Part shown: positions 1 through 32,517 of the stretch, one piece after another | How positions within the stretch are numbered: position 1 is the stretch's first letter | Layout: each line of letters opens with the position of its first letter | NCBI GenBank assembly: GCA_020343595.1 | Contig: CP070802.1 | Location: forward strand, 1,044,814 to 1,077,330 | DNA: 32,517 bases | From: a candidate division WOR-3 bacterium | GTDB taxonomy: Bacteria; Hydrothermota; Tepidihabitantia; SM23-42 | Direction: 5' to 3' | Position numbers and translations under genes: made by a program | Notes under the pieces: generated by a model | Database searches by the model: none | What the model was told of the DNA's origin: nothing | Seen by the model: only the letters and a program-made list of their open reading frames with translations

Positions 1-1
1 A

Positions 2-1537
2 AAGTATTACTCTCGTTCCCACGCTCAGTTCCTGGGTAAGCGCGTCACGATTAGAGGTAAGATTAGAAAAGCGAGGCGTGTTTCCAGATCGGCGGTGCTG
101 ACGGGAAGAATCGTCGAGTCAAGTGACCACGAACACATATTTGGATTCGTTTTCAGCCCGGTCCGGGTATATATCGACCGATTACTCAATAGCCTATTTG
201 AAGATGACCAGTACAGCATAGCCAGCGGTTTGACATTGGGGGGCAGCGGACGTCTGCGAGGTGAATTGAGGGAGGTCTTCAGTCGGGCCGGGACACTGCA
301 CGTACTTGCTGTATCAGGTTTGCATGTTGGCTTTGTTGGAGCATTCTTCGGTGCAGTGTTGCTCTTCATACCACTGGATTACCGGGTGAAATTCATCATC
401 GTTGTATGCGCGCTGCTTGTGTACGCAGGTGTGAGCGGGTTCCGTCCCAGTGTTTGCCGGGCAACTCTCATGGCTTTCCTCTTCGGATTGGCTCTGGTAT
501 CGCAGAGGAATGTCGAGAGCATGCATATCCTGAACATAACGGCAATTGTGTTTCTGGTATTCGACCCATTAATGTTATTTGATGTTGGTGCCCAGCTTTC
601 ATTCGCTGCGGTTTATGGCATACTTTATCTGTATCCGCGATTTGAGGATCGCATCATCGGAAAAGTACGCAGGCGACCGTGGAAGGTGATACTCAGGATG
701 ATGGCTGTGTCGTTATCCGCACAGCTTTTCGTGGCACCTTTGCTCATCTATTATTTCAACAGGTTACCGGTGTACGCAGTATTTGCTAATCTACTTGTCG
801 TACCACTCGCGTCGGTGGTGATATTCTTGCTCTTTCTCTGTTTTTCTGTGGGCTGGATATGTTCTGCTTTCGCCAGAATGATCGCAGTGCCGGCAGGTAT
901 CCTCATTTACGTCCTGAAGGCCTTCGCGAATTTCTTTGCTGCTCTTCCACTGTCCTCGTTGGAAATTAACGTGAGCCCTCTTTTTACGTTCCTAATCTAC
1001 TTTGTGGCATGGAAGAGAATAAGATTCCTGGTGCTTTGTATAATGTTGGTTCTTGCTTTCCTTCTTTCGATTGCCCGATCGGTCGATTGCCTGGTCGTGT
1101 GTGAATCACCGCGCGGGATTCTCATCGGGATGCCCGGCGACACAAAGATCTTATTGACCAAGAGGTTTTCCCACGCACAACGCGAATTTCTCCAGAAGCA
1201 CGGTGTTGATGTTCCGGACTATCTCATTGCAGAAAATGGGAGCCATTCTGCTAAATTGGGTTTTATCCAGTGGCCAGAGGACCTGCAATCGCTCGGATTT
1301 GAATACGGTGATCTCCAGATCGCGATCTGCGACCGATTACAGATAAGATACGGCAACTGCATGATGGAATATCCCCGGGTATATTTTGCGGGAAGAGCGG
1401 AAGGCGAAGAGATAAGGTACATGATTTCCAACGGCAGGACAAGCTATTTTGTTGAAGGACAATTATATAACACGGTCTTGGAACAGATGATCGTCGATCT
1501 GCGGACAACGATGGTCCGGATTAGATTACTTTTTTGA
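2..1537 (+). CDS. comEC: ComEC/Rec2 competence membrane protein, 5'-truncated by window edge
   Basis: Frame is open from base 2, upstream of the GTG at 95. Competence-domain motifs HVLAVSGLHVG, PSVCRA, QLSFAAV and NLLVVP; multiple TM segments. Confidence 0.9.
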   Translation, partial: KYYSRSHAQFLGKRVTIRGKIRKARRVSRSAVLTGRIVESSDHEHIFGFVFSPVRVYIDRLLNSLFEDDQYSIASGLTLGGSGRLRGELREVFSRAGTLHVLAVSGLHVGFVGAFFGAVLLFIPLDYRVKFIIVVCALLVYAGVSGFRPSVCRATLMAFLFGLALVSQRNVESMHILNITAIVFLVFDPLMLFDVGAQLSFAAVYGILYLYPRFEDRIIGKVRRRPWKVILRMMAVSLSAQLFVAPLLIYYFNRLPVYAVFANLLVVPLASVVIFLLFLCFSVGWICSAFARMIAVPAGILIYVLKAFANFFAALPLSSLEINVSPLFTFLIYFVAWKRIRFLVLCIMLVLAFLLSIARSVDCLVVCESPRGILIGMPGDTKILLTKRFSHAQREFLQKHGVDVPDYLIAENGSHSAKLGFIQWPEDLQSLGFEYGDLQIAICDRLQIRYGNCMMEYPRVYFAGRAEGEEIRYMISNGRTSYFVEGQLYNTVLEQMIVDLRTTMVRIRLLF

Positions 1538-1581
1538 TTATTATAAGGAAATGAATTAAACGATCTTAGTTTTGGTTCAAC

Positions 1582-3105
1582 TCATCCGAGGCTACCAACC
1601 GCTTTTTCAACCGCGTCGAGAATTTGGCACGATTTGACCAACTCTTTCATCTTGTTATGGTCGTCGTACAGTGGGCGGTCCTCATCGAGGTGCGCGACGT
1701 GCTTGCGTATTGTTTTTTTCGCGGTGGCGACACCCTTGCCAGGATTGAATTCACGGAAATCGAGGGCCTGCGCTGCGGCCATGAATTCGATTCCCAGAAT
1801 TCCATATGCATTATCGATGATCTGAAGGTTTTTGAGCGCGGTGTTCATCCCCATCGAAACGAAATCCTCCTGATCGGCGGCGGCAGGAATCGACATTGTC
1901 GCAGCCGGTGCAGAAAGAATACGCTGCTCAACGATTAATGTATCTGCGGTGTACTGGCTGAGCATCAATCCCGAGAACATACCGGCTCCTTTGGTGAGGA
2001 AGGCCGGCAAACCGACGCTGAGGTTCGGGTTCGTCATTCGATTCAAACGTCGCTCCGAGAGCACGCAGACCATTGTTACGGCCGCGCCGACCATTTCCAT
2101 GGGGAGCGATACGGGTGTACCCTGGAAGTTGGCACCGGTTATGGTTAATTTGTATTCAGGGAAGAATACCGGGTTGTCTCCGGCGCCGTTGAGTTCGATC
2201 TCGACCTGTTTTCTGGCATGGGTAAGCGCATCGTGCGCCGCACCAATAACCTGTGGTGATGAGCGCATTGAGTAGGCATCTTGAACTTTCATCTTGTGCT
2301 TGCCAGTCTGTAGATCACTGCCCTCGATGCATTTCATGATCGCCCGCGCAGATCTGACCGCGCCGGCAAACCCCCTGGCCTCGTGCAAACGGCTGTCGTA
2401 CGGTTTCAGGTTAGCAAGGAGCGCCTCGAGCGTCATGGCACAGGCGATTTCTGCTTGTTTGAGCCAACGATTGATATCGAAAAGTTGGAGGGCACTTATC
2501 GCGGTGATCAAATTGGACCCATTTATGCAGGAAAGACCATCGCGTGCCTGCAGTCCGGGGATTTCGATGCCTGCTTTTTCCATTGCGACCTTACCAGGTA
2601 AGCGTTGTCCTTTGTAGAATGCCTCTCCTTCTCCCATCATTAACAGGGCGATCTGAGACATCGGTGCGAGGTCACCGCACGCTCCTACCGAGCCTTTCTG
2701 ACAGACCACCGGTGTTACACCTTTGTTCAGCATTTCAACAAAGGTCAGCGGTATTTCGGGCCGGCATCCAGACATGCCTTTGCTCATGACATTTACCCGA
2801 CTGGCCATGGCACCACGTATGTGCTCGATCGGTGCTGGTTCACCAATCCCTGCGGCGTGATTGTATATCAAGTACCGCTGGAATTGCCTGACCTGCTCAT
2901 CGGTAAGCACCACCTCGGAGAGTTCGCCAATCCCGGTGTTGATGCCATACATGATTTCCTTTGCCTTGATCTTTTCCTCGATGAGAGCGCGGCACTCCTT
3001 GATCTTCTTTAGTGATTTCGGTGCGATCTCGACCTTTTCGTTGTTACGCGCGATATCAACAAGTTTTTCGATCGTCAAATGCTCACCATCCAACACGATT
3101 GCCAT
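1582..3105 (-). CDS. hutH: Histidine ammonia-lyase (MIO-dependent aromatic amino acid lyase family)
   Basis: YGINTGIG, GSVGACGDLAP (MIO region), QDAYSMR, GANFQG. HAL-type His in YNHAAG and HAL-type QED in DQEDFVSM. SD AAGGAG upstream. Confidence 0.85.
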   Translation of the reverse strand: MAIVLDGEHLTIEKLVDIARNNEKVEIAPKSLKKIKECRALIEEKIKAKEIMYGINTGIGELSEVVLTDEQVRQFQRYLIYNHAAGIGEPAPIEHIRGAMASRVNVMSKGMSGCRPEIPLTFVEMLNKGVTPVVCQKGSVGACGDLAPMSQIALLMMGEGEAFYKGQRLPGKVAMEKAGIEIPGLQARDGLSCINGSNLITAISALQLFDINRWLKQAEIACAMTLEALLANLKPYDSRLHEARGFAGAVRSARAIMKCIEGSDLQTGKHKMKVQDAYSMRSSPQVIGAAHDALTHARKQVEIELNGAGDNPVFFPEYKLTITGANFQGTPVSLPMEMVGAAVTMVCVLSERRLNRMTNPNLSVGLPAFLTKGAGMFSGLMLSQYTADTLIVEQRILSAPAATMSIPAAADQEDFVSMGMNTALKNLQIIDNAYGILGIEFMAAAQALDFREFNPGKGVATAKKTIRKHVAHLDEDRPLYDDHNKMKELVKSCQILDAVEKAVGSLG

Positions 3106-3178
3106 AGATTCTCCTTTTCATCTCCAACTAAAAGACATAGATTGCACAATGAACTTTCTTATTTTCACAGGATGTTAC

Positions 3179-3206
3179 ATACTAATCAGAATAGACCAAA
3201 AGTCAA
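3179..3206 (-). promoter_or_regulatory. Putative sigma70-type promoter of hutH
   Basis: TTGACT-N16-TAGTAT on the minus strand. Confidence 0.5.
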
Positions 3207-3269
3207 CCTTGTTGAGATAGTTATGAATTCCGAACATATCTTTTTTCGATCGGAGGGTGTGATGTGTGC

Positions 3270-3298
3270 TTGACGCATGTCCGATTGGACGCTATACT
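3270..3298 (+). promoter_or_regulatory. Putative sigma70-type promoter of the radical SAM gene
   Basis: TTGACG-N17-TATACT, ending 5 nt before ATG 3304. Confidence 0.65.
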
Positions 3299-3303
3299 CT
3301 TCC

Positions 3304-4341
3304 ATGCGTTGCGAATCGTGCGGAAAAGAGCGGTCTTTGTCGAAGACGATGCCTTATTGTTCCGACTGTATCCGTGATCGGTTTGGGGAAATGGAGAAGG
3401 ATATCCTCAAGATCCATGGCAGGACGAGAAAAGAATTTGGGCTGCCGCCGGTAGCGCCTGATAGCAGCACCGGAATTGAATGCTCTATGTGTGTCAATGG
3501 ATGTCGTATCGCAGAAGGTGAATTCGGATATTGCGGTGTGCGGCAGAACACCGGCAGCAGGATCGTGGGTCCGGATGAGAACTGGGTTTACGCCGATTGG
3601 TACCACGATCCACTACCGACAAATTGCGTTGCCGACTGGGTATGTAGTGGCAGTAAGGATCATGGTTTCACCAATCTGGCAATCTTCTATGAGGCTTGCA
3701 CTTTCAACTGTCTTTTCTGCCAGAACTGGCACTACCGCGAGCGTAAGACCAAGACCAAGGCCGAAGATCTCCTGCGGGCGGTTGATGCTACAACCGGCTG
3801 TGTCTGTTTCTTTGGCGGTGATCCAACACCATTCGTTCGGCATAGCCTGAAATTCGCAGAACAACTTCGGGAGCGAAGAAGAAAACTTAGAATCTGCTGG
3901 GAGACCAACGGTTCGATTTCGCCTGATCTGATGGAGAGATGCGTTGACCTTGCCCTTGTTACAGATGGTTGTATCAAGATCGATCTCAAGGCCCGAAACG
4001 AGCATCTCAACATCGCATTGTGCGGCACATCGAATGCAAATACGCTGTTGAATATCGAACTGTGCGCAAAATCCATGACGAAGAGAGAAAAACCGCCTCT
4101 CTTGGTAGTGAGCACATTGCTAATACCCGGGTATATCGACGAAACAGAAATACGTTCGATGGCGCAGTTCCTCAGTTCGGTAGACCCTGATATACCCTGG
4201 TCATTCCTTGGCTTTTACCCTCATTTTCGTTTCAATGACATGCCGTGCACTGCACATCAACAGGCCGACATGGCACTGTCTATAGCCAACAGTTACGGCA
4301 TAAAGAATACACATCTGGGAAACTTGCACCTATTGCAGTAA
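3304..4341 (+). CDS. Radical SAM protein, PflA/AmmeMemoRadiSam-like, with extra N-terminal Cys motifs
   Basis: CTFNCLFCQNW (CxxxCxxC), GGDP, ETNG, IDLK, CSMCVNGC...GYCGVR, plus N-terminal CESC...CSDC. Start moved from 3277 to 3304 because the promoter overlaps 3277. Confidence 0.8.
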   Translation: MRCESCGKERSLSKTMPYCSDCIRDRFGEMEKDILKIHGRTRKEFGLPPVAPDSSTGIECSMCVNGCRIAEGEFGYCGVRQNTGSRIVGPDENWVYADWYHDPLPTNCVADWVCSGSKDHGFTNLAIFYEACTFNCLFCQNWHYRERKTKTKAEDLLRAVDATTGCVCFFGGDPTPFVRHSLKFAEQLRERRRKLRICWETNGSISPDLMERCVDLALVTDGCIKIDLKARNEHLNIALCGTSNANTLLNIELCAKSMTKREKPPLLVVSTLLIPGYIDETEIRSMAQFLSSVDPDIPWSFLGFYPHFRFNDMPCTAHQQADMALSIANSYGIKNTHLGNLHLLQ

Positions 4342-4442
4342 TTGTGTAGTCACGGTTTCGCCCTGCTGTGTAGATTGCTCAAATCACATTAAACAATATA
4401 TTGGAAAAGTCGGGACATGCGGATGTGCGGGGCAAATAACCA

Positions 4443-4476
4443 TTGATTACGATTGAATTCAGTGTATACTGAGTTC
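4443..4476 (+). promoter_or_regulatory. Putative promoter of the flippase, with overlapping near-palindrome
   Basis: TTGATT(4443)-N16-TATACT(4465); GAATTCAGTGTATACTGAGTTC (4455-4476) is a 22-bp near-palindrome. Confidence 0.45.
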
Positions 4477-4485
4477 GTAAATATA

Positions 4486-5892
4486 ATGAAGAAAATATCG
4501 AGAAATCTTCTCGCAGTGTTTTTCAGTGACGGCATAACCCGTATCATCGGTTTTGCAGCGACAGTCTACATAGCGCGGTTGCTGGCGGTCGAAGGTTTTG
4601 GCTTGATAAATTTCGGGCTGGCTTTTATCAGCTACGCGCTGTTGTTCGCCAACCCCGGCTTGACCGTTATCGGTGCTCGCGAGGTCGCAAAGGATACGAG
4701 CGACCGTCGTTTCATCGAGGAGGTTCTTGGTTTACGTCTATTATTGGCCCTTGCCGTTTTCATTGTTCTCATCGCAGGAACGTTCTTCATCGCGCATGAA
4801 GGTACGACCAAGCAGATCATTCTCGTCTACTCGCTTACGTTGTTCCCTTTTGCTGTACTGCTGGAGTTTGTATTTCAGGGCAGGGAAGAGATGGTCTATA
4901 TTGGCATCAGTCGTATTCTCCAGTATGCCGTGTATCTGGTCATTATTGTCATTTTCGTAAGGAGCACGCGTGATATTCTTATCGTTCCACTCTCCTTCGT
5001 TATTGGATATGTAGTGTCGGCACTATTTCTACTGGTCATTTATATCAAGAAATACCGGTCGTTCAGACTCCGTTTTTCTCTATCACATTGGCGCTTGATT
5101 CTGGCGGCATCTATCCCGGTGGGGCTGGCCATCATCTTCAATCAGGTGACGATAAGTCTGCCGCCGATCGTCCTCGGTTTGCTCAAGACCAGCTATCATG
5201 TCGGTGTCTTCAGCGCAGCCTACAAGGTCGTCTTTACTTTGTTGATAATAGAAAGAGTGTTCTACTATGTTTTCTTCCCGGTGCTCTCCAGACAATACGC
5301 AGATAGCCCGGAAAAACTTAAGAGCAATTTCTCGTTTCTGACCAGATTTCTCTTCGCACTCACCATTCCGCTGTCGCTCGGCGGATTGGTGCTCGCGCCA
5401 GGCGTTGTCGATTTTATATTTGGCCAGGCGTTTCATGAAGCCACGAATGTATTACGCGTTCTACTGCTCTATTTCATGATCGTACCGATCAATACGATCT
5501 ATGGCTACGGATTGATCGCAATAGATAGAGAAAAGCAATTCTCCAGGATCATCACAGTGACTGCGGTTATCAGCGGGGTGTTGATCGTCTTGTTGGGTTG
5601 GCAATTTGGCTTCTACGGCGCCGCACTTGCGCTGCTGATCAGCGAATCGCTCAGCATCTATCTTATGCACCGGGCCTTGAAGCGGGTCGTTCAGTTCGAA
5701 AGCGTGCGGCATACTCTGAAACCACTGGCTGCGGCGATCGTGATGGTCGTTGTTTTGTACCTCGTACAGTCCTGGCATTTATTCACGGCGATCACAGCCG
5801 GTGTCAGTGTTTACCTTGCAGTGTTCTATCTGATCAGGGGATTCACCGTAGAGGATCTGATGAATATCAGGAAGATGTTCAGATCGCGGTAG
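4486..5892 (+). CDS. Wzx-like oligosaccharide flippase (MOP superfamily)
   Basis: Many hydrophobic segments; IARLLAVEGFG, GLTVIGAREVA, VGVFSAAYK and FFPVLSR motifs typical of polysaccharide flippases. ATG 4486 preferred over TTG 4453. Confidence 0.85.
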   Translation: MKKISRNLLAVFFSDGITRIIGFAATVYIARLLAVEGFGLINFGLAFISYALLFANPGLTVIGAREVAKDTSDRRFIEEVLGLRLLLALAVFIVLIAGTFFIAHEGTTKQIILVYSLTLFPFAVLLEFVFQGREEMVYIGISRILQYAVYLVIIVIFVRSTRDILIVPLSFVIGYVVSALFLLVIYIKKYRSFRLRFSLSHWRLILAASIPVGLAIIFNQVTISLPPIVLGLLKTSYHVGVFSAAYKVVFTLLIIERVFYYVFFPVLSRQYADSPEKLKSNFSFLTRFLFALTIPLSLGGLVLAPGVVDFIFGQAFHEATNVLRVLLLYFMIVPINTIYGYGLIAIDREKQFSRIITVTAVISGVLIVLLGWQFGFYGAALALLISESLSIYLMHRALKRVVQFESVRHTLKPLAAAIVMVVVLYLVQSWHLFTAITAGVSVYLAVFYLIRGFTVEDLMNIRKMFRSR

Positions 5893-5916
5893 GCGAGGCG
5901 GTTATCGACTGCATTT

Positions 5917-5949
5917 AAAAGAAAGAGGGCTGCCAGGGGCAGCCCTCTT
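5917..5949. terminator. Intrinsic terminator between convergent flippase and lipoprotein genes
   Basis: AAGAGGGCTGCC-agg-GGCAGCCCTCTT 12-bp stem; T-rich tail on the minus strand. Confidence 0.85.
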
Positions 5950-5972
5950 GCATCTTATCTTTACTGCTAATT

Positions 5973-6590
5973 CTACTGAATCGTACTGCTGACCAATTCT
6001 TTGGTTAATTCGGTTGTCATCGCCGGCGTCAGCGTGATCATGTGATACCTGACAATGCCGACTCCTTCGGCAAACCAGTTGTCCTGGGTCTGGCCAAGCG
6101 ATGTAAATCTGACATCCCAGCAGTCTGAGTATGTTCCAGCGGGAACCGTTATGTCATCCTGTCCGAGTACTTCAGCCGTGAGCGTGTCGGTGGTGTCTGC
6201 GTATACGGTCCACGTGCTGCCTTGTTCAAAGGGGAAGACCAGGCCTGTGTCCGGGTCAGTATCCGCGAGGTCATTATATATGAGCATGCGGTCTCCGTCC
6301 GATAGAAGGTAGGTTGTGTCAACGTGATCTGTCATGGTCGTGTCGTCCCAGAGTGTGGTCGTAACCTGTTCCAGTACATCGATGTTACTATTGAGGATCG
6401 TTTCCCGCGTGATCTCGGTCGTTGACGTACCGGTGTACTGAGTCGTGTCAGTCGTCATGATCATTCTGTATACGATGTTATAGTTCCATATGTTGCCGAC
6501 CGCAAGCGGGAAGTAATTTTCGCCATCACTCTCGCCGTTGCAGCTTACTATCAATGCCATTAGCGGCAGTAACCAGATCAGTTTTTTCAC
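5973..6590 (-). CDS. Putative lipoprotein, predicted beta-rich, paralog of 6734..7321
   Basis: GTG start with AAGGAG SD; MKK + hydrophobic stretch + IVSC lipobox; YFPLAVGNIWNY and ITVPAGTY..C..V...WFAEGVGIV motifs. Confidence 0.8.
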   Translation of the reverse strand: MKKLIWLLPLMALIVSCNGESDGENYFPLAVGNIWNYNIVYRMIMTTDTTQYTGTSTTEITRETILNSNIDVLEQVTTTLWDDTTMTDHVDTTYLLSDGDRMLIYNDLADTDPDTGLVFPFEQGSTWTVYADTTDTLTAEVLGQDDITVPAGTYSDCWDVRFTSLGQTQDNWFAEGVGIVRYHMITLTPAMTTELTKELVSSTIQ

Positions 6591-6623
6591 TATGTCTCCT
6601 TTCGTTGTAGTATATGAGCGGTA

Positions 6624-6651
6624 AGTATACAGAAATAAACGATATAGTCAA
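6624..6651 (-). promoter_or_regulatory. Putative promoter of lipoprotein 5973..6590
   Basis: TTGACT-N16-TATACT. Confidence 0.65.
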
Positions 6652-6733
6652 TACGTGTCGGGGCTTGAATGCTCTCGTAAATTGCCAACGAAATGCACAA
6701 TCTGTATTATCCAGGACAATTCGCAACGATGTC

Positions 6734-7321
6734 TTAGCGCCTTGTAAAATCTGTGAGTTCCTTCAAGAATTCGCTGGTGCTGCCGACGAAATGATGCTTG
6801 ATGAGTCCGATGCCGGGCGCAAGCCAGCTGTGGCCCGTGGCATTCAAACCTGTGTACTCAACGTGCCAGCAGTCATTGAATGTATGAGCGTGAACAATGA
6901 CGTCCTCAATGCCTACCGCCTCCCCGGTCATGTCCCCCCAGGGTTCGGTGCGCACGGTCCAGAGATTTCCGAGAACAAGGGGCAACACAAATAATGTGTC
7001 AGGCTCAGAATCATTGAGGTCGCTATAGAAAAGAACATTTCCATCCGTTTCCTGTATGTAAGAGGTGTCAAGCCAGGCCGTTGTTGCTGTGTCATCCCAT
7101 TCCGTAGATGTAACCTGCTCGAATAATACGCCATGGGGTGATGAGACCTCAGCAGTGATCGTTGAGATCTGGACCCCGGTGATCGTTAGTGTATCAATTT
7201 GGGTCACAGCGTACTCCCATTGGAGTCCAACTGCCAGCGGATGATAGTCCTCGTCGTCCTCCTCATTGCCGCAGCCAATAAGCAATATGGCTGCGACCAT
7301 CAACAAGAAATATTCCTTCAT
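6734..7321 (-). CDS. Putative lipoprotein, paralog of 5973..6590
   Basis: GGGAGGA SD before ATG 7321; LIGC lipobox; YHPLAVGLQWEY and WLAPGIGLI align with the neighbouring gene. Confidence 0.8.
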   Translation of the reverse strand: MKEYFLLMVAAILLIGCGNEEDDEDYHPLAVGLQWEYAVTQIDTLTITGVQISTITAEVSSPHGVLFEQVTSTEWDDTATTAWLDTSYIQETDGNVLFYSDLNDSEPDTLFVLPLVLGNLWTVRTEPWGDMTGEAVGIEDVIVHAHTFNDCWHVEYTGLNATGHSWLAPGIGLIKHHFVGSTSEFLKELTDFTRR

Positions 7322-7351
7322 TGTCAGTCCTCCCATTTTTTATCATAGAGT

Positions 7352-7412
7352 AATATATAGGCAGGCCGGAAGTTGTCAATCATGTTGACTTTGCCAAAAA
7401 AATCCATATAAT
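7352..7412. promoter_or_regulatory. Back-to-back divergent promoters (lipoprotein / ALDH operon)
   Basis: Minus: TTGACA(7379-7374)-N16-TATATT. Plus: TTGACT(7385)-N16-TATAAT(7407). Confidence 0.7.
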
Positions 7413-7491
7413 ATAGGCGAGTTTTATACTGTCGTTCCTGGCGATTTCAGGCTAATTTTATCCGCAAAAATTACTATAAACAGGAGGATTT

Positions 7492-8979
7492 ATGAAGAAA
7501 TACCAGAATCTTATTAACGGAAAATTGATGGACTCCAAATCGGGGCGTACATTTGAGAACCGTAATCCTGCGAACTGGGACGAAGTCGTCGGTGTGTTCC
7601 CCAAATCCAATATTGACGATCTAAATCTTGCCATTGCTGCAGCAAAAAAAGCATTCAAGAAATGGCGCGCCGTTCCGTGGCCCAAGCGATCTGAGATAAT
7701 GCGCCGCGCCGCGGAGATCATGGTTGAGAAGAAGGAACATGTTGCCCAGATCATGACCCGTGAGATGGGGAAGGTTATCAAAGAAACCAGGGGAGATATG
7801 CAGGAGGGTATTGACACGGCATTGTATGCCGGGATAGAAGGGAGGAAGTACTTTGGATACACCCTACCTTCGGAGTTGCCCGATAAATCGTGCATGACCA
7901 TACGCGATCCGATGGGGGTCTGGGGGTTGATCACGCCGTGGAATTTTCCGATCGCCATCCCTTCATGGAAGATATTTCCTTGTTTACTGAGTGGCAACAC
8001 GGCAATCATAAAGCCCGCTACATATACTCCAGCTTGCGTCGGCGAGCTTGCACAGATCCTGCAGGAAGCAGGTTTGCCAGATGGCGTTCTAAATGTGGTA
8101 TACGGTGGCGGCAGCGAGATCGGTGAAGGTCTATTGAACCATGCGGACATTGCCGGCATATCATTCACCGGTTCATCCGATATTGGAAGCAGGATCGGTG
8201 AGGTCTGCGGCAAGACCCTGAAGCGGTGCTCCCTTGAGCTCGGCGGTAAGAACGGACAGGTCGTACTCAAGGACGCCAATCTGGAACTTGCCCTCGAGGG
8301 TGTGCTCTGGGGTGCTTTTGGCACAACCGGCCAGCGTTGTACCGCGACATCAAGATTGATAGTCGAAGAACCCGTTTACGACAAGTTCGTTGAGATGCTC
8401 AAGGCCCGGACCGAAAAGCTGAGGCTCGGCAATGGTTTGAACGAAGATGTGGATGTCGGTCCGACCGTGAGCGAGTCACAGCGCGAATCGGTTCATGCCT
8501 ACGTTGAGATCGGTAAGAAAGAGGGCGCCAAAATGATCACCGGCGGTGTGCCGTATACTGAAGGAGAATGTGCCAAGGGATGGTTCTACAAACCAACGAT
8601 ATTCATCGATGTATTGCCAAATATGAGGATTGCTCAGGAAGAGATCTTCGGACCAGTACTCTCGGTCATAAAGGCCAGGAACTTCGAAGATGCGATCGAC
8701 ATACTCAACGGCACTGTATACGGTCTTTCATCGAGCATTTACACCAATGATCTGAATCTCGCGCACAAGGCGATCGAACTTGCCGAAACGGGTATCGTAT
8801 ACATAAACGCACCGACGATCGGCGCTGAGTGTCACCTTCCATTCGGCGGTATGAAACATACCGGCAATGGCCACCGTGAGGGCGGCTGGACCGCATACGA
8901 GATATTCACCGAGATAAAAACAATCTATATCGACTATTCGAACAAGTTACAGAAGGCTCAGATAGACACATGGGATTGA
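7492..8979 (+). CDS. NAD(P)+-dependent aldehyde dehydrogenase
   Basis: ITPWNFP, FTGS, LELGGKN (catalytic Glu), GQRCTA (catalytic Cys), EEIFGPV, PFGG; AGGAGG SD. Confidence 0.95.
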   Translation: MKKYQNLINGKLMDSKSGRTFENRNPANWDEVVGVFPKSNIDDLNLAIAAAKKAFKKWRAVPWPKRSEIMRRAAEIMVEKKEHVAQIMTREMGKVIKETRGDMQEGIDTALYAGIEGRKYFGYTLPSELPDKSCMTIRDPMGVWGLITPWNFPIAIPSWKIFPCLLSGNTAIIKPATYTPACVGELAQILQEAGLPDGVLNVVYGGGSEIGEGLLNHADIAGISFTGSSDIGSRIGEVCGKTLKRCSLELGGKNGQVVLKDANLELALEGVLWGAFGTTGQRCTATSRLIVEEPVYDKFVEMLKARTEKLRLGNGLNEDVDVGPTVSESQRESVHAYVEIGKKEGAKMITGGVPYTEGECAKGWFYKPTIFIDVLPNMRIAQEEIFGPVLSVIKARNFEDAIDILNGTVYGLSSSIYTNDLNLAHKAIELAETGIVYINAPTIGAECHLPFGGMKHTGNGHREGGWTAYEIFTEIKTIYIDYSNKLQKAQIDTWD

Positions 8980-8981
8980 GA

Positions 8982-10394
8982 ATGGCAAGGGCGAATATGA
9001 CGATGACCAGGGCTAAGAAAACTGGAGGCAAGAATAAACGGATGAACACCGCGAAGAAGAGCAATTCACGTAAGCCAAAGATCTCGACAAGCTTACCCGG
9101 TCCTAAGGCAAAGGTGATTTTGAATAAGGACCACAAATTCGTGTCCCCTTCATATACACGTTCCTACCCGGCAGTCGTTGAGAAAGGTCAGGGTGTGTGG
9201 GTGACCGACGTCGACGGCAATGTCTTCCTGGATTTTTCCGCCGGCATCGGTGTTGTTTCGACCGGCCATTGTCATCCAGAGGTTGTAAAGGTGATAAGGG
9301 AGCAGGCCGGTAAACTCCTCCATATGTCCGGGACTGATTTCTATTATCCGAATCAGGCGAACCTGGCTGAAAAACTGGCCGAGATCGTACCCGGAGCGAA
9401 GAACAAGAAGGTTTTCTTCGGCAATTCCGGCGCCGAGGCGGTGGAATGTGCGATGAAGCTCGCCCGGTACCATAAGAGAAGGGCAAGATATGTCGCATTT
9501 ACCGGTGCGTTCCACGGCCGGACCTTCGGTGCGTTATCTTTGACCGCCTCTAAAGCCACACAACGCAGGTTCTTTGCGCCTCTTCTGTCCGGGGTAGATC
9601 ACGTTTCCTATGCGTATTGCTATAGGTGTCCTTTCAATCTCCAGTACCCTTCTTGCGATGTTACTTGTGTTAAATACATCGAGGATGTGCTGCTAAAGAA
9701 GGTCGTGCCTGCCGAAGAGGTCGCCGCAGTATTTGTCGAACCGGTCCAGGGTGAGGGCGGGTACATTGTGCCGCCGGCCGGGTTCATGCCGGCATTGAGG
9801 GCGTTGTGTGACAAGTATGAGATCCTGCTCGTTGATGATGAGGTCCAGTCCGGAATGGGCAGGACCGGTAAGATGTTCGCAATCGAGCATTTCAATACCA
9901 AGGCAGACATTTACTGTATCGCAAAGGGGGTTGCTTCCGGATTACCGCTGGGCGCCTGCGTTGCGCGTGCTGGTGTAATGGACTGGGAACCCGGTTCTCA
10001 CGCCTCAACCTTTGCGGGCAATCCTGTGAGCTGTGCGGCTGCCCTCAAGACGATAGATTTGCTGGAAAACGGGTTGATCGAAAACGCGGCACGCTTGGGT
10101 GAGATTGCGTTTGCACGTCTCAGCACGCTGAGGGAGCGCTATGATTTCGTCGGTGATGTGCGCGGCAAAGGTCTCATGATCGGGGTCGAACTGGTTGGCG
10201 ACCCAATAACCAAGGAACCGGTCAAGGACCGCCGTAATGCTGTAGTTTACGAAGCGTTCAAACAGGGATTGCTGTTACTTGGCGCCGGTGAATCGACCGT
10301 GCGTTTTATCCCGCCGCTCGTCATAAACGAGAGTGAGCTGCATGTAGGATTAGATATATTTGAGCTTGCCCTTAAGAAGGTTTTTAGAGCGTAG
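8982..10394 (+). CDS. Class III PLP aminotransferase (acetylornithine/ornithine/GABA aminotransferase family)
   Basis: NSGAEA, FHGRT, EPVQGEGG, DEVQSGMGRTG, AKG (PLP Lys), STFAGNP. Start uncertain (8982 to 9042). Confidence 0.92.
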   Translation: MARANMTMTRAKKTGGKNKRMNTAKKSNSRKPKISTSLPGPKAKVILNKDHKFVSPSYTRSYPAVVEKGQGVWVTDVDGNVFLDFSAGIGVVSTGHCHPEVVKVIREQAGKLLHMSGTDFYYPNQANLAEKLAEIVPGAKNKKVFFGNSGAEAVECAMKLARYHKRRARYVAFTGAFHGRTFGALSLTASKATQRRFFAPLLSGVDHVSYAYCYRCPFNLQYPSCDVTCVKYIEDVLLKKVVPAEEVAAVFVEPVQGEGGYIVPPAGFMPALRALCDKYEILLVDDEVQSGMGRTGKMFAIEHFNTKADIYCIAKGVASGLPLGACVARAGVMDWEPGSHASTFAGNPVSCAAALKTIDLLENGLIENAARLGEIAFARLSTLRERYDFVGDVRGKGLMIGVELVGDPITKEPVKDRRNAVVYEAFKQGLLLLGAGESTVRFIPPLVINESELHVGLDIFELALKKVFRA

Positions 10395-10395
10395 T

Positions 10396-10425
10396 AAAAA
10401 AGGGCCGCCCTGTGCGGCCCTTTTT
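10396..10425. terminator. Bidirectional intrinsic terminator
   Basis: AAAAAAGGGCCGC-cctgt-GCGGCCCTTTTT between convergent genes. Confidence 0.9.
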
Positions 10426-10454
10426 CTCAATTCTTTGACTGTTTTTCACTACAC

Positions 10455-10931
10455 CTAGGGCAGCATCCAGATCCCGAACCAGACTTTTGCGGTATCTGAG
10501 TTCTCAAAATACTCATCGACGGCGACAAAATGAATTAATGCCCGCATGGATTCATTGGGACCGAGGTGCTGATACGCTGGAGCCAGCGGTACCCATATAT
10601 TGTAGAGGATGAACGTATCGCAGCAGGTCGGACTTGTCTTACCCTCGATCTTGCCGTAGACCGGAACCGGTGCAGTTGTGTATACGACTGTGGTGTCATC
10701 TGTATAGTATTCAGTAAAGAATTCACTCAGATAGCTGTCGATCGAGTTTTCGGCAACAAAGTGGACTTCGGAAATTTGCGCAGCGAAGGTTGTGTCAAAC
10801 TGACTGGTGTACCACGCGACCGGGTTTAGCCACGTAACTTCGATATCCGGCTTTAATTCCAGTGCATCCTGGGCGTAATCACATGCCACAAAAATCGTCA
10901 CCAAAACGACAAGTATCATGAACTTCTTCAT
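10455..10931 (-). CDS. Putative lipoprotein of unknown function
   Basis: AAGGAGG SD; MKK + hydrophobic stretch + FVAC lipobox; acidic mature part. Confidence 0.75.
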   Translation of the reverse strand: MKKFMILVVLVTIFVACDYAQDALELKPDIEVTWLNPVAWYTSQFDTTFAAQISEVHFVAENSIDSYLSEFFTEYYTDDTTVVYTTAPVPVYGKIEGKTSPTCCDTFILYNIWVPLAPAYQHLGPNESMRALIHFVAVDEYFENSDTAKVWFGIWMLP

Positions 10932-10955
10932 TATTCCTCCTTTTCGATTCTGTAA

Positions 10956-10983
10956 ATTTTATACAATATTTCAAAATTGTCAA
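10956..10983 (-). promoter_or_regulatory. Putative promoter of lipoprotein 10455..10931
   Basis: TTGACA-N16-TAAAAT. Confidence 0.65.
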
Positions 10984-11014
10984 GTATTAATTTATTCTCG
11001 AAGTGATTTTGTGG

Positions 11015-11425
11015 TTAACCTGGTCGCCCTTTTTTCTTTCCGCGGGGATTGCGGCCTTTGTTTTCTATATCGGGGTGGTACTTTCTTACAAAGGTTTCTT
11101 CAAAATCATAAACGTCTTTGAAATCATCAATGCTATCCTCGGACGTCTTATTGAGGACCTTGTCATTGACCATGTTGATGACGATATTCCCGAAGTCTAA
11201 GGTGGTTTTTACTCCCCAGTGTTCGAAGACAATTTTAGCCATGGCGCCGTAACGTTCGAGGCCGAGGTCGCGTATTCCTTCAAGCAGCTGCTGGCCTGTG
11301 ACATGGCCTTGTATGTTGAGATTCTGTCGTGTGTAGTGCAGGGCTTCGAGCACGAATATATAGGCGTCTTTTTTATAACGCGGGTCTTTATCCGCAATCT
11401 GTTTAAGGCGGAGTTGTTCACTCAT
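11015..11425 (-). CDS. Conserved hypothetical protein, Minf_1886-like family
   Basis: DPRY..AY.FV.EAL, HVTGQQLL, WGV.TT.DFG.IV and DS..DF..VYDF pattern recognised from memory. ATG 11425 preferred over TTG 11455. Confidence 0.75.
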   Translation of the reverse strand: MSEQLRLKQIADKDPRYKKDAYIFVLEALHYTRQNLNIQGHVTGQQLLEGIRDLGLERYGAMAKIVFEHWGVKTTLDFGNIVINMVNDKVLNKTSEDSIDDFKDVYDFEETFVRKYHPDIENKGRNPRGKKKGRPG

Positions 11426-11489
11426 CGCGGTAATGGAGAGGGAAGCCTCGATCAAGGCGTCCAGCTATACAACCTTGATGTGGCTCGAT

Positions 11490-11660
11490 CTACTCTTTTT
11501 TGCCTGCCGCAGCATCCTTTTCTTTCTTTCTATCGAGCCGGACGCTGTTGGAACCGCACTTCGGGCATGTCCTTTCCTGCATGACGCCCTTAGTGTACGG
11601 TAATTTGAATTCGGCATCACATCTCAAACACTTGAAATTTCTTTCTTCAGTTTCGGGCAC
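11490..11660 (-). CDS. 56-aa zinc-ribbon (FmdB/rubredoxin-like) protein, absent from ORF track
   Basis: GGAGG SD, GTG start, MPETEERNFKCLRCDAEFKLPYTKGVMQERTCPKCGSNSVRLDRKKEKDAAAGKKE then TAG; CxxC...CPxCGS; fills the gap in the operon. Confidence 0.85.
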   Translation of the reverse strand: MPETEERNFKCLRCDAEFKLPYTKGVMQERTCPKCGSNSVRLDRKKEKDAAAGKKE

Positions 11661-11711
11661 GAAAACCTCCGGGTTTCAGTCCTATGGCCTTCCGACTATC
11701 CGGCTATATGA

Positions 11712-14138
11712 CTATTTCTTTTTCTTGGCTTTTGCCTTTTCTTCTTCTTCGGTCAGGACCTTGATCGTATGTTCGATCTCGTCTTTTGTCACTTTCTTTC
11801 GTAATTCTTCGATATCCTGCATCGTTTTTTGAAAACGTTGTCCTTCTGCGGCGCTTATCCATTCGAGCAGCAATCGTTCGGGCCGGATTTCCCATTTTTC
11901 CAGTTTATCCCAGAGTTTTTCGACACGCTTCTGGGTCCAGCGGTTCGCGTCGATATAGTGGCAGTCAACGTAGTGACATCCGGATACGACGACCATGGGC
12001 GCGCCCTTTTTGAAGGCGTGGAGGACGAATTTTTCATCGACCCTGCCACTGCACATCGTTCGGATCAAACGCTGGTTCGGCGGATATTGAAGTCGCGCGC
12101 CGCCGCATGTGTCGGCGCCAGCATAGGAACACCAGTTGCAGGCAAAGACGACTACCTTCTCCTGAGGATCTTCAGCAAGGTGGGCGTCGATTTGAGTTAT
12201 GAGCTGTTCATCCGTGAAGTGCTTCATTGTCAAAGCGCCAAACCGGCACTCTGCGGCACATGTACCGCATCCCTTGCACAGGGCTTCGATATAGGAAATC
12301 GTCTTCTTTTTCGGATCAACCGTGAATGCTCCGTATGGACACACCCTGGAACATGTTGCACAATATCTGCAAAGATCAGTATTCAACGTGGATGTGATCG
12401 CTTCCAGTTTTACCTTCCCTGCAGAAAGCAGTGTTTCGGCTCTGGCCGCGGCCGCGCTTGCCTGGGTCACCGAGTCCTTGACGTCCTTCGGTGCCTCGGC
12501 ACACCCTGCAAAATAGATCCCGGTCGACGGCGCATCCACCGGTTTTAGTTTCGGGTGCGCTTCCATGAAGAAGCCGTCCGGCGTTTTTGAGAGCGTGAGC
12601 AACTGTTGAACCTCGGGCATATCGAGTCGAGGGGTTACGCCGACAGACAGCACCATCATGTCGAATTCATGTTCTTCGATCTTGTTGGAGGTGGTGTCTT
12701 CGACCATCACCTTCAGGTTGCGGGATTTGGGGTCTTCGGCGATCTCTCCGGGAATGCCCCTGATGTACTGAACCCCTGCTTCCTTGCTCCGTTTGAAGAG
12801 GTCCTCGAAACCCTTGCCGAACGCCCGTATATCAATGTAGAAAACCTTTGCCTGGATATCCGGATAGTGGTCTTTCAGCAGCAGTGTGTCCTTGATCGTA
12901 TTCATACAGCAAATATTACTGCAGTACGGCTTACCGATCTTTTCACAGCGCGAGCCCACGCATTGTACAAAACCCACCGTCTTCGGCCTCTTCCTGTCGG
13001 TAGGACGGATGAAGTGACCGTCAGAGGGCCCTCCGGCTGACAACAGCCGCTCAAATTCCATACTCGTTACGACGTTTTCGTATTTCGTGTAGCCGTATTC
13101 CTGCAAAATTACCGGGTCGAATACGTCCATTCCTGTTGCTACGATTACGGTGCCGACCTTGAATTCGAGCGTTTCGTCTTTTGCATCGTAGTCAATGCAT
13201 TTCTTGTCGCATTTTTCGGCGCACTTGCCGCAGGCAATTGGATTGGTGCCCAGACAGCTTTCCATATCGATCAGAGATGCCGACGGCACGGCCTGGGGGA
13301 ACGGGATGTAAATGGCTTTTCTTGACGATAACCCCTGCTGGTACTCATCCGGAACGACGACCGGACAAACTTCGGCACAATCGCCGCATGCGGTGCACTG
13401 TGTCTCGTCTACGTAACGTGTTCTCTTGAGAACCTTAACGTCGAAGTTACCGACGTATCCTTTGATCGACTCGACTTTGCTATTGGTTAGGAGCTTTATT
13501 TTGGGATGTCGACCGACATCCATCATCTTCGGGCCGAGTATTCATATCGCGCAATCCATCGTCGGATACGTCTTCGCCAGCTTGGACATCAAGCCGCCAA
13601 GCGATGGTTCCTTCTCGACGAGGTATACCTGGTAGCCAGCGTCAGCCAGATCGAGCGCCGACTGCATCCCGGCTATCCCACCACCGATCACCAGAGTTGC
13701 TTTTTCGACTGGTATTTCCTTTTCATCCTGGGGTTGCAGGTACCGAGCTCGGGCCACGTACGCCTTCATGATATCCTTGGCTTTCGTCGTTGCTGCCTCG
13801 CGGTTGCCCATGTGGACCCACGAGCACTGCTCCCGGATATTCGCCATGTCAACCAGATATGGATTCATACCCACCGAAGCGACGCATTCCCTGAAGGTTG
13901 GTTCGTGCATGCGTGGCGAGCAAGCGGCGACGATCACCCTATCGAGTTTCTCTTCCTTGATCGCCTTCTTGATTTCGGCTTGGCCGGGTTCCGAACACAT
14001 GTAGCGGTTCTTGGTGCTGTACACGACATTCCCGAGCTTCTTGGCATCCTCGACGACAGTGTCGATATCGACTGAGCCGGCAATGTTTGTGCCGCATTCA
14101 CAGACAAAAACGCCGATCTTCAAATCATCCTTCGGCAT
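11712..14138 (-). CDS. hdrA: Selenocysteine-containing HdrA fused to C-terminal MvhD (~808 aa, Sec199)
   Basis: ORFs 13542..14147 and 11712..13526 are in one frame joined by TGA 13542-13544 (TMDCAI-U-ILGPKMMDVGRHP). VFVCECG, GGGIAG, QCVGSR..YCSNICC, ferredoxin motifs, C-terminal CNWCSYAGAD/GCHYVDCHY. Confidence 0.92.
13504..13521 (-). promoter_or_regulatory. Putative bacterial SECIS element
   Basis: GGAUGUC-GGUC-GACAUCC perfect 7-bp stem starting 20 nt after the UGA. Confidence 0.8.
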
Positions 14139-14160
14139 CTTGATCACCCCCTTTCTGGGT

Positions 14161-14339
14161 AAATTCTAATATCTAATTTCGAAATTCGAAATAAATCCGA
14201 ATTACCAAAAACCAAATTCCAAAAAACATAGTTCAATGTGCCATTCAATAGGCAAACAATCTCCCGAGGCAATAATATTGAATATTGGGATTTTGAATTT
14301 TGATATTGTTTAGAATTTGGGATTTCGTATTTGGTATTT
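14161..14339. repeat. Imperfect inverted repeat built of 7-bp units (two 60-nt arms, 59-nt spacer)
   Basis: Left arm 14161-14220 and reverse complement of right arm 14280-14339 are each 4 heptads + AAAY + 4 heptads, consensus about AAATTCC. Confidence 0.85.
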
Positions 14340-14352
14340 TCTGGAGCAATGT

Positions 14353-15237
14353 TCATGCTTTTGCACTTTCCTTTATTTTTTCCAACACTTTGTCGGCTTT
14401 GATCCGGTGAGTATGTAGACCCACTTGTTCTGGCTCCAGTCCCTGGGCAAGACCCAGAAGTTGAAACAGGTAGATCACCGGAATGTTGTAAGTTTTTCCT
14501 TTTTTACGGGAAATCAAAATCTGTCCAAGATCAAAGGAAGAAAAGCACGTCGGACAGACAAGTCCCATGCAATCGGCGCCGCTTTCTTCGATCGAGGCGA
14601 AGATTGTCTCGGTCATTTCAAGAGGCAGCTCTTCATCCATACATCCCTTGCCGCAGCACAGGAGTTTCTCTCTGTGGTCAAGGGGTGTAGCACCCATCGC
14701 GGCGACGAAATCGTCGAGGATGCTGGGATAGTCGGCATCATCAACATGCATGATCTGGCTCGGCTTTAGTATGTGGCAACCATAGTGGATGGCGACGGTC
14801 ACGCCGTCGAGTGGTCGCTTGATTGACTTCTTCACAACATCAAGGCCTAATGTGTCCCGGATCAAAACGACCGCATGGTTAATTTGCGCGGTGCCTCTGT
14901 ATTCTTTGTTTATTTTCTTCAGCCGCCGGTTCACTTCTGCCTTTGCTTCAGGATCTTCGTCGAGTGTGTATTTGGCTTCCTTCAGAGTGGAAATGCAGCC
15001 CGAGCACATGGTGATGACATCAAGACCCATTTCCTCGGCTATTGCCAGATTACGAGCAGCGATCGTCAGCCACTTGATCTTATCGCGGGCTTTGAAATAA
15101 ATAGGGTCAGGGCAGCATGTGAAACCGTCGACGTCGACTAGTTCGACACCAAGGTTAGGTAGAGTTTTTCTGATTGCGAGTTCCATCTGCGGATACTTGA
15201 GGGGCATCATGCAGCCCCAAAAAGGAATTACCTTCAT
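14353..15237 (-). CDS. hdrB: Heterodisulfide reductase subunit B
   Basis: Two CCG domains: FWGC..CCPDP..CSGC and HYGCH..CCG..CPTC. Confidence 0.92.
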   Translation of the reverse strand: MKVIPFWGCMMPLKYPQMELAIRKTLPNLGVELVDVDGFTCCPDPIYFKARDKIKWLTIAARNLAIAEEMGLDVITMCSGCISTLKEAKYTLDEDPEAKAEVNRRLKKINKEYRGTAQINHAVVLIRDTLGLDVVKKSIKRPLDGVTVAIHYGCHILKPSQIMHVDDADYPSILDDFVAAMGATPLDHREKLLCCGKGCMDEELPLEMTETIFASIEESGADCMGLVCPTCFSSFDLGQILISRKKGKTYNIPVIYLFQLLGLAQGLEPEQVGLHTHRIKADKVLEKIKESAKA

Positions 15238-15240
15238 GGT

Positions 15241-15741
15241 TTATTTATCATCCTTTGTTACACTCTGCGGGTCTTCGAGTATTTCCTTCAGCTCGTCGAT
15301 CGGTATGGTTTTGAGCGGAGGAAGACCCAGCTCCTGCCTCCGTCTGCTAACAGCTGATGTAACCGTGACGCTGACGCCGGTTTGCGCTATATTCTCCGAG
15401 AGTTTCGCAAGACTTGCCGGTGCTTTCTGTCGCTGTACGGCCATATTCTTTAAGGCGATGATTACTTCGATCGGACGGACATCCTGCGGACAGCGCTCAT
15501 AACATGAATAGCAGTTCGTACACAGCCATATTGGTGAATCTTCACCGGTCAATGCTTCTTCCATGCCCAGCAGCGTCTTTAACAGAATGACGCGGGGGTT
15601 GAATTCCTCGGTGAATCGTGCCGCCGGGCACACCGCAACGCATGCGCTGCATTGGTAGCAGTAGTTGTGGTGTTTGCCACCCTGGATTTTATTCAGTTTC
15701 TCACGAAATCGAAAGTCAACCTTTATTTTCTCCTTGGCCAT
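15241..15741 (-). CDS. hdrC: Heterodisulfide reductase subunit C
   Basis: CYQCSACVAVCP and WLCTNCYSCYERCPQ; adjacent to hdrB. Confidence 0.92.
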   Translation of the reverse strand: MAKEKIKVDFRFREKLNKIQGGKHHNYCYQCSACVAVCPAARFTEEFNPRVILLKTLLGMEEALTGEDSPIWLCTNCYSCYERCPQDVRPIEVIIALKNMAVQRQKAPASLAKLSENIAQTGVSVTVTSAVSRRRQELGLPPLKTIPIDELKEILEDPQSVTKDDK

Positions 15742-16889
15742 TAAGTATCCTCCAATGCATCGGCGATCAGCGTAACCAACTGGATCGTCTTGATCTTTGC
15801 CTCTTTGCCGGTCTTTTCATCGTTCATAGCGCACTGGAAGTGTATCTCACATTTAGGACAGGAGAGAACCAGTAGATCAGCTTTGGTTTCTTTTGCCTCG
15901 GTGAGCCGGGCCCGTTGGATGCTCTTTGAATAGGTCGAACAGTTCATCCATGCGCTGACGCCACAGCATATCGCGCGCTCTCGACTCCGCGTCATTTCGT
16001 TCAAGCTCAATTCCGGGACAGCAGCAATGGCTTTCCTTGGTTCATCATAGATTCCAAGGTGCCTGCCGAGCCGGCAAGGATCCTGAAAGGTTACAACTTT
16101 TTTTAGATTCTTGAATTTCAATTTCCCGTCGGATATGGCGCCGCTGATTGTCTCGGTGATATGCTCGACATCGAAATCAGTACTGAAATACTTGGGATAA
16201 TCGATTTTGAAGGTGCGATAACCTTCCGGGCATGAGAAGACGATTTTCTTGGCACCGGATTTCTTTATCTCTTCGATGTTGTGCCGTGCAAGTTTCTCAA
16301 AATTCTCCATGTCACCGCTCCAGAGGAGGTCATGACCACAACATCTTTCCTGGGGAAGGACAACCGGCGTAATACCCAAATGATTGAGGATCTTTATACT
16401 TGATCTGGCGGCCTGAAGCGTGTTGACCTTGATGTCGCTGAACAGAATATCGAAGTAGGGCAGACAGCCGACAAAATAAAGCAACTCACCTTTCTGTGTT
16501 GTTTTCAGGTTGCTGTCAATCCAATCGAGGCGTTTTTGTTCCAGCTCAGGTGTTGTCATTATGCGCATCAACGATTGTGCTGCGCCGCCGTGGGAGCAGA
16601 GTGCTTGCTCCCCGATCTTTTTTGCTTCAAGGCGCGTCGTTAGCGTCAGGCCGATGTATTCGATCGCGGCCGGGCAACGTTCATCACATAACTTACAGGT
16701 CAGACATGCCCAAATATTCTTGTCCTTCAATAGATCGAGATCGCCGCTCCTTATTGCTTTGTTCACTAGTATTCGCGGTGAATATCCATGGTTGTACCGT
16801 GATACCGGACAGGTACCCGTGCACTTGCCGCATTCCATGCACAGATATGCTTTTGAATCCTTGATGGCTTTGGCGATCTTGCTATTCAT
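15741..16889 (-). CDS. HdrD/GlpC-like Fe-S oxidoreductase (2x[4Fe-4S] + two CCG domains)
   Basis: CMECGKCTGTCP, CLTCKLCDERCP, FVGC..CCGH..CPEG, DPC..CCG..CPKC. ATG 16889 overlaps the mvhD stop. Confidence 0.88.
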   Translation of the reverse strand: MNSKIAKAIKDSKAYLCMECGKCTGTCPVSRYNHGYSPRILVNKAIRSGDLDLLKDKNIWACLTCKLCDERCPAAIEYIGLTLTTRLEAKKIGEQALCSHGGAAQSLMRIMTTPELEQKRLDWIDSNLKTTQKGELLYFVGCLPYFDILFSDIKVNTLQAARSSIKILNHLGITPVVLPQERCCGHDLLWSGDMENFEKLARHNIEEIKKSGAKKIVFSCPEGYRTFKIDYPKYFSTDFDVEHITETISGAISDGKLKFKNLKKVVTFQDPCRLGRHLGIYDEPRKAIAAVPELSLNEMTRSRERAICCGVSAWMNCSTYSKSIQRARLTEAKETKADLLVLSCPKCEIHFQCAMNDEKTGKEAKIKTIQLVTLIADALEDT

Positions 16890-17388
16890 TTTCAATCGCT
16901 TCGCTGATGGCACCCAGCCGTTTCTTTATTGACGATGGTCCGAGCCTTCGGATCGTATCGGTGAATTCCTGGGCGACCCTTGCGAATTTGGTCGCTTCAG
17001 CCGATGATATCCAATCGAGTTTGAGACGTTCCTTCTCGATGCCGAGCATCTCGGTGAGTTTCTCGGTCACCTTGTGCACATCCGCGGCTTTTCGCGCGCC
17101 GAACATGTAGTGGCAGTCCTCAAAATGGCAGGTGGCAACAAGAACGCCGTCCGCCCCCAGTTCGAAGGCTTTCAATACAAAGGATGGCGTCACGCGCCCG
17201 CCGCACATCACCCTGACGATCTTTATGTTCGTTGGGTACTGCAACCTGGAGACCCCGGCACCGTCTGCTGCCGGGTAAGAACACCAGTTACAGCAGAAGG
17301 CAACGATCTTGGGTTCGAAGCCTTTGCTGGAGCGTCGGGTAGTTGAACGGCCGGATCGCTTCTTCGTTTTCTTAGCAGCTTGTTTCAT
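16882..17388 (-). CDS. mvhD: MvhD-like [2Fe-2S] protein with basic N-terminal extension
   Basis: FCCNWCSY, VRVMCGGRV, CHFEDCHY, WISSAE. Confidence 0.92.
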   Translation of the reverse strand: MKQAAKKTKKRSGRSTTRRSSKGFEPKIVAFCCNWCSYPAADGAGVSRLQYPTNIKIVRVMCGGRVTPSFVLKAFELGADGVLVATCHFEDCHYMFGARKAADVHKVTEKLTEMLGIEKERLKLDWISSAEATKFARVAQEFTDTIRRLGPSSIKKRLGAISEAIENE

Positions 17389-17450
17389 CGCATCTCCATG
17401 AGTTGAGTGCTAACAGCAGTATAGGATTATTCTTCTGCATCAACATGCGA

Positions 17451-20400
17451 TCATCCTTCAAACAACGCCTCTAATTGAGCTTCGATCTGTTCGCTTCGGA
17501 AGTGCTTGAGGTCGATGGCGCCGGTTGGACATGCAGCGACACAAGTACCGCAACCCTTACAGAGCGCTTCATTGACGCGTGCGGCAAAACCGCCGTCTTC
17601 TTTTTCAACCAATTCTATTGCGCGGAACTCGCAGACTTCGGCACACCGGCCGCAGCCGCGGCAATACTCTTCGATCACCGTCGATGTTATCGGTGCCAGG
17701 GTGATCTTATCGCGGCTGAGCAAGGCAGCAACTTTGGATGCAACAGCAGACGCCTGGGAGATCGAATCACCGATATCCTGGGGGAACTGACAACAACCAC
17801 ACAGGAAAACGCCTTCGACCGTCGTTTCCACGGGACCAAATTTCGAGTGACGTTCCAGGAAGAATTTATCGGGACCGCGCGGAACCTTGAATAATTCGGA
17901 AAGATGGGCGGAGTCGGCGGCGGGAACCATTCCCACCGAAAGCACGACGAGGTCGACCGGAATGGTAATGTCGGCATCGATATCCGACGACGGGATGGTG
18001 ACGGCTTCTGCTCTGCCCTTGCCAGTGATTGCCGGCTCGCCTTCGTACGGCAAGAAGAGGACACCAAGTTCCCTTGCCTTGCGATACATCCGTTCGGCGC
18101 CTTTTGAATACACCCTGACGCCGCGGTTGAGAATTGCCACATCGATTCCCCTTTCCCTCAGATAGATCGCCTCCTTTATCGCTGCCTGGCAGCAATAGCG
18201 CGAACATCCAGGGTTTCCGTCGTCCCCTCGCGAACCGACACACTGGAAAAAGGCGACGGATCTTATGTTATCGATATCGCCTGAAAGTATCTTCTGTTCC
18301 AACTCCATGTTGGTTACGATATTCGGGAACTTGCCGTAGCCAAAGCACTTTTTTGGATCATAGAGTGCCGATCCAGTGGCTAGCACGATAGCGCCGACCG
18401 TATATTCATTTTCCTTTGCTTCGCGTTTCACCTTGACCTGGAAGTTGCCCACGTAACCAGTGACATCAAGGAGTTCCGTGGAAGTCAGTAGCTCACCGCC
18501 TGCTTTTGTGAATTCAGCGGTGAGTTTCTCCATGATATCCTTTCCTTTACGAAAACTTGGATAAATGCTCGATAGATGCGATACGAGGCCACCGGGAACC
18601 GGCAATTTCTCGATTACTTTGACGCTAAAGCCGCGCTGTAACAAATCGATCCCGCATCGCAGACCAGTGATGCCGGCACCGATGATGGCGACATCCCGGT
18701 TAACCGATAGTTCTTTCATGAAAAGCGGCGCCAGCTTTCGGACCCGCGCTACCGACATCCTGACCAGCTCCTTTGCCTTGTCGGTCGCCTTTACCGGTTC
18801 CTTCTGATGCACCCAGGAACATTGATTTCTGATATTCGCGATGTCAAAGAGATACGGATTGAGACCAACTGCAGTCAATGAATCCTGGAAGCTCATTTCA
18901 TGGGTCTTGGGTGTGCATGCGGCGACGACGACCCGGTTCAGTCTGTGCTCGGCGATCCTCTCCTGAATCTGATGTTGGGCTGTCTCGGAACATGCGAAGG
19001 TGTAGTCTTCTGCGAATACGACATCGGGCAGCATCTTTGCGTATTCGACCACGCCTTTGACATCAACCACCTTTGAGATGTTCGGGCCGCAGTGGCAGAC
19101 AAAGACACCGACCCTTGGTGGGCCCGACACGTCAATTTGTTCGATCTCTTTCTCCTCGATTGGAAGTTCATGCCCTTCCAGGAAACACGCCGCCTTGACC
19201 GCGGCACCACTGGCCTCGGCGATCGAATCGGTGATGTCCTTTGGTCCAGTAGCACAACCGCAGACAAGAATACCTTTCTTCGTTGATTCGAGTGGCATGA
19301 TCGCAGGCTCTGAATTCTTGAAAAAACCATCGTCATCGATCTCGATATCGAGCACTCCGGCCAGTTCTCCGCAGCCTTTCGAGGGGATCAATGCCGATGA
19401 TAGGCATACGGCATCGAACGTCATCTTTCCCGAGTGTCCTTTCTCGTCTTCGTAATGTATGATCAAATTCCCCTGGCCATCGTCAATTACCTTTGAGGGT
19501 TTGCCCTTGACATACTCCACGCCCTTCTCGAGAGAACGATTGTAGAATTCCTCAAATCCCTTGCCAAAGGCTCTGATATCAATGTAGAATACGACAATCC
19601 TGGCGTCTGGATAGTGCTCTTTCAGGACCAGGCTGTCCTTGATGGTGTTCATACAGCAAATACGGCTGCAATAGTTGATATCATGACGCATGTTACGAGA
19701 GCCGACGCACTGGATGAACGCAAAACGCAAGGGCTCCTGTAATTCCTTTCCAAGCGGGAGCTCACCGGAACTCGGGCCATCTTCGCTCATGAGCCTTTCG
19801 ATCTCAAATGAAGTATAGATATTCTTGAAGCGTTTGTATCCGTACTCACTGGCCTCCTTTGGATCGAGATAATCGACACCGGTGGTCACGATGATCGACC
19901 CTACGTCCAGATCGACAAATTCGTCGGTCATATCGTGGACAATTGCATTCGGTTCGCACACCTTCACGCATTCCATGCATTCTGAACAGCCGGCACAGCT
20001 GAGGCATCGATTCGATTCTTTCTTTGCCTGTTCTTCTGAGAATCCCTGGGCGACTTCTTCGTAACTATTCTTCGCCTTATCCACGTCCAGCATGGGCATA
20101 GCCGTTCTTTTCTCAGCCCTTATGTCCTCTGGAATTTCAATATCCTCATCCTTCACCCGATCATCTTTTTTCTTTCTGTTTTCCTTGAGATCCACGCCTC
20201 TGATGAACCGATCGATCGATTCGGCAGCTTCTTTTCCTGCAGCAATCGCCTCGATAACCGTTGCCGGACCGGTGACCGCATCACCTCCGGCAAAGATACC
20301 GGGAATGCTCGTTTGCAGCGTATCCGGGTCCACTGCGAAAGTTCCCCAACGGGTCAACTCAAAATTCTCTTCTTTGGCCAGGAATGAAATGTCGGCCGCC

Positions 20401-21848
20401 TGGCCGATCGCCATTATTACCATATCGAGGTCCATGGTGAATTCCGAGCCTTCTATAGGTATTGGTCTTCTCCGGCCCGAGGCATCAGGTTCGCCAAGCT
20501 TCATTTTGATGCATTCCATGCCCGTGACTTTGCCATCTTTGCCAAGGATCTTCGTAGGATTAGTCAGGTAATGGATCGTGATGCCCTCTTTTTCCGCTTC
20601 GACTATCTCCTCTTCATTTGCGGGCATTTCCTGGCGCGAACGTCGGTAGACAATGAACGCTTGTTCGGCGCCGAGACGTAGTGCGGTGCGCACCGCATCG
20701 ATTGCCGAATTACCACCGCCAACGACGGCCACTTTCTTACCCACCGGCGTCTGGGGATTGTGGACCGCCTTATTGAGAAATTCAACACACATAGTGACGC
20801 CCTGCAGATCTTCGCCTTCGATCCCCATCTGTTTCTCTTTGGCTGCACCAAGTCCGAGAAACACAGCCTTGTGTTCCTGCTGCAGGTCCTTGATGCTGAA
20901 ATCCTTGCCTAGGGCAGTATTGGTCTTGATCTCGACACCCCAACTCTCTATGTAATCCAGATCTCGCTGGAGGGCGGCTTCGGGCAATCTGAAGCGCGGT
21001 ATTGCCCAGTACAAAAGGCCACCGGGATGATCAGTGGCTTCGAACACGGTCGGACGATATCCTCTCCTGGCAAGAAAATACGCGGCCGACAAGCCGGCAG
21101 GACCGGCGCCGACGACGGCAACCTTTTCTTTGTTCAGTTCAGGACTGGGTGGTGGGGTTTTCTGTTCGTGATCAGAAATGAACCGTTTGAGCTGGGCAAT
21201 TGCCAGCGGTTCATCTACGTCCCTTCGTTTGCAGTCCGATTCACACGGATGGGTGCACACGCGGCCGCAGACAGCCGGGAATGGGTTATCCCGGCGTTCA
21301 AGTTCGAGCGCTTCCTGATACTTGCCCTGTGAAATTAGCGCGATATATCCCTGAGCATTGACTCCTGCCGGACATGAGTACCGACACGGTGGTGAGCCCT
21401 TTTTCTCAATCAAGAATTTGTTGGGAACGGCCTGGGGGTACTGACGATAAATTGCCGCCCGCTTTGAAAGTGCCAGTTGAAACTCATCTTTAATATGGAC
21501 CGGGCAAACCGTTGGACACTCGCCGCATCCCGTACATTTGTTCCAGTCGACAAATGTTGATTTGCGTCTGACTTTCACTTTGAAATCCGGTGCCTCACCC
21601 TCGACGCCGACAACTTCGCTGTTGGCGAATATCTCAATGTTTGGATGCCGACCGACATCCATTAGTTTGGGGCCGAGGATTCAGCCCGTACAATCCATCG
21701 AGGTGAAGATCTTATGGATCTGGGATGTTCGACCGCCCAGGCATGGGCCACGCTCGACAAGGTAAACCTTGAAACCAGCATTGGCCAAATCCAAAGCGGA
21801 CTGAACACCAGCCACGCCTCCACCAATGACGAGTGCTCCTTTTGGCAT
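17451..21848 (-). CDS. Selenocysteine-containing HdrL-type protein (HdrA module with GltD/NfnB-like insertion + second HdrA module; ~1465 aa, Sec56)
   Basis: A 55-codon in-frame segment [14 protein letters not shown]...SMDCTG precedes TGA 21681-21683, then [13 protein letters not shown] continues into the 1403-aa ORF. ATG lies 3 nt after the gamma-subunit stop. Confidence 0.92.
21642..21661 (-). promoter_or_regulatory. Putative bacterial SECIS element
   Basis: UGGAUGUC-GGUC-GGCAUCCA 8-bp stem with one U-G pair; loop 27 nt after UGA, same as in the other Sec-hdrA. Confidence 0.8.
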
Positions 21849-21851
21849 AGT

Positions 21852-22418
21852 TTATTTATTTCCTTTGTTTGATTGCTTCTTCGCTAAGATCTCTTTTCCA
21901 TATTCATAGCCGCGCTCGAAAGCCTTCAGATTAAGCGGCAGTGCCTTTTCCGGGACCAGGCCGGGCAGGGCCTTCTTCATACTATCGTAGGTGACAAGAT
22001 TGGTTATGGCCGTAAAGAATCCGAGCATAACCACATTCGCCACAATTTTGATCCCCAGTTCCTCCGCAAATCGTGTTGCCGGTATCGCATGGGCGAGGAT
22101 CTTCCCGCGGGGCGGTTTGGGTTTAACGAGGTCCTCATCGTATAACAGCATTGCCTCTTCACCCATTTCTGATTCAAACTTATCATATCCTGCCTGGGAC
22201 ATGGCAACCAGGACATCAGAATTTGTGATGTAAGGGTACAGGACCTTGCTTTCGGATATGACGAGTTGCGAACTGCATGCACCACCACGCGCTTCCGGTC
22301 CGAATGATTGACTCATGGTTGCATACTTGCTATCAAAGATCGATGCTGCCTTACCGGCGATTATCCCGGATCTGATAATGCCCTGACCTCCGTAACCGGC
22401 GAATCTGATTTCAGCCAT
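21852..22418 (-). CDS. 2-oxoacid:ferredoxin oxidoreductase gamma subunit
   Basis: EIRFAGYGGQG, SFGPEARGGAC, ANVVMLG; GGAGG SD before ATG 22418. Confidence 0.92.
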   Translation of the reverse strand: MAEIRFAGYGGQGIIRSGIIAGKAASIFDSKYATMSQSFGPEARGGACSSQLVISESKVLYPYITNSDVLVAMSQAGYDKFESEMGEEAMLLYDEDLVKPKPPRGKILAHAIPATRFAEELGIKIVANVVMLGFFTAITNLVTYDSMKKALPGLVPEKALPLNLKAFERGYEYGKEILAKKQSNKGNK

Positions 22419-23187
22419 TTCCACCTCCCGTCTTTTCAGGGAGCGAACCATGAGGCGTGAATGCATCACCGAGTATTTTCGTGTGCTGGATATTGTATGA
22501 ATCGATGAACGTTGCTCGTTCCTTGTCGGTGAATTTTCCGACGATGATCTTCCCGTCAGCCGTTATTGCTGCGTTCCGCGGGTCCTCGTCGTTCTTCACG
22601 GTCGAATTTTCAAAGTAGAATTGAAGAAGTTCCGAATCGAGATCGGTGACGTATCGGTAATAGCTGGGACCGGGTGCCAGTATTTCGATCATGGACATCC
22701 CTCGTTTGTGCAGTGCCTCGGCGATGGATTTGGCGAGTTCGGCGGTATGCAAAGCAGTCCATCTCGCCGTGTATACTGCTCCACAGGAATTACCGAGGTG
22801 CGGGAAATTGAAGGGTTCTTCGAATGTAGAATAAGGTGAGAATGCTTCAGTTACAACTGGCACCGATTTGCCCGCGACCTTATGGTAGACAAAGCTATTG
22901 ATACAGAGCACGAGCAGTTCCATGTTTCTCCGCGTTCCATGAACAAAGTGATTTCCTCCAAGTGTCATGAGATCGCCGACGACAGGAATGATCTTCAGCT
23001 CCGGGTTACCAAGTTTCAGGCCCGATCCAAAGGCTATTGCGCGTCCGCGCGGTACCTGGAAATAATCGACACCGAGGGACTTGACCGTCTCGGGCTCAAA
23101 GGGGATATCTGATGGAATGCTGATCTTGTTCCGATCCAGGCCAGATTGCTCTATGCCTTTATTGATTGCTTCGATGATTGAATTCAT
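22411..23187 (-). CDS. Degenerate 2-oxoacid oxidoreductase beta-like subunit (no Fe-S cysteines, no intact GDG motif)
   Basis: Aligns with 24426..25304 (GRAIAF, GGNHFVH..RRN, E.PFN.P.L, GAVY.AR) but the cofactor motifs are replaced. Confidence 0.85.
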   Translation of the reverse strand: MNSIIEAINKGIEQSGLDRNKISIPSDIPFEPETVKSLGVDYFQVPRGRAIAFGSGLKLGNPELKIIPVVGDLMTLGGNHFVHGTRRNMELLVLCINSFVYHKVAGKSVPVVTEAFSPYSTFEEPFNFPHLGNSCGAVYTARWTALHTAELAKSIAEALHKRGMSMIEILAPGPSYYRYVTDLDSELLQFYFENSTVKNDEDPRNAAITADGKIIVGKFTDKERATFIDSYNIQHTKILGDAFTPHGSLPEKTGGGNG

Positions 23188-24425
23188 TCCTTTAATTTGA
23201 ACCCTCCCTCAAAGACTGATTTCTCAAGCCTGGTTTTGAATTCGTGCACGCCTTCCATTGGTTTTTCCTGGTTTACTGCGAATTCGATCGCATCAGCAAC
23301 ATCGGCTGGATTGTGAACACCGGCACCACCGTGGGGAACGAGTACAACACTGGCGTGACCGTGTGCGCAACGGGCAACGTCGTAAACGACTTGTCCGTAA
23401 TTTATCTCGGGAACGACGAAGGCTTTTGTTTTCATCGCCAGTTCGTTGATCCGGTCATCAGGAAATGGCCAGACGGTAACAAGCCGCAGCGTGCCGACTT
23501 TTATGCCTTTTTGCCGGGCCATTTCGACACCCTTTACCGCGACGCGCGACGATATCCCGTATGATACTACGATCACATCAGCACCGTCGATCCCTTCTTC
23601 CTTCAATTCGATGATCTTGTCTTTGTTGATTCTGATCTTGTCAACCAATCTCCTTATGCAAGCACTCTTGTATTTTTCATCGGCAACCGGATGGCCGTTC
23701 TCGTTGTGAACGACGCCCGTGATATACAGATTTAATCCTTCACCAGCCTTAGCCATTTTTGGCACAAGATCCGGACCGGGGCTGAAGGGTCGGTAATCTG
23801 CCGCCTTGCCAGTGAACAGCCTCCTGGGTTCAACATCGATCTTTTCGGCTTCCGGAATGACAACCTTCTCAGTCATGTGACCAACGCATTCATCCGACAT
23901 TATCATGACTGGACAGCGGTACTTCTCGGCGAGGTTGAACGCTTTGACCGTGTAGTCAAACATCTCCTGCGGCGAATCCGGTGCAATGGCGATGACCTCA
24001 TAGTCTCCGTGTGAACCCCATCTTGACTGCATCATGTCAGCCTGGCCGGTCTTGGTCGGTACACCGGTTGACGGACCGCCACGCTGGATGTTAAGCAGGA
24101 CAAAAGGTGTCTCGAGCATCGCTCCGAAGCCGATCGCATCCTGCATCAGCGAGTAGCCAGGGCCAGAGGTTATCGTCATTGTCTTGGCTCCTGACCAGGC
24201 GGCGCCAAGTATGGCCGAAATCGACCCCAATTCGTCTTCCATCTGAATGAACACGGTTCCAACTTTTGGTCCGCGGTGACACACTGCTTCAAATGCTTCG
24301 GTCGATGGCGTAATAGGATAACCGGCCACGAATTTGCATCCCGCGGCCAGGGCGCCATAACCCGCAGCAACGTCACCGTCTATGTAGTAGACACCCGTCA
24401 GCACACTCTTTGGATCAGCTTTCAC
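23184..24425 (-). CDS. 2-oxoacid:ferredoxin oxidoreductase alpha subunit (intact motifs)
   Basis: GYPITPSTE, QMEDE, TSGPG, QRGGPSTG, RWGSHGD; GTG start. Confidence 0.93.
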   Translation of the reverse strand: MKADPKSVLTGVYYIDGDVAAGYGALAAGCKFVAGYPITPSTEAFEAVCHRGPKVGTVFIQMEDELGSISAILGAAWSGAKTMTITSGPGYSLMQDAIGFGAMLETPFVLLNIQRGGPSTGVPTKTGQADMMQSRWGSHGDYEVIAIAPDSPQEMFDYTVKAFNLAEKYRCPVMIMSDECVGHMTEKVVIPEAEKIDVEPRRLFTGKAADYRPFSPGPDLVPKMAKAGEGLNLYITGVVHNENGHPVADEKYKSACIRRLVDKIRINKDKIIELKEEGIDGADVIVVSYGISSRVAVKGVEMARQKGIKVGTLRLVTVWPFPDDRINELAMKTKAFVVPEINYGQVVYDVARCAHGHASVVLVPHGGAGVHNPADVADAIEFAVNQEKPMEGVHEFKTRLEKSVFEGGFKLKE

Positions 24426-25304
24426 TTATGCTCCCTTTTTTCCTTTTGGTCTCTTGCCGGAATCCCTTACTTCAGAAAGCCATTGATTATAGCGTTCCAT
24501 GTAGGAGGGCCTTTCACGGTCAACAAACTTGCCGCAGATGATTTTGGTTTGGAATCCGATCTCCAGGTTCTTCGTGTCTTCACCGTGTCGTATTTCGACG
24601 TTATCGTGATAGAACTTCATCATCTCAAGGCCGTCGCCGAGTCGGTTGATCCGGGAGTAGTACATGCCACATGGCGAGATGACTTCAACGACGGAGAACC
24701 CCTTCTTATTCAATGCTTCGGTCAGGGCATTTGTCAATCTGCGAATATGCAATGCCGTGTATCTTGCCACGTATACCGCGCCGGACGAATCCGCCAGATA
24801 GGGAATGTTGAACGGTGGTTCAACACAACCGTACGGTGAGGTCGTAGCATATGCTGCCAGGGGAGTGGTCGGCGCCACCTGCCCGCCGGTCATTGCATAG
24901 ATGAAGTTATTGACGCAGACGACCAGCATGTCGATATTGCGCCGTGCCGCATGAATGAAATGATTTCCGCCGATGGCGATCAGATCACCGTCACCCGAGA
25001 ATACAACGACTTTCGTCTTTGGGCTTGCGACTTTGATACCGGTGGCAAAAGCGATCGGCCGACCGTGTGTCGTGTGGAAGGAGTCGACCTTTACATAACC
25101 GGCAACTCTGCCGGTGCAGCCAATGCCTGAAACAATACTCACATTGTTGGGATCGATATTTGCCTTTTCGAGCGCAGAAGCGAAAGCGGTAACGGCCAGA
25201 CCGATCCCGCAAGTCGGGCACCAGATATGAGGCATCCGATCCATGCGGAGCAGATTTTCCATGGGATGTATTTCACTATTTGTATTGATTCTCTGGGTTG
25301 CCAT
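24426..25304 (-). CDS. 2-oxoacid:ferredoxin oxidoreductase beta subunit (intact motifs)
   Basis: WCPTCG, SGIGC, HTTHGR, GDGD...NNFIYAMTGGQ, SPC; TAATG coupling to the upstream alpha'. Confidence 0.93.
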   Translation of the reverse strand: MATQRINTNSEIHPMENLLRMDRMPHIWCPTCGIGLAVTAFASALEKANIDPNNVSIVSGIGCTGRVAGYVKVDSFHTTHGRPIAFATGIKVASPKTKVVVFSGDGDLIAIGGNHFIHAARRNIDMLVVCVNNFIYAMTGGQVAPTTPLAAYATTSPYGCVEPPFNIPYLADSSGAVYVARYTALHIRRLTNALTEALNKKGFSVVEVISPCGMYYSRINRLGDGLEMMKFYHDNVEIRHGEDTKNLEIGFQTKIICGKFVDRERPSYMERYNQWLSEVRDSGKRPKGKKGA

Positions 25305-26509
25305 TATGTACTCCCTTTCTTCCACTCAATGATACCACATTTTGTTTCGGTCATCAGAGATGCCTTTTCTGCTGCGGCGAGGATATCATCGGTGTATTCG
25401 ACACCGTTGTCGCCGTGATGCAAGAATAATACGTTTGCCTTTCCATAGGTATTCCGTTCAACTTCCTGAACGATCTGCCCGAAATTCATCTCAGGAACCA
25501 CAAATGCCTTCACCTGTTCTGCGAGTTCAGACACCCTCGCGTCCGGGAAAGGCCAAACCGTATTCAGTTTCAGGCTGCCGATCTTCATACCCTTAGCGCG
25601 CGCCTGTTCAACTGCCTTGAGCGCAGCCCTCGAAGACGATCCGTATGAGATTATCACTACTTCCGCGTCATCTGTTTTCGTTTCCTGGATGTCGACTATC
25701 TCATCCACATAATCGCGTATCTTCTTTACGAGTGGATGGACATTATACTCCTGGCATTCTTCAAACATGATCGGATAACCCCGGTCGTCATGGGTCAGGC
25801 CGGTGACATGAAAGCGGTAGCCCTGTCCGATATCGACCATTCGCGGGACAAAATCCTTATCCCTCTTGAATGGCAGATAACTGTCGCGCGGCCCATCAAA
25901 GTACCGGCGTGGTTCGATATGAATCTGGTCGGCAGAAGGAATGACAACTGATTCTTTCAGTTGAGCGATATGAGCGTCTGACATCAGGGCGACGGGAACA
26001 CGGTATCGTTCCGAGAGATTAAAGGCTTTGATCGTGAAATCGAACATCTCCTGGGCCGAGCTGGGAGCGTACGCGATTATCTCGTAATCGCCATGAGATC
26101 CCCAACGGGACTGCATGACGTCAGCCTGTGCCGGGTGTGTCGGCAGGCCGAGGCCCGGTCCGACCATCTGGACTTCCACTATTACACATGGCGTTTCAAG
26201 CATGACACCGAGTCCTAGATGTTCCATCATTAGTGAGAACCCCGGGCCTGAAGTTACGGTCATTGATTTCTTACCGGTCCAGGACGCGCCGAGAACCGCA
26301 GCGAGGGCAGAGACTTCGTCTTCCATCTGGATGAAAGTCGCGCCAACCTCAGGCGCTCGCTGTAGAAATCTTTGCGAGACCTCCAATGAAGGCATGATGG
26401 GGTAGAGGCCCAAGAAACGACAGCCGGCTGCTAATGCTCCTTCCGCGCATGCCTCATTGCCGCTGAGAATGTGAGAGCCGGTTAACACCCCGGTCTTATC
26501 TGATTTCAT
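25304..26509 (-). CDS. 2-oxoacid oxidoreductase alpha-like subunit with altered substrate-binding residues
   Basis: GNEA, QMEDE, TSGPG and RWGSHGD retained; YPIMPSLE replaces YPITPSTE and QMVGPGLG replaces QRGGPSTG. Confidence 0.88.
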   Translation of the reverse strand: MKSDKTGVLTGSHILSGNEACAEGALAAGCRFLGLYPIMPSLEVSQRFLQRAPEVGATFIQMEDEVSALAAVLGASWTGKKSMTVTSGPGFSLMMEHLGLGVMLETPCVIVEVQMVGPGLGLPTHPAQADVMQSRWGSHGDYEIIAYAPSSAQEMFDFTIKAFNLSERYRVPVALMSDAHIAQLKESVVIPSADQIHIEPRRYFDGPRDSYLPFKRDKDFVPRMVDIGQGYRFHVTGLTHDDRGYPIMFEECQEYNVHPLVKKIRDYVDEIVDIQETKTDDAEVVIISYGSSSRAALKAVEQARAKGMKIGSLKLNTVWPFPDARVSELAEQVKAFVVPEMNFGQIVQEVERNTYGKANVLFLHHGDNGVEYTDDILAAAEKASLMTETKCGIIEWKKGST

Positions 26510-26598
26510 CTAGCTCCTTTCTAACTCCACTTTTCATCCTCTGTATACTGGGAAAGGGTTGTTCAGGGACCAATAATATTCTCGATAGAAATGCGCCT

Positions 26599-28254
26599 TT
26601 AGAATACGTCTATCATTCTGGCTAGTGCAGCCTTGCCTCGATAGTCCGGTAAAATGATCGGTGCTCTCCTCGTACACTTCACTCCCGCCTGTTCAAGATT
26701 CTTAACGTATCTCTTCACGTGATCCAGTGCTATCTTGTTTTCACCCTTGTGCGCTTTCACGTACTCCGCAGTGCTCATTCCGGCACGCCGTCCGAAGACA
26801 AGGCAGTCGAGGGTAGAATTTCCCATCAAGCGGTTCTTGCCGTGCACCCCTCCTGACACTTCACCGGCTACCCATAATCCATCGACATTTGTCCTTCCTG
26901 CTGGGTCCGTTTCAATACCGCCATTTTGATAATGGAGGGTCGGGAAAACCAGTACCGGGTCCTTTCGTATGTCGATATCATACCGCTTGTACATCCTGAT
27001 CATTCCCGGGAATGCTTTCTCTATATAACCTTTGCCGTTCTTGATCTCGATCAAGGGTGTATCGAGCCAGACCCCGCGGAGCCCGGTTGGTGTGACGATG
27101 CCCTTATTGCGGACATAGCATTCTCTGATGATCGCCGATGCCTCGACGTCTCTCGGCTCCAGCGGGTAAACGAATGCTTCACCGTCTGCGTTCACCGGCT
27201 GCGCGCCGCTGCCCCGTAGTTTCTCGGTGAGCAGATAACCAACGATCTGGATCGGGTAGGCGGCTCCGGTTGGATGGTATTGCACAGCATCGATATCACG
27301 TAGTTTGGCCCCCACTCGGTATGCGAGCACGACGCCATCAAAGGTCGCGCCGTAGTGATTGGTCGTGGGAAATCCTCTTATGTGTAATCTTCCATAACCG
27401 CCGGTGGCGATGATCGTCGCCTTGGCTCTGACGATCTTATACTCACCGGTTTCGAGATTCCACAAAACCGCGCCGGTCACACGGTCGCCATCGGTTAAAA
27501 GTTCGATCGCGGGATAATGTTCCAGATAGGGAATTTCACGAGTCCTGAACTCATCTCTCAGTACCCTGAATTCTTCAAGTCCCGTGTAGTCACGGCACGA
27601 ATGCATACGCTTCACTGATAGCCCGCCCGCGAGTTTTTCCGCAAGGTCGCCACCTTCTTCACGGTCGAAGATCGCACCCAACTCACAGAGCCATTTCATG
27701 ATCAGCGGGGCATCTTCCACTAATGCTCTGGCGACGTCTGGCTTGTTCTCAAAATGACCTCCACCGATCGTATCGATGTAGTGTTTCATGACCGAGTCGA
27801 CTTCACGATCGGCCGCTTGTGTGCCACCTTCGGCCATTATCGAATTGGCATCACCGTGCCTCAATTTATTAGTCAACAATATTCGTTCGGTAGCAATACC
27901 GCTGTCATTTGCCCACAAAGCCGCAGAGGTACCAGCAAGGCCGCCGCCGATGATCAGTATGTCGGTGTCGTAATCGACCTGGGAGATATTCACCTCGTCC
28001 TGTTCGATCAGTGGGTATGCCTCGAGAAGATCGGCAACTTCGTTCGGTGCAAGGTTACCTTTGTTGGGTCCGACCTGAAGTTCGCGCTTACCGCCAGGAG
28101 CATAATCCGGGTGGATCCGGAGGACTTCGTCCCGTTCTTTCATCGTCATGGCGGGTGGTGTGTAGTTGATTCTCTTCTCACGTGTTTTGGTGACCTTGTC
28201 GATCTCTTTTCTGATATTCTCAGGGTAACCTTCAATGTATTTTAGTTCTGCCAT
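26599..28254 (-). CDS. Fumarate reductase/succinate dehydrogenase-family flavoprotein (TfrA/NadB-like, non-covalent FAD)
   Basis: IIGGGLAG, SIMAEGG, ATGGYG, QYHPTG, TEKLRG, PRD, HYQNGG, HGKNRLMGNS. Confidence 0.88.
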   Translation of the reverse strand: MAELKYIEGYPENIRKEIDKVTKTREKRINYTPPAMTMKERDEVLRIHPDYAPGGKRELQVGPNKGNLAPNEVADLLEAYPLIEQDEVNISQVDYDTDILIIGGGLAGTSAALWANDSGIATERILLTNKLRHGDANSIMAEGGTQAADREVDSVMKHYIDTIGGGHFENKPDVARALVEDAPLIMKWLCELGAIFDREEGGDLAEKLAGGLSVKRMHSCRDYTGLEEFRVLRDEFRTREIPYLEHYPAIELLTDGDRVTGAVLWNLETGEYKIVRAKATIIATGGYGRLHIRGFPTTNHYGATFDGVVLAYRVGAKLRDIDAVQYHPTGAAYPIQIVGYLLTEKLRGSGAQPVNADGEAFVYPLEPRDVEASAIIRECYVRNKGIVTPTGLRGVWLDTPLIEIKNGKGYIEKAFPGMIRMYKRYDIDIRKDPVLVFPTLHYQNGGIETDPAGRTNVDGLWVAGEVSGGVHGKNRLMGNSTLDCLVFGRRAGMSTAEYVKAHKGENKIALDHVKRYVKNLEQAGVKCTRRAPIILPDYRGKAALARMIDVF

Positions 28255-28268
28255 TACTCACTCCTTCC

Positions 28269-29027
28269 TTATTCCGGCTCTTTTTCGCGTTCGGTGTATA
28301 TCTTTCGAAGTTCTTCGGTCGAGCAACTGACAAGCTTGTTCATTTCGTCGGTGAATTTTCCTTCGGTGATTTCCTTTACCCTCTTTCTGAGGTGGTCCGG
28401 TACACCCAGGCCATAGCGCCCGAACATCCTTCTGCCGAGCTGGGCAACATGGTATTGTACGATCTCAGCAGGGCATCTCATGGCACAGAGGCCGCACTGA
28501 ATGCAGTCAAAAGAGATGTCTGACAGCCCGTCAAAATCACCGCGTATCGCAGCCTGTACGTAATCCATGACTTCAAGATCTTGCGGGCAAGCCTTCGTGC
28601 AAGTGTTGCATGATACGCATCTTGTCACTTCCGGATAATACCTGATGAAGACCGATGCTTCGTAAGGTTCCTTTGTAACGTCATAGATCGCTTTTTCAGC
28701 AGGAGTGAAAGGTATTTGGACCAGATACATTCCATCTTCGGCCCGGGTCTGGCATGCCATACCGGTCTGCAACTTGTAATCACCTTTCTTTCTGAAAACA
28801 GTAGCGCAGGCACCACAGAATCCTTGCCGACAGCCGACACCGCGCACAAACTTGTAGCCGGCGTACTCCATTGCCGTCAGTATTGTGAGGTCTGCCGGGA
28901 CCTTGTAGGCTTTTCCCATGATGTGAATCGTGATCCAGTTTTCTATGTCCTTCGCGTCGATTCCTGTCGTTGCTGCCTTATTCGCTTCTGCGATTCTGTC
29001 CATGATTGGGCTTTTATTGTCTTCCAT
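28269..29027 (-). CDS. SdhB/FrdB-like iron-sulfur protein ([2Fe-2S] + 2x[4Fe-4S])
   Basis: GCRQGFCGAC...ACQT, CVSCNTCTKACP, CIQCGLCAMRCP. Confidence 0.85.
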   Translation of the reverse strand: MEDNKSPIMDRIAEANKAATTGIDAKDIENWITIHIMGKAYKVPADLTILTAMEYAGYKFVRGVGCRQGFCGACATVFRKKGDYKLQTGMACQTRAEDGMYLVQIPFTPAEKAIYDVTKEPYEASVFIRYYPEVTRCVSCNTCTKACPQDLEVMDYVQAAIRGDFDGLSDISFDCIQCGLCAMRCPAEIVQYHVAQLGRRMFGRYGLGVPDHLRKRVKEITEGKFTDEMNKLVSCSTEELRKIYTEREKEPE

Positions 29028-29038
29028 TATTTACTCTC

Positions 29039-29986
29039 CTAATCTTCGATCAACGATTTGCTCTTCAGCAACGGCCTCGGATCGACGTAATTCTGCTCAA
29101 ATCCAAAGACATCCTTGTCCATGCCGAATGCGATCGTCATCAATTGAGTAATGTAGAATACCGGCATTTCTTCAAAATCAGGGTGCTTTTCCTTTACGGC
29201 CTGCTGACGCTGGTCCAGATTGAAAGCACACAGCGGACAGACCGTTGTCAATGCCTCTGCGCCCTTTTTGCGTGCATGCGATAGTATGTCATATGCTAAT
29301 TCAGCGACAATATATTTGTCTTTGACGGTCTGATAACTGCCGCAGCAAACTTTCTTGTATGGCGTGTCAATGACCGATACGCCGAGAGCTTCGAGAATAT
29401 CTTTCTGTATCGTCGGATCTTCGGGATCATCGATCGCGATCTCCTTAGGCCGCAGGATCATACAGCCGTAATACGGGGCGATATTCAGATCCTTCAGCGG
29501 TTTGGTTACCTTCTCGCGAATCTTCTCATAGCCCAGTGATTTCAATAACTCCAGGAAGTGTAGTACCTCGACATTGCCCTTGTAGTCTTCCTCCCGGTAC
29601 ATGAGTTCGTTGATCTTTTGCAGATCTTCAGCATTCTCCTTCATCCGCCGATTTGTGCTCTTCAGAGTATTGAAACACATTGAGCATAGAGTCACCAAGC
29701 GATTCTCATTCTTGACCAGCCCGTAATCATTCATTTCCTGAACCCGGATGAAATTCCGTACGGAAGCCACGTGATGGATCAGGTCATCTTGAGCAAGCGA
29801 GAAGACCGTGCCGCAGCAATTCCATCGGGGGATCTCGAGCAATTCTACACCGAGCGCGCGCGCCGTAGCGATCGCTGAGTTTTCAAAATTCTTGGCCGTC
29901 GTCTTCAACGTGCATCCCGGGTAATAGGGGAATTTCATATTGCCGGAGGATGTTGATTTTGTTTCTTTAGTATTGGTCGGATTCAT
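29039..29986 (-). CDS. hdrB: Heterodisulfide reductase subunit B
   Basis: YYPGC..WNCCG..CSMC and YYGC..CCG..CPLC; AGGAGG SD. Confidence 0.92.
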   Translation of the reverse strand: MNPTNTKETKSTSSGNMKFPYYPGCTLKTTAKNFENSAIATARALGVELLEIPRWNCCGTVFSLAQDDLIHHVASVRNFIRVQEMNDYGLVKNENRLVTLCSMCFNTLKSTNRRMKENAEDLQKINELMYREEDYKGNVEVLHFLELLKSLGYEKIREKVTKPLKDLNIAPYYGCMILRPKEIAIDDPEDPTIQKDILEALGVSVIDTPYKKVCCGSYQTVKDKYIVAELAYDILSHARKKGAEALTTVCPLCAFNLDQRQQAVKEKHPDFEEMPVFYITQLMTIAFGMDKDVFGFEQNYVDPRPLLKSKSLIED

Positions 29987-29996
29987 GTTCTTCCTC

Positions 29997-30404
29997 CTAT
30001 CCTGTGAATTTTCGGCAGGCGCTAACCAGCGCGATTTGCGGTAAACAGGCTATCTCTTCCTTGGGGATCGCTTTGATATCGATGTGATCTACGGCTTGTC
30101 GCAAGATGATCTGTCTCAGTGCCTCTGCCACTTTGGAGACGTCGATCTGGCGGGGACATCTGACCGTACACGTGAAGCATGAAGCACATACCCAGATCGC
30201 TTTGTGATCCAGCACCTCTTTCTGGCCCAGTTGAACGAGTCTCATCATCTGTGACGGCGTAATGTCCATTTCCGTAACGAGTGGGCAACCACCGGAGCAA
30301 GTGCCGCACTGTTCACAGAGGGTGATAACCTCTCCGCTAAGTTCATTGACTTTGTTCAAGAACTTTTCGTTATCGGGTGATATCTCAATCTTCTTGATCA
30401 TCAT
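29997..30404 (-). CDS. hdrC: Heterodisulfide reductase subunit C
   Basis: CEQCGTCSGGCP and WVCASCFTCTVRCP. Confidence 0.9.
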   Translation of the reverse strand: MMIKKIEISPDNEKFLNKVNELSGEVITLCEQCGTCSGGCPLVTEMDITPSQMMRLVQLGQKEVLDHKAIWVCASCFTCTVRCPRQIDVSKVAEALRQIILRQAVDHIDIKAIPKEEIACLPQIALVSACRKFTG

Positions 30405-30835
30405 GCCTCCTTGGCGGCTGCCTGTGTTTTCAATTCGAGTGGTCCCAATGCAGACATTTCGTCTATGAATTCGTTGACGACCTTCTGAAATTTACCGCCT
30501 TCGTTAGCCGAGATCCATTCCAGCCGTACACGTTGAGGAGCGATACCGAGTTCTTTCAGCAGGTTCTTGAGTAGTGCGATCCTTTTATGAGTACGGTAGT
30601 TTCCTGATACATAATGGCAGTCACCCGGATGACAACCAGCCACCAATACACCCCAGGCGCCTTTTTTCAAGGCATCAAGTATCAGCTCCGGGTCTATCCG
30701 GCTTGAACACATTGCTCGGACAATTCTGAAATGCGGTTTCATTTGGAGCCTCGAAGTACCGGCCGCGTCGGCTCCAGCATAGGAACACCAATTACAGCAG
30801 AATGCAATTATTTTGGGGACGGCGTTACTCTTCAT
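30401..30835 (-). CDS. mvhD: MvhD-like [2Fe-2S] protein
   Basis: FCCNWCSYAGAD, MCSSR, GCHPGDCHY, WISANEG; ATGA overlaps at both ends. Confidence 0.93.
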   Translation of the reverse strand: MKSNAVPKIIAFCCNWCSYAGADAAGTSRLQMKPHFRIVRAMCSSRIDPELILDALKKGAWGVLVAGCHPGDCHYVSGNYRTHKRIALLKNLLKELGIAPQRVRLEWISANEGGKFQKVVNEFIDEMSALGPLELKTQAAAKEA

Positions 30836-32517
30836 TTTTCCTCCTCTCCTAATGCTGCGCCAACCATGGCCTTTAACTGTCTATTCATGAACCAATGCTG
30901 CTGTGAGGCTCCAGAAGGACATGCTGCTGAACACGAGCCGCAACCCTGACAGAGAATTTCGTTCACCTTGGCGACCCTCTTGTCATCCTCGAGTTCGGTC
31001 TTTACGGCGTCATACGGGCAGACACTGACACACGTTGCACAGCCGCTACAGAGGTCTTCATCGACCACAGCGGTGATCGGTTCTACCGCGTACACTCCTC
31101 GGTTCATCAAACGTATTGCCCTTGAGGCAGCGGCACTCGCTTGTGCTACCGTGTCAGGTATGTCCTTGGGTCCCTGGGCGCAACCACATATGAACACGCC
31201 GTCGGTTAGGGTGTCTACCGGTTTGAACTTCGGATGTGCTTCCTGGAGAAAACCGCCCGGACTGCGCGTCATTCTGAGCACATCGGCGATCTTGCGAGTT
31301 CCTTCTCCAGGTTGCATACCGACCGATAACACGACCAGGTCGAATTCTGATTCAATTATCTGGCGTGCTAGCGTATCCTCGACTTTTAGCATGACTTTCT
31401 TGGTATCGGGGTCTTCGATCACTTCTGCGACCCTTCCGCGAATGAACTTGACACCGGTCCTTTGTGCCCTTTTGTAGTATTCTTCAAAGCCTTTACCGTA
31501 CGCCCGGAGATCGGTATAGAAGACATAGACGTCCTTTTTAGGATCGGCTCGCTTCAAGAGCTGCGACAGCTTCGTTGCATACATGCAGCAAATTCTTGAA
31601 CAATATTCATTACCGATCTGCTCGTCCCGAGAACCGACACATTGGATGAAGGCTATCCTTTTCCCGATTTTTCTTGTCGGCCGACCTTCAGCATCGTGGA
31701 CTATCATGCGTTCCATTTCCAGGGACGTTATGACGTTTTCGTTCGTACCGAAGCCGTATACTTTTTTCTCGCGGGCATCAAAGATATCGTAGCCGGACGC
31801 AACGATTATGGTATCGACCTTGATCTCTACTTTCTCGGGTTTCTGCTCAAAATCCACGGCGTCGTGCGGGCAGACTTTCTTGCAATTACCACACTTTCCT
31901 TTCTGGAAGTATATGCAGTTTGGTTCGTCGATTAGGTATTTATACGGGACGGCAAACTCAAAGGGAACATATATCGCCCGGCGGGTTGTCAGTCCCTGTT
32001 CGAATTCATTGGGCAATTTCACGGGGCACTTTTCTTCGCAGATACCGCATGAGACACAATTATCATTGACATATCTGGGTCTTTTGTTAACGGTCACCTC
32101 GAAATTGCCGAGAAAGCCAGAGATCTTCTCCACTTCCGAATTGGTGAACAGAGTGATGTTGGGATGACCCGGGACATCAGCCATCTTTGGAGAGAGAATA
32201 CAGGCTGCGCAATCTTCGGTCGGAAAGGTTCTTGACAGCTTTGCCATCTTTCCGCCGATCGTTGGTTCCTTCTCGACAAGAAAGACCTCGAAACCGGCAT
32301 CACCGAGATCAAGAGCCGCCTGGATGCCGGCAATGCCAGCGCCGACAACGAGTACTCGTTTACCGATGGGCATGGTCTTTCTTTCGAGGGATTCATCGAG
32401 TTTCGCCTTCGCGATGGCGATGTTCACCAGATCCTTTGCCTTTTGGGTTGCCAGTTCTGGTTGGTCATAGTGCGGCCAAGAGCACTGTTCGCGGATGTTT
32501 GCCATCTCGAATACGTA
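30832..32517 (-). CDS. hdrA: Heterodisulfide reductase subunit A, Cys-type, 5'-truncated by window edge
   Basis: Frame open to the window end; NIREQCSW, GAGIAG, TFPTEDCAACILSPKM, QCVGSR..YCSRICC, ferredoxin motifs. Confidence 0.93.
   Translation of the reverse strand, partial: YVFEMANIREQCSWPHYDQPELATQKAKDLVNIAIAKAKLDESLERKTMPIGKRVLVVGAGIAGIQAALDLGDAGFEVFLVEKEPTIGGKMAKLSRTFPTEDCAACILSPKMADVPGHPNITLFTNSEVEKISGFLGNFEVTVNKRPRYVNDNCVSCGICEEKCPVKLPNEFEQGLTTRRAIYVPFEFAVPYKYLIDEPNCIYFQKGKCGNCKKVCPHDAVDFEQKPEKVEIKVDTIIVASGYDIFDAREKKVYGFGTNENVITSLEMERMIVHDAEGRPTRKIGKRIAFIQCVGSRDEQIGNEYCSRICCMYATKLSQLLKRADPKKDVYVFYTDLRAYGKGFEEYYKRAQRTGVKFIRGRVAEVIEDPDTKKVMLKVEDTLARQIIESEFDLVVLSVGMQPGEGTRKIADVLRMTRSPGGFLQEAHPKFKPVDTLTDGVFICGCAQGPKDIPDTVAQASAAASRAIRLMNRGVYAVEPITAVVDEDLCSGCATCVSVCPYDAVKTELEDDKRVAKVNEILCQGCGSCSAACPSGASQQHWFMNRQLKAMVGAALGEEEK

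Follow-up and report, generated by a model that had tools for sequence, protein, structure and literature searches.

A described system comparable to the one examined here is a korABCD-tfrAB-flxABCD-hdrABC cluster of Endoriftia and Thioflavicoccus, for which the passages of PMC6315080 that deal with it propose electron bifurcation to fumarate and ferredoxin, and those of PMC11636981 add co-expression support. The idea was in print for Endoriftia in 2019 and again in 2024, and the relevant part of PMC13147460 also presents it for tubeworm symbionts. A preliminary description of the present locus, from a candidate division WOR-3 bacterium, put it forward as its best candidate for an undescribed system, a status overtaken by the tubeworm-symbiont kor-tfr-flx-hdr cluster that the same passages (PMC6315080, PMC11636981, PMC13147460) had already put forward.

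The window (the whole 32,517-nt stretch of DNA that we analysed) carries on its minus strand, at 11712-32517, 17 co-oriented and closely packed genes in the order HdrA1-MvhD-HdrC-HdrB-SdhB-SdhA, a five-gene OFOR (alpha1, beta1, alpha2, beta2, gamma; 21852-26509) and HdrL-MvhD-HdrD-HdrC-HdrB-HdrA/MvhD (Table 1). At thirteen of the 16 junctions, neighbouring genes overlap, many of them at their start and stop codons, or lie within 14 nt of each other; the MvhD1 gene shares 4 nt with the end of HdrA1, HdrL starts at 21848, 3 nt past the OFOR gamma stop, and the remaining three gaps measure 89, 62 and 205 nt. All the parts listed previously were recovered on this strand, i.e. three HdrA-family proteins with four FAD modules, three MvhD domains, two HdrBC pairs, an HdrD-like protein, SdhA/B and the OFOR, and, again in agreement, none of the window's 28 main ORFs matched a hydrogenase (MvhAG), Fdh or Flx (FlxABC) gene in Pfam. 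To judge from the sequence, the most likely function of this 17-gene operon is to connect Hdr-type modules for electron splitting with a fumarate reductase that needs no membrane and with a 2-oxoglutarate:ferredoxin oxidoreductase.

Table 1. Genes of the cluster, in operon order, and the two genes that lie 3' of it
Feature	Coordinates	Strand	Model matches and remarks
HdrA1, bifurcating-type HdrA, 5'-cut by contig end	30832..32517	-	NF040770 HdrA2, 731 bits, profile positions 92-644
MvhD1, [2Fe-2S] adaptor subunit	30401..30835	-	PF02662 FlpD, 184.5 bits
HdrC1, 2x[4Fe-4S] protein	29997..30404	-	TIGR03290, 73 bits, under cut-off
HdrB1 / SdhE-like, two CCG domains	29039..29986	-	PF02754 CCG matched twice
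SdhB-like iron-sulfur subunit, one [2Fe-2S] and two [4Fe-4S] motifs	28269..29027	-	Pfam Fer2 and Fer4 dicluster
SdhA/TfrA-like flavoprotein, 95-aa N-terminal extension	26599..28254	-	PF00890, 219.8 bits
OFOR alpha1	25304..26509	-	NF006412, 499 bits, above cut-off 411
OFOR beta1, predicted catalytic copy	24426..25325	-	PF02775, 112 bits; NF007207 OGOR beta, 248.7 bits, below cut-off 364
OFOR alpha2	23184..24425	-	NF006412, 500 bits, above cut-off 411
OFOR beta2, degenerate copy	22411..23187	-	PF02775, only 45 bits
OFOR gamma	21852..22469	-	PF01558, 110 bits; NF006323, 186 bits, below cut-off 235
HdrL, ~1465 aa, predicted selenoprotein	17451..21848	-	NF040770, 908 bits in 4 stretches; NF009410, 583 bits, above cut-off 516
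MvhD2	16882..17388	-	PF02662, 168 bits
HdrD-like, HdrC-type dicluster fused to two CCG domains	15741..16913	-	PF02754 and Fer4_8
HdrC2	15241..15741	-	TIGR03290, 107.8 bits, under cut-off 160
HdrB2	14353..15237	-	TIGR03288, 306.8 bits, under cut-off 345; CCG matched twice
HdrA3-MvhD fusion, 811 aa, predicted selenoprotein	11712..14147	-	NF040770 HdrA2, 1169 bits, above cut-off 1100, profile positions 1-776
Two conserved hypothetical genes, 146 and 158 aa	10455..11455	-	3' of cluster, same strand

The window is exactly one of the 140 contigs of this MAG, which are joined by 100-N spacers, so no contiguous sequence can be read past 32517, where the 5' end of HdrA1 is lost. The true upstream region lies on another contig, some 61 nt away, that holds the first 67 residues of HdrA1 (G000:C1:203-3; 94% identical to the 650-aa orthologue of relative G003), then a ferredoxin gene (best match OGOR delta, 73 bits, under the cut-off of 125) and a divergent TamB/Omp85. 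The upstream donor module that might have lain there is absent: no hydrogenase, Flx or Fdh was found upstream of the operon in this genome or in three relatives. At the other end, the two hypothetical genes have no Pfam match, and their orthologues also come after the cluster in G003, G007 and G011.

An alignment of SdhA with E. coli FrdA (1kf6) shows that the residues for fumarate binding and catalysis are retained (H327, T343, E344, R347, R368, H441 and R475) and make up a putative fumarate/succinate active site, while the histidine that binds FAD covalently, His44 of FrdA, is Asn137, an asparagine invariant in the 7 aligned sequences. Work on E. coli FrdA His44 mutants reportedly ties non-covalent FAD to the reductive direction, and the substitution in the SdhA sequence favours fumarate reduction over succinate oxidation. 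The best NCBIfam model for SdhA is TfrA (NF004900, 307.8 bits vs a cut-off of 718), and SdhB, HdrC1 (with two CxxCxxCxxxC motifs) and HdrB1 match consecutive parts of the TfrB model NF004898 (positions 19-84, 131-221 and 252-485). Thus SdhB plus HdrB1 would be the split equivalent of the fused methanogen TfrB, HdrB1 corresponding to its C-terminal half, and direct electron transfer is a simpler reading than a thiol carrier; the thiol/disulfide link invoked in the preliminary description is not required. All 12 cluster cysteines of SdhB (66/71/74/92, 137-147 and 175-185) and all ten of the two CCG motifs of HdrB1 are invariant across 24 sequences, and SdhB itself has no CCG domain. By sequence identity HdrB1 belongs to an orthologous group tied to SdhB, being 44-79% identical to SdhB-adjacent HdrBs in other phyla and 28-30% identical to three paralogues in its own genome. 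A predicted HdrB1-SdhB complex (at least 87% contact agreement between runs, partner pLDDT at least 77) lends weak support to coupling: it scored 0.39 against 0.00 for the best control, a mark that in calibration 58 of the 80 solved complexes and 2 of the 110 mismatched pairs attained, with scores of 0.60 or less comprising only 7 of the 80 solved complexes plus both mismatches that passed.

Within the OFOR, beta1 has both the TPP GDG motif and the CxxC cluster ligands; both are missing from beta2, here as in 7/7 other two-beta loci. Four GxGxxG HdrA-type FAD modules are spread over the three HdrA-family proteins, two of them in HdrL. HdrA1 has the full domain set of a bifurcating HdrA (FAD Rossmann fold, inserted Fer4 and C-terminal Fer4 in Pfam), with Cys, not Sec, where HdrA3 has UGA. 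The first HdrA module of HdrL has a GltD/NfnB-like FAD/NAD(P)H module inserted in it, in support of the earlier suggestion that HdrL is a link to NAD(P)H, and behind it comes a second HdrA module, which is complete. Its in-frame TGA (21681-21683) allows a 5' extension reading 'GGGVAG...SMDCTGU', and readthrough also holds in G003. For HdrA3, whose C-terminus is the third MvhD domain, the UGA lies at 13542-13544 and is kept in G003 and L062; the ORFs 13542-14147 and 11712-13526 were rejected as two genes, as they form one HdrA-MvhD frame when TGA is read as U. The genome encodes tRNA-SeC and SelB, and HdrL and HdrA3 are each, as predicted from these frames, one selenoprotein in which UGA is read through. 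The HdrD-like protein matches the TfrB model NF004898 with 145 bits, under the cut-off of 385.

The association of Hdr, SdhAB and OFOR, which the preliminary description proposed to follow by synteny, keeps its gene order in many phyla. Counting genes on the same strand in the best 80 of 578 relatives, we observed Hdr genes beside SdhB-SdhA in 62 of the 80 loci, from both bacterial and archaeal phyla and many uncultured members of each. Also present in the 80 loci are OFOR (28), fumarase (15), malic enzyme (12) and adjoining SucCD-like genes (5), as well as donor-type genes, namely NiFe (Mvh-type) hydrogenase (14), Flx-like (18) or HdrL-like (10). When only the 49 loci whose sequence extends 6 kb or more upstream of SdhA were counted, Hdr was present in 40, OFOR in 21 and a donor module (hydrogenase, Flx or HdrL) in 23. 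Typically the donor stands behind MvhD, and SdhB immediately after HdrB. One of seven same-order relatives has all 17 genes, and two (G007/G011) have ferredoxin-HdrA1-MvhD-HdrC-HdrB-SdhB-SdhA-OFOR and no HdrL module. Against our reading, four of the seven have only SdhB-SdhA, unlinked from Hdr, and a donor module is missing from the core operon in this genus as well as in G007/G011.

We consider it quite probable that the Hdr module is electronically coupled, in some way, to the SdhAB-type enzyme and the OFOR. The first six genes would encode a cytoplasmic fumarate reductase, with no membrane anchor, plugged into an HdrA-type flavin-bifurcation module: SdhA (with non-covalent FAD), SdhB and HdrB1 would be the split counterpart of methanogen thiol:fumarate reductase TfrAB, HdrC1 would connect HdrB1 with HdrA1, and MvhD1 would be the subunit for donor docking and electron entry. 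We infer that the HdrA FAD is reduced by a mid-potential donor, here most likely NAD(P)H via the co-transcribed Sec-HdrL/MvhD2/HdrD/HdrCB2/HdrA3 module, and in other lineages probably H2 or NADH, delivered by MvhAG and by Flx-like proteins, respectively, whose genes lie within the cluster. The downhill electron would pass from HdrC through HdrB, SdhB and SdhA to fumarate and the uphill electron to ferredoxin, to be consumed by the adjacent OFOR working as 2-oxoglutarate synthase; the operon would power fumarate to succinate and succinyl-CoA to 2-oxoglutarate, a reductive TCA branch, with no quinones or soluble thiol. With fumarate at +33 mV, NADH at -320 mV, H2 at -414 mV and ferredoxin at about -500 mV (textbook potentials), bifurcation to fumarate and ferredoxin would be exergonic whether driven by NADH or by H2. 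To this specific mechanism, a fumarate reductase that bifurcates electrons and in doing so also supplies reduced ferredoxin for making 2-oxoglutarate, we would give an even chance on the genes as they stand.

Carbon metabolites, previously suggested as partners, fit poorly with the Mvh-type hydrogenase or Flx-like module of homologous clusters; these, together with the Mvh-Hdr and Flx-Hdr sets that this genome encodes at other loci, suggest H2 or NADH as the usual donor. Each of the genomic sets comes complete with an HdrABC and an MvhD, so none of them has to work with this operon.

An unlikely reading, although the best placed of the alternatives, is that the complex runs in reverse as a confurcating, quinone-free succinate dehydrogenase in amino-acid or propionate catabolism, with electrons from succinate (through SdhAB-HdrBC) and from ferredoxin reduced by OFOR in 2-oxoglutarate oxidation merging at the HdrA flavin and leaving at mid-potential to NAD(P)+ via HdrL or, in other lineages, to H+ via Mvh. 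The oxidative path yields succinate and ferredoxin in a 1:1 ratio, and the OFOR lies adjacent; among the genes beside the cluster, amino-acid catabolism is represented by HutH and by a pair, kept in G007/G011, of an aldehyde dehydrogenase and a class-III aminotransferase, GDH adjoins SdhBA in relative G036, the genome has two methylmalonyl-CoA mutases and two RnfD, and depositors or authors call many cluster-bearing lineages fermenters. The mutase and the neighbouring catabolic genes would fit an oxidative or fermentative role. However, by textbook potentials, forming 2 NADH from succinate plus ferredoxin is an uphill reaction under standard conditions. Asparagine replaces the covalent-FAD histidine of succinate-oxidising enzymes in 7/7 sequences; this, the co-located malic enzyme, fumarase and SucCD, and a citryl-CoA lyase encoded at another locus of the genome (NF004866, 296 bits; cut-off 245) speak for fumarate reduction as part of a reductive TCA branch, and against the succinate oxidation in amino-acid catabolism first suggested. 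Away from the operon the genome also holds fumarase, SucCD and a citryl-CoA-synthetase-like pair, and the only other SdhA-family gene found with this SdhA as query is NadB-like (35% identical). The soluble NADH-fumarate reductase of Hydrogenobacter is moreover reported irreversible in the relevant part of PMC13147460, citing Miura 2008.

Somewhat less likely again is a ferredoxin:fumarate oxidoreductase, in which ferredoxin from 2-oxoacid oxidation feeds HdrA-HdrC-HdrB-SdhBA and fumarate, MvhD and HdrA being mere wires with neither a third partner nor energy coupling. G007/G011 and many other loci hold just ferredoxin, Hdr, SdhBA and OFOR, and a donor is absent from 26 of the 49 loci with enough flank; yet about 0.5 V would be wasted, HdrA1 retains its bifurcating-type domains and MvhD is kept, and the donor modules of the other 23 loci typically stand directly behind MvhD. 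We find it improbable that two enzymes share a soluble thiol/disulfide, as do methanogen Hdr and Tfr with CoM/CoB, HdrA1-MvhD-HdrCB bifurcating to the disulfide and a Tfr-like enzyme reducing fumarate with the thiols. Among named families SdhA comes closest to TfrAB, HdrB1 retains the cysteines of two non-cubane-cluster motifs (the disulfide site in HdrB), and four same-order relatives have SdhBA and an HdrCBA-MvhD set at separate loci, but the core operon has a single CCG protein, HdrB1, for both jobs, a free-standing SdhBA, its SdhB without CCG, would have no thiol-oxidising site, and the conserved order puts sdhB straight after hdrB. Mere co-regulation or co-transfer of separate enzymes between which electrons do not pass directly (Hdr sets, a soluble SdhAB for another dicarboxylate and a 2-oxoacid oxidoreductase) is very improbable: SdhA, SdhB, HdrB1, HdrC1 and the OGOR-specific models all score under NCBIfam equivalog cut-offs (which also counts against our reading), the HdrL module is variably present and SdhBA stands alone in 18 of the 80 loci (the best of 578 relatives), but phyla of both bacteria and archaea share one arrangement, with sdhB next after hdrB and fumarase, SucCD and OFOR alongside, HdrB1 is tied to SdhB, and start and stop codons overlap.

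The bifurcating fumarate reductase that we favour is thus, in outline, the mechanism proposed for tubeworm symbionts. In contrast to the Endoriftia cluster, which includes its flxABCD donor, the WOR-3 operon has a core without a donor module, to which a Sec-HdrL module is added, and it is in this donor-free core and Sec-HdrL module that it differs from the published proposal.

The 17 genes running from position 11712 to the end of the window are co-oriented on the minus strand, and ORF listing together with Pfam and NCBIfam scans bore out the gene content given in the preliminary description, namely Hdr sets with SdhA/B and a 2-oxoacid oxidoreductase (OFOR). Overlaps or distances of at most 14 nt are found at 13 of the 16 gene junctions, the remaining three measuring 89, 62 (between HdrL and MvhD2) and 205 nt. 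Scans of positions 12600-32517 gave 23 promoter-like sites where 18.7 were expected and 17 terminator-like sites where 19.7 were expected, neither above shuffled sequences (sigma-70 rules may not fit this lineage), and no predicted promoter or terminator convincingly marks the three larger gaps. The HdrA domain set (a FAD-binding TrxR-like fold with N-terminal, inserted and C-terminal ferredoxin domains), the two CCG motifs of HdrB (10 Cys), the two [4Fe-4S] motifs of HdrC and MvhD are all present. HdrA1 matches Pfam and NF040770 over profile positions 92-644, its N-terminus lying on a neighbouring contig, and equivalog scores are below cut-off for HdrB1 (169 vs 345) and HdrC1 (73 vs 160).

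Genes of the operon in the window, and related gene sets elsewhere in the same genome (G000; coordinates are given on its sequence C1)
Feature	Position	Strand	Remark
HdrA1	30832 to beyond 32517	-	first gene in transcription order
MvhD1, HdrC1, HdrB1 (two CCG domains), SdhB-like, SdhA-like		-	genes 2-6 in transcription order
OFOR alpha1, beta1, alpha2, beta2, gamma		-	genes 7-11 in transcription order
OFOR alpha2	23184-24425	-	
OFOR beta2	22411-23187	-	
HdrL	ATG at 21848, read through TGA 21681-21683	-	gene 12, ~1465 aa
MvhD2, HdrD-like, HdrC2, HdrB2		-	genes 13-16 in transcription order
HdrA3 (HdrA-MvhD fusion)	11712-13526 + 13542-14147, joined through TGA	-	last gene, 811 aa
HdrC-HdrB-HdrA-MvhD-FlxC-B-A-like set	G000:C1:415486-422222		
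HdrC-HdrB-HdrA/MvhD-VhuG-VhuA-like set	G000:C1:1506098-1512132 (wider span 1506098-1512716)		
SucC/SucD-like pair, citryl-CoA lyase, aconitase-family large subunit, in a row	G000:C1:1645613-1649749		

In the assembly, 140 contigs follow one another by size, with spacers of 100 N between them. The window is a single complete contig among these, so that the DNA following position 32517 in the file is unrelated to the operon; the locus found there (L003, with rhamnose, AsnA, OmpA and T9SS genes) is merely the next contig by size and was ruled out as a neighbour. By homology search, residues 1-67 of HdrA1 lie at G000:C1:203-3, 94% identical to those of the same-genus relative G003, and the window takes up the protein again at residue 89. 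Aligned to the DNA of G003, the two contigs leave ~61 unassembled nt between them, inside hdrA1. The right end of the window thus abuts the start of the largest contig (G000:C1:1-917), and the two could be joined. Upstream of HdrA1 come a 415-nt spacer, a gene for a 99-aa 2x[4Fe-4S] ferredoxin (top model the delta subunit of the 2-oxoglutarate-specific oxidoreductase, OGOR; 73 bits, cut-off 125), and then divergent TamB and Omp85 genes, an arrangement identical in the relatives G003, G007 and G011. The operon thus has no hydrogenase, Flx or Fdh module ahead of it, as had been noted for the window alone: MvhAG, Fdh, FlxABC and an F420 site were found neither in the window nor upstream in any of these four genomes.

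The earlier gene list held in its parts, whereas two ORF pairs or starts change when TGA codons are read through: HdrA3 becomes one protein, scoring 1169 bits on the HdrA2 model (cut-off 1100), and HdrL becomes longer. Reading selenocysteine (Sec) moves the HdrL start from 21662 to 21848, 3 nt past the OFOR gamma stop, and with this extension the protein gains the FAD motif GGGVAG, which it had lacked, as well as the "DCxxU" site of HdrA. Both read-throughs are present in G003, and the UGA, which falls at the HdrA "DCxxU/C" site, is kept in G003 and in L062, an SdhA-bearing locus of another genome. The Sec machinery of G000 includes tRNA-SeC and SelB above cut-off; a SECIS-like 7-bp hairpin downstream of the HdrA3 UGA folds no better than shuffles (z = -0.46). 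The HdrA3 orthologue of L062 (L062:11612-12078 and upstream) carries two in-frame TGA codons, with "TMDUAIU" where the window has "TMDCAIU". In HdrL an HdrA module is split by a GltD/NfnB-like FAD/NAD(P)H module and followed by a second full HdrA module; by this layout it is of the HdrL type defined in Desulfobacterium autotrophicum, which the passages on that protein likewise describe as a large fusion of HdrA and the glutamate synthase small subunit with an NADH site (Strittmatter 2009, PMC2702500). Some of the D. autotrophicum copies are selenoproteins, and each is trailed by mvhD; they lie, in a sulfate reducer, beside dsr, fdh or other genes (same passages of PMC2702500). The window HdrL, a putative selenoprotein, is likewise trailed by mvhD but follows OFOR and the putative fumarate reductase; its function is putative in both organisms.

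The top NCBIfam family for SdhA is methanogen TfrA (NF004900, 307.8 bits, cut-off 718), followed by NadB and SdhA/FrdA models. Compared with E. coli FrdA (1kf6), residues H327, T343, E344, R347, R368, H441 and R475 are kept and invariant in the alignment, and Asn137 stands in place of the covalent-FAD His44 (E. coli FrdA numbering). In SdhB, the [2Fe-2S] motif and both CxxCxxCxxxCP motifs are invariant. The TfrB model matched consecutively SdhB (profile 19-84), HdrC1 (131-221) and HdrB1 (252-485), at 37-48 bits against a cut-off of 385. Since TfrB joins an SdhB-type part and two CCG domains in one polypeptide, SdhB and HdrB1 together are a split TfrB, with HdrC1 as an additional Hdr link. The SdhE model (NF042965) reached 150.8 bits (cut-off 500), and no adjoining membrane anchor gene was found in the window or in seven relatives inspected. 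L-aspartate oxidase was rejected as the identity of SdhA, because the only other SdhA-family gene that the same query found in G000 is a separate NadB-like paralogue (35% identity), and fumarase, SucCD and OFOR are co-located with sdhA. An analogy to APS reductase/Qmo was likewise dropped, no AprA model appearing among the best 25 of 34 NCBIfam matches. HdrB1 shares 44-79% identity with HdrB proteins adjacent to SdhB and 28-30% with its three G000 paralogues, and therefore falls in a dedicated orthologous group. Complex prediction lends weak support to a contact between HdrB1 and SdhB, with a score of 0.39 (best control 0.00). In the calibration set, 58 of the 80 solved complexes and 2 of the 110 mismatched pairs attained this mark, and scores of 0.60 or less came from only 7 of the 80 solved complexes and from both mismatches that passed; runs agreed in at least 87% of contacts, with partner pLDDT of at least 77.

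The OFOR alpha subunits reached the generic 2-oxoacid model (499-500 bits, cut-off 411), and scores on OGOR-specific models stayed below cut-off (338-341 vs 579; for beta1, 248.7 vs 364). The genomic context, with SdhBA, fumarase and SucCD, supports 2-oxoglutarate as the probable substrate. Since beta2 has neither the CxxC cluster ligands at the N-terminus nor the GDG motif for thiamine diphosphate, in the window as in all seven other loci with two beta genes (7/7), the five-gene enzyme seems to combine one catalytic alpha/beta and one conserved alpha/beta that is non-catalytic.

Within the order, all 41 genomes searched, G000 counted, have an SdhA-like protein, and 36-40 kb were inspected in each of seven relatives. 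G003 has all 17 genes in the same order. G007, of the same genus, and G011, of another, have ferredoxin-HdrA1-MvhD-HdrC-HdrB-SdhB-SdhA-OFOR without the HdrL-to-HdrA3 module, and no donor module is encoded in this core operon. The remaining four (G012, G022, G028 and G036) have SdhB-SdhA only, with unrelated neighbours (M42 peptidase, GltB-like, GDH, a NuoF-GltD fusion, aconitase-family); G012 and G028 carry elsewhere a separate HdrC-HdrB-HdrA-MvhD set of HdrB1 type (44% identity), and G036 a separate HdrC-HdrB-HdrL-like set. From these gene orders, the HdrL module is a variable addition, and the joining of Hdr and SdhBA in a single operon is lineage-specific within the order. Two small genes follow the cluster in the window (10455-11455, minus strand; 158 and 146 aa, no Pfam family), with same-strand orthologues in this position in G003 (146-aa), G007 (both) and G011 (158-aa). 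Beyond them, an aldehyde dehydrogenase and a class-III aminotransferase gene (7492-10394, plus strand, 10-nt overlap) converge on the cluster, a position kept in G007 and G011; the pair may belong to a GABA/succinate-semialdehyde route to succinate.

The expectation that the gene association would be conserved in relatives was confirmed by a synteny search reaching far outside the order. A scan with the SdhA alignment, one genome per species, returned at least 578 relatives, of which the best 80 loci (59-89% identity) were analysed. These 80 of at least 578 were labelled by their depositors as Aminicenantes, Stahlbacteria/WOR-3, Eisenbacteria, Acetothermia, Aerophobetes, Sumerlaeota, Atribacteria, Planctomycetota, Spirochaetota, Thermoplasmata, Thermococci, Bathyarchaeia and others. 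Genes were labelled by BLASTP to the window proteins, or by clustering with Pfam on cluster representatives, and counted where they lie on the same strand, also for the 49 loci whose sequence extends 6 kb or more upstream of SdhA; some loci end at contig ends, kin are not independent and labels are best matches. Among the best 80, SdhB was found in 73 loci (47 of the 49), Hdr-type genes in 62 (40/49), OFOR in 28 (21/49), class I fumarase in 15 (13/49), malic enzyme in 12 (11/49), and SucCD-like genes beside the cluster in 5. As for donors among the same best 80, NiFe hydrogenase subunits occur in 14 loci (10/49), Flx-like genes (FlxA-like NAD_binding_1/DHODB, Fer4_22 protein, FrhB-like FeS protein) in 18 (13/49), HdrL-like genes in 10 (5/49) and any donor module in 36 (23/49). 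MvhD is undercounted, since any ORF with an overlap above 60 nt was discarded. The gene order that recurs is [OFOR] HdrA MvhD [MvhG MvhA or FlxC B A] HdrC HdrB SdhB SdhA [malic enzyme, fumarase], i.e. donor genes come after MvhD and sdhB after hdrB, and in Acetothermia-labelled loci of this set SdhBA and OFOR are interleaved with Mvh-Hdr. In most of the best 80 loci SdhA has Hdr genes at its side and, judged by gene order, the donor modules Mvh, Flx and HdrL are interchangeable. A PilZ-domain gene adjoins sdhA in 12 loci, mostly Aminicenantes-labelled (L037, L049, L053, L056, L057, L060, L063, L067, L083, L091 and others), which hints at a c-di-GMP-linked regulation. The comparison across loci as a whole may outweigh the single locus in value.

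Flx-like genes of G000 occur only at C1:419524-422222, with their own HdrCBA-MvhD, and at 1877527-1879334. The latter, a second FlxA-like/Fer4_22 pair, lies beside a run of genes with a NuoH-like subunit (C1:1870000-1879334), which may encode a membrane-bound complex of Nuo/Mbx type whose input module is Flx-like. One more match to the HdrA N-terminus, outside the window and the two Hdr sets, lies at G000:C1:288617-288931. No quinone marker above cut-off was found in the MAG, which is 93% complete (MqnA/D, PF02621, gave no match, and MenA, TIGR00751, reached 61.6 bits, the cut-off being 102); the genome does carry a NuoH-like gene. G000 also encodes class I fumarase, SucCD, a citryl-CoA-synthetase-like pair, citrate synthase, two methylmalonyl-CoA mutase genes, an FeFe-hydrogenase-like gene and two RnfD genes. 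Next to the citryl-CoA lyase (296 bits, cut-off 245), the SucC-like protein is below and the SucD-like protein above the succinyl-CoA ligase subfamily cut-offs. By its genes, this citrate-cleavage set is of Hydrogenobacter type, as in the Aquificaceae-style reductive TCA cycle (rTCA), here in an FCB-like uncultured bacterium.

The wiring proposed in the preliminary description has strong comparative evidence behind it, but the likely direction and donors differ from that first reading. The best-supported reading, to which we would give an even chance, is an electron-bifurcating fumarate reductase. A donor would enter via MvhD and reduce the HdrA flavin, from which one electron would pass through HdrC, HdrB, SdhB and SdhA to fumarate and the second would reduce ferredoxin; reduced ferredoxin would then drive the adjoining OFOR as a 2-oxoglutarate synthase. 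Within the operon of G000, HdrL, using NAD(P)H, is the sole candidate for a donor. By textbook potentials, electron bifurcation to fumarate plus ferredoxin would be exergonic whether NADH or H2 is the donor. The effect of substituting the covalent-FAD His is known from E. coli FrdA mutants, and the Asn in its place speaks for operation in the reductive direction, as do the neighbouring genes for fumarase, malic enzyme and SucCD and the presence of citryl-CoA lyase. That the complex runs in reverse, as a confurcating succinate dehydrogenase, was the first idea put forward for these genes and is, against these two indications, unlikely. Rather unlikely, too, is that the donor-less core (ferredoxin-HdrA1-MvhD-HdrCB-SdhBA-OFOR) and the Sec-HdrL form a reversible three-way hub, which would oxidatively merge electrons from succinate and from OFOR-reduced ferredoxin 1:1 at the HdrA flavin and pass them to NAD(P)+ via HdrL. 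If true, succinate oxidation, energetically the hardest step when amino acids and propionate are oxidised anaerobically, would have a soluble, quinone-free solution, one shared widely among uncultured bacteria and archaea. A plain ferredoxin:fumarate sink is improbable; the G007 and G011 operons encode a ferredoxin and no donor, and donor modules recur in the loci of other phyla. A thiol-mediated two-enzyme system is more doubtful still. Synteny points to SdhBA/fumarate rather than a heterodisulfide as the putative high-potential acceptor, and, to our knowledge, CoM/CoB thiols are not expected in a bacterium. Co-location alone, without an electron link, we consider highly improbable beside the recurrent gene order. 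Should the bifurcating mechanism prove right, it would be relevant to two old questions, namely how fumarate is reduced in strict anaerobes that have no suitable quinone, and what the source is of very low-potential ferredoxin for 2-oxoglutarate synthase in reductive TCA branches.

Several known systems share parts with this operon. MvhAGD-HdrABC of hydrogenotrophic methanogens is a bifurcating H2:CoM-S-S-CoB/ferredoxin oxidoreductase, and has in common with the window the HdrA domain set, MvhD, the HdrC dicluster and HdrB with two CCG motifs; MvhG/MvhA-like genes directly follow MvhD, as in the methanogen type, in 14 of the best 80 (of at least 578) loci. In contrast, the window operon has no hydrogenase, its proposed terminal acceptor is fumarate via SdhBA, and all its Hdr proteins score below the cut-offs of the models except HdrA3 on HdrA2. 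The thiol:fumarate reductase TfrAB of Methanothermobacter, reportedly described by Heim in 1998 (as cited in PMC6315080), is likewise soluble and anchor-free, TfrA being the top family for SdhA and TfrB (2Fe-2S, dicluster and two CCG domains) resembling SdhB plus HdrB1; the window differs in scores far under the equivalog cut-offs, in the split TfrB and in the extra HdrC, HdrA and MvhD. Type E succinate:quinone oxidoreductase/MFR (SdhABE[F]) also combines SdhAB with an HdrB-like CCG protein instead of haem-b anchors and shares the second [4Fe-4S] motif of SdhB, whereas the window has HdrC, HdrA and MvhD, is missing the covalent-FAD His and has no recognised SdhF. The extra subunits of Hydrogenobacter thermophilus FrdABCDE resemble GltD and Hdr subunits. 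That enzyme, compared by description only, is cytoplasmic and quinone-independent and is reported to be NADH-dependent, irreversible and made of five subunits, the extra ones non-membrane, in an rTCA host with citryl-CoA synthetase/lyase, bifurcation being unclaimed in the account available (Miura 2008, as described in PMC13147460).

Phrase searches of the literature returned no named "bifurcating fumarate reductase", nor Hdr-Frd, Hdr-Tfr or Hdr-Sdh, and an Hdr-fumarate reductase association is absent from PMC8671834 and PMC7325909; a STRING-based preprint (10.1101/2024.09.26.615249) just names succinate dehydrogenase among HdrA partners. Genome papers on some carrier groups interpret, in the sections concerned, Hdr-Mvh genes as disulfide or polysulfide reductases (e.g. 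10.1101/207811), and the corresponding part of an Acetothermia preprint takes Mvh-Hdr for a possible polysulfide reductase, with no Sdh/Frd reported. The system is not undescribed, as had been supposed: for Candidatus Endoriftia, the Escarpia symbiont and Thioflavicoccus mobilis, excerpts of Rubin-Blum 2019 (PMC6315080) present an rTCA-linked korABCD-tfrAB-flxABCD-hdrABC cluster and propose that electrons entering through Flx are bifurcated to fumarate and ferredoxin, the latter then feeding OGOR. The proposal is backed by co-expression (Mitchell 2024, PMC11636981, in part) and restated in a 2026 survey, whose relevant section places the co-location, among the autotrophs studied, in Endoriftia only (PMC13147460). 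Thus this kind of system has already been proposed in print, as a putative one never purified. Symbiont cluster and window alike, as far as these accounts go, interleave an AB-type soluble fumarate reductase, OGOR and HdrABC/MvhD-type genes, a trait present also in the relatives of G000, and the mechanism is putative in both. The symbiont clusters include FlxABCD (NADH donor), ATP-citrate lyase, PntAB and Rnf in the descriptions available (PMC6315080, PMC11636981, PMC13147460), whereas the window operon has no Flx (a Flx-Hdr set lies elsewhere), the citrate cleavage genes, also elsewhere, are of citryl-CoA type, and SdhA is a presumed counterpart of the symbiont TfrA. What is new here, on the evidence of the genes, is the donor-less core operon, TfrB split into SdhB and HdrB1, the attached Sec-HdrL/HdrD/HdrA3 module and an OFOR of five genes whose second beta subunit is degenerate.

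Follow-up and report, generated by a model that had tools for sequence, protein, structure and literature searches.

Heterodisulfide reductase subunit A with selenocysteine (Sec-HdrA) is a long-known selenoprotein family, catalogued in bacteria since at least 2006 (PMC1794560). In the Methanococcales, the M. maripaludis protein carries Sec197 within a DCxxU motif, near the FAD and the N-terminal cluster (PMC13518236), and chain A of PDB 9sfi and 9t1s has an X at position 197. The Methanococcales gene uses a SECIS element in its 3'-UTR and the archaeal Sec pathway (PMC13188914). In these methanogens, MvhD/VhuD forms a subunit of its own, and the substrate is CoM-S-S-CoB. Among bacteria, Desulfobacterium autotrophicum HRM2 has Sec forms of HdrA1 and HdrA2 as well as HdrL proteins, which are HdrA-glutamate-synthase fusions, with an adjacent MvhD (PMC2702500). 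Sec-HdrA is also found in Syntrophobacter fumaroxidans and other anaerobes (PMC1794560). HdrA2 of Methanosarcina acetivorans (HdrA2B2C2) has MvhD fused to HdrA; it is a Cys form from a methanogen (PMC5296606).

We analysed a window of 32,517 nucleotides from a candidate division WOR-3 bacterium (contig CP070802.1). The host is an uncultured sediment bacterium, present in mangrove and other sediment samples. One gene of the window probably adds a member to the Sec-HdrA family. It shares family, residue position and DCxxU motif with the Methanococcales proteins, but its SECIS lies inside the coding region and its MvhD is fused. With the bacterial systems it has in common an in-gene SECIS, Sec and Cys Hdr paralogs side by side, and an HdrL followed by mvhD (PMC2702500, PMC1794560); Desulfobacterota orthologs have the same UGA and hairpin. 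Cultured strains that carry both features include Desulfogranum japonicum DSM 18378, Desulfobulbus rhabdoformis DSM 8777 and Desulfogranum marinum DSM 2058. The window gene differs from D. autotrophicum and S. fumaroxidans by its phylum, the closest relatives being labelled Candidatus Stahlbacteria / WOR-3, and by having HdrA and MvhD in one polypeptide. Pfam searches revealed no sulfate-reduction context within the window. The architecture is that of M. acetivorans HdrA2, including hdrB- and hdrC-like neighbours, but here in a Sec form and in a bacterium.

We propose that the TGA at 13544-13542 is a selenocysteine codon served by a bacterial SECIS and that the product is a single HdrA2-MvhD polypeptide of about 808 residues. 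From the sequence evidence, we put the probability of this reading at about 0.93. The features are as follows.

11712-14138, minus strand: HdrA2-type heterodisulfide reductase subunit A fused to MvhD, probable selenoprotein gene (translation, NCBIfam, Pfam, PDB)
13542-13544, minus strand: in-frame UGA at the second Cys of DCxxC, probable selenocysteine codon (alignment to homologs and solved HdrA)
13522-13541, minus strand: spacer of 20 nt between UGA and hairpin, codons ILGPKMM, with ordinary synonymous variation among orthologs
13504-13521, minus strand: probable bacterial SECIS hairpin, 5' arm 13521-13515, GGUC loop 13514-13511, 3' arm 13510-13504 (folding, criteria, conservation)
14144-14151, minus strand: putative Shine-Dalgarno-like GGGGGTGA (read from the letters)
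14353-15237, minus strand: hdrB-like gene with CCG domains, upstream of hdrA-mvhD (Pfam)
15241-15741, minus strand: hdrC-like gene, 4Fe-4S dicluster, upstream of hdrA-mvhD (Pfam)
17451-21848, minus strand: second probable Sec gene, HdrL-like, a 1465-aa HdrA / glutamate-synthase-beta-like / HdrA fusion with UGA at 21683-21681
21661-21642, minus strand: hairpin of the HdrL-like gene, UGGAUGUC-GGUC-GGCAUCCA, at the same distance from the UGA as in hdrA-mvhD

The hdrA-mvhD gene and its in-frame UGA

On the minus strand, a single open frame spans 14138 (or 14147) to 11712 and crosses one TGA, at 13544-13542. The first-pass annotation had read ATG GAT TGC GCG ATA TGA ATA CTC GGC CCG AAG as keeping the frame across this TGA, placed it at the second Cys of the HdrA motif, and joined the two flanking ORFs into an HdrA-MvhD fusion. 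These letters are indeed found in frame, and the two other claims agree with the homology data given below. With TGA translated as U, the frame that starts with the GTG at 14147 stays open until the stop at 11712 and encodes 811 residues, U202 being the sole non-standard step. Starting from the ATG at 14138, the product has 808 residues and U becomes Sec199; the stop codon occupies 11714-11712. This ATG is probably the true start, because GGGGGTGA is located 5 nt upstream. Translation with table 11 breaks the frame into an ORF of 201 aa (13542-14147) and another of 604 aa (11712-13526).

The joined protein matches the NCBIfam HdrA2 model NF040770, which describes HdrA with fused MvhD, with 1169.4 bits (cut-off 1100). 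The match is full-length, from query 10-791 on model 1-776 of 777. The MvhD domain is C-terminal in the same chain, as seen with Pfam FlpD/MvhD (665-781) and with PDB MvhD chains (658-786). Both 5odc_A (HdrA, 782 bits) and 5odc_D (MvhD, 139 bits) are matched.

Alignments position the U at residue 197 of solved HdrA chains, which is Cys in 5odc_A and a non-standard X in 9sfi_A. Among the 120 matches listed, all 114 full-length homologs have Cys at this site. The other six are fragments of 592-609 aa, 87-91% identical, that begin just past the TGA. The TGA is retained at all 28 ortholog loci of relatives and at 78 of 79 loci in a scan of genome contigs covering at least 8 named phyla; two loci with no motif match (L067 and L097) were left out of the counts. 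TGC or TGT at 13542-13544 had been named by the first-pass annotation as evidence against its reading; the DNA contigs of four public runs contain no other letter at these positions. No RNA data set was listed as containing the gene. TGA otherwise serves as a stop here, since the third HdrA gene of the window and the HdrL-like gene both end with it. A TGA flagged in this third HdrA turned out to be merely its stop codon; the site itself is TGT.

The hairpin downstream of the UGA

The hairpin GGAUGUC-GGUC-GACAUCC has a 7-bp stem that begins 20 nt past the UGA and a loop that begins 27 nt past it. It is both the minimum-free-energy and the centroid structure (-10.2 kcal/mol). Published criteria for bacterial SECIS elements (PMC13188914, Fig. 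2 legend) are an apical loop of 3-9 nt on an upper stem of 4-16 bp; a G in loop position 1 or 2; a UGA-to-loop distance of 16-37 nt; and an MFE of at most -7.5 kcal/mol. The hairpin lies within all four, with a 4-nt loop, a 7-bp stem, GG at the loop start, 27 nt and -10.2 kcal/mol. The E. coli fdhF SECIS is likewise a stem-loop just 3' of its UGA with a GGUC apical tetraloop, as stated in the first pass and verified here on NC_000913.3. Its loop starts 18 nt past the UGA, so that the loop of the window hairpin lies 9 nt further. In addition, the upper stem of fdhF has an unpaired (bulged) U and is extended by a lower stem that leads back to the UGA, whereas the window hairpin is a plain 7-bp helix with no bulged U and no conserved lower stem.

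The folding energy is not unusual compared with shuffled sequences (z = -0.08 for 66 nt and -0.43 for 47 nt), and the case for the hairpin therefore rests on conservation. Rfam (evalue mode) matched no family in region 13300-13700; the lack of a fitting curated model for bacterial SECIS elements is uninformative. The arrangement itself is rare. The genome contains 97,432 TGA trinucleotides, of which 158 (0.16%) have a stem of at least 7 bp with a GGNN tetraloop 12-39 nt downstream. The loop is GGTC in only 10 of these, 4 of which are at in-frame TGAs linking long ORFs.

In 28 orthologs, the summed codon entropy of the five hairpin codons is 0.44 bits, whereas an eligible column averages 1.33 bits. 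These codons rank first among the 499 five-codon windows of the gene, and none of 100,000 random sets was equally low. Three of the four zero-entropy codon columns of the gene fall in the hairpin. A broader set comprises 113 Sec-form sequences, 97 of them distinct, drawn from Stahlbacteria/WOR-3, Chloroflexota, Cloacimonadota, KSB1, Eisenbacteria, Planctomycetota, Acidobacteriota and Desulfobacterota. In 111 of the 113, the TGA comes with the hairpin. In the corresponding alignment, 99.3% of 679 cells are paired, and at least 90% of the sequences have G in each of the first two loop columns (43 and 44). The covariation comes essentially from a single base pair, 41-48 (UA 71, CG 15, UG 9, other 2). 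It is weak in the WOR-3 relatives alone, where 5 of 8 pairs are invariant and only 2 pairs are changed on both sides, a number reached by 85 of 500 shuffles. An optional eighth pair, 35-54, was dropped; 21 of the 34 WOR-3-relative sequences do not form it.

Cys forms serve as controls. The hairpin is absent from all 16 Cys-type HdrA paralogs. In a sample of class Dehalococcoidia, six of six Sec-form orthologs have 7/7 pairs, and five Cys-form orthologs, whose peptide is identical or nearly so, have just 3-6 of the 7. One of the Cys forms (L159) has an identical MMDVGRHP peptide and forms 5/7 pairs. As judged from these comparisons, the hairpin is under selection, and its synonymous sites are constrained only in genes that have the TGA. 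The perfect hairpin that the first-pass annotation had taken for a bacterial SECIS thus fits the published model and appears to be held by selection.

Selenocysteine machinery and other readings of the UGA

The first-pass annotation had proposed to search the genome for the genes selA, selB, selC plus selD; all four are present above curated cut-offs. Scores are 543.5 bits for selA (cut-off 267.9), 333.8 for selB (242.25), 315.4 for selD (125) and 75 for tRNA-Sec (47), which has a tca (UCA) anticodon. The selD gene is of the Sec type, with its own in-frame TGA. The four genes are located between 578.9 and 593.2 kb. ARAGORN identified 32 tRNAs in this genome, which is 93.1% complete with 14,000 masked N. 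One has the tca anticodon and one is a normal tRNA-Cys(gca). A 98-nt 'tRNA-Cys(aca)' was considered as a second UGA reader and rejected; it has acceptor-stem mismatches and a poor fold, and looks spurious.

In the proposed mechanism, SelB with Sec-tRNA(Sec), anticodon UCA, would bind the GGUC-tetraloop hairpin 20 nt downstream of the UGA. Sec would be delivered to the ribosome instead of release factor 2 acting. Full read-through would produce a flavoprotein of the HdrA2 type that ends in an MvhD domain. In this protein, Sec would stand in for Cys197 of known HdrA, in the thioredoxin-reductase-like domain and beside the flavin. From there it may reach the partner protomer's N-terminal [4Fe-4S] cluster, in the low-potential branch of flavin-based electron bifurcation. 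The HdrB- and HdrC-like proteins encoded upstream are probable partners of HdrA-MvhD, as suggested by gene order.

Could the UGA be read otherwise? If it were a true stop, this would be a split or decaying gene that gives an N-terminal piece of about 200 aa and a separately started piece of about 600 aa. The two table 11 ORFs, an ATG-ATG pair 6 codons past the TGA and the 592-609-aa fragment held as a protein in public databases are in line with such a split. However, in the 28 relatives and in 78 of the 79 loci of the cross-phylum scan, the TGA falls exactly on the Cys197 codon, and the frame stays open before and after it. A stop there would interrupt the FAD-binding domain and lose a cluster ligand, the internal ATG has no Shine-Dalgarno sequence before it, and the synonymous constraint on the hairpin is confined to genes with the TGA. 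We regard a true stop as highly improbable. Genome-wide reassignment of UGA to Trp or Gly (codes 4 or 25), making this TGA an ordinary sense codon, has nothing in its favour beyond the open frame. It is contradicted by the other window genes that end in TGA, by homologs that carry Cys at the site and neither Trp nor Gly, and by the dedicated Sec system of the genome, and its probability is negligible.

Another possibility is that UGA and SECIS are read by SelB with a Cys-charged tRNA-Sec-like tRNA of the selC*/tRNA-ReC type, so that Cys is inserted. Such tRNAs reportedly decode UGA as Cys given a SECIS (PMC13582414, citing Vargas-Rodriguez et al. 2018), and the incomplete genome with its masked positions leaves room for a second UGA-reading tRNA. 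Yet only one tRNA-Sec-like gene exceeds the Rfam threshold, it adjoins selB and selA, and it has the single tca anticodon found by ARAGORN. Moreover, the presence of selA and of a Sec-type selD makes sense only if Sec is made. Insertion of Cys is therefore very unlikely, and selenocysteine is retained as the probable reading of the UGA.

Spread of the element and consequences for annotation

The UGA and the 18-nt hairpin GGAUG(U/C)C-GGUC-G(A/G)CAUCC recur nearly letter for letter in at least 8 phyla. Tentatively, they may represent an ancient Sec cassette, shared by HdrA2-MvhD and HdrL genes and passed on horizontally, with a UxxU side branch bearing two tandem SECIS; we hold this to be possible, somewhat short of an even chance. 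If so, one common SECIS would be read by the SelB of very distant bacteria, and the peptide Mx-D-(V/A)-G-R-H-P would be fixed by RNA as much as by protein. In the UxxU side branch, the first Cys is also Sec and the two UGAs are 9 nt apart. A second 7-bp hairpin is found directly 3' of the second UGA, which suggests two tandem SECIS elements. A short SECIS that is near-invariant across phyla might also, speculatively, be a candidate for a portable tag with which to insert Sec into recombinant proteins.

As anticipated in the first pass, gene callers split this gene: the closest public relatives are the 592-609-aa fragments, which start with (M)MDVGRHP. The fragment of about 600 aa carries the names 'methyl-viologen-reducing hydrogenase subunit delta' or 'heterodisulfide reductase subunit A'. 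According to a survey from 2025, hdrABC is prevalent among 181 WOR-3 genomes (PMC12542636); in the accessible part of its text, the only match to 'selen' is selenate. With the gene recorded as such fragments, metabolic reconstructions of WOR-3/Stahlbacteria and of many sediment bacteria would therefore miscount Hdr modules and miss the selenium dependence.

The role of HdrA residue 197 is debated. It is seen either as a ligand of the N-terminal cluster of the partner or as one member of a Cys-Sec relay to FAD (PMC9012536, PMC13518236). The natural Sec/Cys pairs found in bacteria, some of them cultured, would provide material for testing the role of this residue.

The HdrA-MvhD gene and its in-frame UGA

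The first-pass annotation had read the TGA at 13544-13542 as a selenocysteine codon joining two ORFs into one HdrA-MvhD fusion. This reading is correct. The features concerned are the following.

11712..14147 (GTG start) or from ATG 14138, minus strand: HdrA-MvhD selenoprotein gene (translated with TGA=U)
13521-13504, minus strand: hairpin GGAUGUC-GGUC-GACAUCC (MFE and centroid structure, -10.2 kcal/mol)

On the minus strand, the TGA stands in the context ATG GAT TGC GCG ATA TGA ATA CTC GGC CCG AAG, as originally quoted. Table 11 breaks the frame into an ORF of 201 aa at 13542-14147, which ends in ...TYPTMDCAI, and one of 604 aa at 11712-13526, which starts with MMDVGRHP. With TGA=U, a single 811-residue frame is obtained from GTG 14147, with one non-standard step, U202. 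ATG 14138 appears to be the likelier start, because GGGGGTGA lies 5 nt upstream of it; the protein would then have 808 aa, with Sec199.

The NCBIfam HdrA2 model matches the joined protein at full length with 1169.4 bits (cut-off 1100), and a Pfam FlpD/MvhD domain covers residues 665-781. Solved HdrA chains match residues 8-655 (5odc_A, 782 bits) and solved MvhD chains match 658-786, in agreement with the proposed fusion. The U aligns without gap with Cys197 of 5odc_A, as well as with position 197 of 9sfi_A, an X (non-standard residue) in the PDB sequence. According to PMC13518236, M. maripaludis HdrA has Sec197 and a Cys-Sec relay between FAD and the N-terminal cluster is proposed, its role being left open. 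Both PMC9012536 and PMC13518236 assign residue 197 to the low-potential branch of flavin bifurcation.

The best 120 matches in the protein collection include 114 full-length proteins of 804-824 aa and 62-65% identity, all with DCxxC. The other six are fragments of 592-609 aa (87-91% identity) starting with (M)MDVGRHP right after the TGA position, and one fragment cluster includes the record 'methyl-viologen-reducing hydrogenase subunit delta [candidate division WOR_3 bacterium]'. The expectation that gene callers would split this gene is thus borne out. DNA relatives at 86-88% identity bear the title Candidatus Stahlbacteria.

A constrained hairpin downstream of the UGA

The perfect hairpin described 3' of the TGA is present. 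With a 4-nt loop opening with GG, a 7-bp stem, a distance of 27 nt from the UGA and its energy of -10.2 kcal/mol, it agrees with the bacterial SECIS model of PMC13188914, as set out in the Fig. 2 legend of that source. Its folding energy is no better than that of shuffled sequences (z -0.08 and -0.43) and no Rfam family matches the region; the case for a SECIS is therefore built on rarity and selection. Genome-wide, 158 of 97,432 TGA trinucleotides are followed at 12-39 nt by a stem of at least 7 bp with a GGNN tetraloop. The loop is GGTC in 10 of these, and four of the 10 follow in-frame TGAs joining long ORFs.

Codon entropy was calculated over 28 orthologs of the same class (protein identity 72-100%) that all carry the TGA. 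The hairpin codons D-V-G-R-H have a summed entropy of 0.44 bits (eligible-column mean, 1.33 bits); this five-codon window is the lowest of 499, and no set among 100,000 drawn at random reaches so low a value. Scanning one genome for each species gave 79 loci. L097 does not span the site; the remaining 78 have the TGA, which in 76 is followed by the same hairpin in the same register. The other two loci (L092 and L094, Planctomycetota) have a different 7-bp stem, GAUGGCG/CGCCAUC, 21 nt after the UGA, with a 9-nt loop beginning with GA. In the 113 Sec-form sequences, of which 97 are distinct, pairing holds in 99.3% of 679 cells, the sole variable pair being UA (71), CG (15), UG (9) or other (2).

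Cys-form genes served as controls, including one in the window:

30835-32517, minus strand: third HdrA, Cys form, EDCAACILSPKMADVPGHP, site codon TGT, no hairpin

None of 16 Cys-type HdrA paralogs, this one included, has such a hairpin. Cys-type orthologs provide a sharper control, as their peptide is the same (DCSICVLGPKMMDVGRHPR in 72 of 114). In a sample of 151 genomes from the class of a Dehalococcoidia record, all six Sec-form orthologs keep 7 of 7 hairpin pairs, while the five Cys-form orthologs keep 3, 3, 4, 5 and 6, with changes at synonymous positions. For instance, L159 (Cys form, identical peptide) has GTG GGG CGC where the Sec form has GTC GGT CGA. Thus, nucleotide conservation tracks the TGA and not the peptide. 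A '1 TGA' flagged in the third HdrA was rejected as a Sec site; it is the gene's own stop codon.

In the 28 orthologs, the codon preceding the UGA (13545-13547, minus strand) is always ATA, one of only four zero-entropy columns of the gene; other phyla have ATC or ATT there.

From four public metagenome runs (sediment, mangrove), 371 contigs were aligned to 13300-13800 at 90% likeness or more; no RNA run was among those listed for the gene. None has TGC, TGT or any other letter at 13542-13544; since contigs drop rare variants, this shows the presence of TGA, not the absence of alternatives. Exactly across 13487-13554, the UGA-hairpin stretch, summed contig depth climbs from single digits to 150-2600, because contigs of many other organisms share these ~45-60 letters.

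Selenocysteine machinery and other readings of the UGA

The genome assembly consists of a single contig (2,368,485 bases, of which 14,000 are N) and is 93.1% complete. The search proposed for selA, selB, selC and selD found all four above their cut-offs: selA (543.5 bits, cut-off 267.9), selB (333.8, cut-off 242.25), selD (315.4, cut-off 125; own in-frame TGA, context KCAGUASK) and tRNA-Sec (75, cut-off 47; anticodon tca). All lie within 578.9-593.2 kb.

A true stop splitting the gene does not agree with the way in which both gene halves, as well as the TGA, are conserved, nor with the constraint on the downstream hairpin; the break would also fall inside the FAD domain. Genome-wide reassignment of UGA is contradicted as well, as homologs have Cys at the site and TGA is otherwise a stop in this genome, two other window genes terminating with it. 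The only rival worth keeping is insertion of cysteine by a tRNA-Sec-like tRNA (tRNA-ReC, described in the available part of PMC13582414). The incompleteness of the assembly leaves room for it; neither Rfam nor ARAGORN finds such a tRNA in the genome, and selA together with a Sec-type selD argues that selenocysteine is made. ARAGORN also reports a 98-nt 'tRNA-Cys(aca)' at C1:1299967-1300064; its acceptor stem contains mismatches and its extra arm is long, and the call is probably spurious.

A second selenoprotein gene and further candidates

The minus strand of the window carries a long series of redox genes.

Block 1, minus strand: Cys-type HdrA, MvhD, HdrC-like, HdrB-like, ferredoxin, flavoprotein
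Block 2, minus strand: two sets of 2-oxoacid:ferredoxin oxidoreductase subunits
Block 3, minus strand: 1465-aa HdrA / glutamate-synthase-beta-like / HdrA fusion, then MvhD, HdrD-like, HdrC, HdrB
Block 4, minus strand: HdrA-MvhD selenoprotein gene, after a 205-nt AT-rich gap
17451-21848, minus strand: the 1465-aa HdrA / GltD-like / HdrA fusion (HdrL-like), UGA 21683-21681, hairpin 21661-21642

Just downstream of the HdrA-MvhD gene, 11490-11660 (minus strand) encodes a 56-aa zinc-ribbon protein, whose match to Zn_ribbon_8 is weak (24.6 bits, under the 34.4 cut-off).

The 1465-aa fusion is the second selenoprotein of the window. Its UGA lies in SMDCTGU-ILGPK, the same DCxxU-ILGPK context, and its 8-bp hairpin, UGGAUGUC-GGUC-GGCAUCCA, stands at the same distance from the UGA as that of HdrA-MvhD. 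Table 11 recovers only the 1403 aa that follow the UGA. The N-terminal HdrA half has Sec and lacks the N-terminal cluster domain; the C-terminal half has this domain and lacks DCxxC. PMC9012536 describes this complementary division for fused HdrA. The fusion also resembles the Sec-containing 'HdrL' followed by mvhD of Desulfobacterium autotrophicum, as given in PMC2702500.

In six loci, L046, L047 and L059 (family of this genome) and L086, L087 and L095 (Cloacimonadota and uncultured), both motif cysteines are TGA (D-U-x-x-U). In all six, the second UGA is immediately followed by an additional 7-bp hairpin, whose loop is GAC or GUC and whose two sequence versions are distinguished by a G-C to C-G swap. 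Among the 91 distinct single-Sec sequences, a 7-bp stem occurs at that position in only 4. This extra hairpin may be a tandem SECIS.

Elsewhere in the genome, two regions encode a row of candidate secreted selenoproteins, which have signal peptides as well as C-terminal sorting domains for type IX secretion:

C1:1484000-1492500 (L068)
C1:2145000-2149500 (L069)

Two of the candidates are ~650-aa proteins, one with U in ...SCUGATE... and the other with U in ...SGUGTIE...; in both genes a hairpin with a GGUC loop lies 20 nt after the UGA. The others are two Omp28-like proteins (UxxC), a protein of 243 aa (DDMUPFC) and an AhpC/TSA protein (WUPLC).

HdrA is already catalogued among the selenoprotein families of bacteria and archaea; 16 bacterial examples were given in 2006 (PMC1794560), and a 2026 review (PMC13188914) includes it. 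The HdrA-MvhD gene matches the known family in Sec position, in-gene SECIS and Sec/Cys paralogy. The portions available of the literature on WOR-3 selenocysteine and Stahlbacteria heterodisulfide reductase yielded no selenoprotein description for that lineage. What is new is the lineage, with relatives labelled WOR-3/Stahlbacteria, the occurrence within it of a Sec protein with fused MvhD, and the record of one hairpin nearly unchanged across phyla.

Follow-up and report, generated by a model that had tools for sequence, protein, structure and literature searches.

An in-frame TGA at positions 21683-21681 of the analysed window, a 32,517-nt stretch of the genome of a candidate division WOR-3 bacterium (contig CP070802.1), is very probably the selenocysteine (Sec) codon of an HdrL-type gene, as judged from sequence comparison. 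The complete gene (17451..21848, minus strand) comprises 1465 codons including U56 and a terminal TGA stop at 17453-17451, and it is open when TGA is translated as U: translation revealed no further stop or frameshift across the 1465 codons. Two minus-strand open reading frames, 21681..21848 (55 aa, starting with ATG) and 17451..21662 (1403 aa), share one frame, and the gap between them consists of the TGA plus six codons and nothing else. The original prediction had drawn attention to a 55-codon segment absent from its track of open reading frames, carrying a GxGxxG motif and ending in an in-frame TGA; this segment was present as stated, on the minus strand. Among all TGA-bridged open frames in the window, just two were coding-like, HdrL and a gene encoding an HdrA-MvhD fusion.

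The ATG at 21846..21848 (minus strand) is the sole possible start of HdrL because an in-frame TAA sits two codons upstream, and orthologs begin with M[PQ]KGALV at the corresponding position. A Shine-Dalgarno-like AAAGGAA (21860..21866, minus strand) precedes it by 12 nt, within the 3' end of the upstream porG-like gene, and a purine-rich AAGGA or GGAG is likewise found ahead of the conserved ATG in ortholog loci. Codons 2-55 (21684..21845, minus strand; [14 protein letters not shown]...SMDCTG) encode the FAD-binding GxGxxG (GGGVAG) and Cys53 of a C53-x-x-U56 motif. This segment matched the Pfam families FAD_oxidored (residues 6-42) and GIDA (residues 6-59) and aligned to residues 145-196 of the solved HdrA, 5odc_A. 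The GxGxxG is thus supplied by the 55-codon head, and the 1403-aa frame is without it.

Alignment of the readthrough protein with HdrA homologs placed U56 (21681..21683, minus strand) on residue 197 of 5odc_A, and the aligned position was Cys in 94/94 full-length homologs listed (context DCxx-C-I..PK). At the nucleotide level, the U56 codon was TGT or TGC in all 14 Cys-type loci, and a paralog within the window carries TGT at the same codon. A TGA in orthologs, a Cys in homologs and the alignment to HdrA residue 197 all point to a UGA that is read as selenocysteine. Residue 197 is described as the Sec site of Methanococcus maripaludis HdrA (PMC13518236). In the solved enzymes, it contributes to holding the [4Fe-4S] cluster of the N-terminal domain of the partner HdrA; alternatively, in the Sec form, it seems to be joined to the adjacent Cys in a selenylsulfide.

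The 26 clusters nearest to HdrL in the database (70-97% identity, 1401-1413 aa) all start with MD[VA]GRHP and are therefore entries cut at the TGA, as gene callers do at Sec codons; such cutting is described for Sec-HdrA-type genes (PMC12054007). The true HdrL protein is almost certainly 62 residues longer than these entries, to go by its reading frame. Taken literally, the model given by gene callers for 26/26 of these clusters describes a split gene, in which the TGA really terminates translation, the FAD head forms a 55-residue small subunit and a separate 1403-residue protein re-initiates at ATG 21662, 18 nt past the TGA. Some termination always competes with Sec insertion at UGA. Nevertheless, a split gene is very unlikely, since it would sever the Rossmann FAD fold and divide the CxxC between its redox residues, at a site where every homolog listed has Cys. 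Moreover, no Shine-Dalgarno sequence precedes ATG 21662, which abuts the 5' end of a hairpin stem, and the stop-like codon was TGA in 16/16 ortholog loci, never TAA or TAG.

A lack of Sec machinery in the genome had been named in the original prediction as grounds for rejecting a Sec codon. Instead, all components sought exceeded their curated cut-offs: tRNA-Sec (75 bits versus a cut-off of 47), selA (544 versus 268), selB (334 versus 242) and selD (315 versus 125). ARAGORN also reported a tRNA-SeC with anticodon tca, and selD has an in-frame TGA of its own (VKCAG-U-ASKL) and is Sec-containing. Some uncultured bacterial lineages use codes that assign TGA to one of the standard amino acids, for instance Trp or Gly (NCBI tables 4 or 25). 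A genome-wide reassignment of this kind has a negligible probability here: TGA was the commonest stop, ahead of TAA and TAG, closing 412 of the 1026 open frames that are 300 codons or longer, and it terminates HdrL itself. In addition, the aligned homolog residue is Cys rather than Trp or Gly, and the dedicated tRNA-Sec and selB argue for Sec.

Downstream of the UGA, a spacer of 20 nt (21661..21680, minus strand; codons ILGPKL plus AU) is followed by a SECIS-like hairpin (21643..21660, minus strand), which in the centroid fold has a 7-bp stem, GGAUGUC/GGCAUCC, and a GGUC loop (21653-21650). The stem starts just 3' of the annotated "start" ATG 21662, and the loop begins 27 nt after the TGA because the spacer is followed by a 7-nt stem arm. 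In the SECIS of Escherichia coli fdhF, a coding-sequence stem-loop lies right after the UGA and bears G and U in its small apical loop (GGUC). Compared with that element, the loop found here is further from the UGA and no bulged U is evident; the hairpin is a putative SelB site. The 7-bp stem was found in 17/17 TGA sequences (-10.0 to -11.2 kcal/mol), whereas a GGU-loop hairpin was absent in 15/15 Cys sequences, which adopted other folds (0 to -7.4 kcal/mol); the 14 Cys-type loci likewise had no such hairpin. Four of the five hairpin codons (GAT GTC GGT CGR CAT) were represented by a single codon in 13 orthologs, whereas among the other degenerate invariant codons this held for 12 of 142 (Fisher p = 4.5e-4, for sequences that are kin and not independent). 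A split gene would leave this frozen hairpin without explanation.

Covariation, which had been proposed as a check on the hairpin, was assessed in 46 SECIS sequences (42 distinct) from both the HdrL and HdrA-MvhD families. Pairing was kept throughout (100% of 294 cells in the 42 distinct sequences), and the sole variable stem position still paired, as U-A in 32 and U-G in 10. However, six of the seven pairs were invariant and one varied on one side; no double-sided compensatory change occurred in the 42 distinct sequences, and the check was in this respect uninformative. Because the stem lacks compensatory change, we infer the RNA structure from synonymous-site conservation. The stability of the 54-nt folds was not exceptional (z of -0.46 and -0.44; 64 and 60 of 200 shuffles folded as well). 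Rfam gave no matches at gathering thresholds across the whole window, and a permissive scan of 21560-21760 (E up to 10) returned three noise matches, to two snoRNA families and a cardiovirus CRE. By chance, the 18-mer of the hairpin would occur 0.01 times in the window with as many as 3 mismatches; it was seen at two sites, one of which (13504-13521) also matched on the opposite strand. In the whole 2.37-Mb genome, hairpin copies following a TGA were restricted to these two.

The second site belongs to the HdrA-MvhD fusion gene (11712..14147, minus strand), with U202 encoded by TGA 13544-13542. Its product exceeded the cut-off of the NF040770 HdrA2 model (1169 versus 1100 bits), and 20 nt after its TGA follows GGAUGUC-GGUC-GACAUCC (13521-13504), almost base for base the HdrL hairpin, GGAUGUC-GGUC-GGCAUCC (21660-21643), of the same gene cluster. 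As had been predicted, both cases have the same GGUC loop at the same 27-nt distance, with a 20-nt spacer and a 7-nt arm each, and their single stem difference (G/A) pairs with U in both. Nucleotide identity between the two genes peaked around the Sec codon (0.71-0.78, versus 0.42-0.69 in the flanks). In trees of a 148-aa segment, the HdrL and HdrA-MvhD families formed separate clades, with a split support of only 51/11. We treated the common hairpin as a common constraint on both Sec paralogs; micro-conversion between them may also have taken place. TGA and hairpin were kept in 30/30 HdrA-MvhD ortholog loci.

Conservation was examined in 61 genomes, comprising 60 relatives and the window's own. 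TGA-type HdrL occurred in 17/31 genomes of the window's family (its own included) and in 0/30 genomes of other families. Orthologs lacking the upstream segment, which would have spoken against the extended N-terminus, were sought; instead, 16/16 motif-bearing ortholog loci in related genomes kept this segment with its M[PQ]KGALV start, as well as TGA and hairpin. Each observation that the original prediction had named as able to overturn a Sec codon thus turned out in favour of it. One locus (L035) initially seemed to be an ortholog without the N-terminus, and was ruled uninformative, as a run of 100 N falls exactly at its N-terminus. A nonsense mutation or base error would be expected to produce a single in-frame stop such as that in HdrL, and some related assemblies are fragmented metagenome-assembled genomes. 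Yet a pseudogene, or a sequencing or assembly error, is hardly credible in view of the same TGA in 17 genomes, including single-contig assemblies, the otherwise intact frame and the second paralog with the same feature in all of its loci. Furthermore, variation among orthologs in the upstream 55 codons was mostly confined to third codon positions, and such third-position variation indicated purifying selection on both flanks of the TGA. Among motif-bearing HdrL-like loci from other phyla, 7/16 had TGA at the same codon. The Sec clade of the window's family fell among Cys-type HdrL from its own phylum, apart from the Sec forms of Thermodesulfobacteriota.

HdrL lies between an mvhD-like gene directly downstream (16882..17388, minus strand; Pfam FlpD, 168 bits) and a gene resembling the gamma subunit of 2-oxoacid:ferredoxin oxidoreductase upstream (21852..22469, minus strand; Pfam POR), whose stop is 3 nt before the HdrL ATG. 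The latter gene was directly upstream of HdrL in 14/16 ortholog loci. Pfam and NCBIfam identified HdrA, GltD and ferredoxin domains in the protein, and the N-terminal Fe-S, inserted ferredoxin and C-terminal ferredoxin domains typical of HdrA were all found, split over two fused modules. Module 1 (residues 1 to ~905) is without the N-terminal Fe-S domain; it combines CxxU with an inserted ferredoxin domain. Its TrxR-like FAD domain aligned to 5odc_A 145-290 (E 3e-51), with DCTG-U opposite DCSIC. Inserted into the inserted-ferredoxin domain is a GltD/NfnB-like NAD(P)H module (residues 144-651; 19896..21419, minus strand), which scored 592.5 bits against NF009410 (cut-off 516) and matched Pfam Fer4_20 and Pyr_redox_2 at residues 152-540. 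Module 2 (residues 910-1465; 17454..19121, minus strand) comprises an N-terminal Fe-S domain, a second TrxR-like domain and a C-terminal 2x[4Fe-4S] ferredoxin, and aligned to 5odc_A 3-240 and 318-651. Its TrxR-like domain is without the Cys194/197 motif, the CxxC site reading [12 protein letters not shown]. Candidate Cys ligands in the N-terminal domain of module 2 are C918, C920, C953, C978 and C1010. Against the NCBIfam HdrA2 model (NF040770), HdrL scored 1001.5 bits, below the cut-off of 1100, as expected because the form is fused and insertion-bearing. An AlphaFold model of residues 1-1200 had a mean pLDDT of 87.1 and a pTM of 0.78, with residues 46-53 at a pLDDT below 50; a Foldseek search with the model matched its NfnB/GltD-like and HdrA-like parts, including the NfnB chains 4ylf_B (TMt 0.81) and 5jca_L (0.79).

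According to the favoured reading, in which the TGA is a Sec codon, the GGUC-loop hairpin would recruit SelB carrying Sec-tRNA(Sec), Sec would be inserted at residue 56, and translation would continue from ATG 21848 into a 1465-residue protein. U56, the second residue of C53-x-x-U56, occupies the place in the TrxR-like FAD domain that Cys/Sec197 has in methanogen HdrA, and might act as a cluster ligand or selenylsulfide partner. The "partner" HdrA is fused in the same chain, module 1 contributing the CxxU and module 2 the N-terminal Fe-S domain. The likely reaction is a flavin-based bifurcation or confurcation that couples NAD(P)H, ferredoxin and a disulfide-type acceptor; ferredoxin may come from the adjacent 2-oxoacid:ferredoxin oxidoreductases, and the acceptor may be that of the downstream HdrB/C-like proteins. 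A more far-reaching proposal, which we put forward tentatively and regard as rather doubtful, is that HdrL of the window's family underwent an independent Cys/Sec switch at the HdrA-197 site. It draws on the placement of that family's Sec clade and on a hairpin common to HdrL and its HdrA-MvhD paralog but different from that of other phyla. C53-x-x-U56 would then serve as a selenylsulfide/Fe-S-ligand switch where the two modules of a self-contained HdrA pseudo-heterodimer meet, in a protein that also has a second, NfnB-like flavin module and is coupled in translation to 2-oxoacid:ferredoxin oxidoreductase.

Families of Sec-HdrA and Sec-HdrL are already in print, and the recoding mechanism is ordinary. 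HdrA has been among the known bacterial selenoprotein families since about 2007 (PMC1976440, Table 1), and hdrL1 and hdrL3 of Desulfobacterium autotrophicum were described as Sec-containing in 2009 (PMC2702500). Sec197-HdrA of M. maripaludis, part of an Hdr-Vhu-Fwd super-assembly (PMC13518236), and Cys197-HdrA of Methanothermococcus thermolithotrophicus (5ODC) share the position and the C-x-x-C/U in the TrxR-like FAD domain. However, archaeal SECIS elements lie in the 3' UTR and methanogen HdrA is a 650-aa homodimer-forming subunit, whereas the bacterial HdrL gene here has an intragenic SECIS directly after the UGA and encodes two fused HdrA modules, with an NfnB/GltD-like insertion. By description, HdrL1/HdrL3 of D. 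autotrophicum HRM2 are likewise large fusions of HdrA and a glutamate-synthase-type NAD(P)H-binding part, followed by mvhD and with Sec-containing members (PMC2702500). The features by which Strittmatter et al. (2009) defined HdrL, fusion of HdrA to a glutamate-synthase-small-subunit-like part and a downstream mvhD, are both present here. D. autotrophicum belongs to a different phylum, the relatives of the present HdrL being named candidate division WOR-3, and TGA-type HdrL-like loci of Thermodesulfobacteriota have another hairpin, CUGGUCG-AGGU-CGGCCGG, 5 nt closer to the UGA. By gene association, the cluster also resembles HdrAL/POR of Syntrophobacter fumaroxidans (Sfum_0012-0018), where an HdrL-like gene lies beside genes for pyruvate/2-oxoacid:ferredoxin oxidoreductase and whose complex is reported as undetected in a proteome study (PMC5947623). 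BamE of the class II benzoyl-CoA reductase of Geobacter metallireducens is described as another single chain of two HdrA-like units, with permuted domains (bioRxiv 10.64898/2026.04.10.717634). Like HdrL, it starts directly with the TrxR-like domain, and its Cys59-Cys62 pair (here C53-U56) comes close to an Fe-S cluster and is disulfide-bonded in one state. In contrast to HdrL, BamE has Cys instead of Sec at the pair, is without a GltD/NfnB-like insertion and is part of a tungsten-enzyme complex. In the literature located that joins WOR-3 and selenocysteine, nothing was found on selenoproteins of this phylum, and the text of the BSepDB paper makes no mention of HdrA or WOR-3. What is new is the lineage, with relatives named WOR-3, a SECIS sequence of its own and the systematic mis-annotation.

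For gene finding, the locus offers a clean example of two paralogs with one common SECIS sequence. With the annotation corrected, a 1465-residue enzyme that is truncated in 26/26 closest clusters regains its FAD-binding head and its redox-active CxxU. Without this correction, metabolic reconstructions of the uncultured WOR-3-named lineage would take its main soluble Hdr-type complexes for defective ones and miss a selenium requirement. The role of the Cys-Sec197 pair was called unresolved in a 2026 methanogen Hdr structure paper (PMC13518236), and the bacterial, single-chain, NAD(P)H-linked HdrL is another place in which to test that role in flavin-based bifurcation.

Two open reading frames (ORFs) listed on the reverse strand, a 55-aa head with an ATG start (21681..21848) and a long ORF of 1,403 aa (17451..21662), lie in one frame and are separated by a TGA at 21683-21681 and six sense codons. 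With this TGA read as selenocysteine (Sec, U), 17451-21848 (-) formed a single frame of 1,465 codons, with U at residue 56 and TGA as the terminal stop. The layout in the original prediction, a 55-codon head, an in-frame TGA, and the long ORF of an HdrL-type gene, was borne out in every detail. Genome-wide reassignment of TGA was ruled out, as 412 of 1,026 open frames with 300 or more codons in the organism's own genome stop at TGA. Among the window's TGAs that join open stretches of 45 or more codons on either side, a coding-looking context was present only at the HdrL site and in the HdrA-MvhD fusion gene (11712..14147, -), which has U202 at TGA 13544-13542 in the context ...TYPTMDCAI-U-ILGPKMMDVGRHP....

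A protein search with HdrL residues 1-400 listed 120 clusters. The 26 closest (70-97% identity, 1,401-1,413 aa, 85% query cover), two of which bear the name "candidate division WOR-3," all start at MD[VA]GRHP and are therefore truncated at the same point; the other 94 all have Cys in the motif DCxx-C-I..PK. In a six-frame DNA search of 60 related genomes and the window's own, TGA-type HdrL turned up in 17 of 31 genomes from the window's family: 15 loci were 80-100% identical, two copies were more distant (61% and 67%), and two were fragments at contig ends. The 30 genomes of other families had none, and their matches were stop-free. TGA was also confined to the window's family in a 150-genome sample of the phylum (3 of 42 match rows). 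At the aligned codon, all 16 fetched orthologs had TGA and all 14 Cys-type relatives TGT or TGC; the third HdrA paralog, at the right window edge, has TGT (Cys). Orthologs without the upstream head, which would speak against readthrough, were looked for: the head was present in 16/16 TGA loci with a conserved M[PQ]KGALV start (TTG start codon in L039), and its variation was nearly confined to third codon positions. One 79% identical HdrL ortholog (L035, G016:C1:861321-865004) has 100 N spanning the positions of the N terminus, TGA, and hairpin, either a gap of the assembly or withheld sequence.

A genome devoid of Sec machinery would equally contradict the prediction, but tRNA-Sec, selA, selB, and selD were all found. 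The tRNA-Sec gene (75 bits; cutoff, 47), also called as tRNA-SeC with anticodon tca by ARAGORN, is adjoined by selB (334 bits; cutoff, 242) and selA (544 bits; cutoff, 268). The selD gene (315 bits; cutoff, 125; G000:C1:592310-593215, locus L012) has its own in-frame TGA (VKCAG-U-ASKL), and selenophosphate synthetase is therefore itself a selenoprotein in this genome. Downstream of this TGA, the sequence can fold into a GC-rich stem whose loop contains GU.

Twenty nucleotides past its TGA, HdrL has the hairpin GGAUGUC-GGUC-GGCAUCC (21660-21643, -), and GGAUGUC-GGUC-GACAUCC lies likewise 20 nt past the TGA of HdrA-MvhD. The sole stem difference is G in HdrL versus A in HdrA-MvhD, opposite U in both; the predicted common GGUC loop, equal TGA distance, and A/G change still pairing with U were thereby all recovered. 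With up to three mismatches allowed, the chance expectation for the 18-mer in the window was 0.01, and it was found at both sites; in the whole 2.37-Mb genome these were the only copies after a TGA. For the 54 nt past the HdrL UGA, the centroid structure was a stem of 7 to 8 bp capped by a 4-nt loop, and the total energy was not exceptional versus shuffles (z = -0.46; 64/200 equally stable). The 7-bp hairpin was present in 17/17 TGA sequences (-10.0 to -11.2 kcal/mol, folded in a 30-nt window) and in 0/15 Cys sequences. Four of the five stem codons (GAT GTC GGT CGR CAT) were invariant across 13 orthologs, compared with 12 of the 142 remaining codons whose amino acid is degenerate and never varies (one-sided Fisher p = 4.5e-4; L029 [5' end cut], L039 [distant], and L027 [equal to L026] were dropped). 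The only variable one, CGG/CGA, yields a U-G or U-A pair. Across 46 sequences (42 distinct) of the HdrL and HdrA-MvhD paralog families together, the stem paired in 100% of 294 cells, with six pairs invariant and one varying on one side (U-A, 32; U-G, 10); two-sided, compensatory changes were absent among the 42 distinct sequences. Since no pair changes on both sides, support for the hairpin comes from synonymous-site freezing and strict TGA association. No Rfam family matched the HdrL hairpin.

Together, conservation, the Cys of homologs, and the machinery upheld the interpretation of this TGA as a second Sec codon. TGA 21683-21681 and its hairpin are almost certainly a real, conserved Sec codon and SECIS (the stem-loop directing Sec insertion at UGA).

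HdrA-MvhD with U202 is more widely spread than Sec-HdrL: its TGA and hairpin occurred in all of the best 30 loci (77-99% identity; four families of the order/class), 28 hairpins being identical, one having GGCAUCC, and one the loop GGGC. Three distant homologs (G015:C62, G029:C105, and G017:C100; 63-66% identity) have two in-frame TGAs in a 193-residue match, so that a second Sec site is possible. HdrA-like genes of about 1,020-1,056 aa with one TGA were observed in neighboring-family genomes and are absent from the window's genome.

Known bacterial selenoprotein families include HdrA (Table 1 of PMC1976440), and PMC2702500 describes hdrL1 and hdrL3 of Desulfobacterium autotrophicum as Sec containing. 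A search through species-representative genomes with the HdrL alignment yielded 77 loci, 16 with the motif (TGA, 7; Cys, 9); the TGA loci include a Desulfosarcina widdelii chromosome and several Thermodesulfobacteriota metagenome-assembled genomes (MAGs). Six of the seven TGA loci have a perfect hairpin of 7 bp or more, and none of the nine motif-bearing Cys loci does. This hairpin differs from the WOR-3 one, being mostly CUGGUCG-AGGU-CGGCCGG and 5 nt nearer the UGA; the HdrL Sec site has two distinct SECIS solutions. Four Thermodesulfobacteriota HdrL-like loci with TGA at the same codon (L109, L110, L112, and L123) carry CUGGUCG-AGGU/AGUU-CGGCCGG in homologous codons, shifted 5 nt towards the UGA. 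In an unrooted tree (about 350 residues; 41 rows, drawn as selected subsets with 9/16 TGA loci, 16/94 listed proteins, and 12/16 motif-bearing loci), the 8-row Sec clade of the window (100/100 support) fell amid same-phylum Cys forms, separate from other Sec forms, and Sec and Cys rows were interleaved in at least four places. As the tree is unrooted, the direction of Cys/Sec change was left unassigned.

U56 aligned to residue 197 of Methanothermococcus thermolithotrophicus HdrA (solved chain 5odc_A; E = 3e-51), and HdrL residue 4 to residue 145. In that HdrA, Cys197 ligates the [4Fe-4S] cluster in the partner HdrA's N-terminal domain, and where HdrAs are fused or in tandem, the Cys197 motif and N-terminal domain are distributed in complementary fashion (PMC9012536). 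PMC13518236 reports Sec197 in M. maripaludis HdrA, apparently bonded to a neighboring Cys in one state; its authors termed the role of Sec197 unresolved. BamE is a fused HdrA dimer in which the corresponding pair, Cys59-Cys62, forms a disulfide near a cluster (bioRxiv 10.64898/2026.04.10.717634). Module 1 of HdrL (residues 1 to about 905) comprises the FAD head, C53-x-x-U56, and an inserted ferredoxin domain, which is split by a GltD/NfnB-like NAD(P)H module (NF009410, 592 bits; cutoff, 516) with fold matches to NfnB chains 4ylf_B (TMt 0.81) and 5jca_L (0.79). Structurally, this module (19896-21419, -) is closest to NfnB (4ylf_B, 46% identity), the bifurcating subunit of NfnAB, so that HdrL may have two flavin sites of the bifurcation type. 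Module 2 (residues 910-1465), aligned to 5odc_A 3-240 and 318-651, contains an N-terminal Fe-S domain, another TrxR-like domain whose CxxC site lacks the Cys194/197 motif, and a C-terminal ferredoxin. With HdrA parts split between both modules, HdrL amounts to a self-complementing pseudo-heterodimer, whose modules come in the reverse order of the archaeal HdrA fusions of PMC9012536. We infer that, where the two modules meet inside the chain, U56 would ligate a cluster or take part in a selenylsulfide. An AlphaFold model of residues 1-1200 had a mean pLDDT of 87.1 and pTM of 0.78, with residues 46-53 below pLDDT 50.

A POR-gamma-like gene ends 3 nt before the HdrL ATG, and AAAGGAA lies 12 nt before it; the POR-gamma-like gene is immediately 5' of HdrL in 14 of 16 ortholog loci, and 2-oxoacid:ferredoxin oxidoreductase is encoded farther upstream in two alpha/beta sets. 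The region 22411-26509 (-) holds two tandem POR_N plus TPP_enzyme_C pairs, which have one gamma gene in common; this gene abuts HdrL. Downstream follow an mvhD-like gene directly after HdrL (16882-17388, -), three HdrB/C-like CCG or Fe-S proteins, and the Sec-type HdrA-MvhD gene. HdrL has been described as an HdrA/glutamate-synthase fusion with mvhD after it and some Sec-containing members (PMC2702500), a definition that the WOR-3 protein fits, and an HdrL-like gene lies beside POR genes in Syntrophobacter fumaroxidans (PMC5947623). Judging from the protein families involved, HdrL likely functions in NAD(P)H/ferredoxin-linked flavin-based bifurcation or confurcation to a disulfide-type acceptor. 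Genes resembling thiol:fumarate reductase occur at 26599-29027 (-) and 15741-16913 (-) (TfrA-like, 308 bits; TfrB-like, 145 bits; both under curated cutoffs), the Cys-type hdrA-mvhD-hdrC-hdrB set at 29039-32517 lies beside such genes, and the window is densely packed with Hdr-type modules.

Our literature search found no published work on selenoproteins of WOR-3. Sec-HdrA genes are known to be broken by gene callers (PMC12054007). Sec-HdrA and Sec-HdrL are already known, and the WOR-3 HdrL adds a member; the main use of the finding is annotation correction, with modest interest in the single-chain architecture around the Sec site.

Follow-up and report, generated by a model that had tools for sequence, protein, structure and literature searches.

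The window analysed here, a 32,517-nucleotide stretch from a candidate division WOR-3 bacterium (GCA_020343595.1, CP070802.1:1044814-1077330), carries on its minus strand a five-gene operon of 2-oxoacid:ferredoxin oxidoreductase (OFOR) subunits in the order alpha'-beta-alpha-beta'-gamma, in which the stop and start codons of adjacent genes overlap or abut. The features discussed below, in positions of the window, are:

26599..29986, minus strand: upstream context, with an HdrB-like CCG protein, an Fe-S protein and a TfrA-like fumarate-reductase flavoprotein
25304..26509, minus strand: alpha', degenerate OFOR alpha, 401 aa (Pfam POR_N and PFOR_II)
25745..25834, minus strand: alpha' trans loop, residues 226-255 (GYRFHVTGLTHDDRGYPIMFEECQE), containing L238
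24426..25325, minus strand: beta, catalytic OFOR beta (Pfam TPP_enzyme_C, 112 bits)
23184..24425, minus strand: alpha, catalytic OFOR alpha, 413 aa, with YPITP (T39), E65, R115 and T120 (POR_N and PFOR_II)
23661..23750, minus strand: alpha residues 226-255, a relaxed version of the trans loop
22411..23187, minus strand: beta', degenerate OFOR beta, 258 aa (Pfam TPP_enzyme_C, only 45 bits)
22450..22479, minus strand: beta' C-terminal tail ILGDAFTPHG, the retained ancestral arm
21852..22418, minus strand: gamma, OFOR gamma, single copy, 188 aa, POR domain (domain III; PF01558, 110 bits)
17451..21848, minus strand: downstream context, an HdrA/GltD-like fusion with an in-frame TGA at codon 56

The four junctions read TAATG (alpha'/beta), TAA followed directly by GTG (beta/alpha), ATGA (alpha/beta') and ATGGCTGA (beta'/gamma), and a Shine-Dalgarno-like GGAG or GGGAG lies upstream at every one of them. 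For beta, a start at ATG 25304 (292 aa) is more likely than one at GTG 25325 (299 aa); gamma starts at ATG 22418, which overlaps the beta' stop, and not at GTG 22469. Both degenerate genes are thus intact open reading frames with overlapping or abutting codons at all junctions, in agreement with the original prediction that they are uninterrupted and translationally coupled. An ungapped alignment of alpha and alpha' over 397 aa shows 50% identity, and the two score 500 and 499 bits, respectively, against NF006412 (cut-off 411); beta and beta' share 37% identity. DNA reads from four runs yielded short low-depth contigs that match parts of the window exactly or with scattered substitutions.

The lesions in beta' that had been noticed in the window are all present. 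The protein begins at the position aligned with residue 41 of beta and lacks the WCPTCG segment, SGIGC has become SDIPF, HTTHGR QVPRGR, SPC APG and NNFIYAMTGGQ NSFVYHKVAGK, and a two-residue deletion in GDGD leaves VVGDL. Neither the four [4Fe-4S] cysteines nor an intact TPP/Mg motif is found in any of 46 beta' sequences, and because all 46 lack the cysteines and carry the same two-residue deletion, these losses are family-wide and not due to chance. By contrast, the cluster ligands C36, C39, C70 and C219 and the TPP/Mg motif G111-D112-G113 plus N140 of beta are invariant in 35/35 orthologues, and the four cysteines and GDG are kept in all eight beta subunits of three-gene (alpha-beta-gamma) relatives. 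The Mg-ligand Asn (N140) persists in 40/46 beta' sequences (Ser in that of the window), H87 is replaced by Arg in 46/46, R73 mostly by Glu or Asp and M145 mostly by Lys, and SDIPF, RGR and APGPNYY are conserved signature residues of beta'. The cofactor-binding segments of beta', all of them, are the parts least similar to three-gene beta. The best fold matches of an AF2 model of beta' are OFOR beta chains (the monomer model was good in one of five models only, 80.5 versus 52-60, and was used solely for the fold). Since the cysteine ligands are absent, beta' by itself fails as a catalytic beta subunit, though its fold is still that of an OFOR beta. Annotation pipelines nonetheless call it '2-oxoacid:ferredoxin oxidoreductase subunit beta' or 'thiamine pyrophosphate-dependent enzyme', and kor gene counts therefore overstate catalytic capacity in such genomes. 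Other degenerate beta-like families include P0129, P0131, P0134, P0138 and P0143.

In alpha', YPITP has become YPIMP and QRGGP has become QMVGP (M39 and M115 in the window). The Thr and Arg concerned had been taken as the 2-oxoacid carboxylate binders, which they are in StOFOR of Sulfolobus tokodaii (T256a and R344a, adjoined by T349a; PMC5020499). By alignment, these three residues correspond to T39, R115 and T120 of alpha, which are invariant in 36/36 orthologues. Among 29 alpha' sequences, position 39 is V14, M7, P2, K1, E2, I1 and Q2 and never Thr, and position 115 is R15, M7, S5, G1 and H1. Of the 32 columns that are invariant in alpha and variable in alpha', 10 fall in segments 35-46 and 115-127, versus 2.0 expected. 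The decay is partial, as R115 survives in 15/29 alpha' and N140 in most beta', and this counts against a reading with one live site. So does the retention in alpha' of E65, within a preserved QMEDE motif that is accompanied by the GPG motif: E65 corresponds to StOFOR E294a, the Glu that activates TPP (PMC5020499), and the proposed cis partner beta' has no TPP site. The same retained motifs, along with N140 and the conserved charged replacements at H87, R73 and M145 of beta', would suit a dead site turned into an allosteric or regulatory ligand site within a heterotetramer of the two pairs. We regard this as improbable, in that the alpha' pocket varies freely (seven residues at position 39, five at 115), unlike a conserved ligand site, and the beta' cofactor-binding segments have diverged the most.

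Both primed genes are conserved in relatives, as the original prediction required of genes with a function. The order alpha'-beta-alpha-beta'-gamma recurs, with intact frames, in 26/26 related loci with five complete genes and in all related loci for which enough DNA was available, and no other order was seen among the 51 related loci fetched. A beta'-type gene occurs in 37/272 genomes of the window's phylum, two of the matches (G132 and G250) having stop codons inside beta', and in 2/87 genomes of a second phylum; on one near-identical contig (L049), alpha and beta' are both broken into frameshifted pieces, which we read as assembly errors. Median dN/dS was 0.12 for alpha', 0.10 for beta, 0.08 for alpha, 0.09 for beta' and 0.08 for gamma, computed from the 12 of 66 pairs with dS<3 in all five genes (most pairs are saturated, and one of the 12, L002/L003, is nearly identical and hence noisy). 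Purifying selection on the primed genes, at a dN/dS of ~0.1, is thus as strong as on the catalytic genes. Loss of catalytic and cofactor residues under purifying selection is one mark of a pseudoenzyme partner in an obligate heteromer with its active paralogue, and the primed genes display both. That they are neutral relics heading for loss, as the missing catalytic residues and the existence of three-gene relatives might suggest, has next to no probability in the face of this selection, the intact frames and a single origin of each primed clade older than the split of at least two phyla. Decaying pseudogenes were likewise ruled out by the intact genes, the kept order and the purifying selection.

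Phylogenetic trees (quick method, SH-aLRT support only) placed alpha and alpha' in one clade each (support 99 each), as sisters (91) beside three-gene alpha; beta (99) and beta' (100) also form one clade each, and the tree does not resolve whether these two are sisters. These sequence comparisons give each primed clade one origin, earlier than the divergence of at least two phyla. Two genomes of the same genus (G147 and G151) encode a three-gene alpha-beta-gamma enzyme behind the same HdrB/FeS/TfrA genes, so that the primed pair is not indispensable to the lineage, a point against the one-live-site reading.

A point that the original prediction did not contain is that retention in the two pairs is reciprocal. 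In StOFOR, Asp468a' is contributed by one protomer to the pocket of the other and is required for 2-oxoglutarate turnover (PMC5020499). This StOFOR1 residue corresponds to position 238 of the window's alpha subunits, which is L238 in alpha'. L238 and T239 do not vary among 29/29 alpha' sequences and match the three-gene form, whereas position 238 of alpha is L18, R7, H4, Q2, S2, V2 and A1 in 36 orthologues. Just 7 of 397 columns are invariant in alpha' and variable in alpha, and L238 and T239 are two of them. Similarly, a C-terminal tail, (V/I)LGDK(F/Y).PYG, is common to three-gene beta and beta', where its G and F are invariant, and is replaced in beta. Alpha has thus kept the cis substrate residues, alpha' the trans loop and beta' the ancestral arm, a pattern consistent with an (alpha-beta)(alpha'-beta') heterotetramer whose one active site is a composite.

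Structure prediction, run on the two alpha and two beta chains, agreed with the asymmetric placement. The truncated chains (domain I plus most of domain VI, with shallow alignments of 22-24 rows) scored 0.77, compared to 0.54 for the best of three controls; the mark passed here is reached by 58/80 solved complexes and by 2/110 mismatched pairs. The four-chain runs agreed in at least 92% of contacts, with a partner pLDDT of at least 76. In the predicted complex, beta' contacts cis-site residues of alpha' (36-37, 39, 60-61, 63-64, 89 and 119-120) and the trans loop of alpha (226-238), and beta' meets beta through the equivalent GGNHF helices. The model thus sets alpha' in cis with beta' and lets residues 226-238 of alpha reach beta' in trans. 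The four-chain prediction may owe its pass, and its assignment of the paralogues to their places, to memory of solved symmetric OFOR complexes. Modelled as a monomer, alpha' came out with low confidence (mean pLDDT 64.9, domain I mostly <50), and that model was set aside.

Gene order counts against cis pairing of alpha with beta, as alpha' adjoins beta and alpha adjoins beta', and adjacency alone suggests crosswise pairing. Such alpha'+beta and alpha+beta' pairs, or two enzymes sharing one gamma, would have a single TPP site with an altered substrate pocket, in keeping with the translational coupling of alpha' to beta and of alpha to beta' and with the TPP-activating Glu kept in alpha'. We hold this to be very unlikely: a new substrate pocket should be conserved, and positions 39, 115 and 120 vary in alpha' and are invariant in alpha; StOFOR single mutants without the Thr or the Arg are inactive or nearly so (PMC5020499); the model places alpha' residues 36-39, 60-64, 89 and 119-120 on beta', not on beta; and beta', devoid of cluster and GDG motif, cannot form a second enzyme.

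On the strength of these findings, we favour with reasonable confidence the reading that the five genes specify one OFOR, (alpha-beta)(alpha'-beta') plus gamma, with one live site, its assembly and stoichiometry, down to the number of gamma subunits, being those we infer. The asymmetric enzyme of one active and one pseudoenzyme protomer put forward originally is supported by three lines of evidence: the cis positions relaxed in alpha' and invariant in alpha, the reciprocal retention and the predicted complex. The alpha-beta half alone would bind TPP/Mg, the [4Fe-4S] cluster and the substrate, and one active site would be enough for catalysis. The alpha'-beta' half would be catalytically dead yet obligatory, because an active site in an OFOR draws on both halves of the dimer: the alpha' trans loop (L238/T239) would line the live pocket and the beta' C-terminal arm would lie over the live protomer. 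Of the two roles suggested for the primed protomer, scaffold would stand but fall short, as it probably also gives residues to the live site, and the freely varying alpha' pocket argues against a regulatory one. The arrangement would have arisen when the alpha-beta pair of a three-gene enzyme was duplicated in tandem and the copies then underwent complementary losses. The substrate would probably be 2-oxoglutarate. Leu at the trans position, found here in alpha', is given as a trait of 2-oxoglutarate-specific KorAB (PMC5020499), and the context is TCA-like; against the 2-oxoglutarate family equivalogs, both subunits stay below the cut-offs, beta with 249 bits (cut-off 364, NF007207) and alpha with 341 (cut-off 579, NF007206).

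The neighbouring genes raise another reading. The HdrB-like/FeS/TfrA-like trio precedes the five-gene loci L004, L009, L015 and L016 and the three-gene loci L052 and L053, and the HdrA/GltD-like fusion, whose in-frame TGA is a probable selenocysteine codon, begins 4 nt past the gamma stop, with MvhD and HdrBC genes also downstream in the window. An alpha'-beta' pair with its own strongly conserved signature residues (SDIPF, RGR, APGPNYY), embedded among TfrA/HdrB and Sec-HdrA/MvhD/HdrBC genes, could be a separate non-catalytic particle beside a normal (alpha-beta-gamma)2 enzyme, for example an adaptor docking OFOR or ferredoxin to a neighbouring Hdr/Tfr-type complex, and Kor-Hdr-Flx-Tfr clusters are known from elsewhere (PMC11636981). 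This is unlikely, as it leaves unexplained both why the trans loop is retained in alpha' and drifts in alpha and why the C-terminal arm survives in beta' and is gone from beta. Moreover, alpha-beta homodimers would require alpha's own trans loop, and the model sets beta' against beta at a two-fold-type helix pair. As an extension of the single-site OFOR that we favour, there is a small chance that beta', having lost the Cys loop (the ferredoxin-docking site in StOFOR), has gained a new conserved surface that anchors the enzyme directly to Sec-HdrA/Tfr-type bifurcating machinery. Were this so, channelling would take the place of free ferredoxin for the electrons that leave 2-oxoglutarate on oxidation or are used to make it, and the enzyme would prove, as an experiment of nature, that OFOR/TPP catalysis can do without a second active site in communication with the first.

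The usual view of TPP enzymes, OFORs among them, is that of symmetric dimers. Work cited by PMC5020499 proposes that the two cofactors communicate (alternating-sites or half-of-the-sites reactivity), and a conserved OFOR that naturally has a single TPP/[4Fe-4S] site would open this question to a direct test, as turnover per site, with the symmetric three-gene enzyme that occupies this locus in members of the genus as a built-in control. It would also illustrate cleanly how tandem duplicates can degenerate in complementary ways, a different half of a shared active site surviving in each paralogue. Our literature search, conducted largely outside subscription journals, returned no published description of an OFOR with a degenerate second alpha/beta pair.

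Several known systems invite comparison. Pyrococcus POR/VOR gene clusters hold two complete catalytic alpha/beta(/delta) sets with one shared gamma; here the second set is without cluster ligands, GDG, Thr and Arg. The five-subunit For-type OGOR of Hydrogenobacter has single alpha, beta and gamma subunits plus a delta ferredoxin and a small epsilon, whereas this operon has two alphas, two betas, one gamma and no small ferredoxin gene. Similar in surroundings is the Kor-Hdr-Flx(-TfrAB) cluster of Ca. Endoriftia persephone, in which OGOR lies among HdrA, HdrBC and thiol:fumarate-reductase-type genes and for which a role in coupling flavin-based electron bifurcation with the (r)TCA cycle has been proposed; it differs in its four-subunit KorABCD, and the accessible part of the source describes no degenerate alpha/beta pair (PMC11636981). 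Helicobacter pylori OorDABC (PDB 8YS5/8YS6; PMC12307629) is the best solved match of beta (OorB, 8ys5_C; E 1e-58) and the second-best of alpha (E 1.5e-73), and shares an Arg at the beta position of StOFOR K49b and a Leu at the trans position; it differs in its delta ferredoxin subunit OorD and in having one kind of alpha, one kind of beta and no known degenerate pair. StOFOR1/2 (PDB 5B46-5B48, PMC5020499) share domains I, II and VI (and III), a single proximal [4Fe-4S] cluster without ferredoxin domain or delta subunit, and the YPITP Thr, Arg, Glu, GDG/Asn and CxxC ligands of alpha and beta; as in the enzyme proposed here, a residue of the other protomer completes the active site and the C-terminal arm lies over the other protomer. 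By contrast, StOFOR1/2 are symmetric (ab)2 enzymes with two equal sites, whereas here gamma is a separate gene and the second pair has diverged, without cluster, GDG, Thr and Arg. Finally, the three-gene OFOR of the same genus or phylum (L052, L053, L055 and L057), whose alpha shares 57-63% identity with alpha and alpha' alike and whose beta shares 66-71% with beta, has every motif that is partitioned among alpha, alpha' and beta', but in a single alpha and a single beta, and is presumably symmetric with two live sites.

ORF calling revealed that the minus strand from 26509 to 21852 is filled by five same-strand genes, which encode intact OFOR alpha and beta subunits, a catalytically degenerate paralogue of each (alpha' and beta') and a single gamma subunit, in this order:

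alpha', minus strand, 401 aa
beta, minus strand, 299 aa from GTG 25325 (292 aa from ATG 25304 is more likely)
alpha, minus strand, 413 aa
beta', minus strand, 258 aa
gamma, minus strand, 188 aa, start ATG 22418

Pfam assigns POR_N and PFOR_II to both alpha and alpha', a POR domain to gamma, and TPP_enzyme_C to beta (112 bits) and beta' (45 bits). Both alphas (500 and 499 bits) lie above the cut-off (411 bits) of NCBIfam NF006412, '2-oxoacid:acceptor oxidoreductase subunit alpha', and no NCBIfam equivalog cut-off is reached by beta or beta'. Alpha and alpha' align without gaps at 50% identity, beta and beta' at 37%. The internal junctions are, in order, TAATG, TAA-GTG, ATGA and ATGGCTGA, and a GGAG-type ribosome-binding site precedes each of the four. 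Every motif change that the original prediction had read in alpha' and beta', including the loss from beta' of the cluster cysteines and the TPP/Mg motif, was present when sequences and alignments were checked.

To assign roles to these residues, we mapped them by phmmer alignments to 5b48 onto the two-subunit OFOR of Sulfolobus tokodaii (StOFOR, PDB 5B46-5B48; a and b denote the subunits and a' the a subunit of the other protomer). As described in the parts of the StOFOR study that deal with the active site (PMC5020499), Mg-TPP is bound by GDG 89-91b and Asn118b, Glu294a contacts N1' of TPP, and the substrate carboxylate is held by Arg344a and by Thr256a of the YPITP motif, and single mutations of these two residues abolish activity or slow the enzyme markedly. 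The CxGC loop provides ligands of the proximal cluster and faces ferredoxin; the pocket is lined by Asp468a' from the other protomer, with D468A losing 2-oxoglutarate activity and the 2-oxoglutarate-specific KorAB having Leu at this position; and the C-terminal part of domain VI reaches over the other protomer (PMC5020499).

Residue correspondence between StOFOR and the five-gene OFOR
T256a: alpha T39
E294a: alpha E65
R344a: alpha R115
T349a: alpha T120
D468a': position 238
K49b: beta R73
GDG 89-91b: beta G111-D112-G113
N118b: beta N140
L123b: beta M145

Alpha residues T39, R115 and T120, which belong to the site built in cis with the subunit's own beta, are invariant (36/36 sequences), and the alpha' counterparts vary at positions 39 (V14 M7 P2 K1 E2 I1 Q2), 115 (R15 M7 S5 G1 H1) and 120 (L18 I6 T4 E1; numbers are sequences). 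Altogether 32 columns are invariant in alpha and variable in alpha', 10 of them within residues 35-46 and 115-127 versus 2.0 expected (hypergeometric p ~4e-6, indicative only, as these segments were picked around published residues). Reciprocally, only 7 of 397 columns are invariant in alpha' and variable in alpha, and two of these, L238 and T239 (p ~8e-4 for a three-column target), coincide exactly with the trans-acting Asp468a' and the residue next to it.

Comparison with the plain alpha-beta-gamma OFOR of relatives (the three-gene form) revealed the same division. Three-gene alphas carry the motifs YPITPSTE, QRGGPSTG and RFHVTGLTHDERGYPVMN..CQE. The first two are retained in alpha and lost from alpha'; the third reads LYITG[LRHQSVA].H in alpha and is nearly unchanged in alpha'. 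In 15-residue windows, alpha' is nearer to the three-gene form than alpha only at ~226-255 (0.71 vs 0.53; 0.60 vs 0.42), and alpha is nearer at 31-45, 121-135, 181-195, 286-300 and 361-375. The three-gene majority residue occupies 24 of 31 columns of the alpha-invariant class and five of the seven of the alpha'-invariant class. The stretches in which alpha' departs most from the three-gene form are 181-195 and 361-375, and alpha' might therefore have given up binding of gamma or CoA. Similarly, the beta' segments least like three-gene beta are all its cofactor-binding segments, and beta' retains the three-gene C-terminal tail (V/I)LGDK(F/Y).PYG; the tail of beta is Lys-rich and unrelated.

The simplest reading of this retention pattern is one composite live site plus one dead site. 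The live site would combine the cis residues of alpha, the TPP, Mg and cluster ligands of beta and the trans loop of alpha', with the arm of beta' draped over it, and the dead site would comprise alpha' (in cis), beta' and the relaxed loop of alpha. The original prediction of an asymmetric OFOR with one active and one pseudoenzyme protomer is thus supported by the retention pattern and by a four-chain structure prediction, and would be refined to a composite site. Some observations stand against the composite site: alpha' has QMEDE including the TPP-activating Glu, whose role may be structural or inter-site, and decay is incomplete, with Arg115 remaining in about half of the alpha' and Asn140 in most beta' sequences.

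Gene adjacency would favour a crosswise pairing, that is, alpha' with beta and alpha with beta'. The four-chain prediction bears on this pairing; it used cut chains (alpha 12-262, beta 20-280, alpha' 12-262 and beta' 1-235), a separate alignment of 22-24 rows for each chain, and beta' as the scored partner. The score was 0.77 versus 0.54 for the best of three controls and passed a mark reached by 58/80 solved complexes and 2/110 mismatched pairs, counts that are only rough here; at least 92% of contacts agreed between runs and partner pLDDT was at least 76. Since like complexes have already been solved, this pass may reflect memory of solved structures. More informative is the predicted interface, in which beta' touches alpha' at cis active-site elements (36-37, 39, 60-61, 63-64, 89 and 119-120) and alpha at the trans loop (226-238) and a surface at ~53-100, and the equivalent GGNHF helices of beta (117-129) and beta' (74-88) meet as across a two-fold axis. 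The predicted interface has the StOFOR geometry, with beta' placed cis to alpha' and against the trans loop of alpha, as the composite site would have it. For beta' as a monomer, the best of five models had a pLDDT of 80.5 (the others 52-60), and its best folds were OFOR beta chains, 5b46_B (E 1.5e-13) followed by 6n2n_B and 8ys5_C.

We also asked whether the primed genes are conserved. A word-seeded search returned 320 beta' relatives, the best 120 of which are 218-274 aa long and 61-96% identical, with source names WOR-3, Stahlbacteria and KSB1; in a 50%-identity library the beta' family is one representative (440 bits), the next match scoring 211 bits. Among 14 genome and 37 metagenome loci, the order alpha'-beta-alpha-beta'-gamma was found in all 26 with five complete genes (23 distinct by beta' sequence); the other 25 are partial or run off a contig end, and none has a different order. 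The operon of locus L040 is intact except for an insertion between alpha and beta' (1953-2937), which contains a HicA/HicB-like toxin-antitoxin pair together with an ORF of 139 aa, and in L031, L033 and L042 ~0.5 kb separates beta' from gamma, with a 117-aa ORF in the L031 spacer. In L049, 97-99% identical to the window, alpha and beta' are each in three frameshifted pieces, which suggests an error of assembly or sequencing, as the catalytic alpha gene is affected too. Median dN/dS (Nei-Gojobori; window plus 11 loci, 12 of 66 pairs with dS <3 in all five genes) was 0.12 for alpha', 0.10 for beta, 0.08 for alpha, 0.09 for beta' and 0.08 for gamma. Moreover, the four Cys are absent and an identical two-residue deletion in GDG is present in 46/46 beta' sequences examined, four of them divergent members only ~50% identical to the window's beta'. 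These purifying-range medians, the shared lesions and the fixed order bear out the original view that the primed genes are not decaying pseudogenes.

Of 272 species genomes of the phylum to which the window belongs, 37 gave a beta'-type match scoring at least 266 bits; in every genome that has both, this match and the canonical beta match lie ~2 kb apart. In two of the 37 (G132, G250) stops interrupt the beta'-type match. In the window's genus, 7 of 10 other genomes have the beta'-type gene and G147, G151 and G155 have canonical beta only. In G147 (locus L052) and G151 (L053), plain alpha-beta-gamma follows HdrB-like, FeS and TfrA-like genes that share 68-82% identity with their window counterparts; the G155 contig ends within alpha. 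One locus (window 21852-29986) in one genus thus holds either a five-gene or a three-gene OFOR behind these genes, and L052 and L053 form with the window a natural pair for comparing the two. Such three-gene relatives show that the five-gene arrangement is not indispensable. The operon also occurs in a second phylum, where two larger genomes (G274, G275; loci L011, L012; 4.4-5.7 Mb) out of 87 carry it, a distribution suggestive of either lateral transfer or retention in a patchy manner. In quick maximum-likelihood trees, alpha and alpha' (20 rows each) each form one clade (SH-aLRT 99) and are united (SH-aLRT 91) beside three-gene alphas; beta (99) and beta' (100) likewise form one clade each, with stems of 0.21 and 0.79 changes per site, respectively, and the quick tree gave no settled branching order among beta, beta' and three-gene betas. 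Six POR_N matches in genome G000 imply that, apart from alpha and alpha', it encodes three or more other OFOR-type alpha subunits.

The surroundings of the operon include:

1582-3105, aromatic amino-acid lyase
7492-8979, aldehyde dehydrogenase
8970-10394, class III aminotransferase
11712-14147, minus strand, HdrA-like, in-frame TGA at the asterisk in YPTMDCAI*ILGPKM, reading through into an MvhD/FlpD domain
17451-21848, minus strand, HdrA/GltD-like fusion, ~1465 aa, in-frame TGA, start 4 nt past the gamma stop

The in-frame TGAs of both HdrA-like genes, located in one common conserved motif, probably encode selenocysteine. A dense Hdr-type redox set (MvhD/FlpD, HdrBC-like fusion, HdrC-like, HdrB-like) occupies 11712-17388 and 30832-32517, and a further HdrA-like gene lies at the window end. 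The probable substrate is 2-oxoglutarate, as H. pylori OOR ranks first among solved relatives, Leu stands at the trans position as it does in KorAB, and a TfrA-like fumarate reductase belongs to the gene context.

GDG is also missing from further full-length OFOR beta-like representatives (P0129, P0131, P0134, P0138/P0271, P0143, P0205, P0228, P0246 and P0263), some of which lack the Cys ligands as well. Among them are proteins of cultured Fervidibacter sacchari (Armatimonadota; P0138/P0271) and a Planctomycetota MAG (P0143). Degenerate OFOR beta paralogues may thus have arisen independently more than once. The parts are ordinary OFOR parts, and we could not find their arrangement described: our literature searches returned nothing relevant. 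In source annotations beta' appears as a beta subunit or TPP enzyme, and a WOR-3 genome paper, in the section concerned, treats these genes simply as korABCD (PMC12542636). The Hdr/Tfr context of the window is similar to the Kor-Hdr-Flx-Tfr cluster described for Ca. Endoriftia (PMC11636981).
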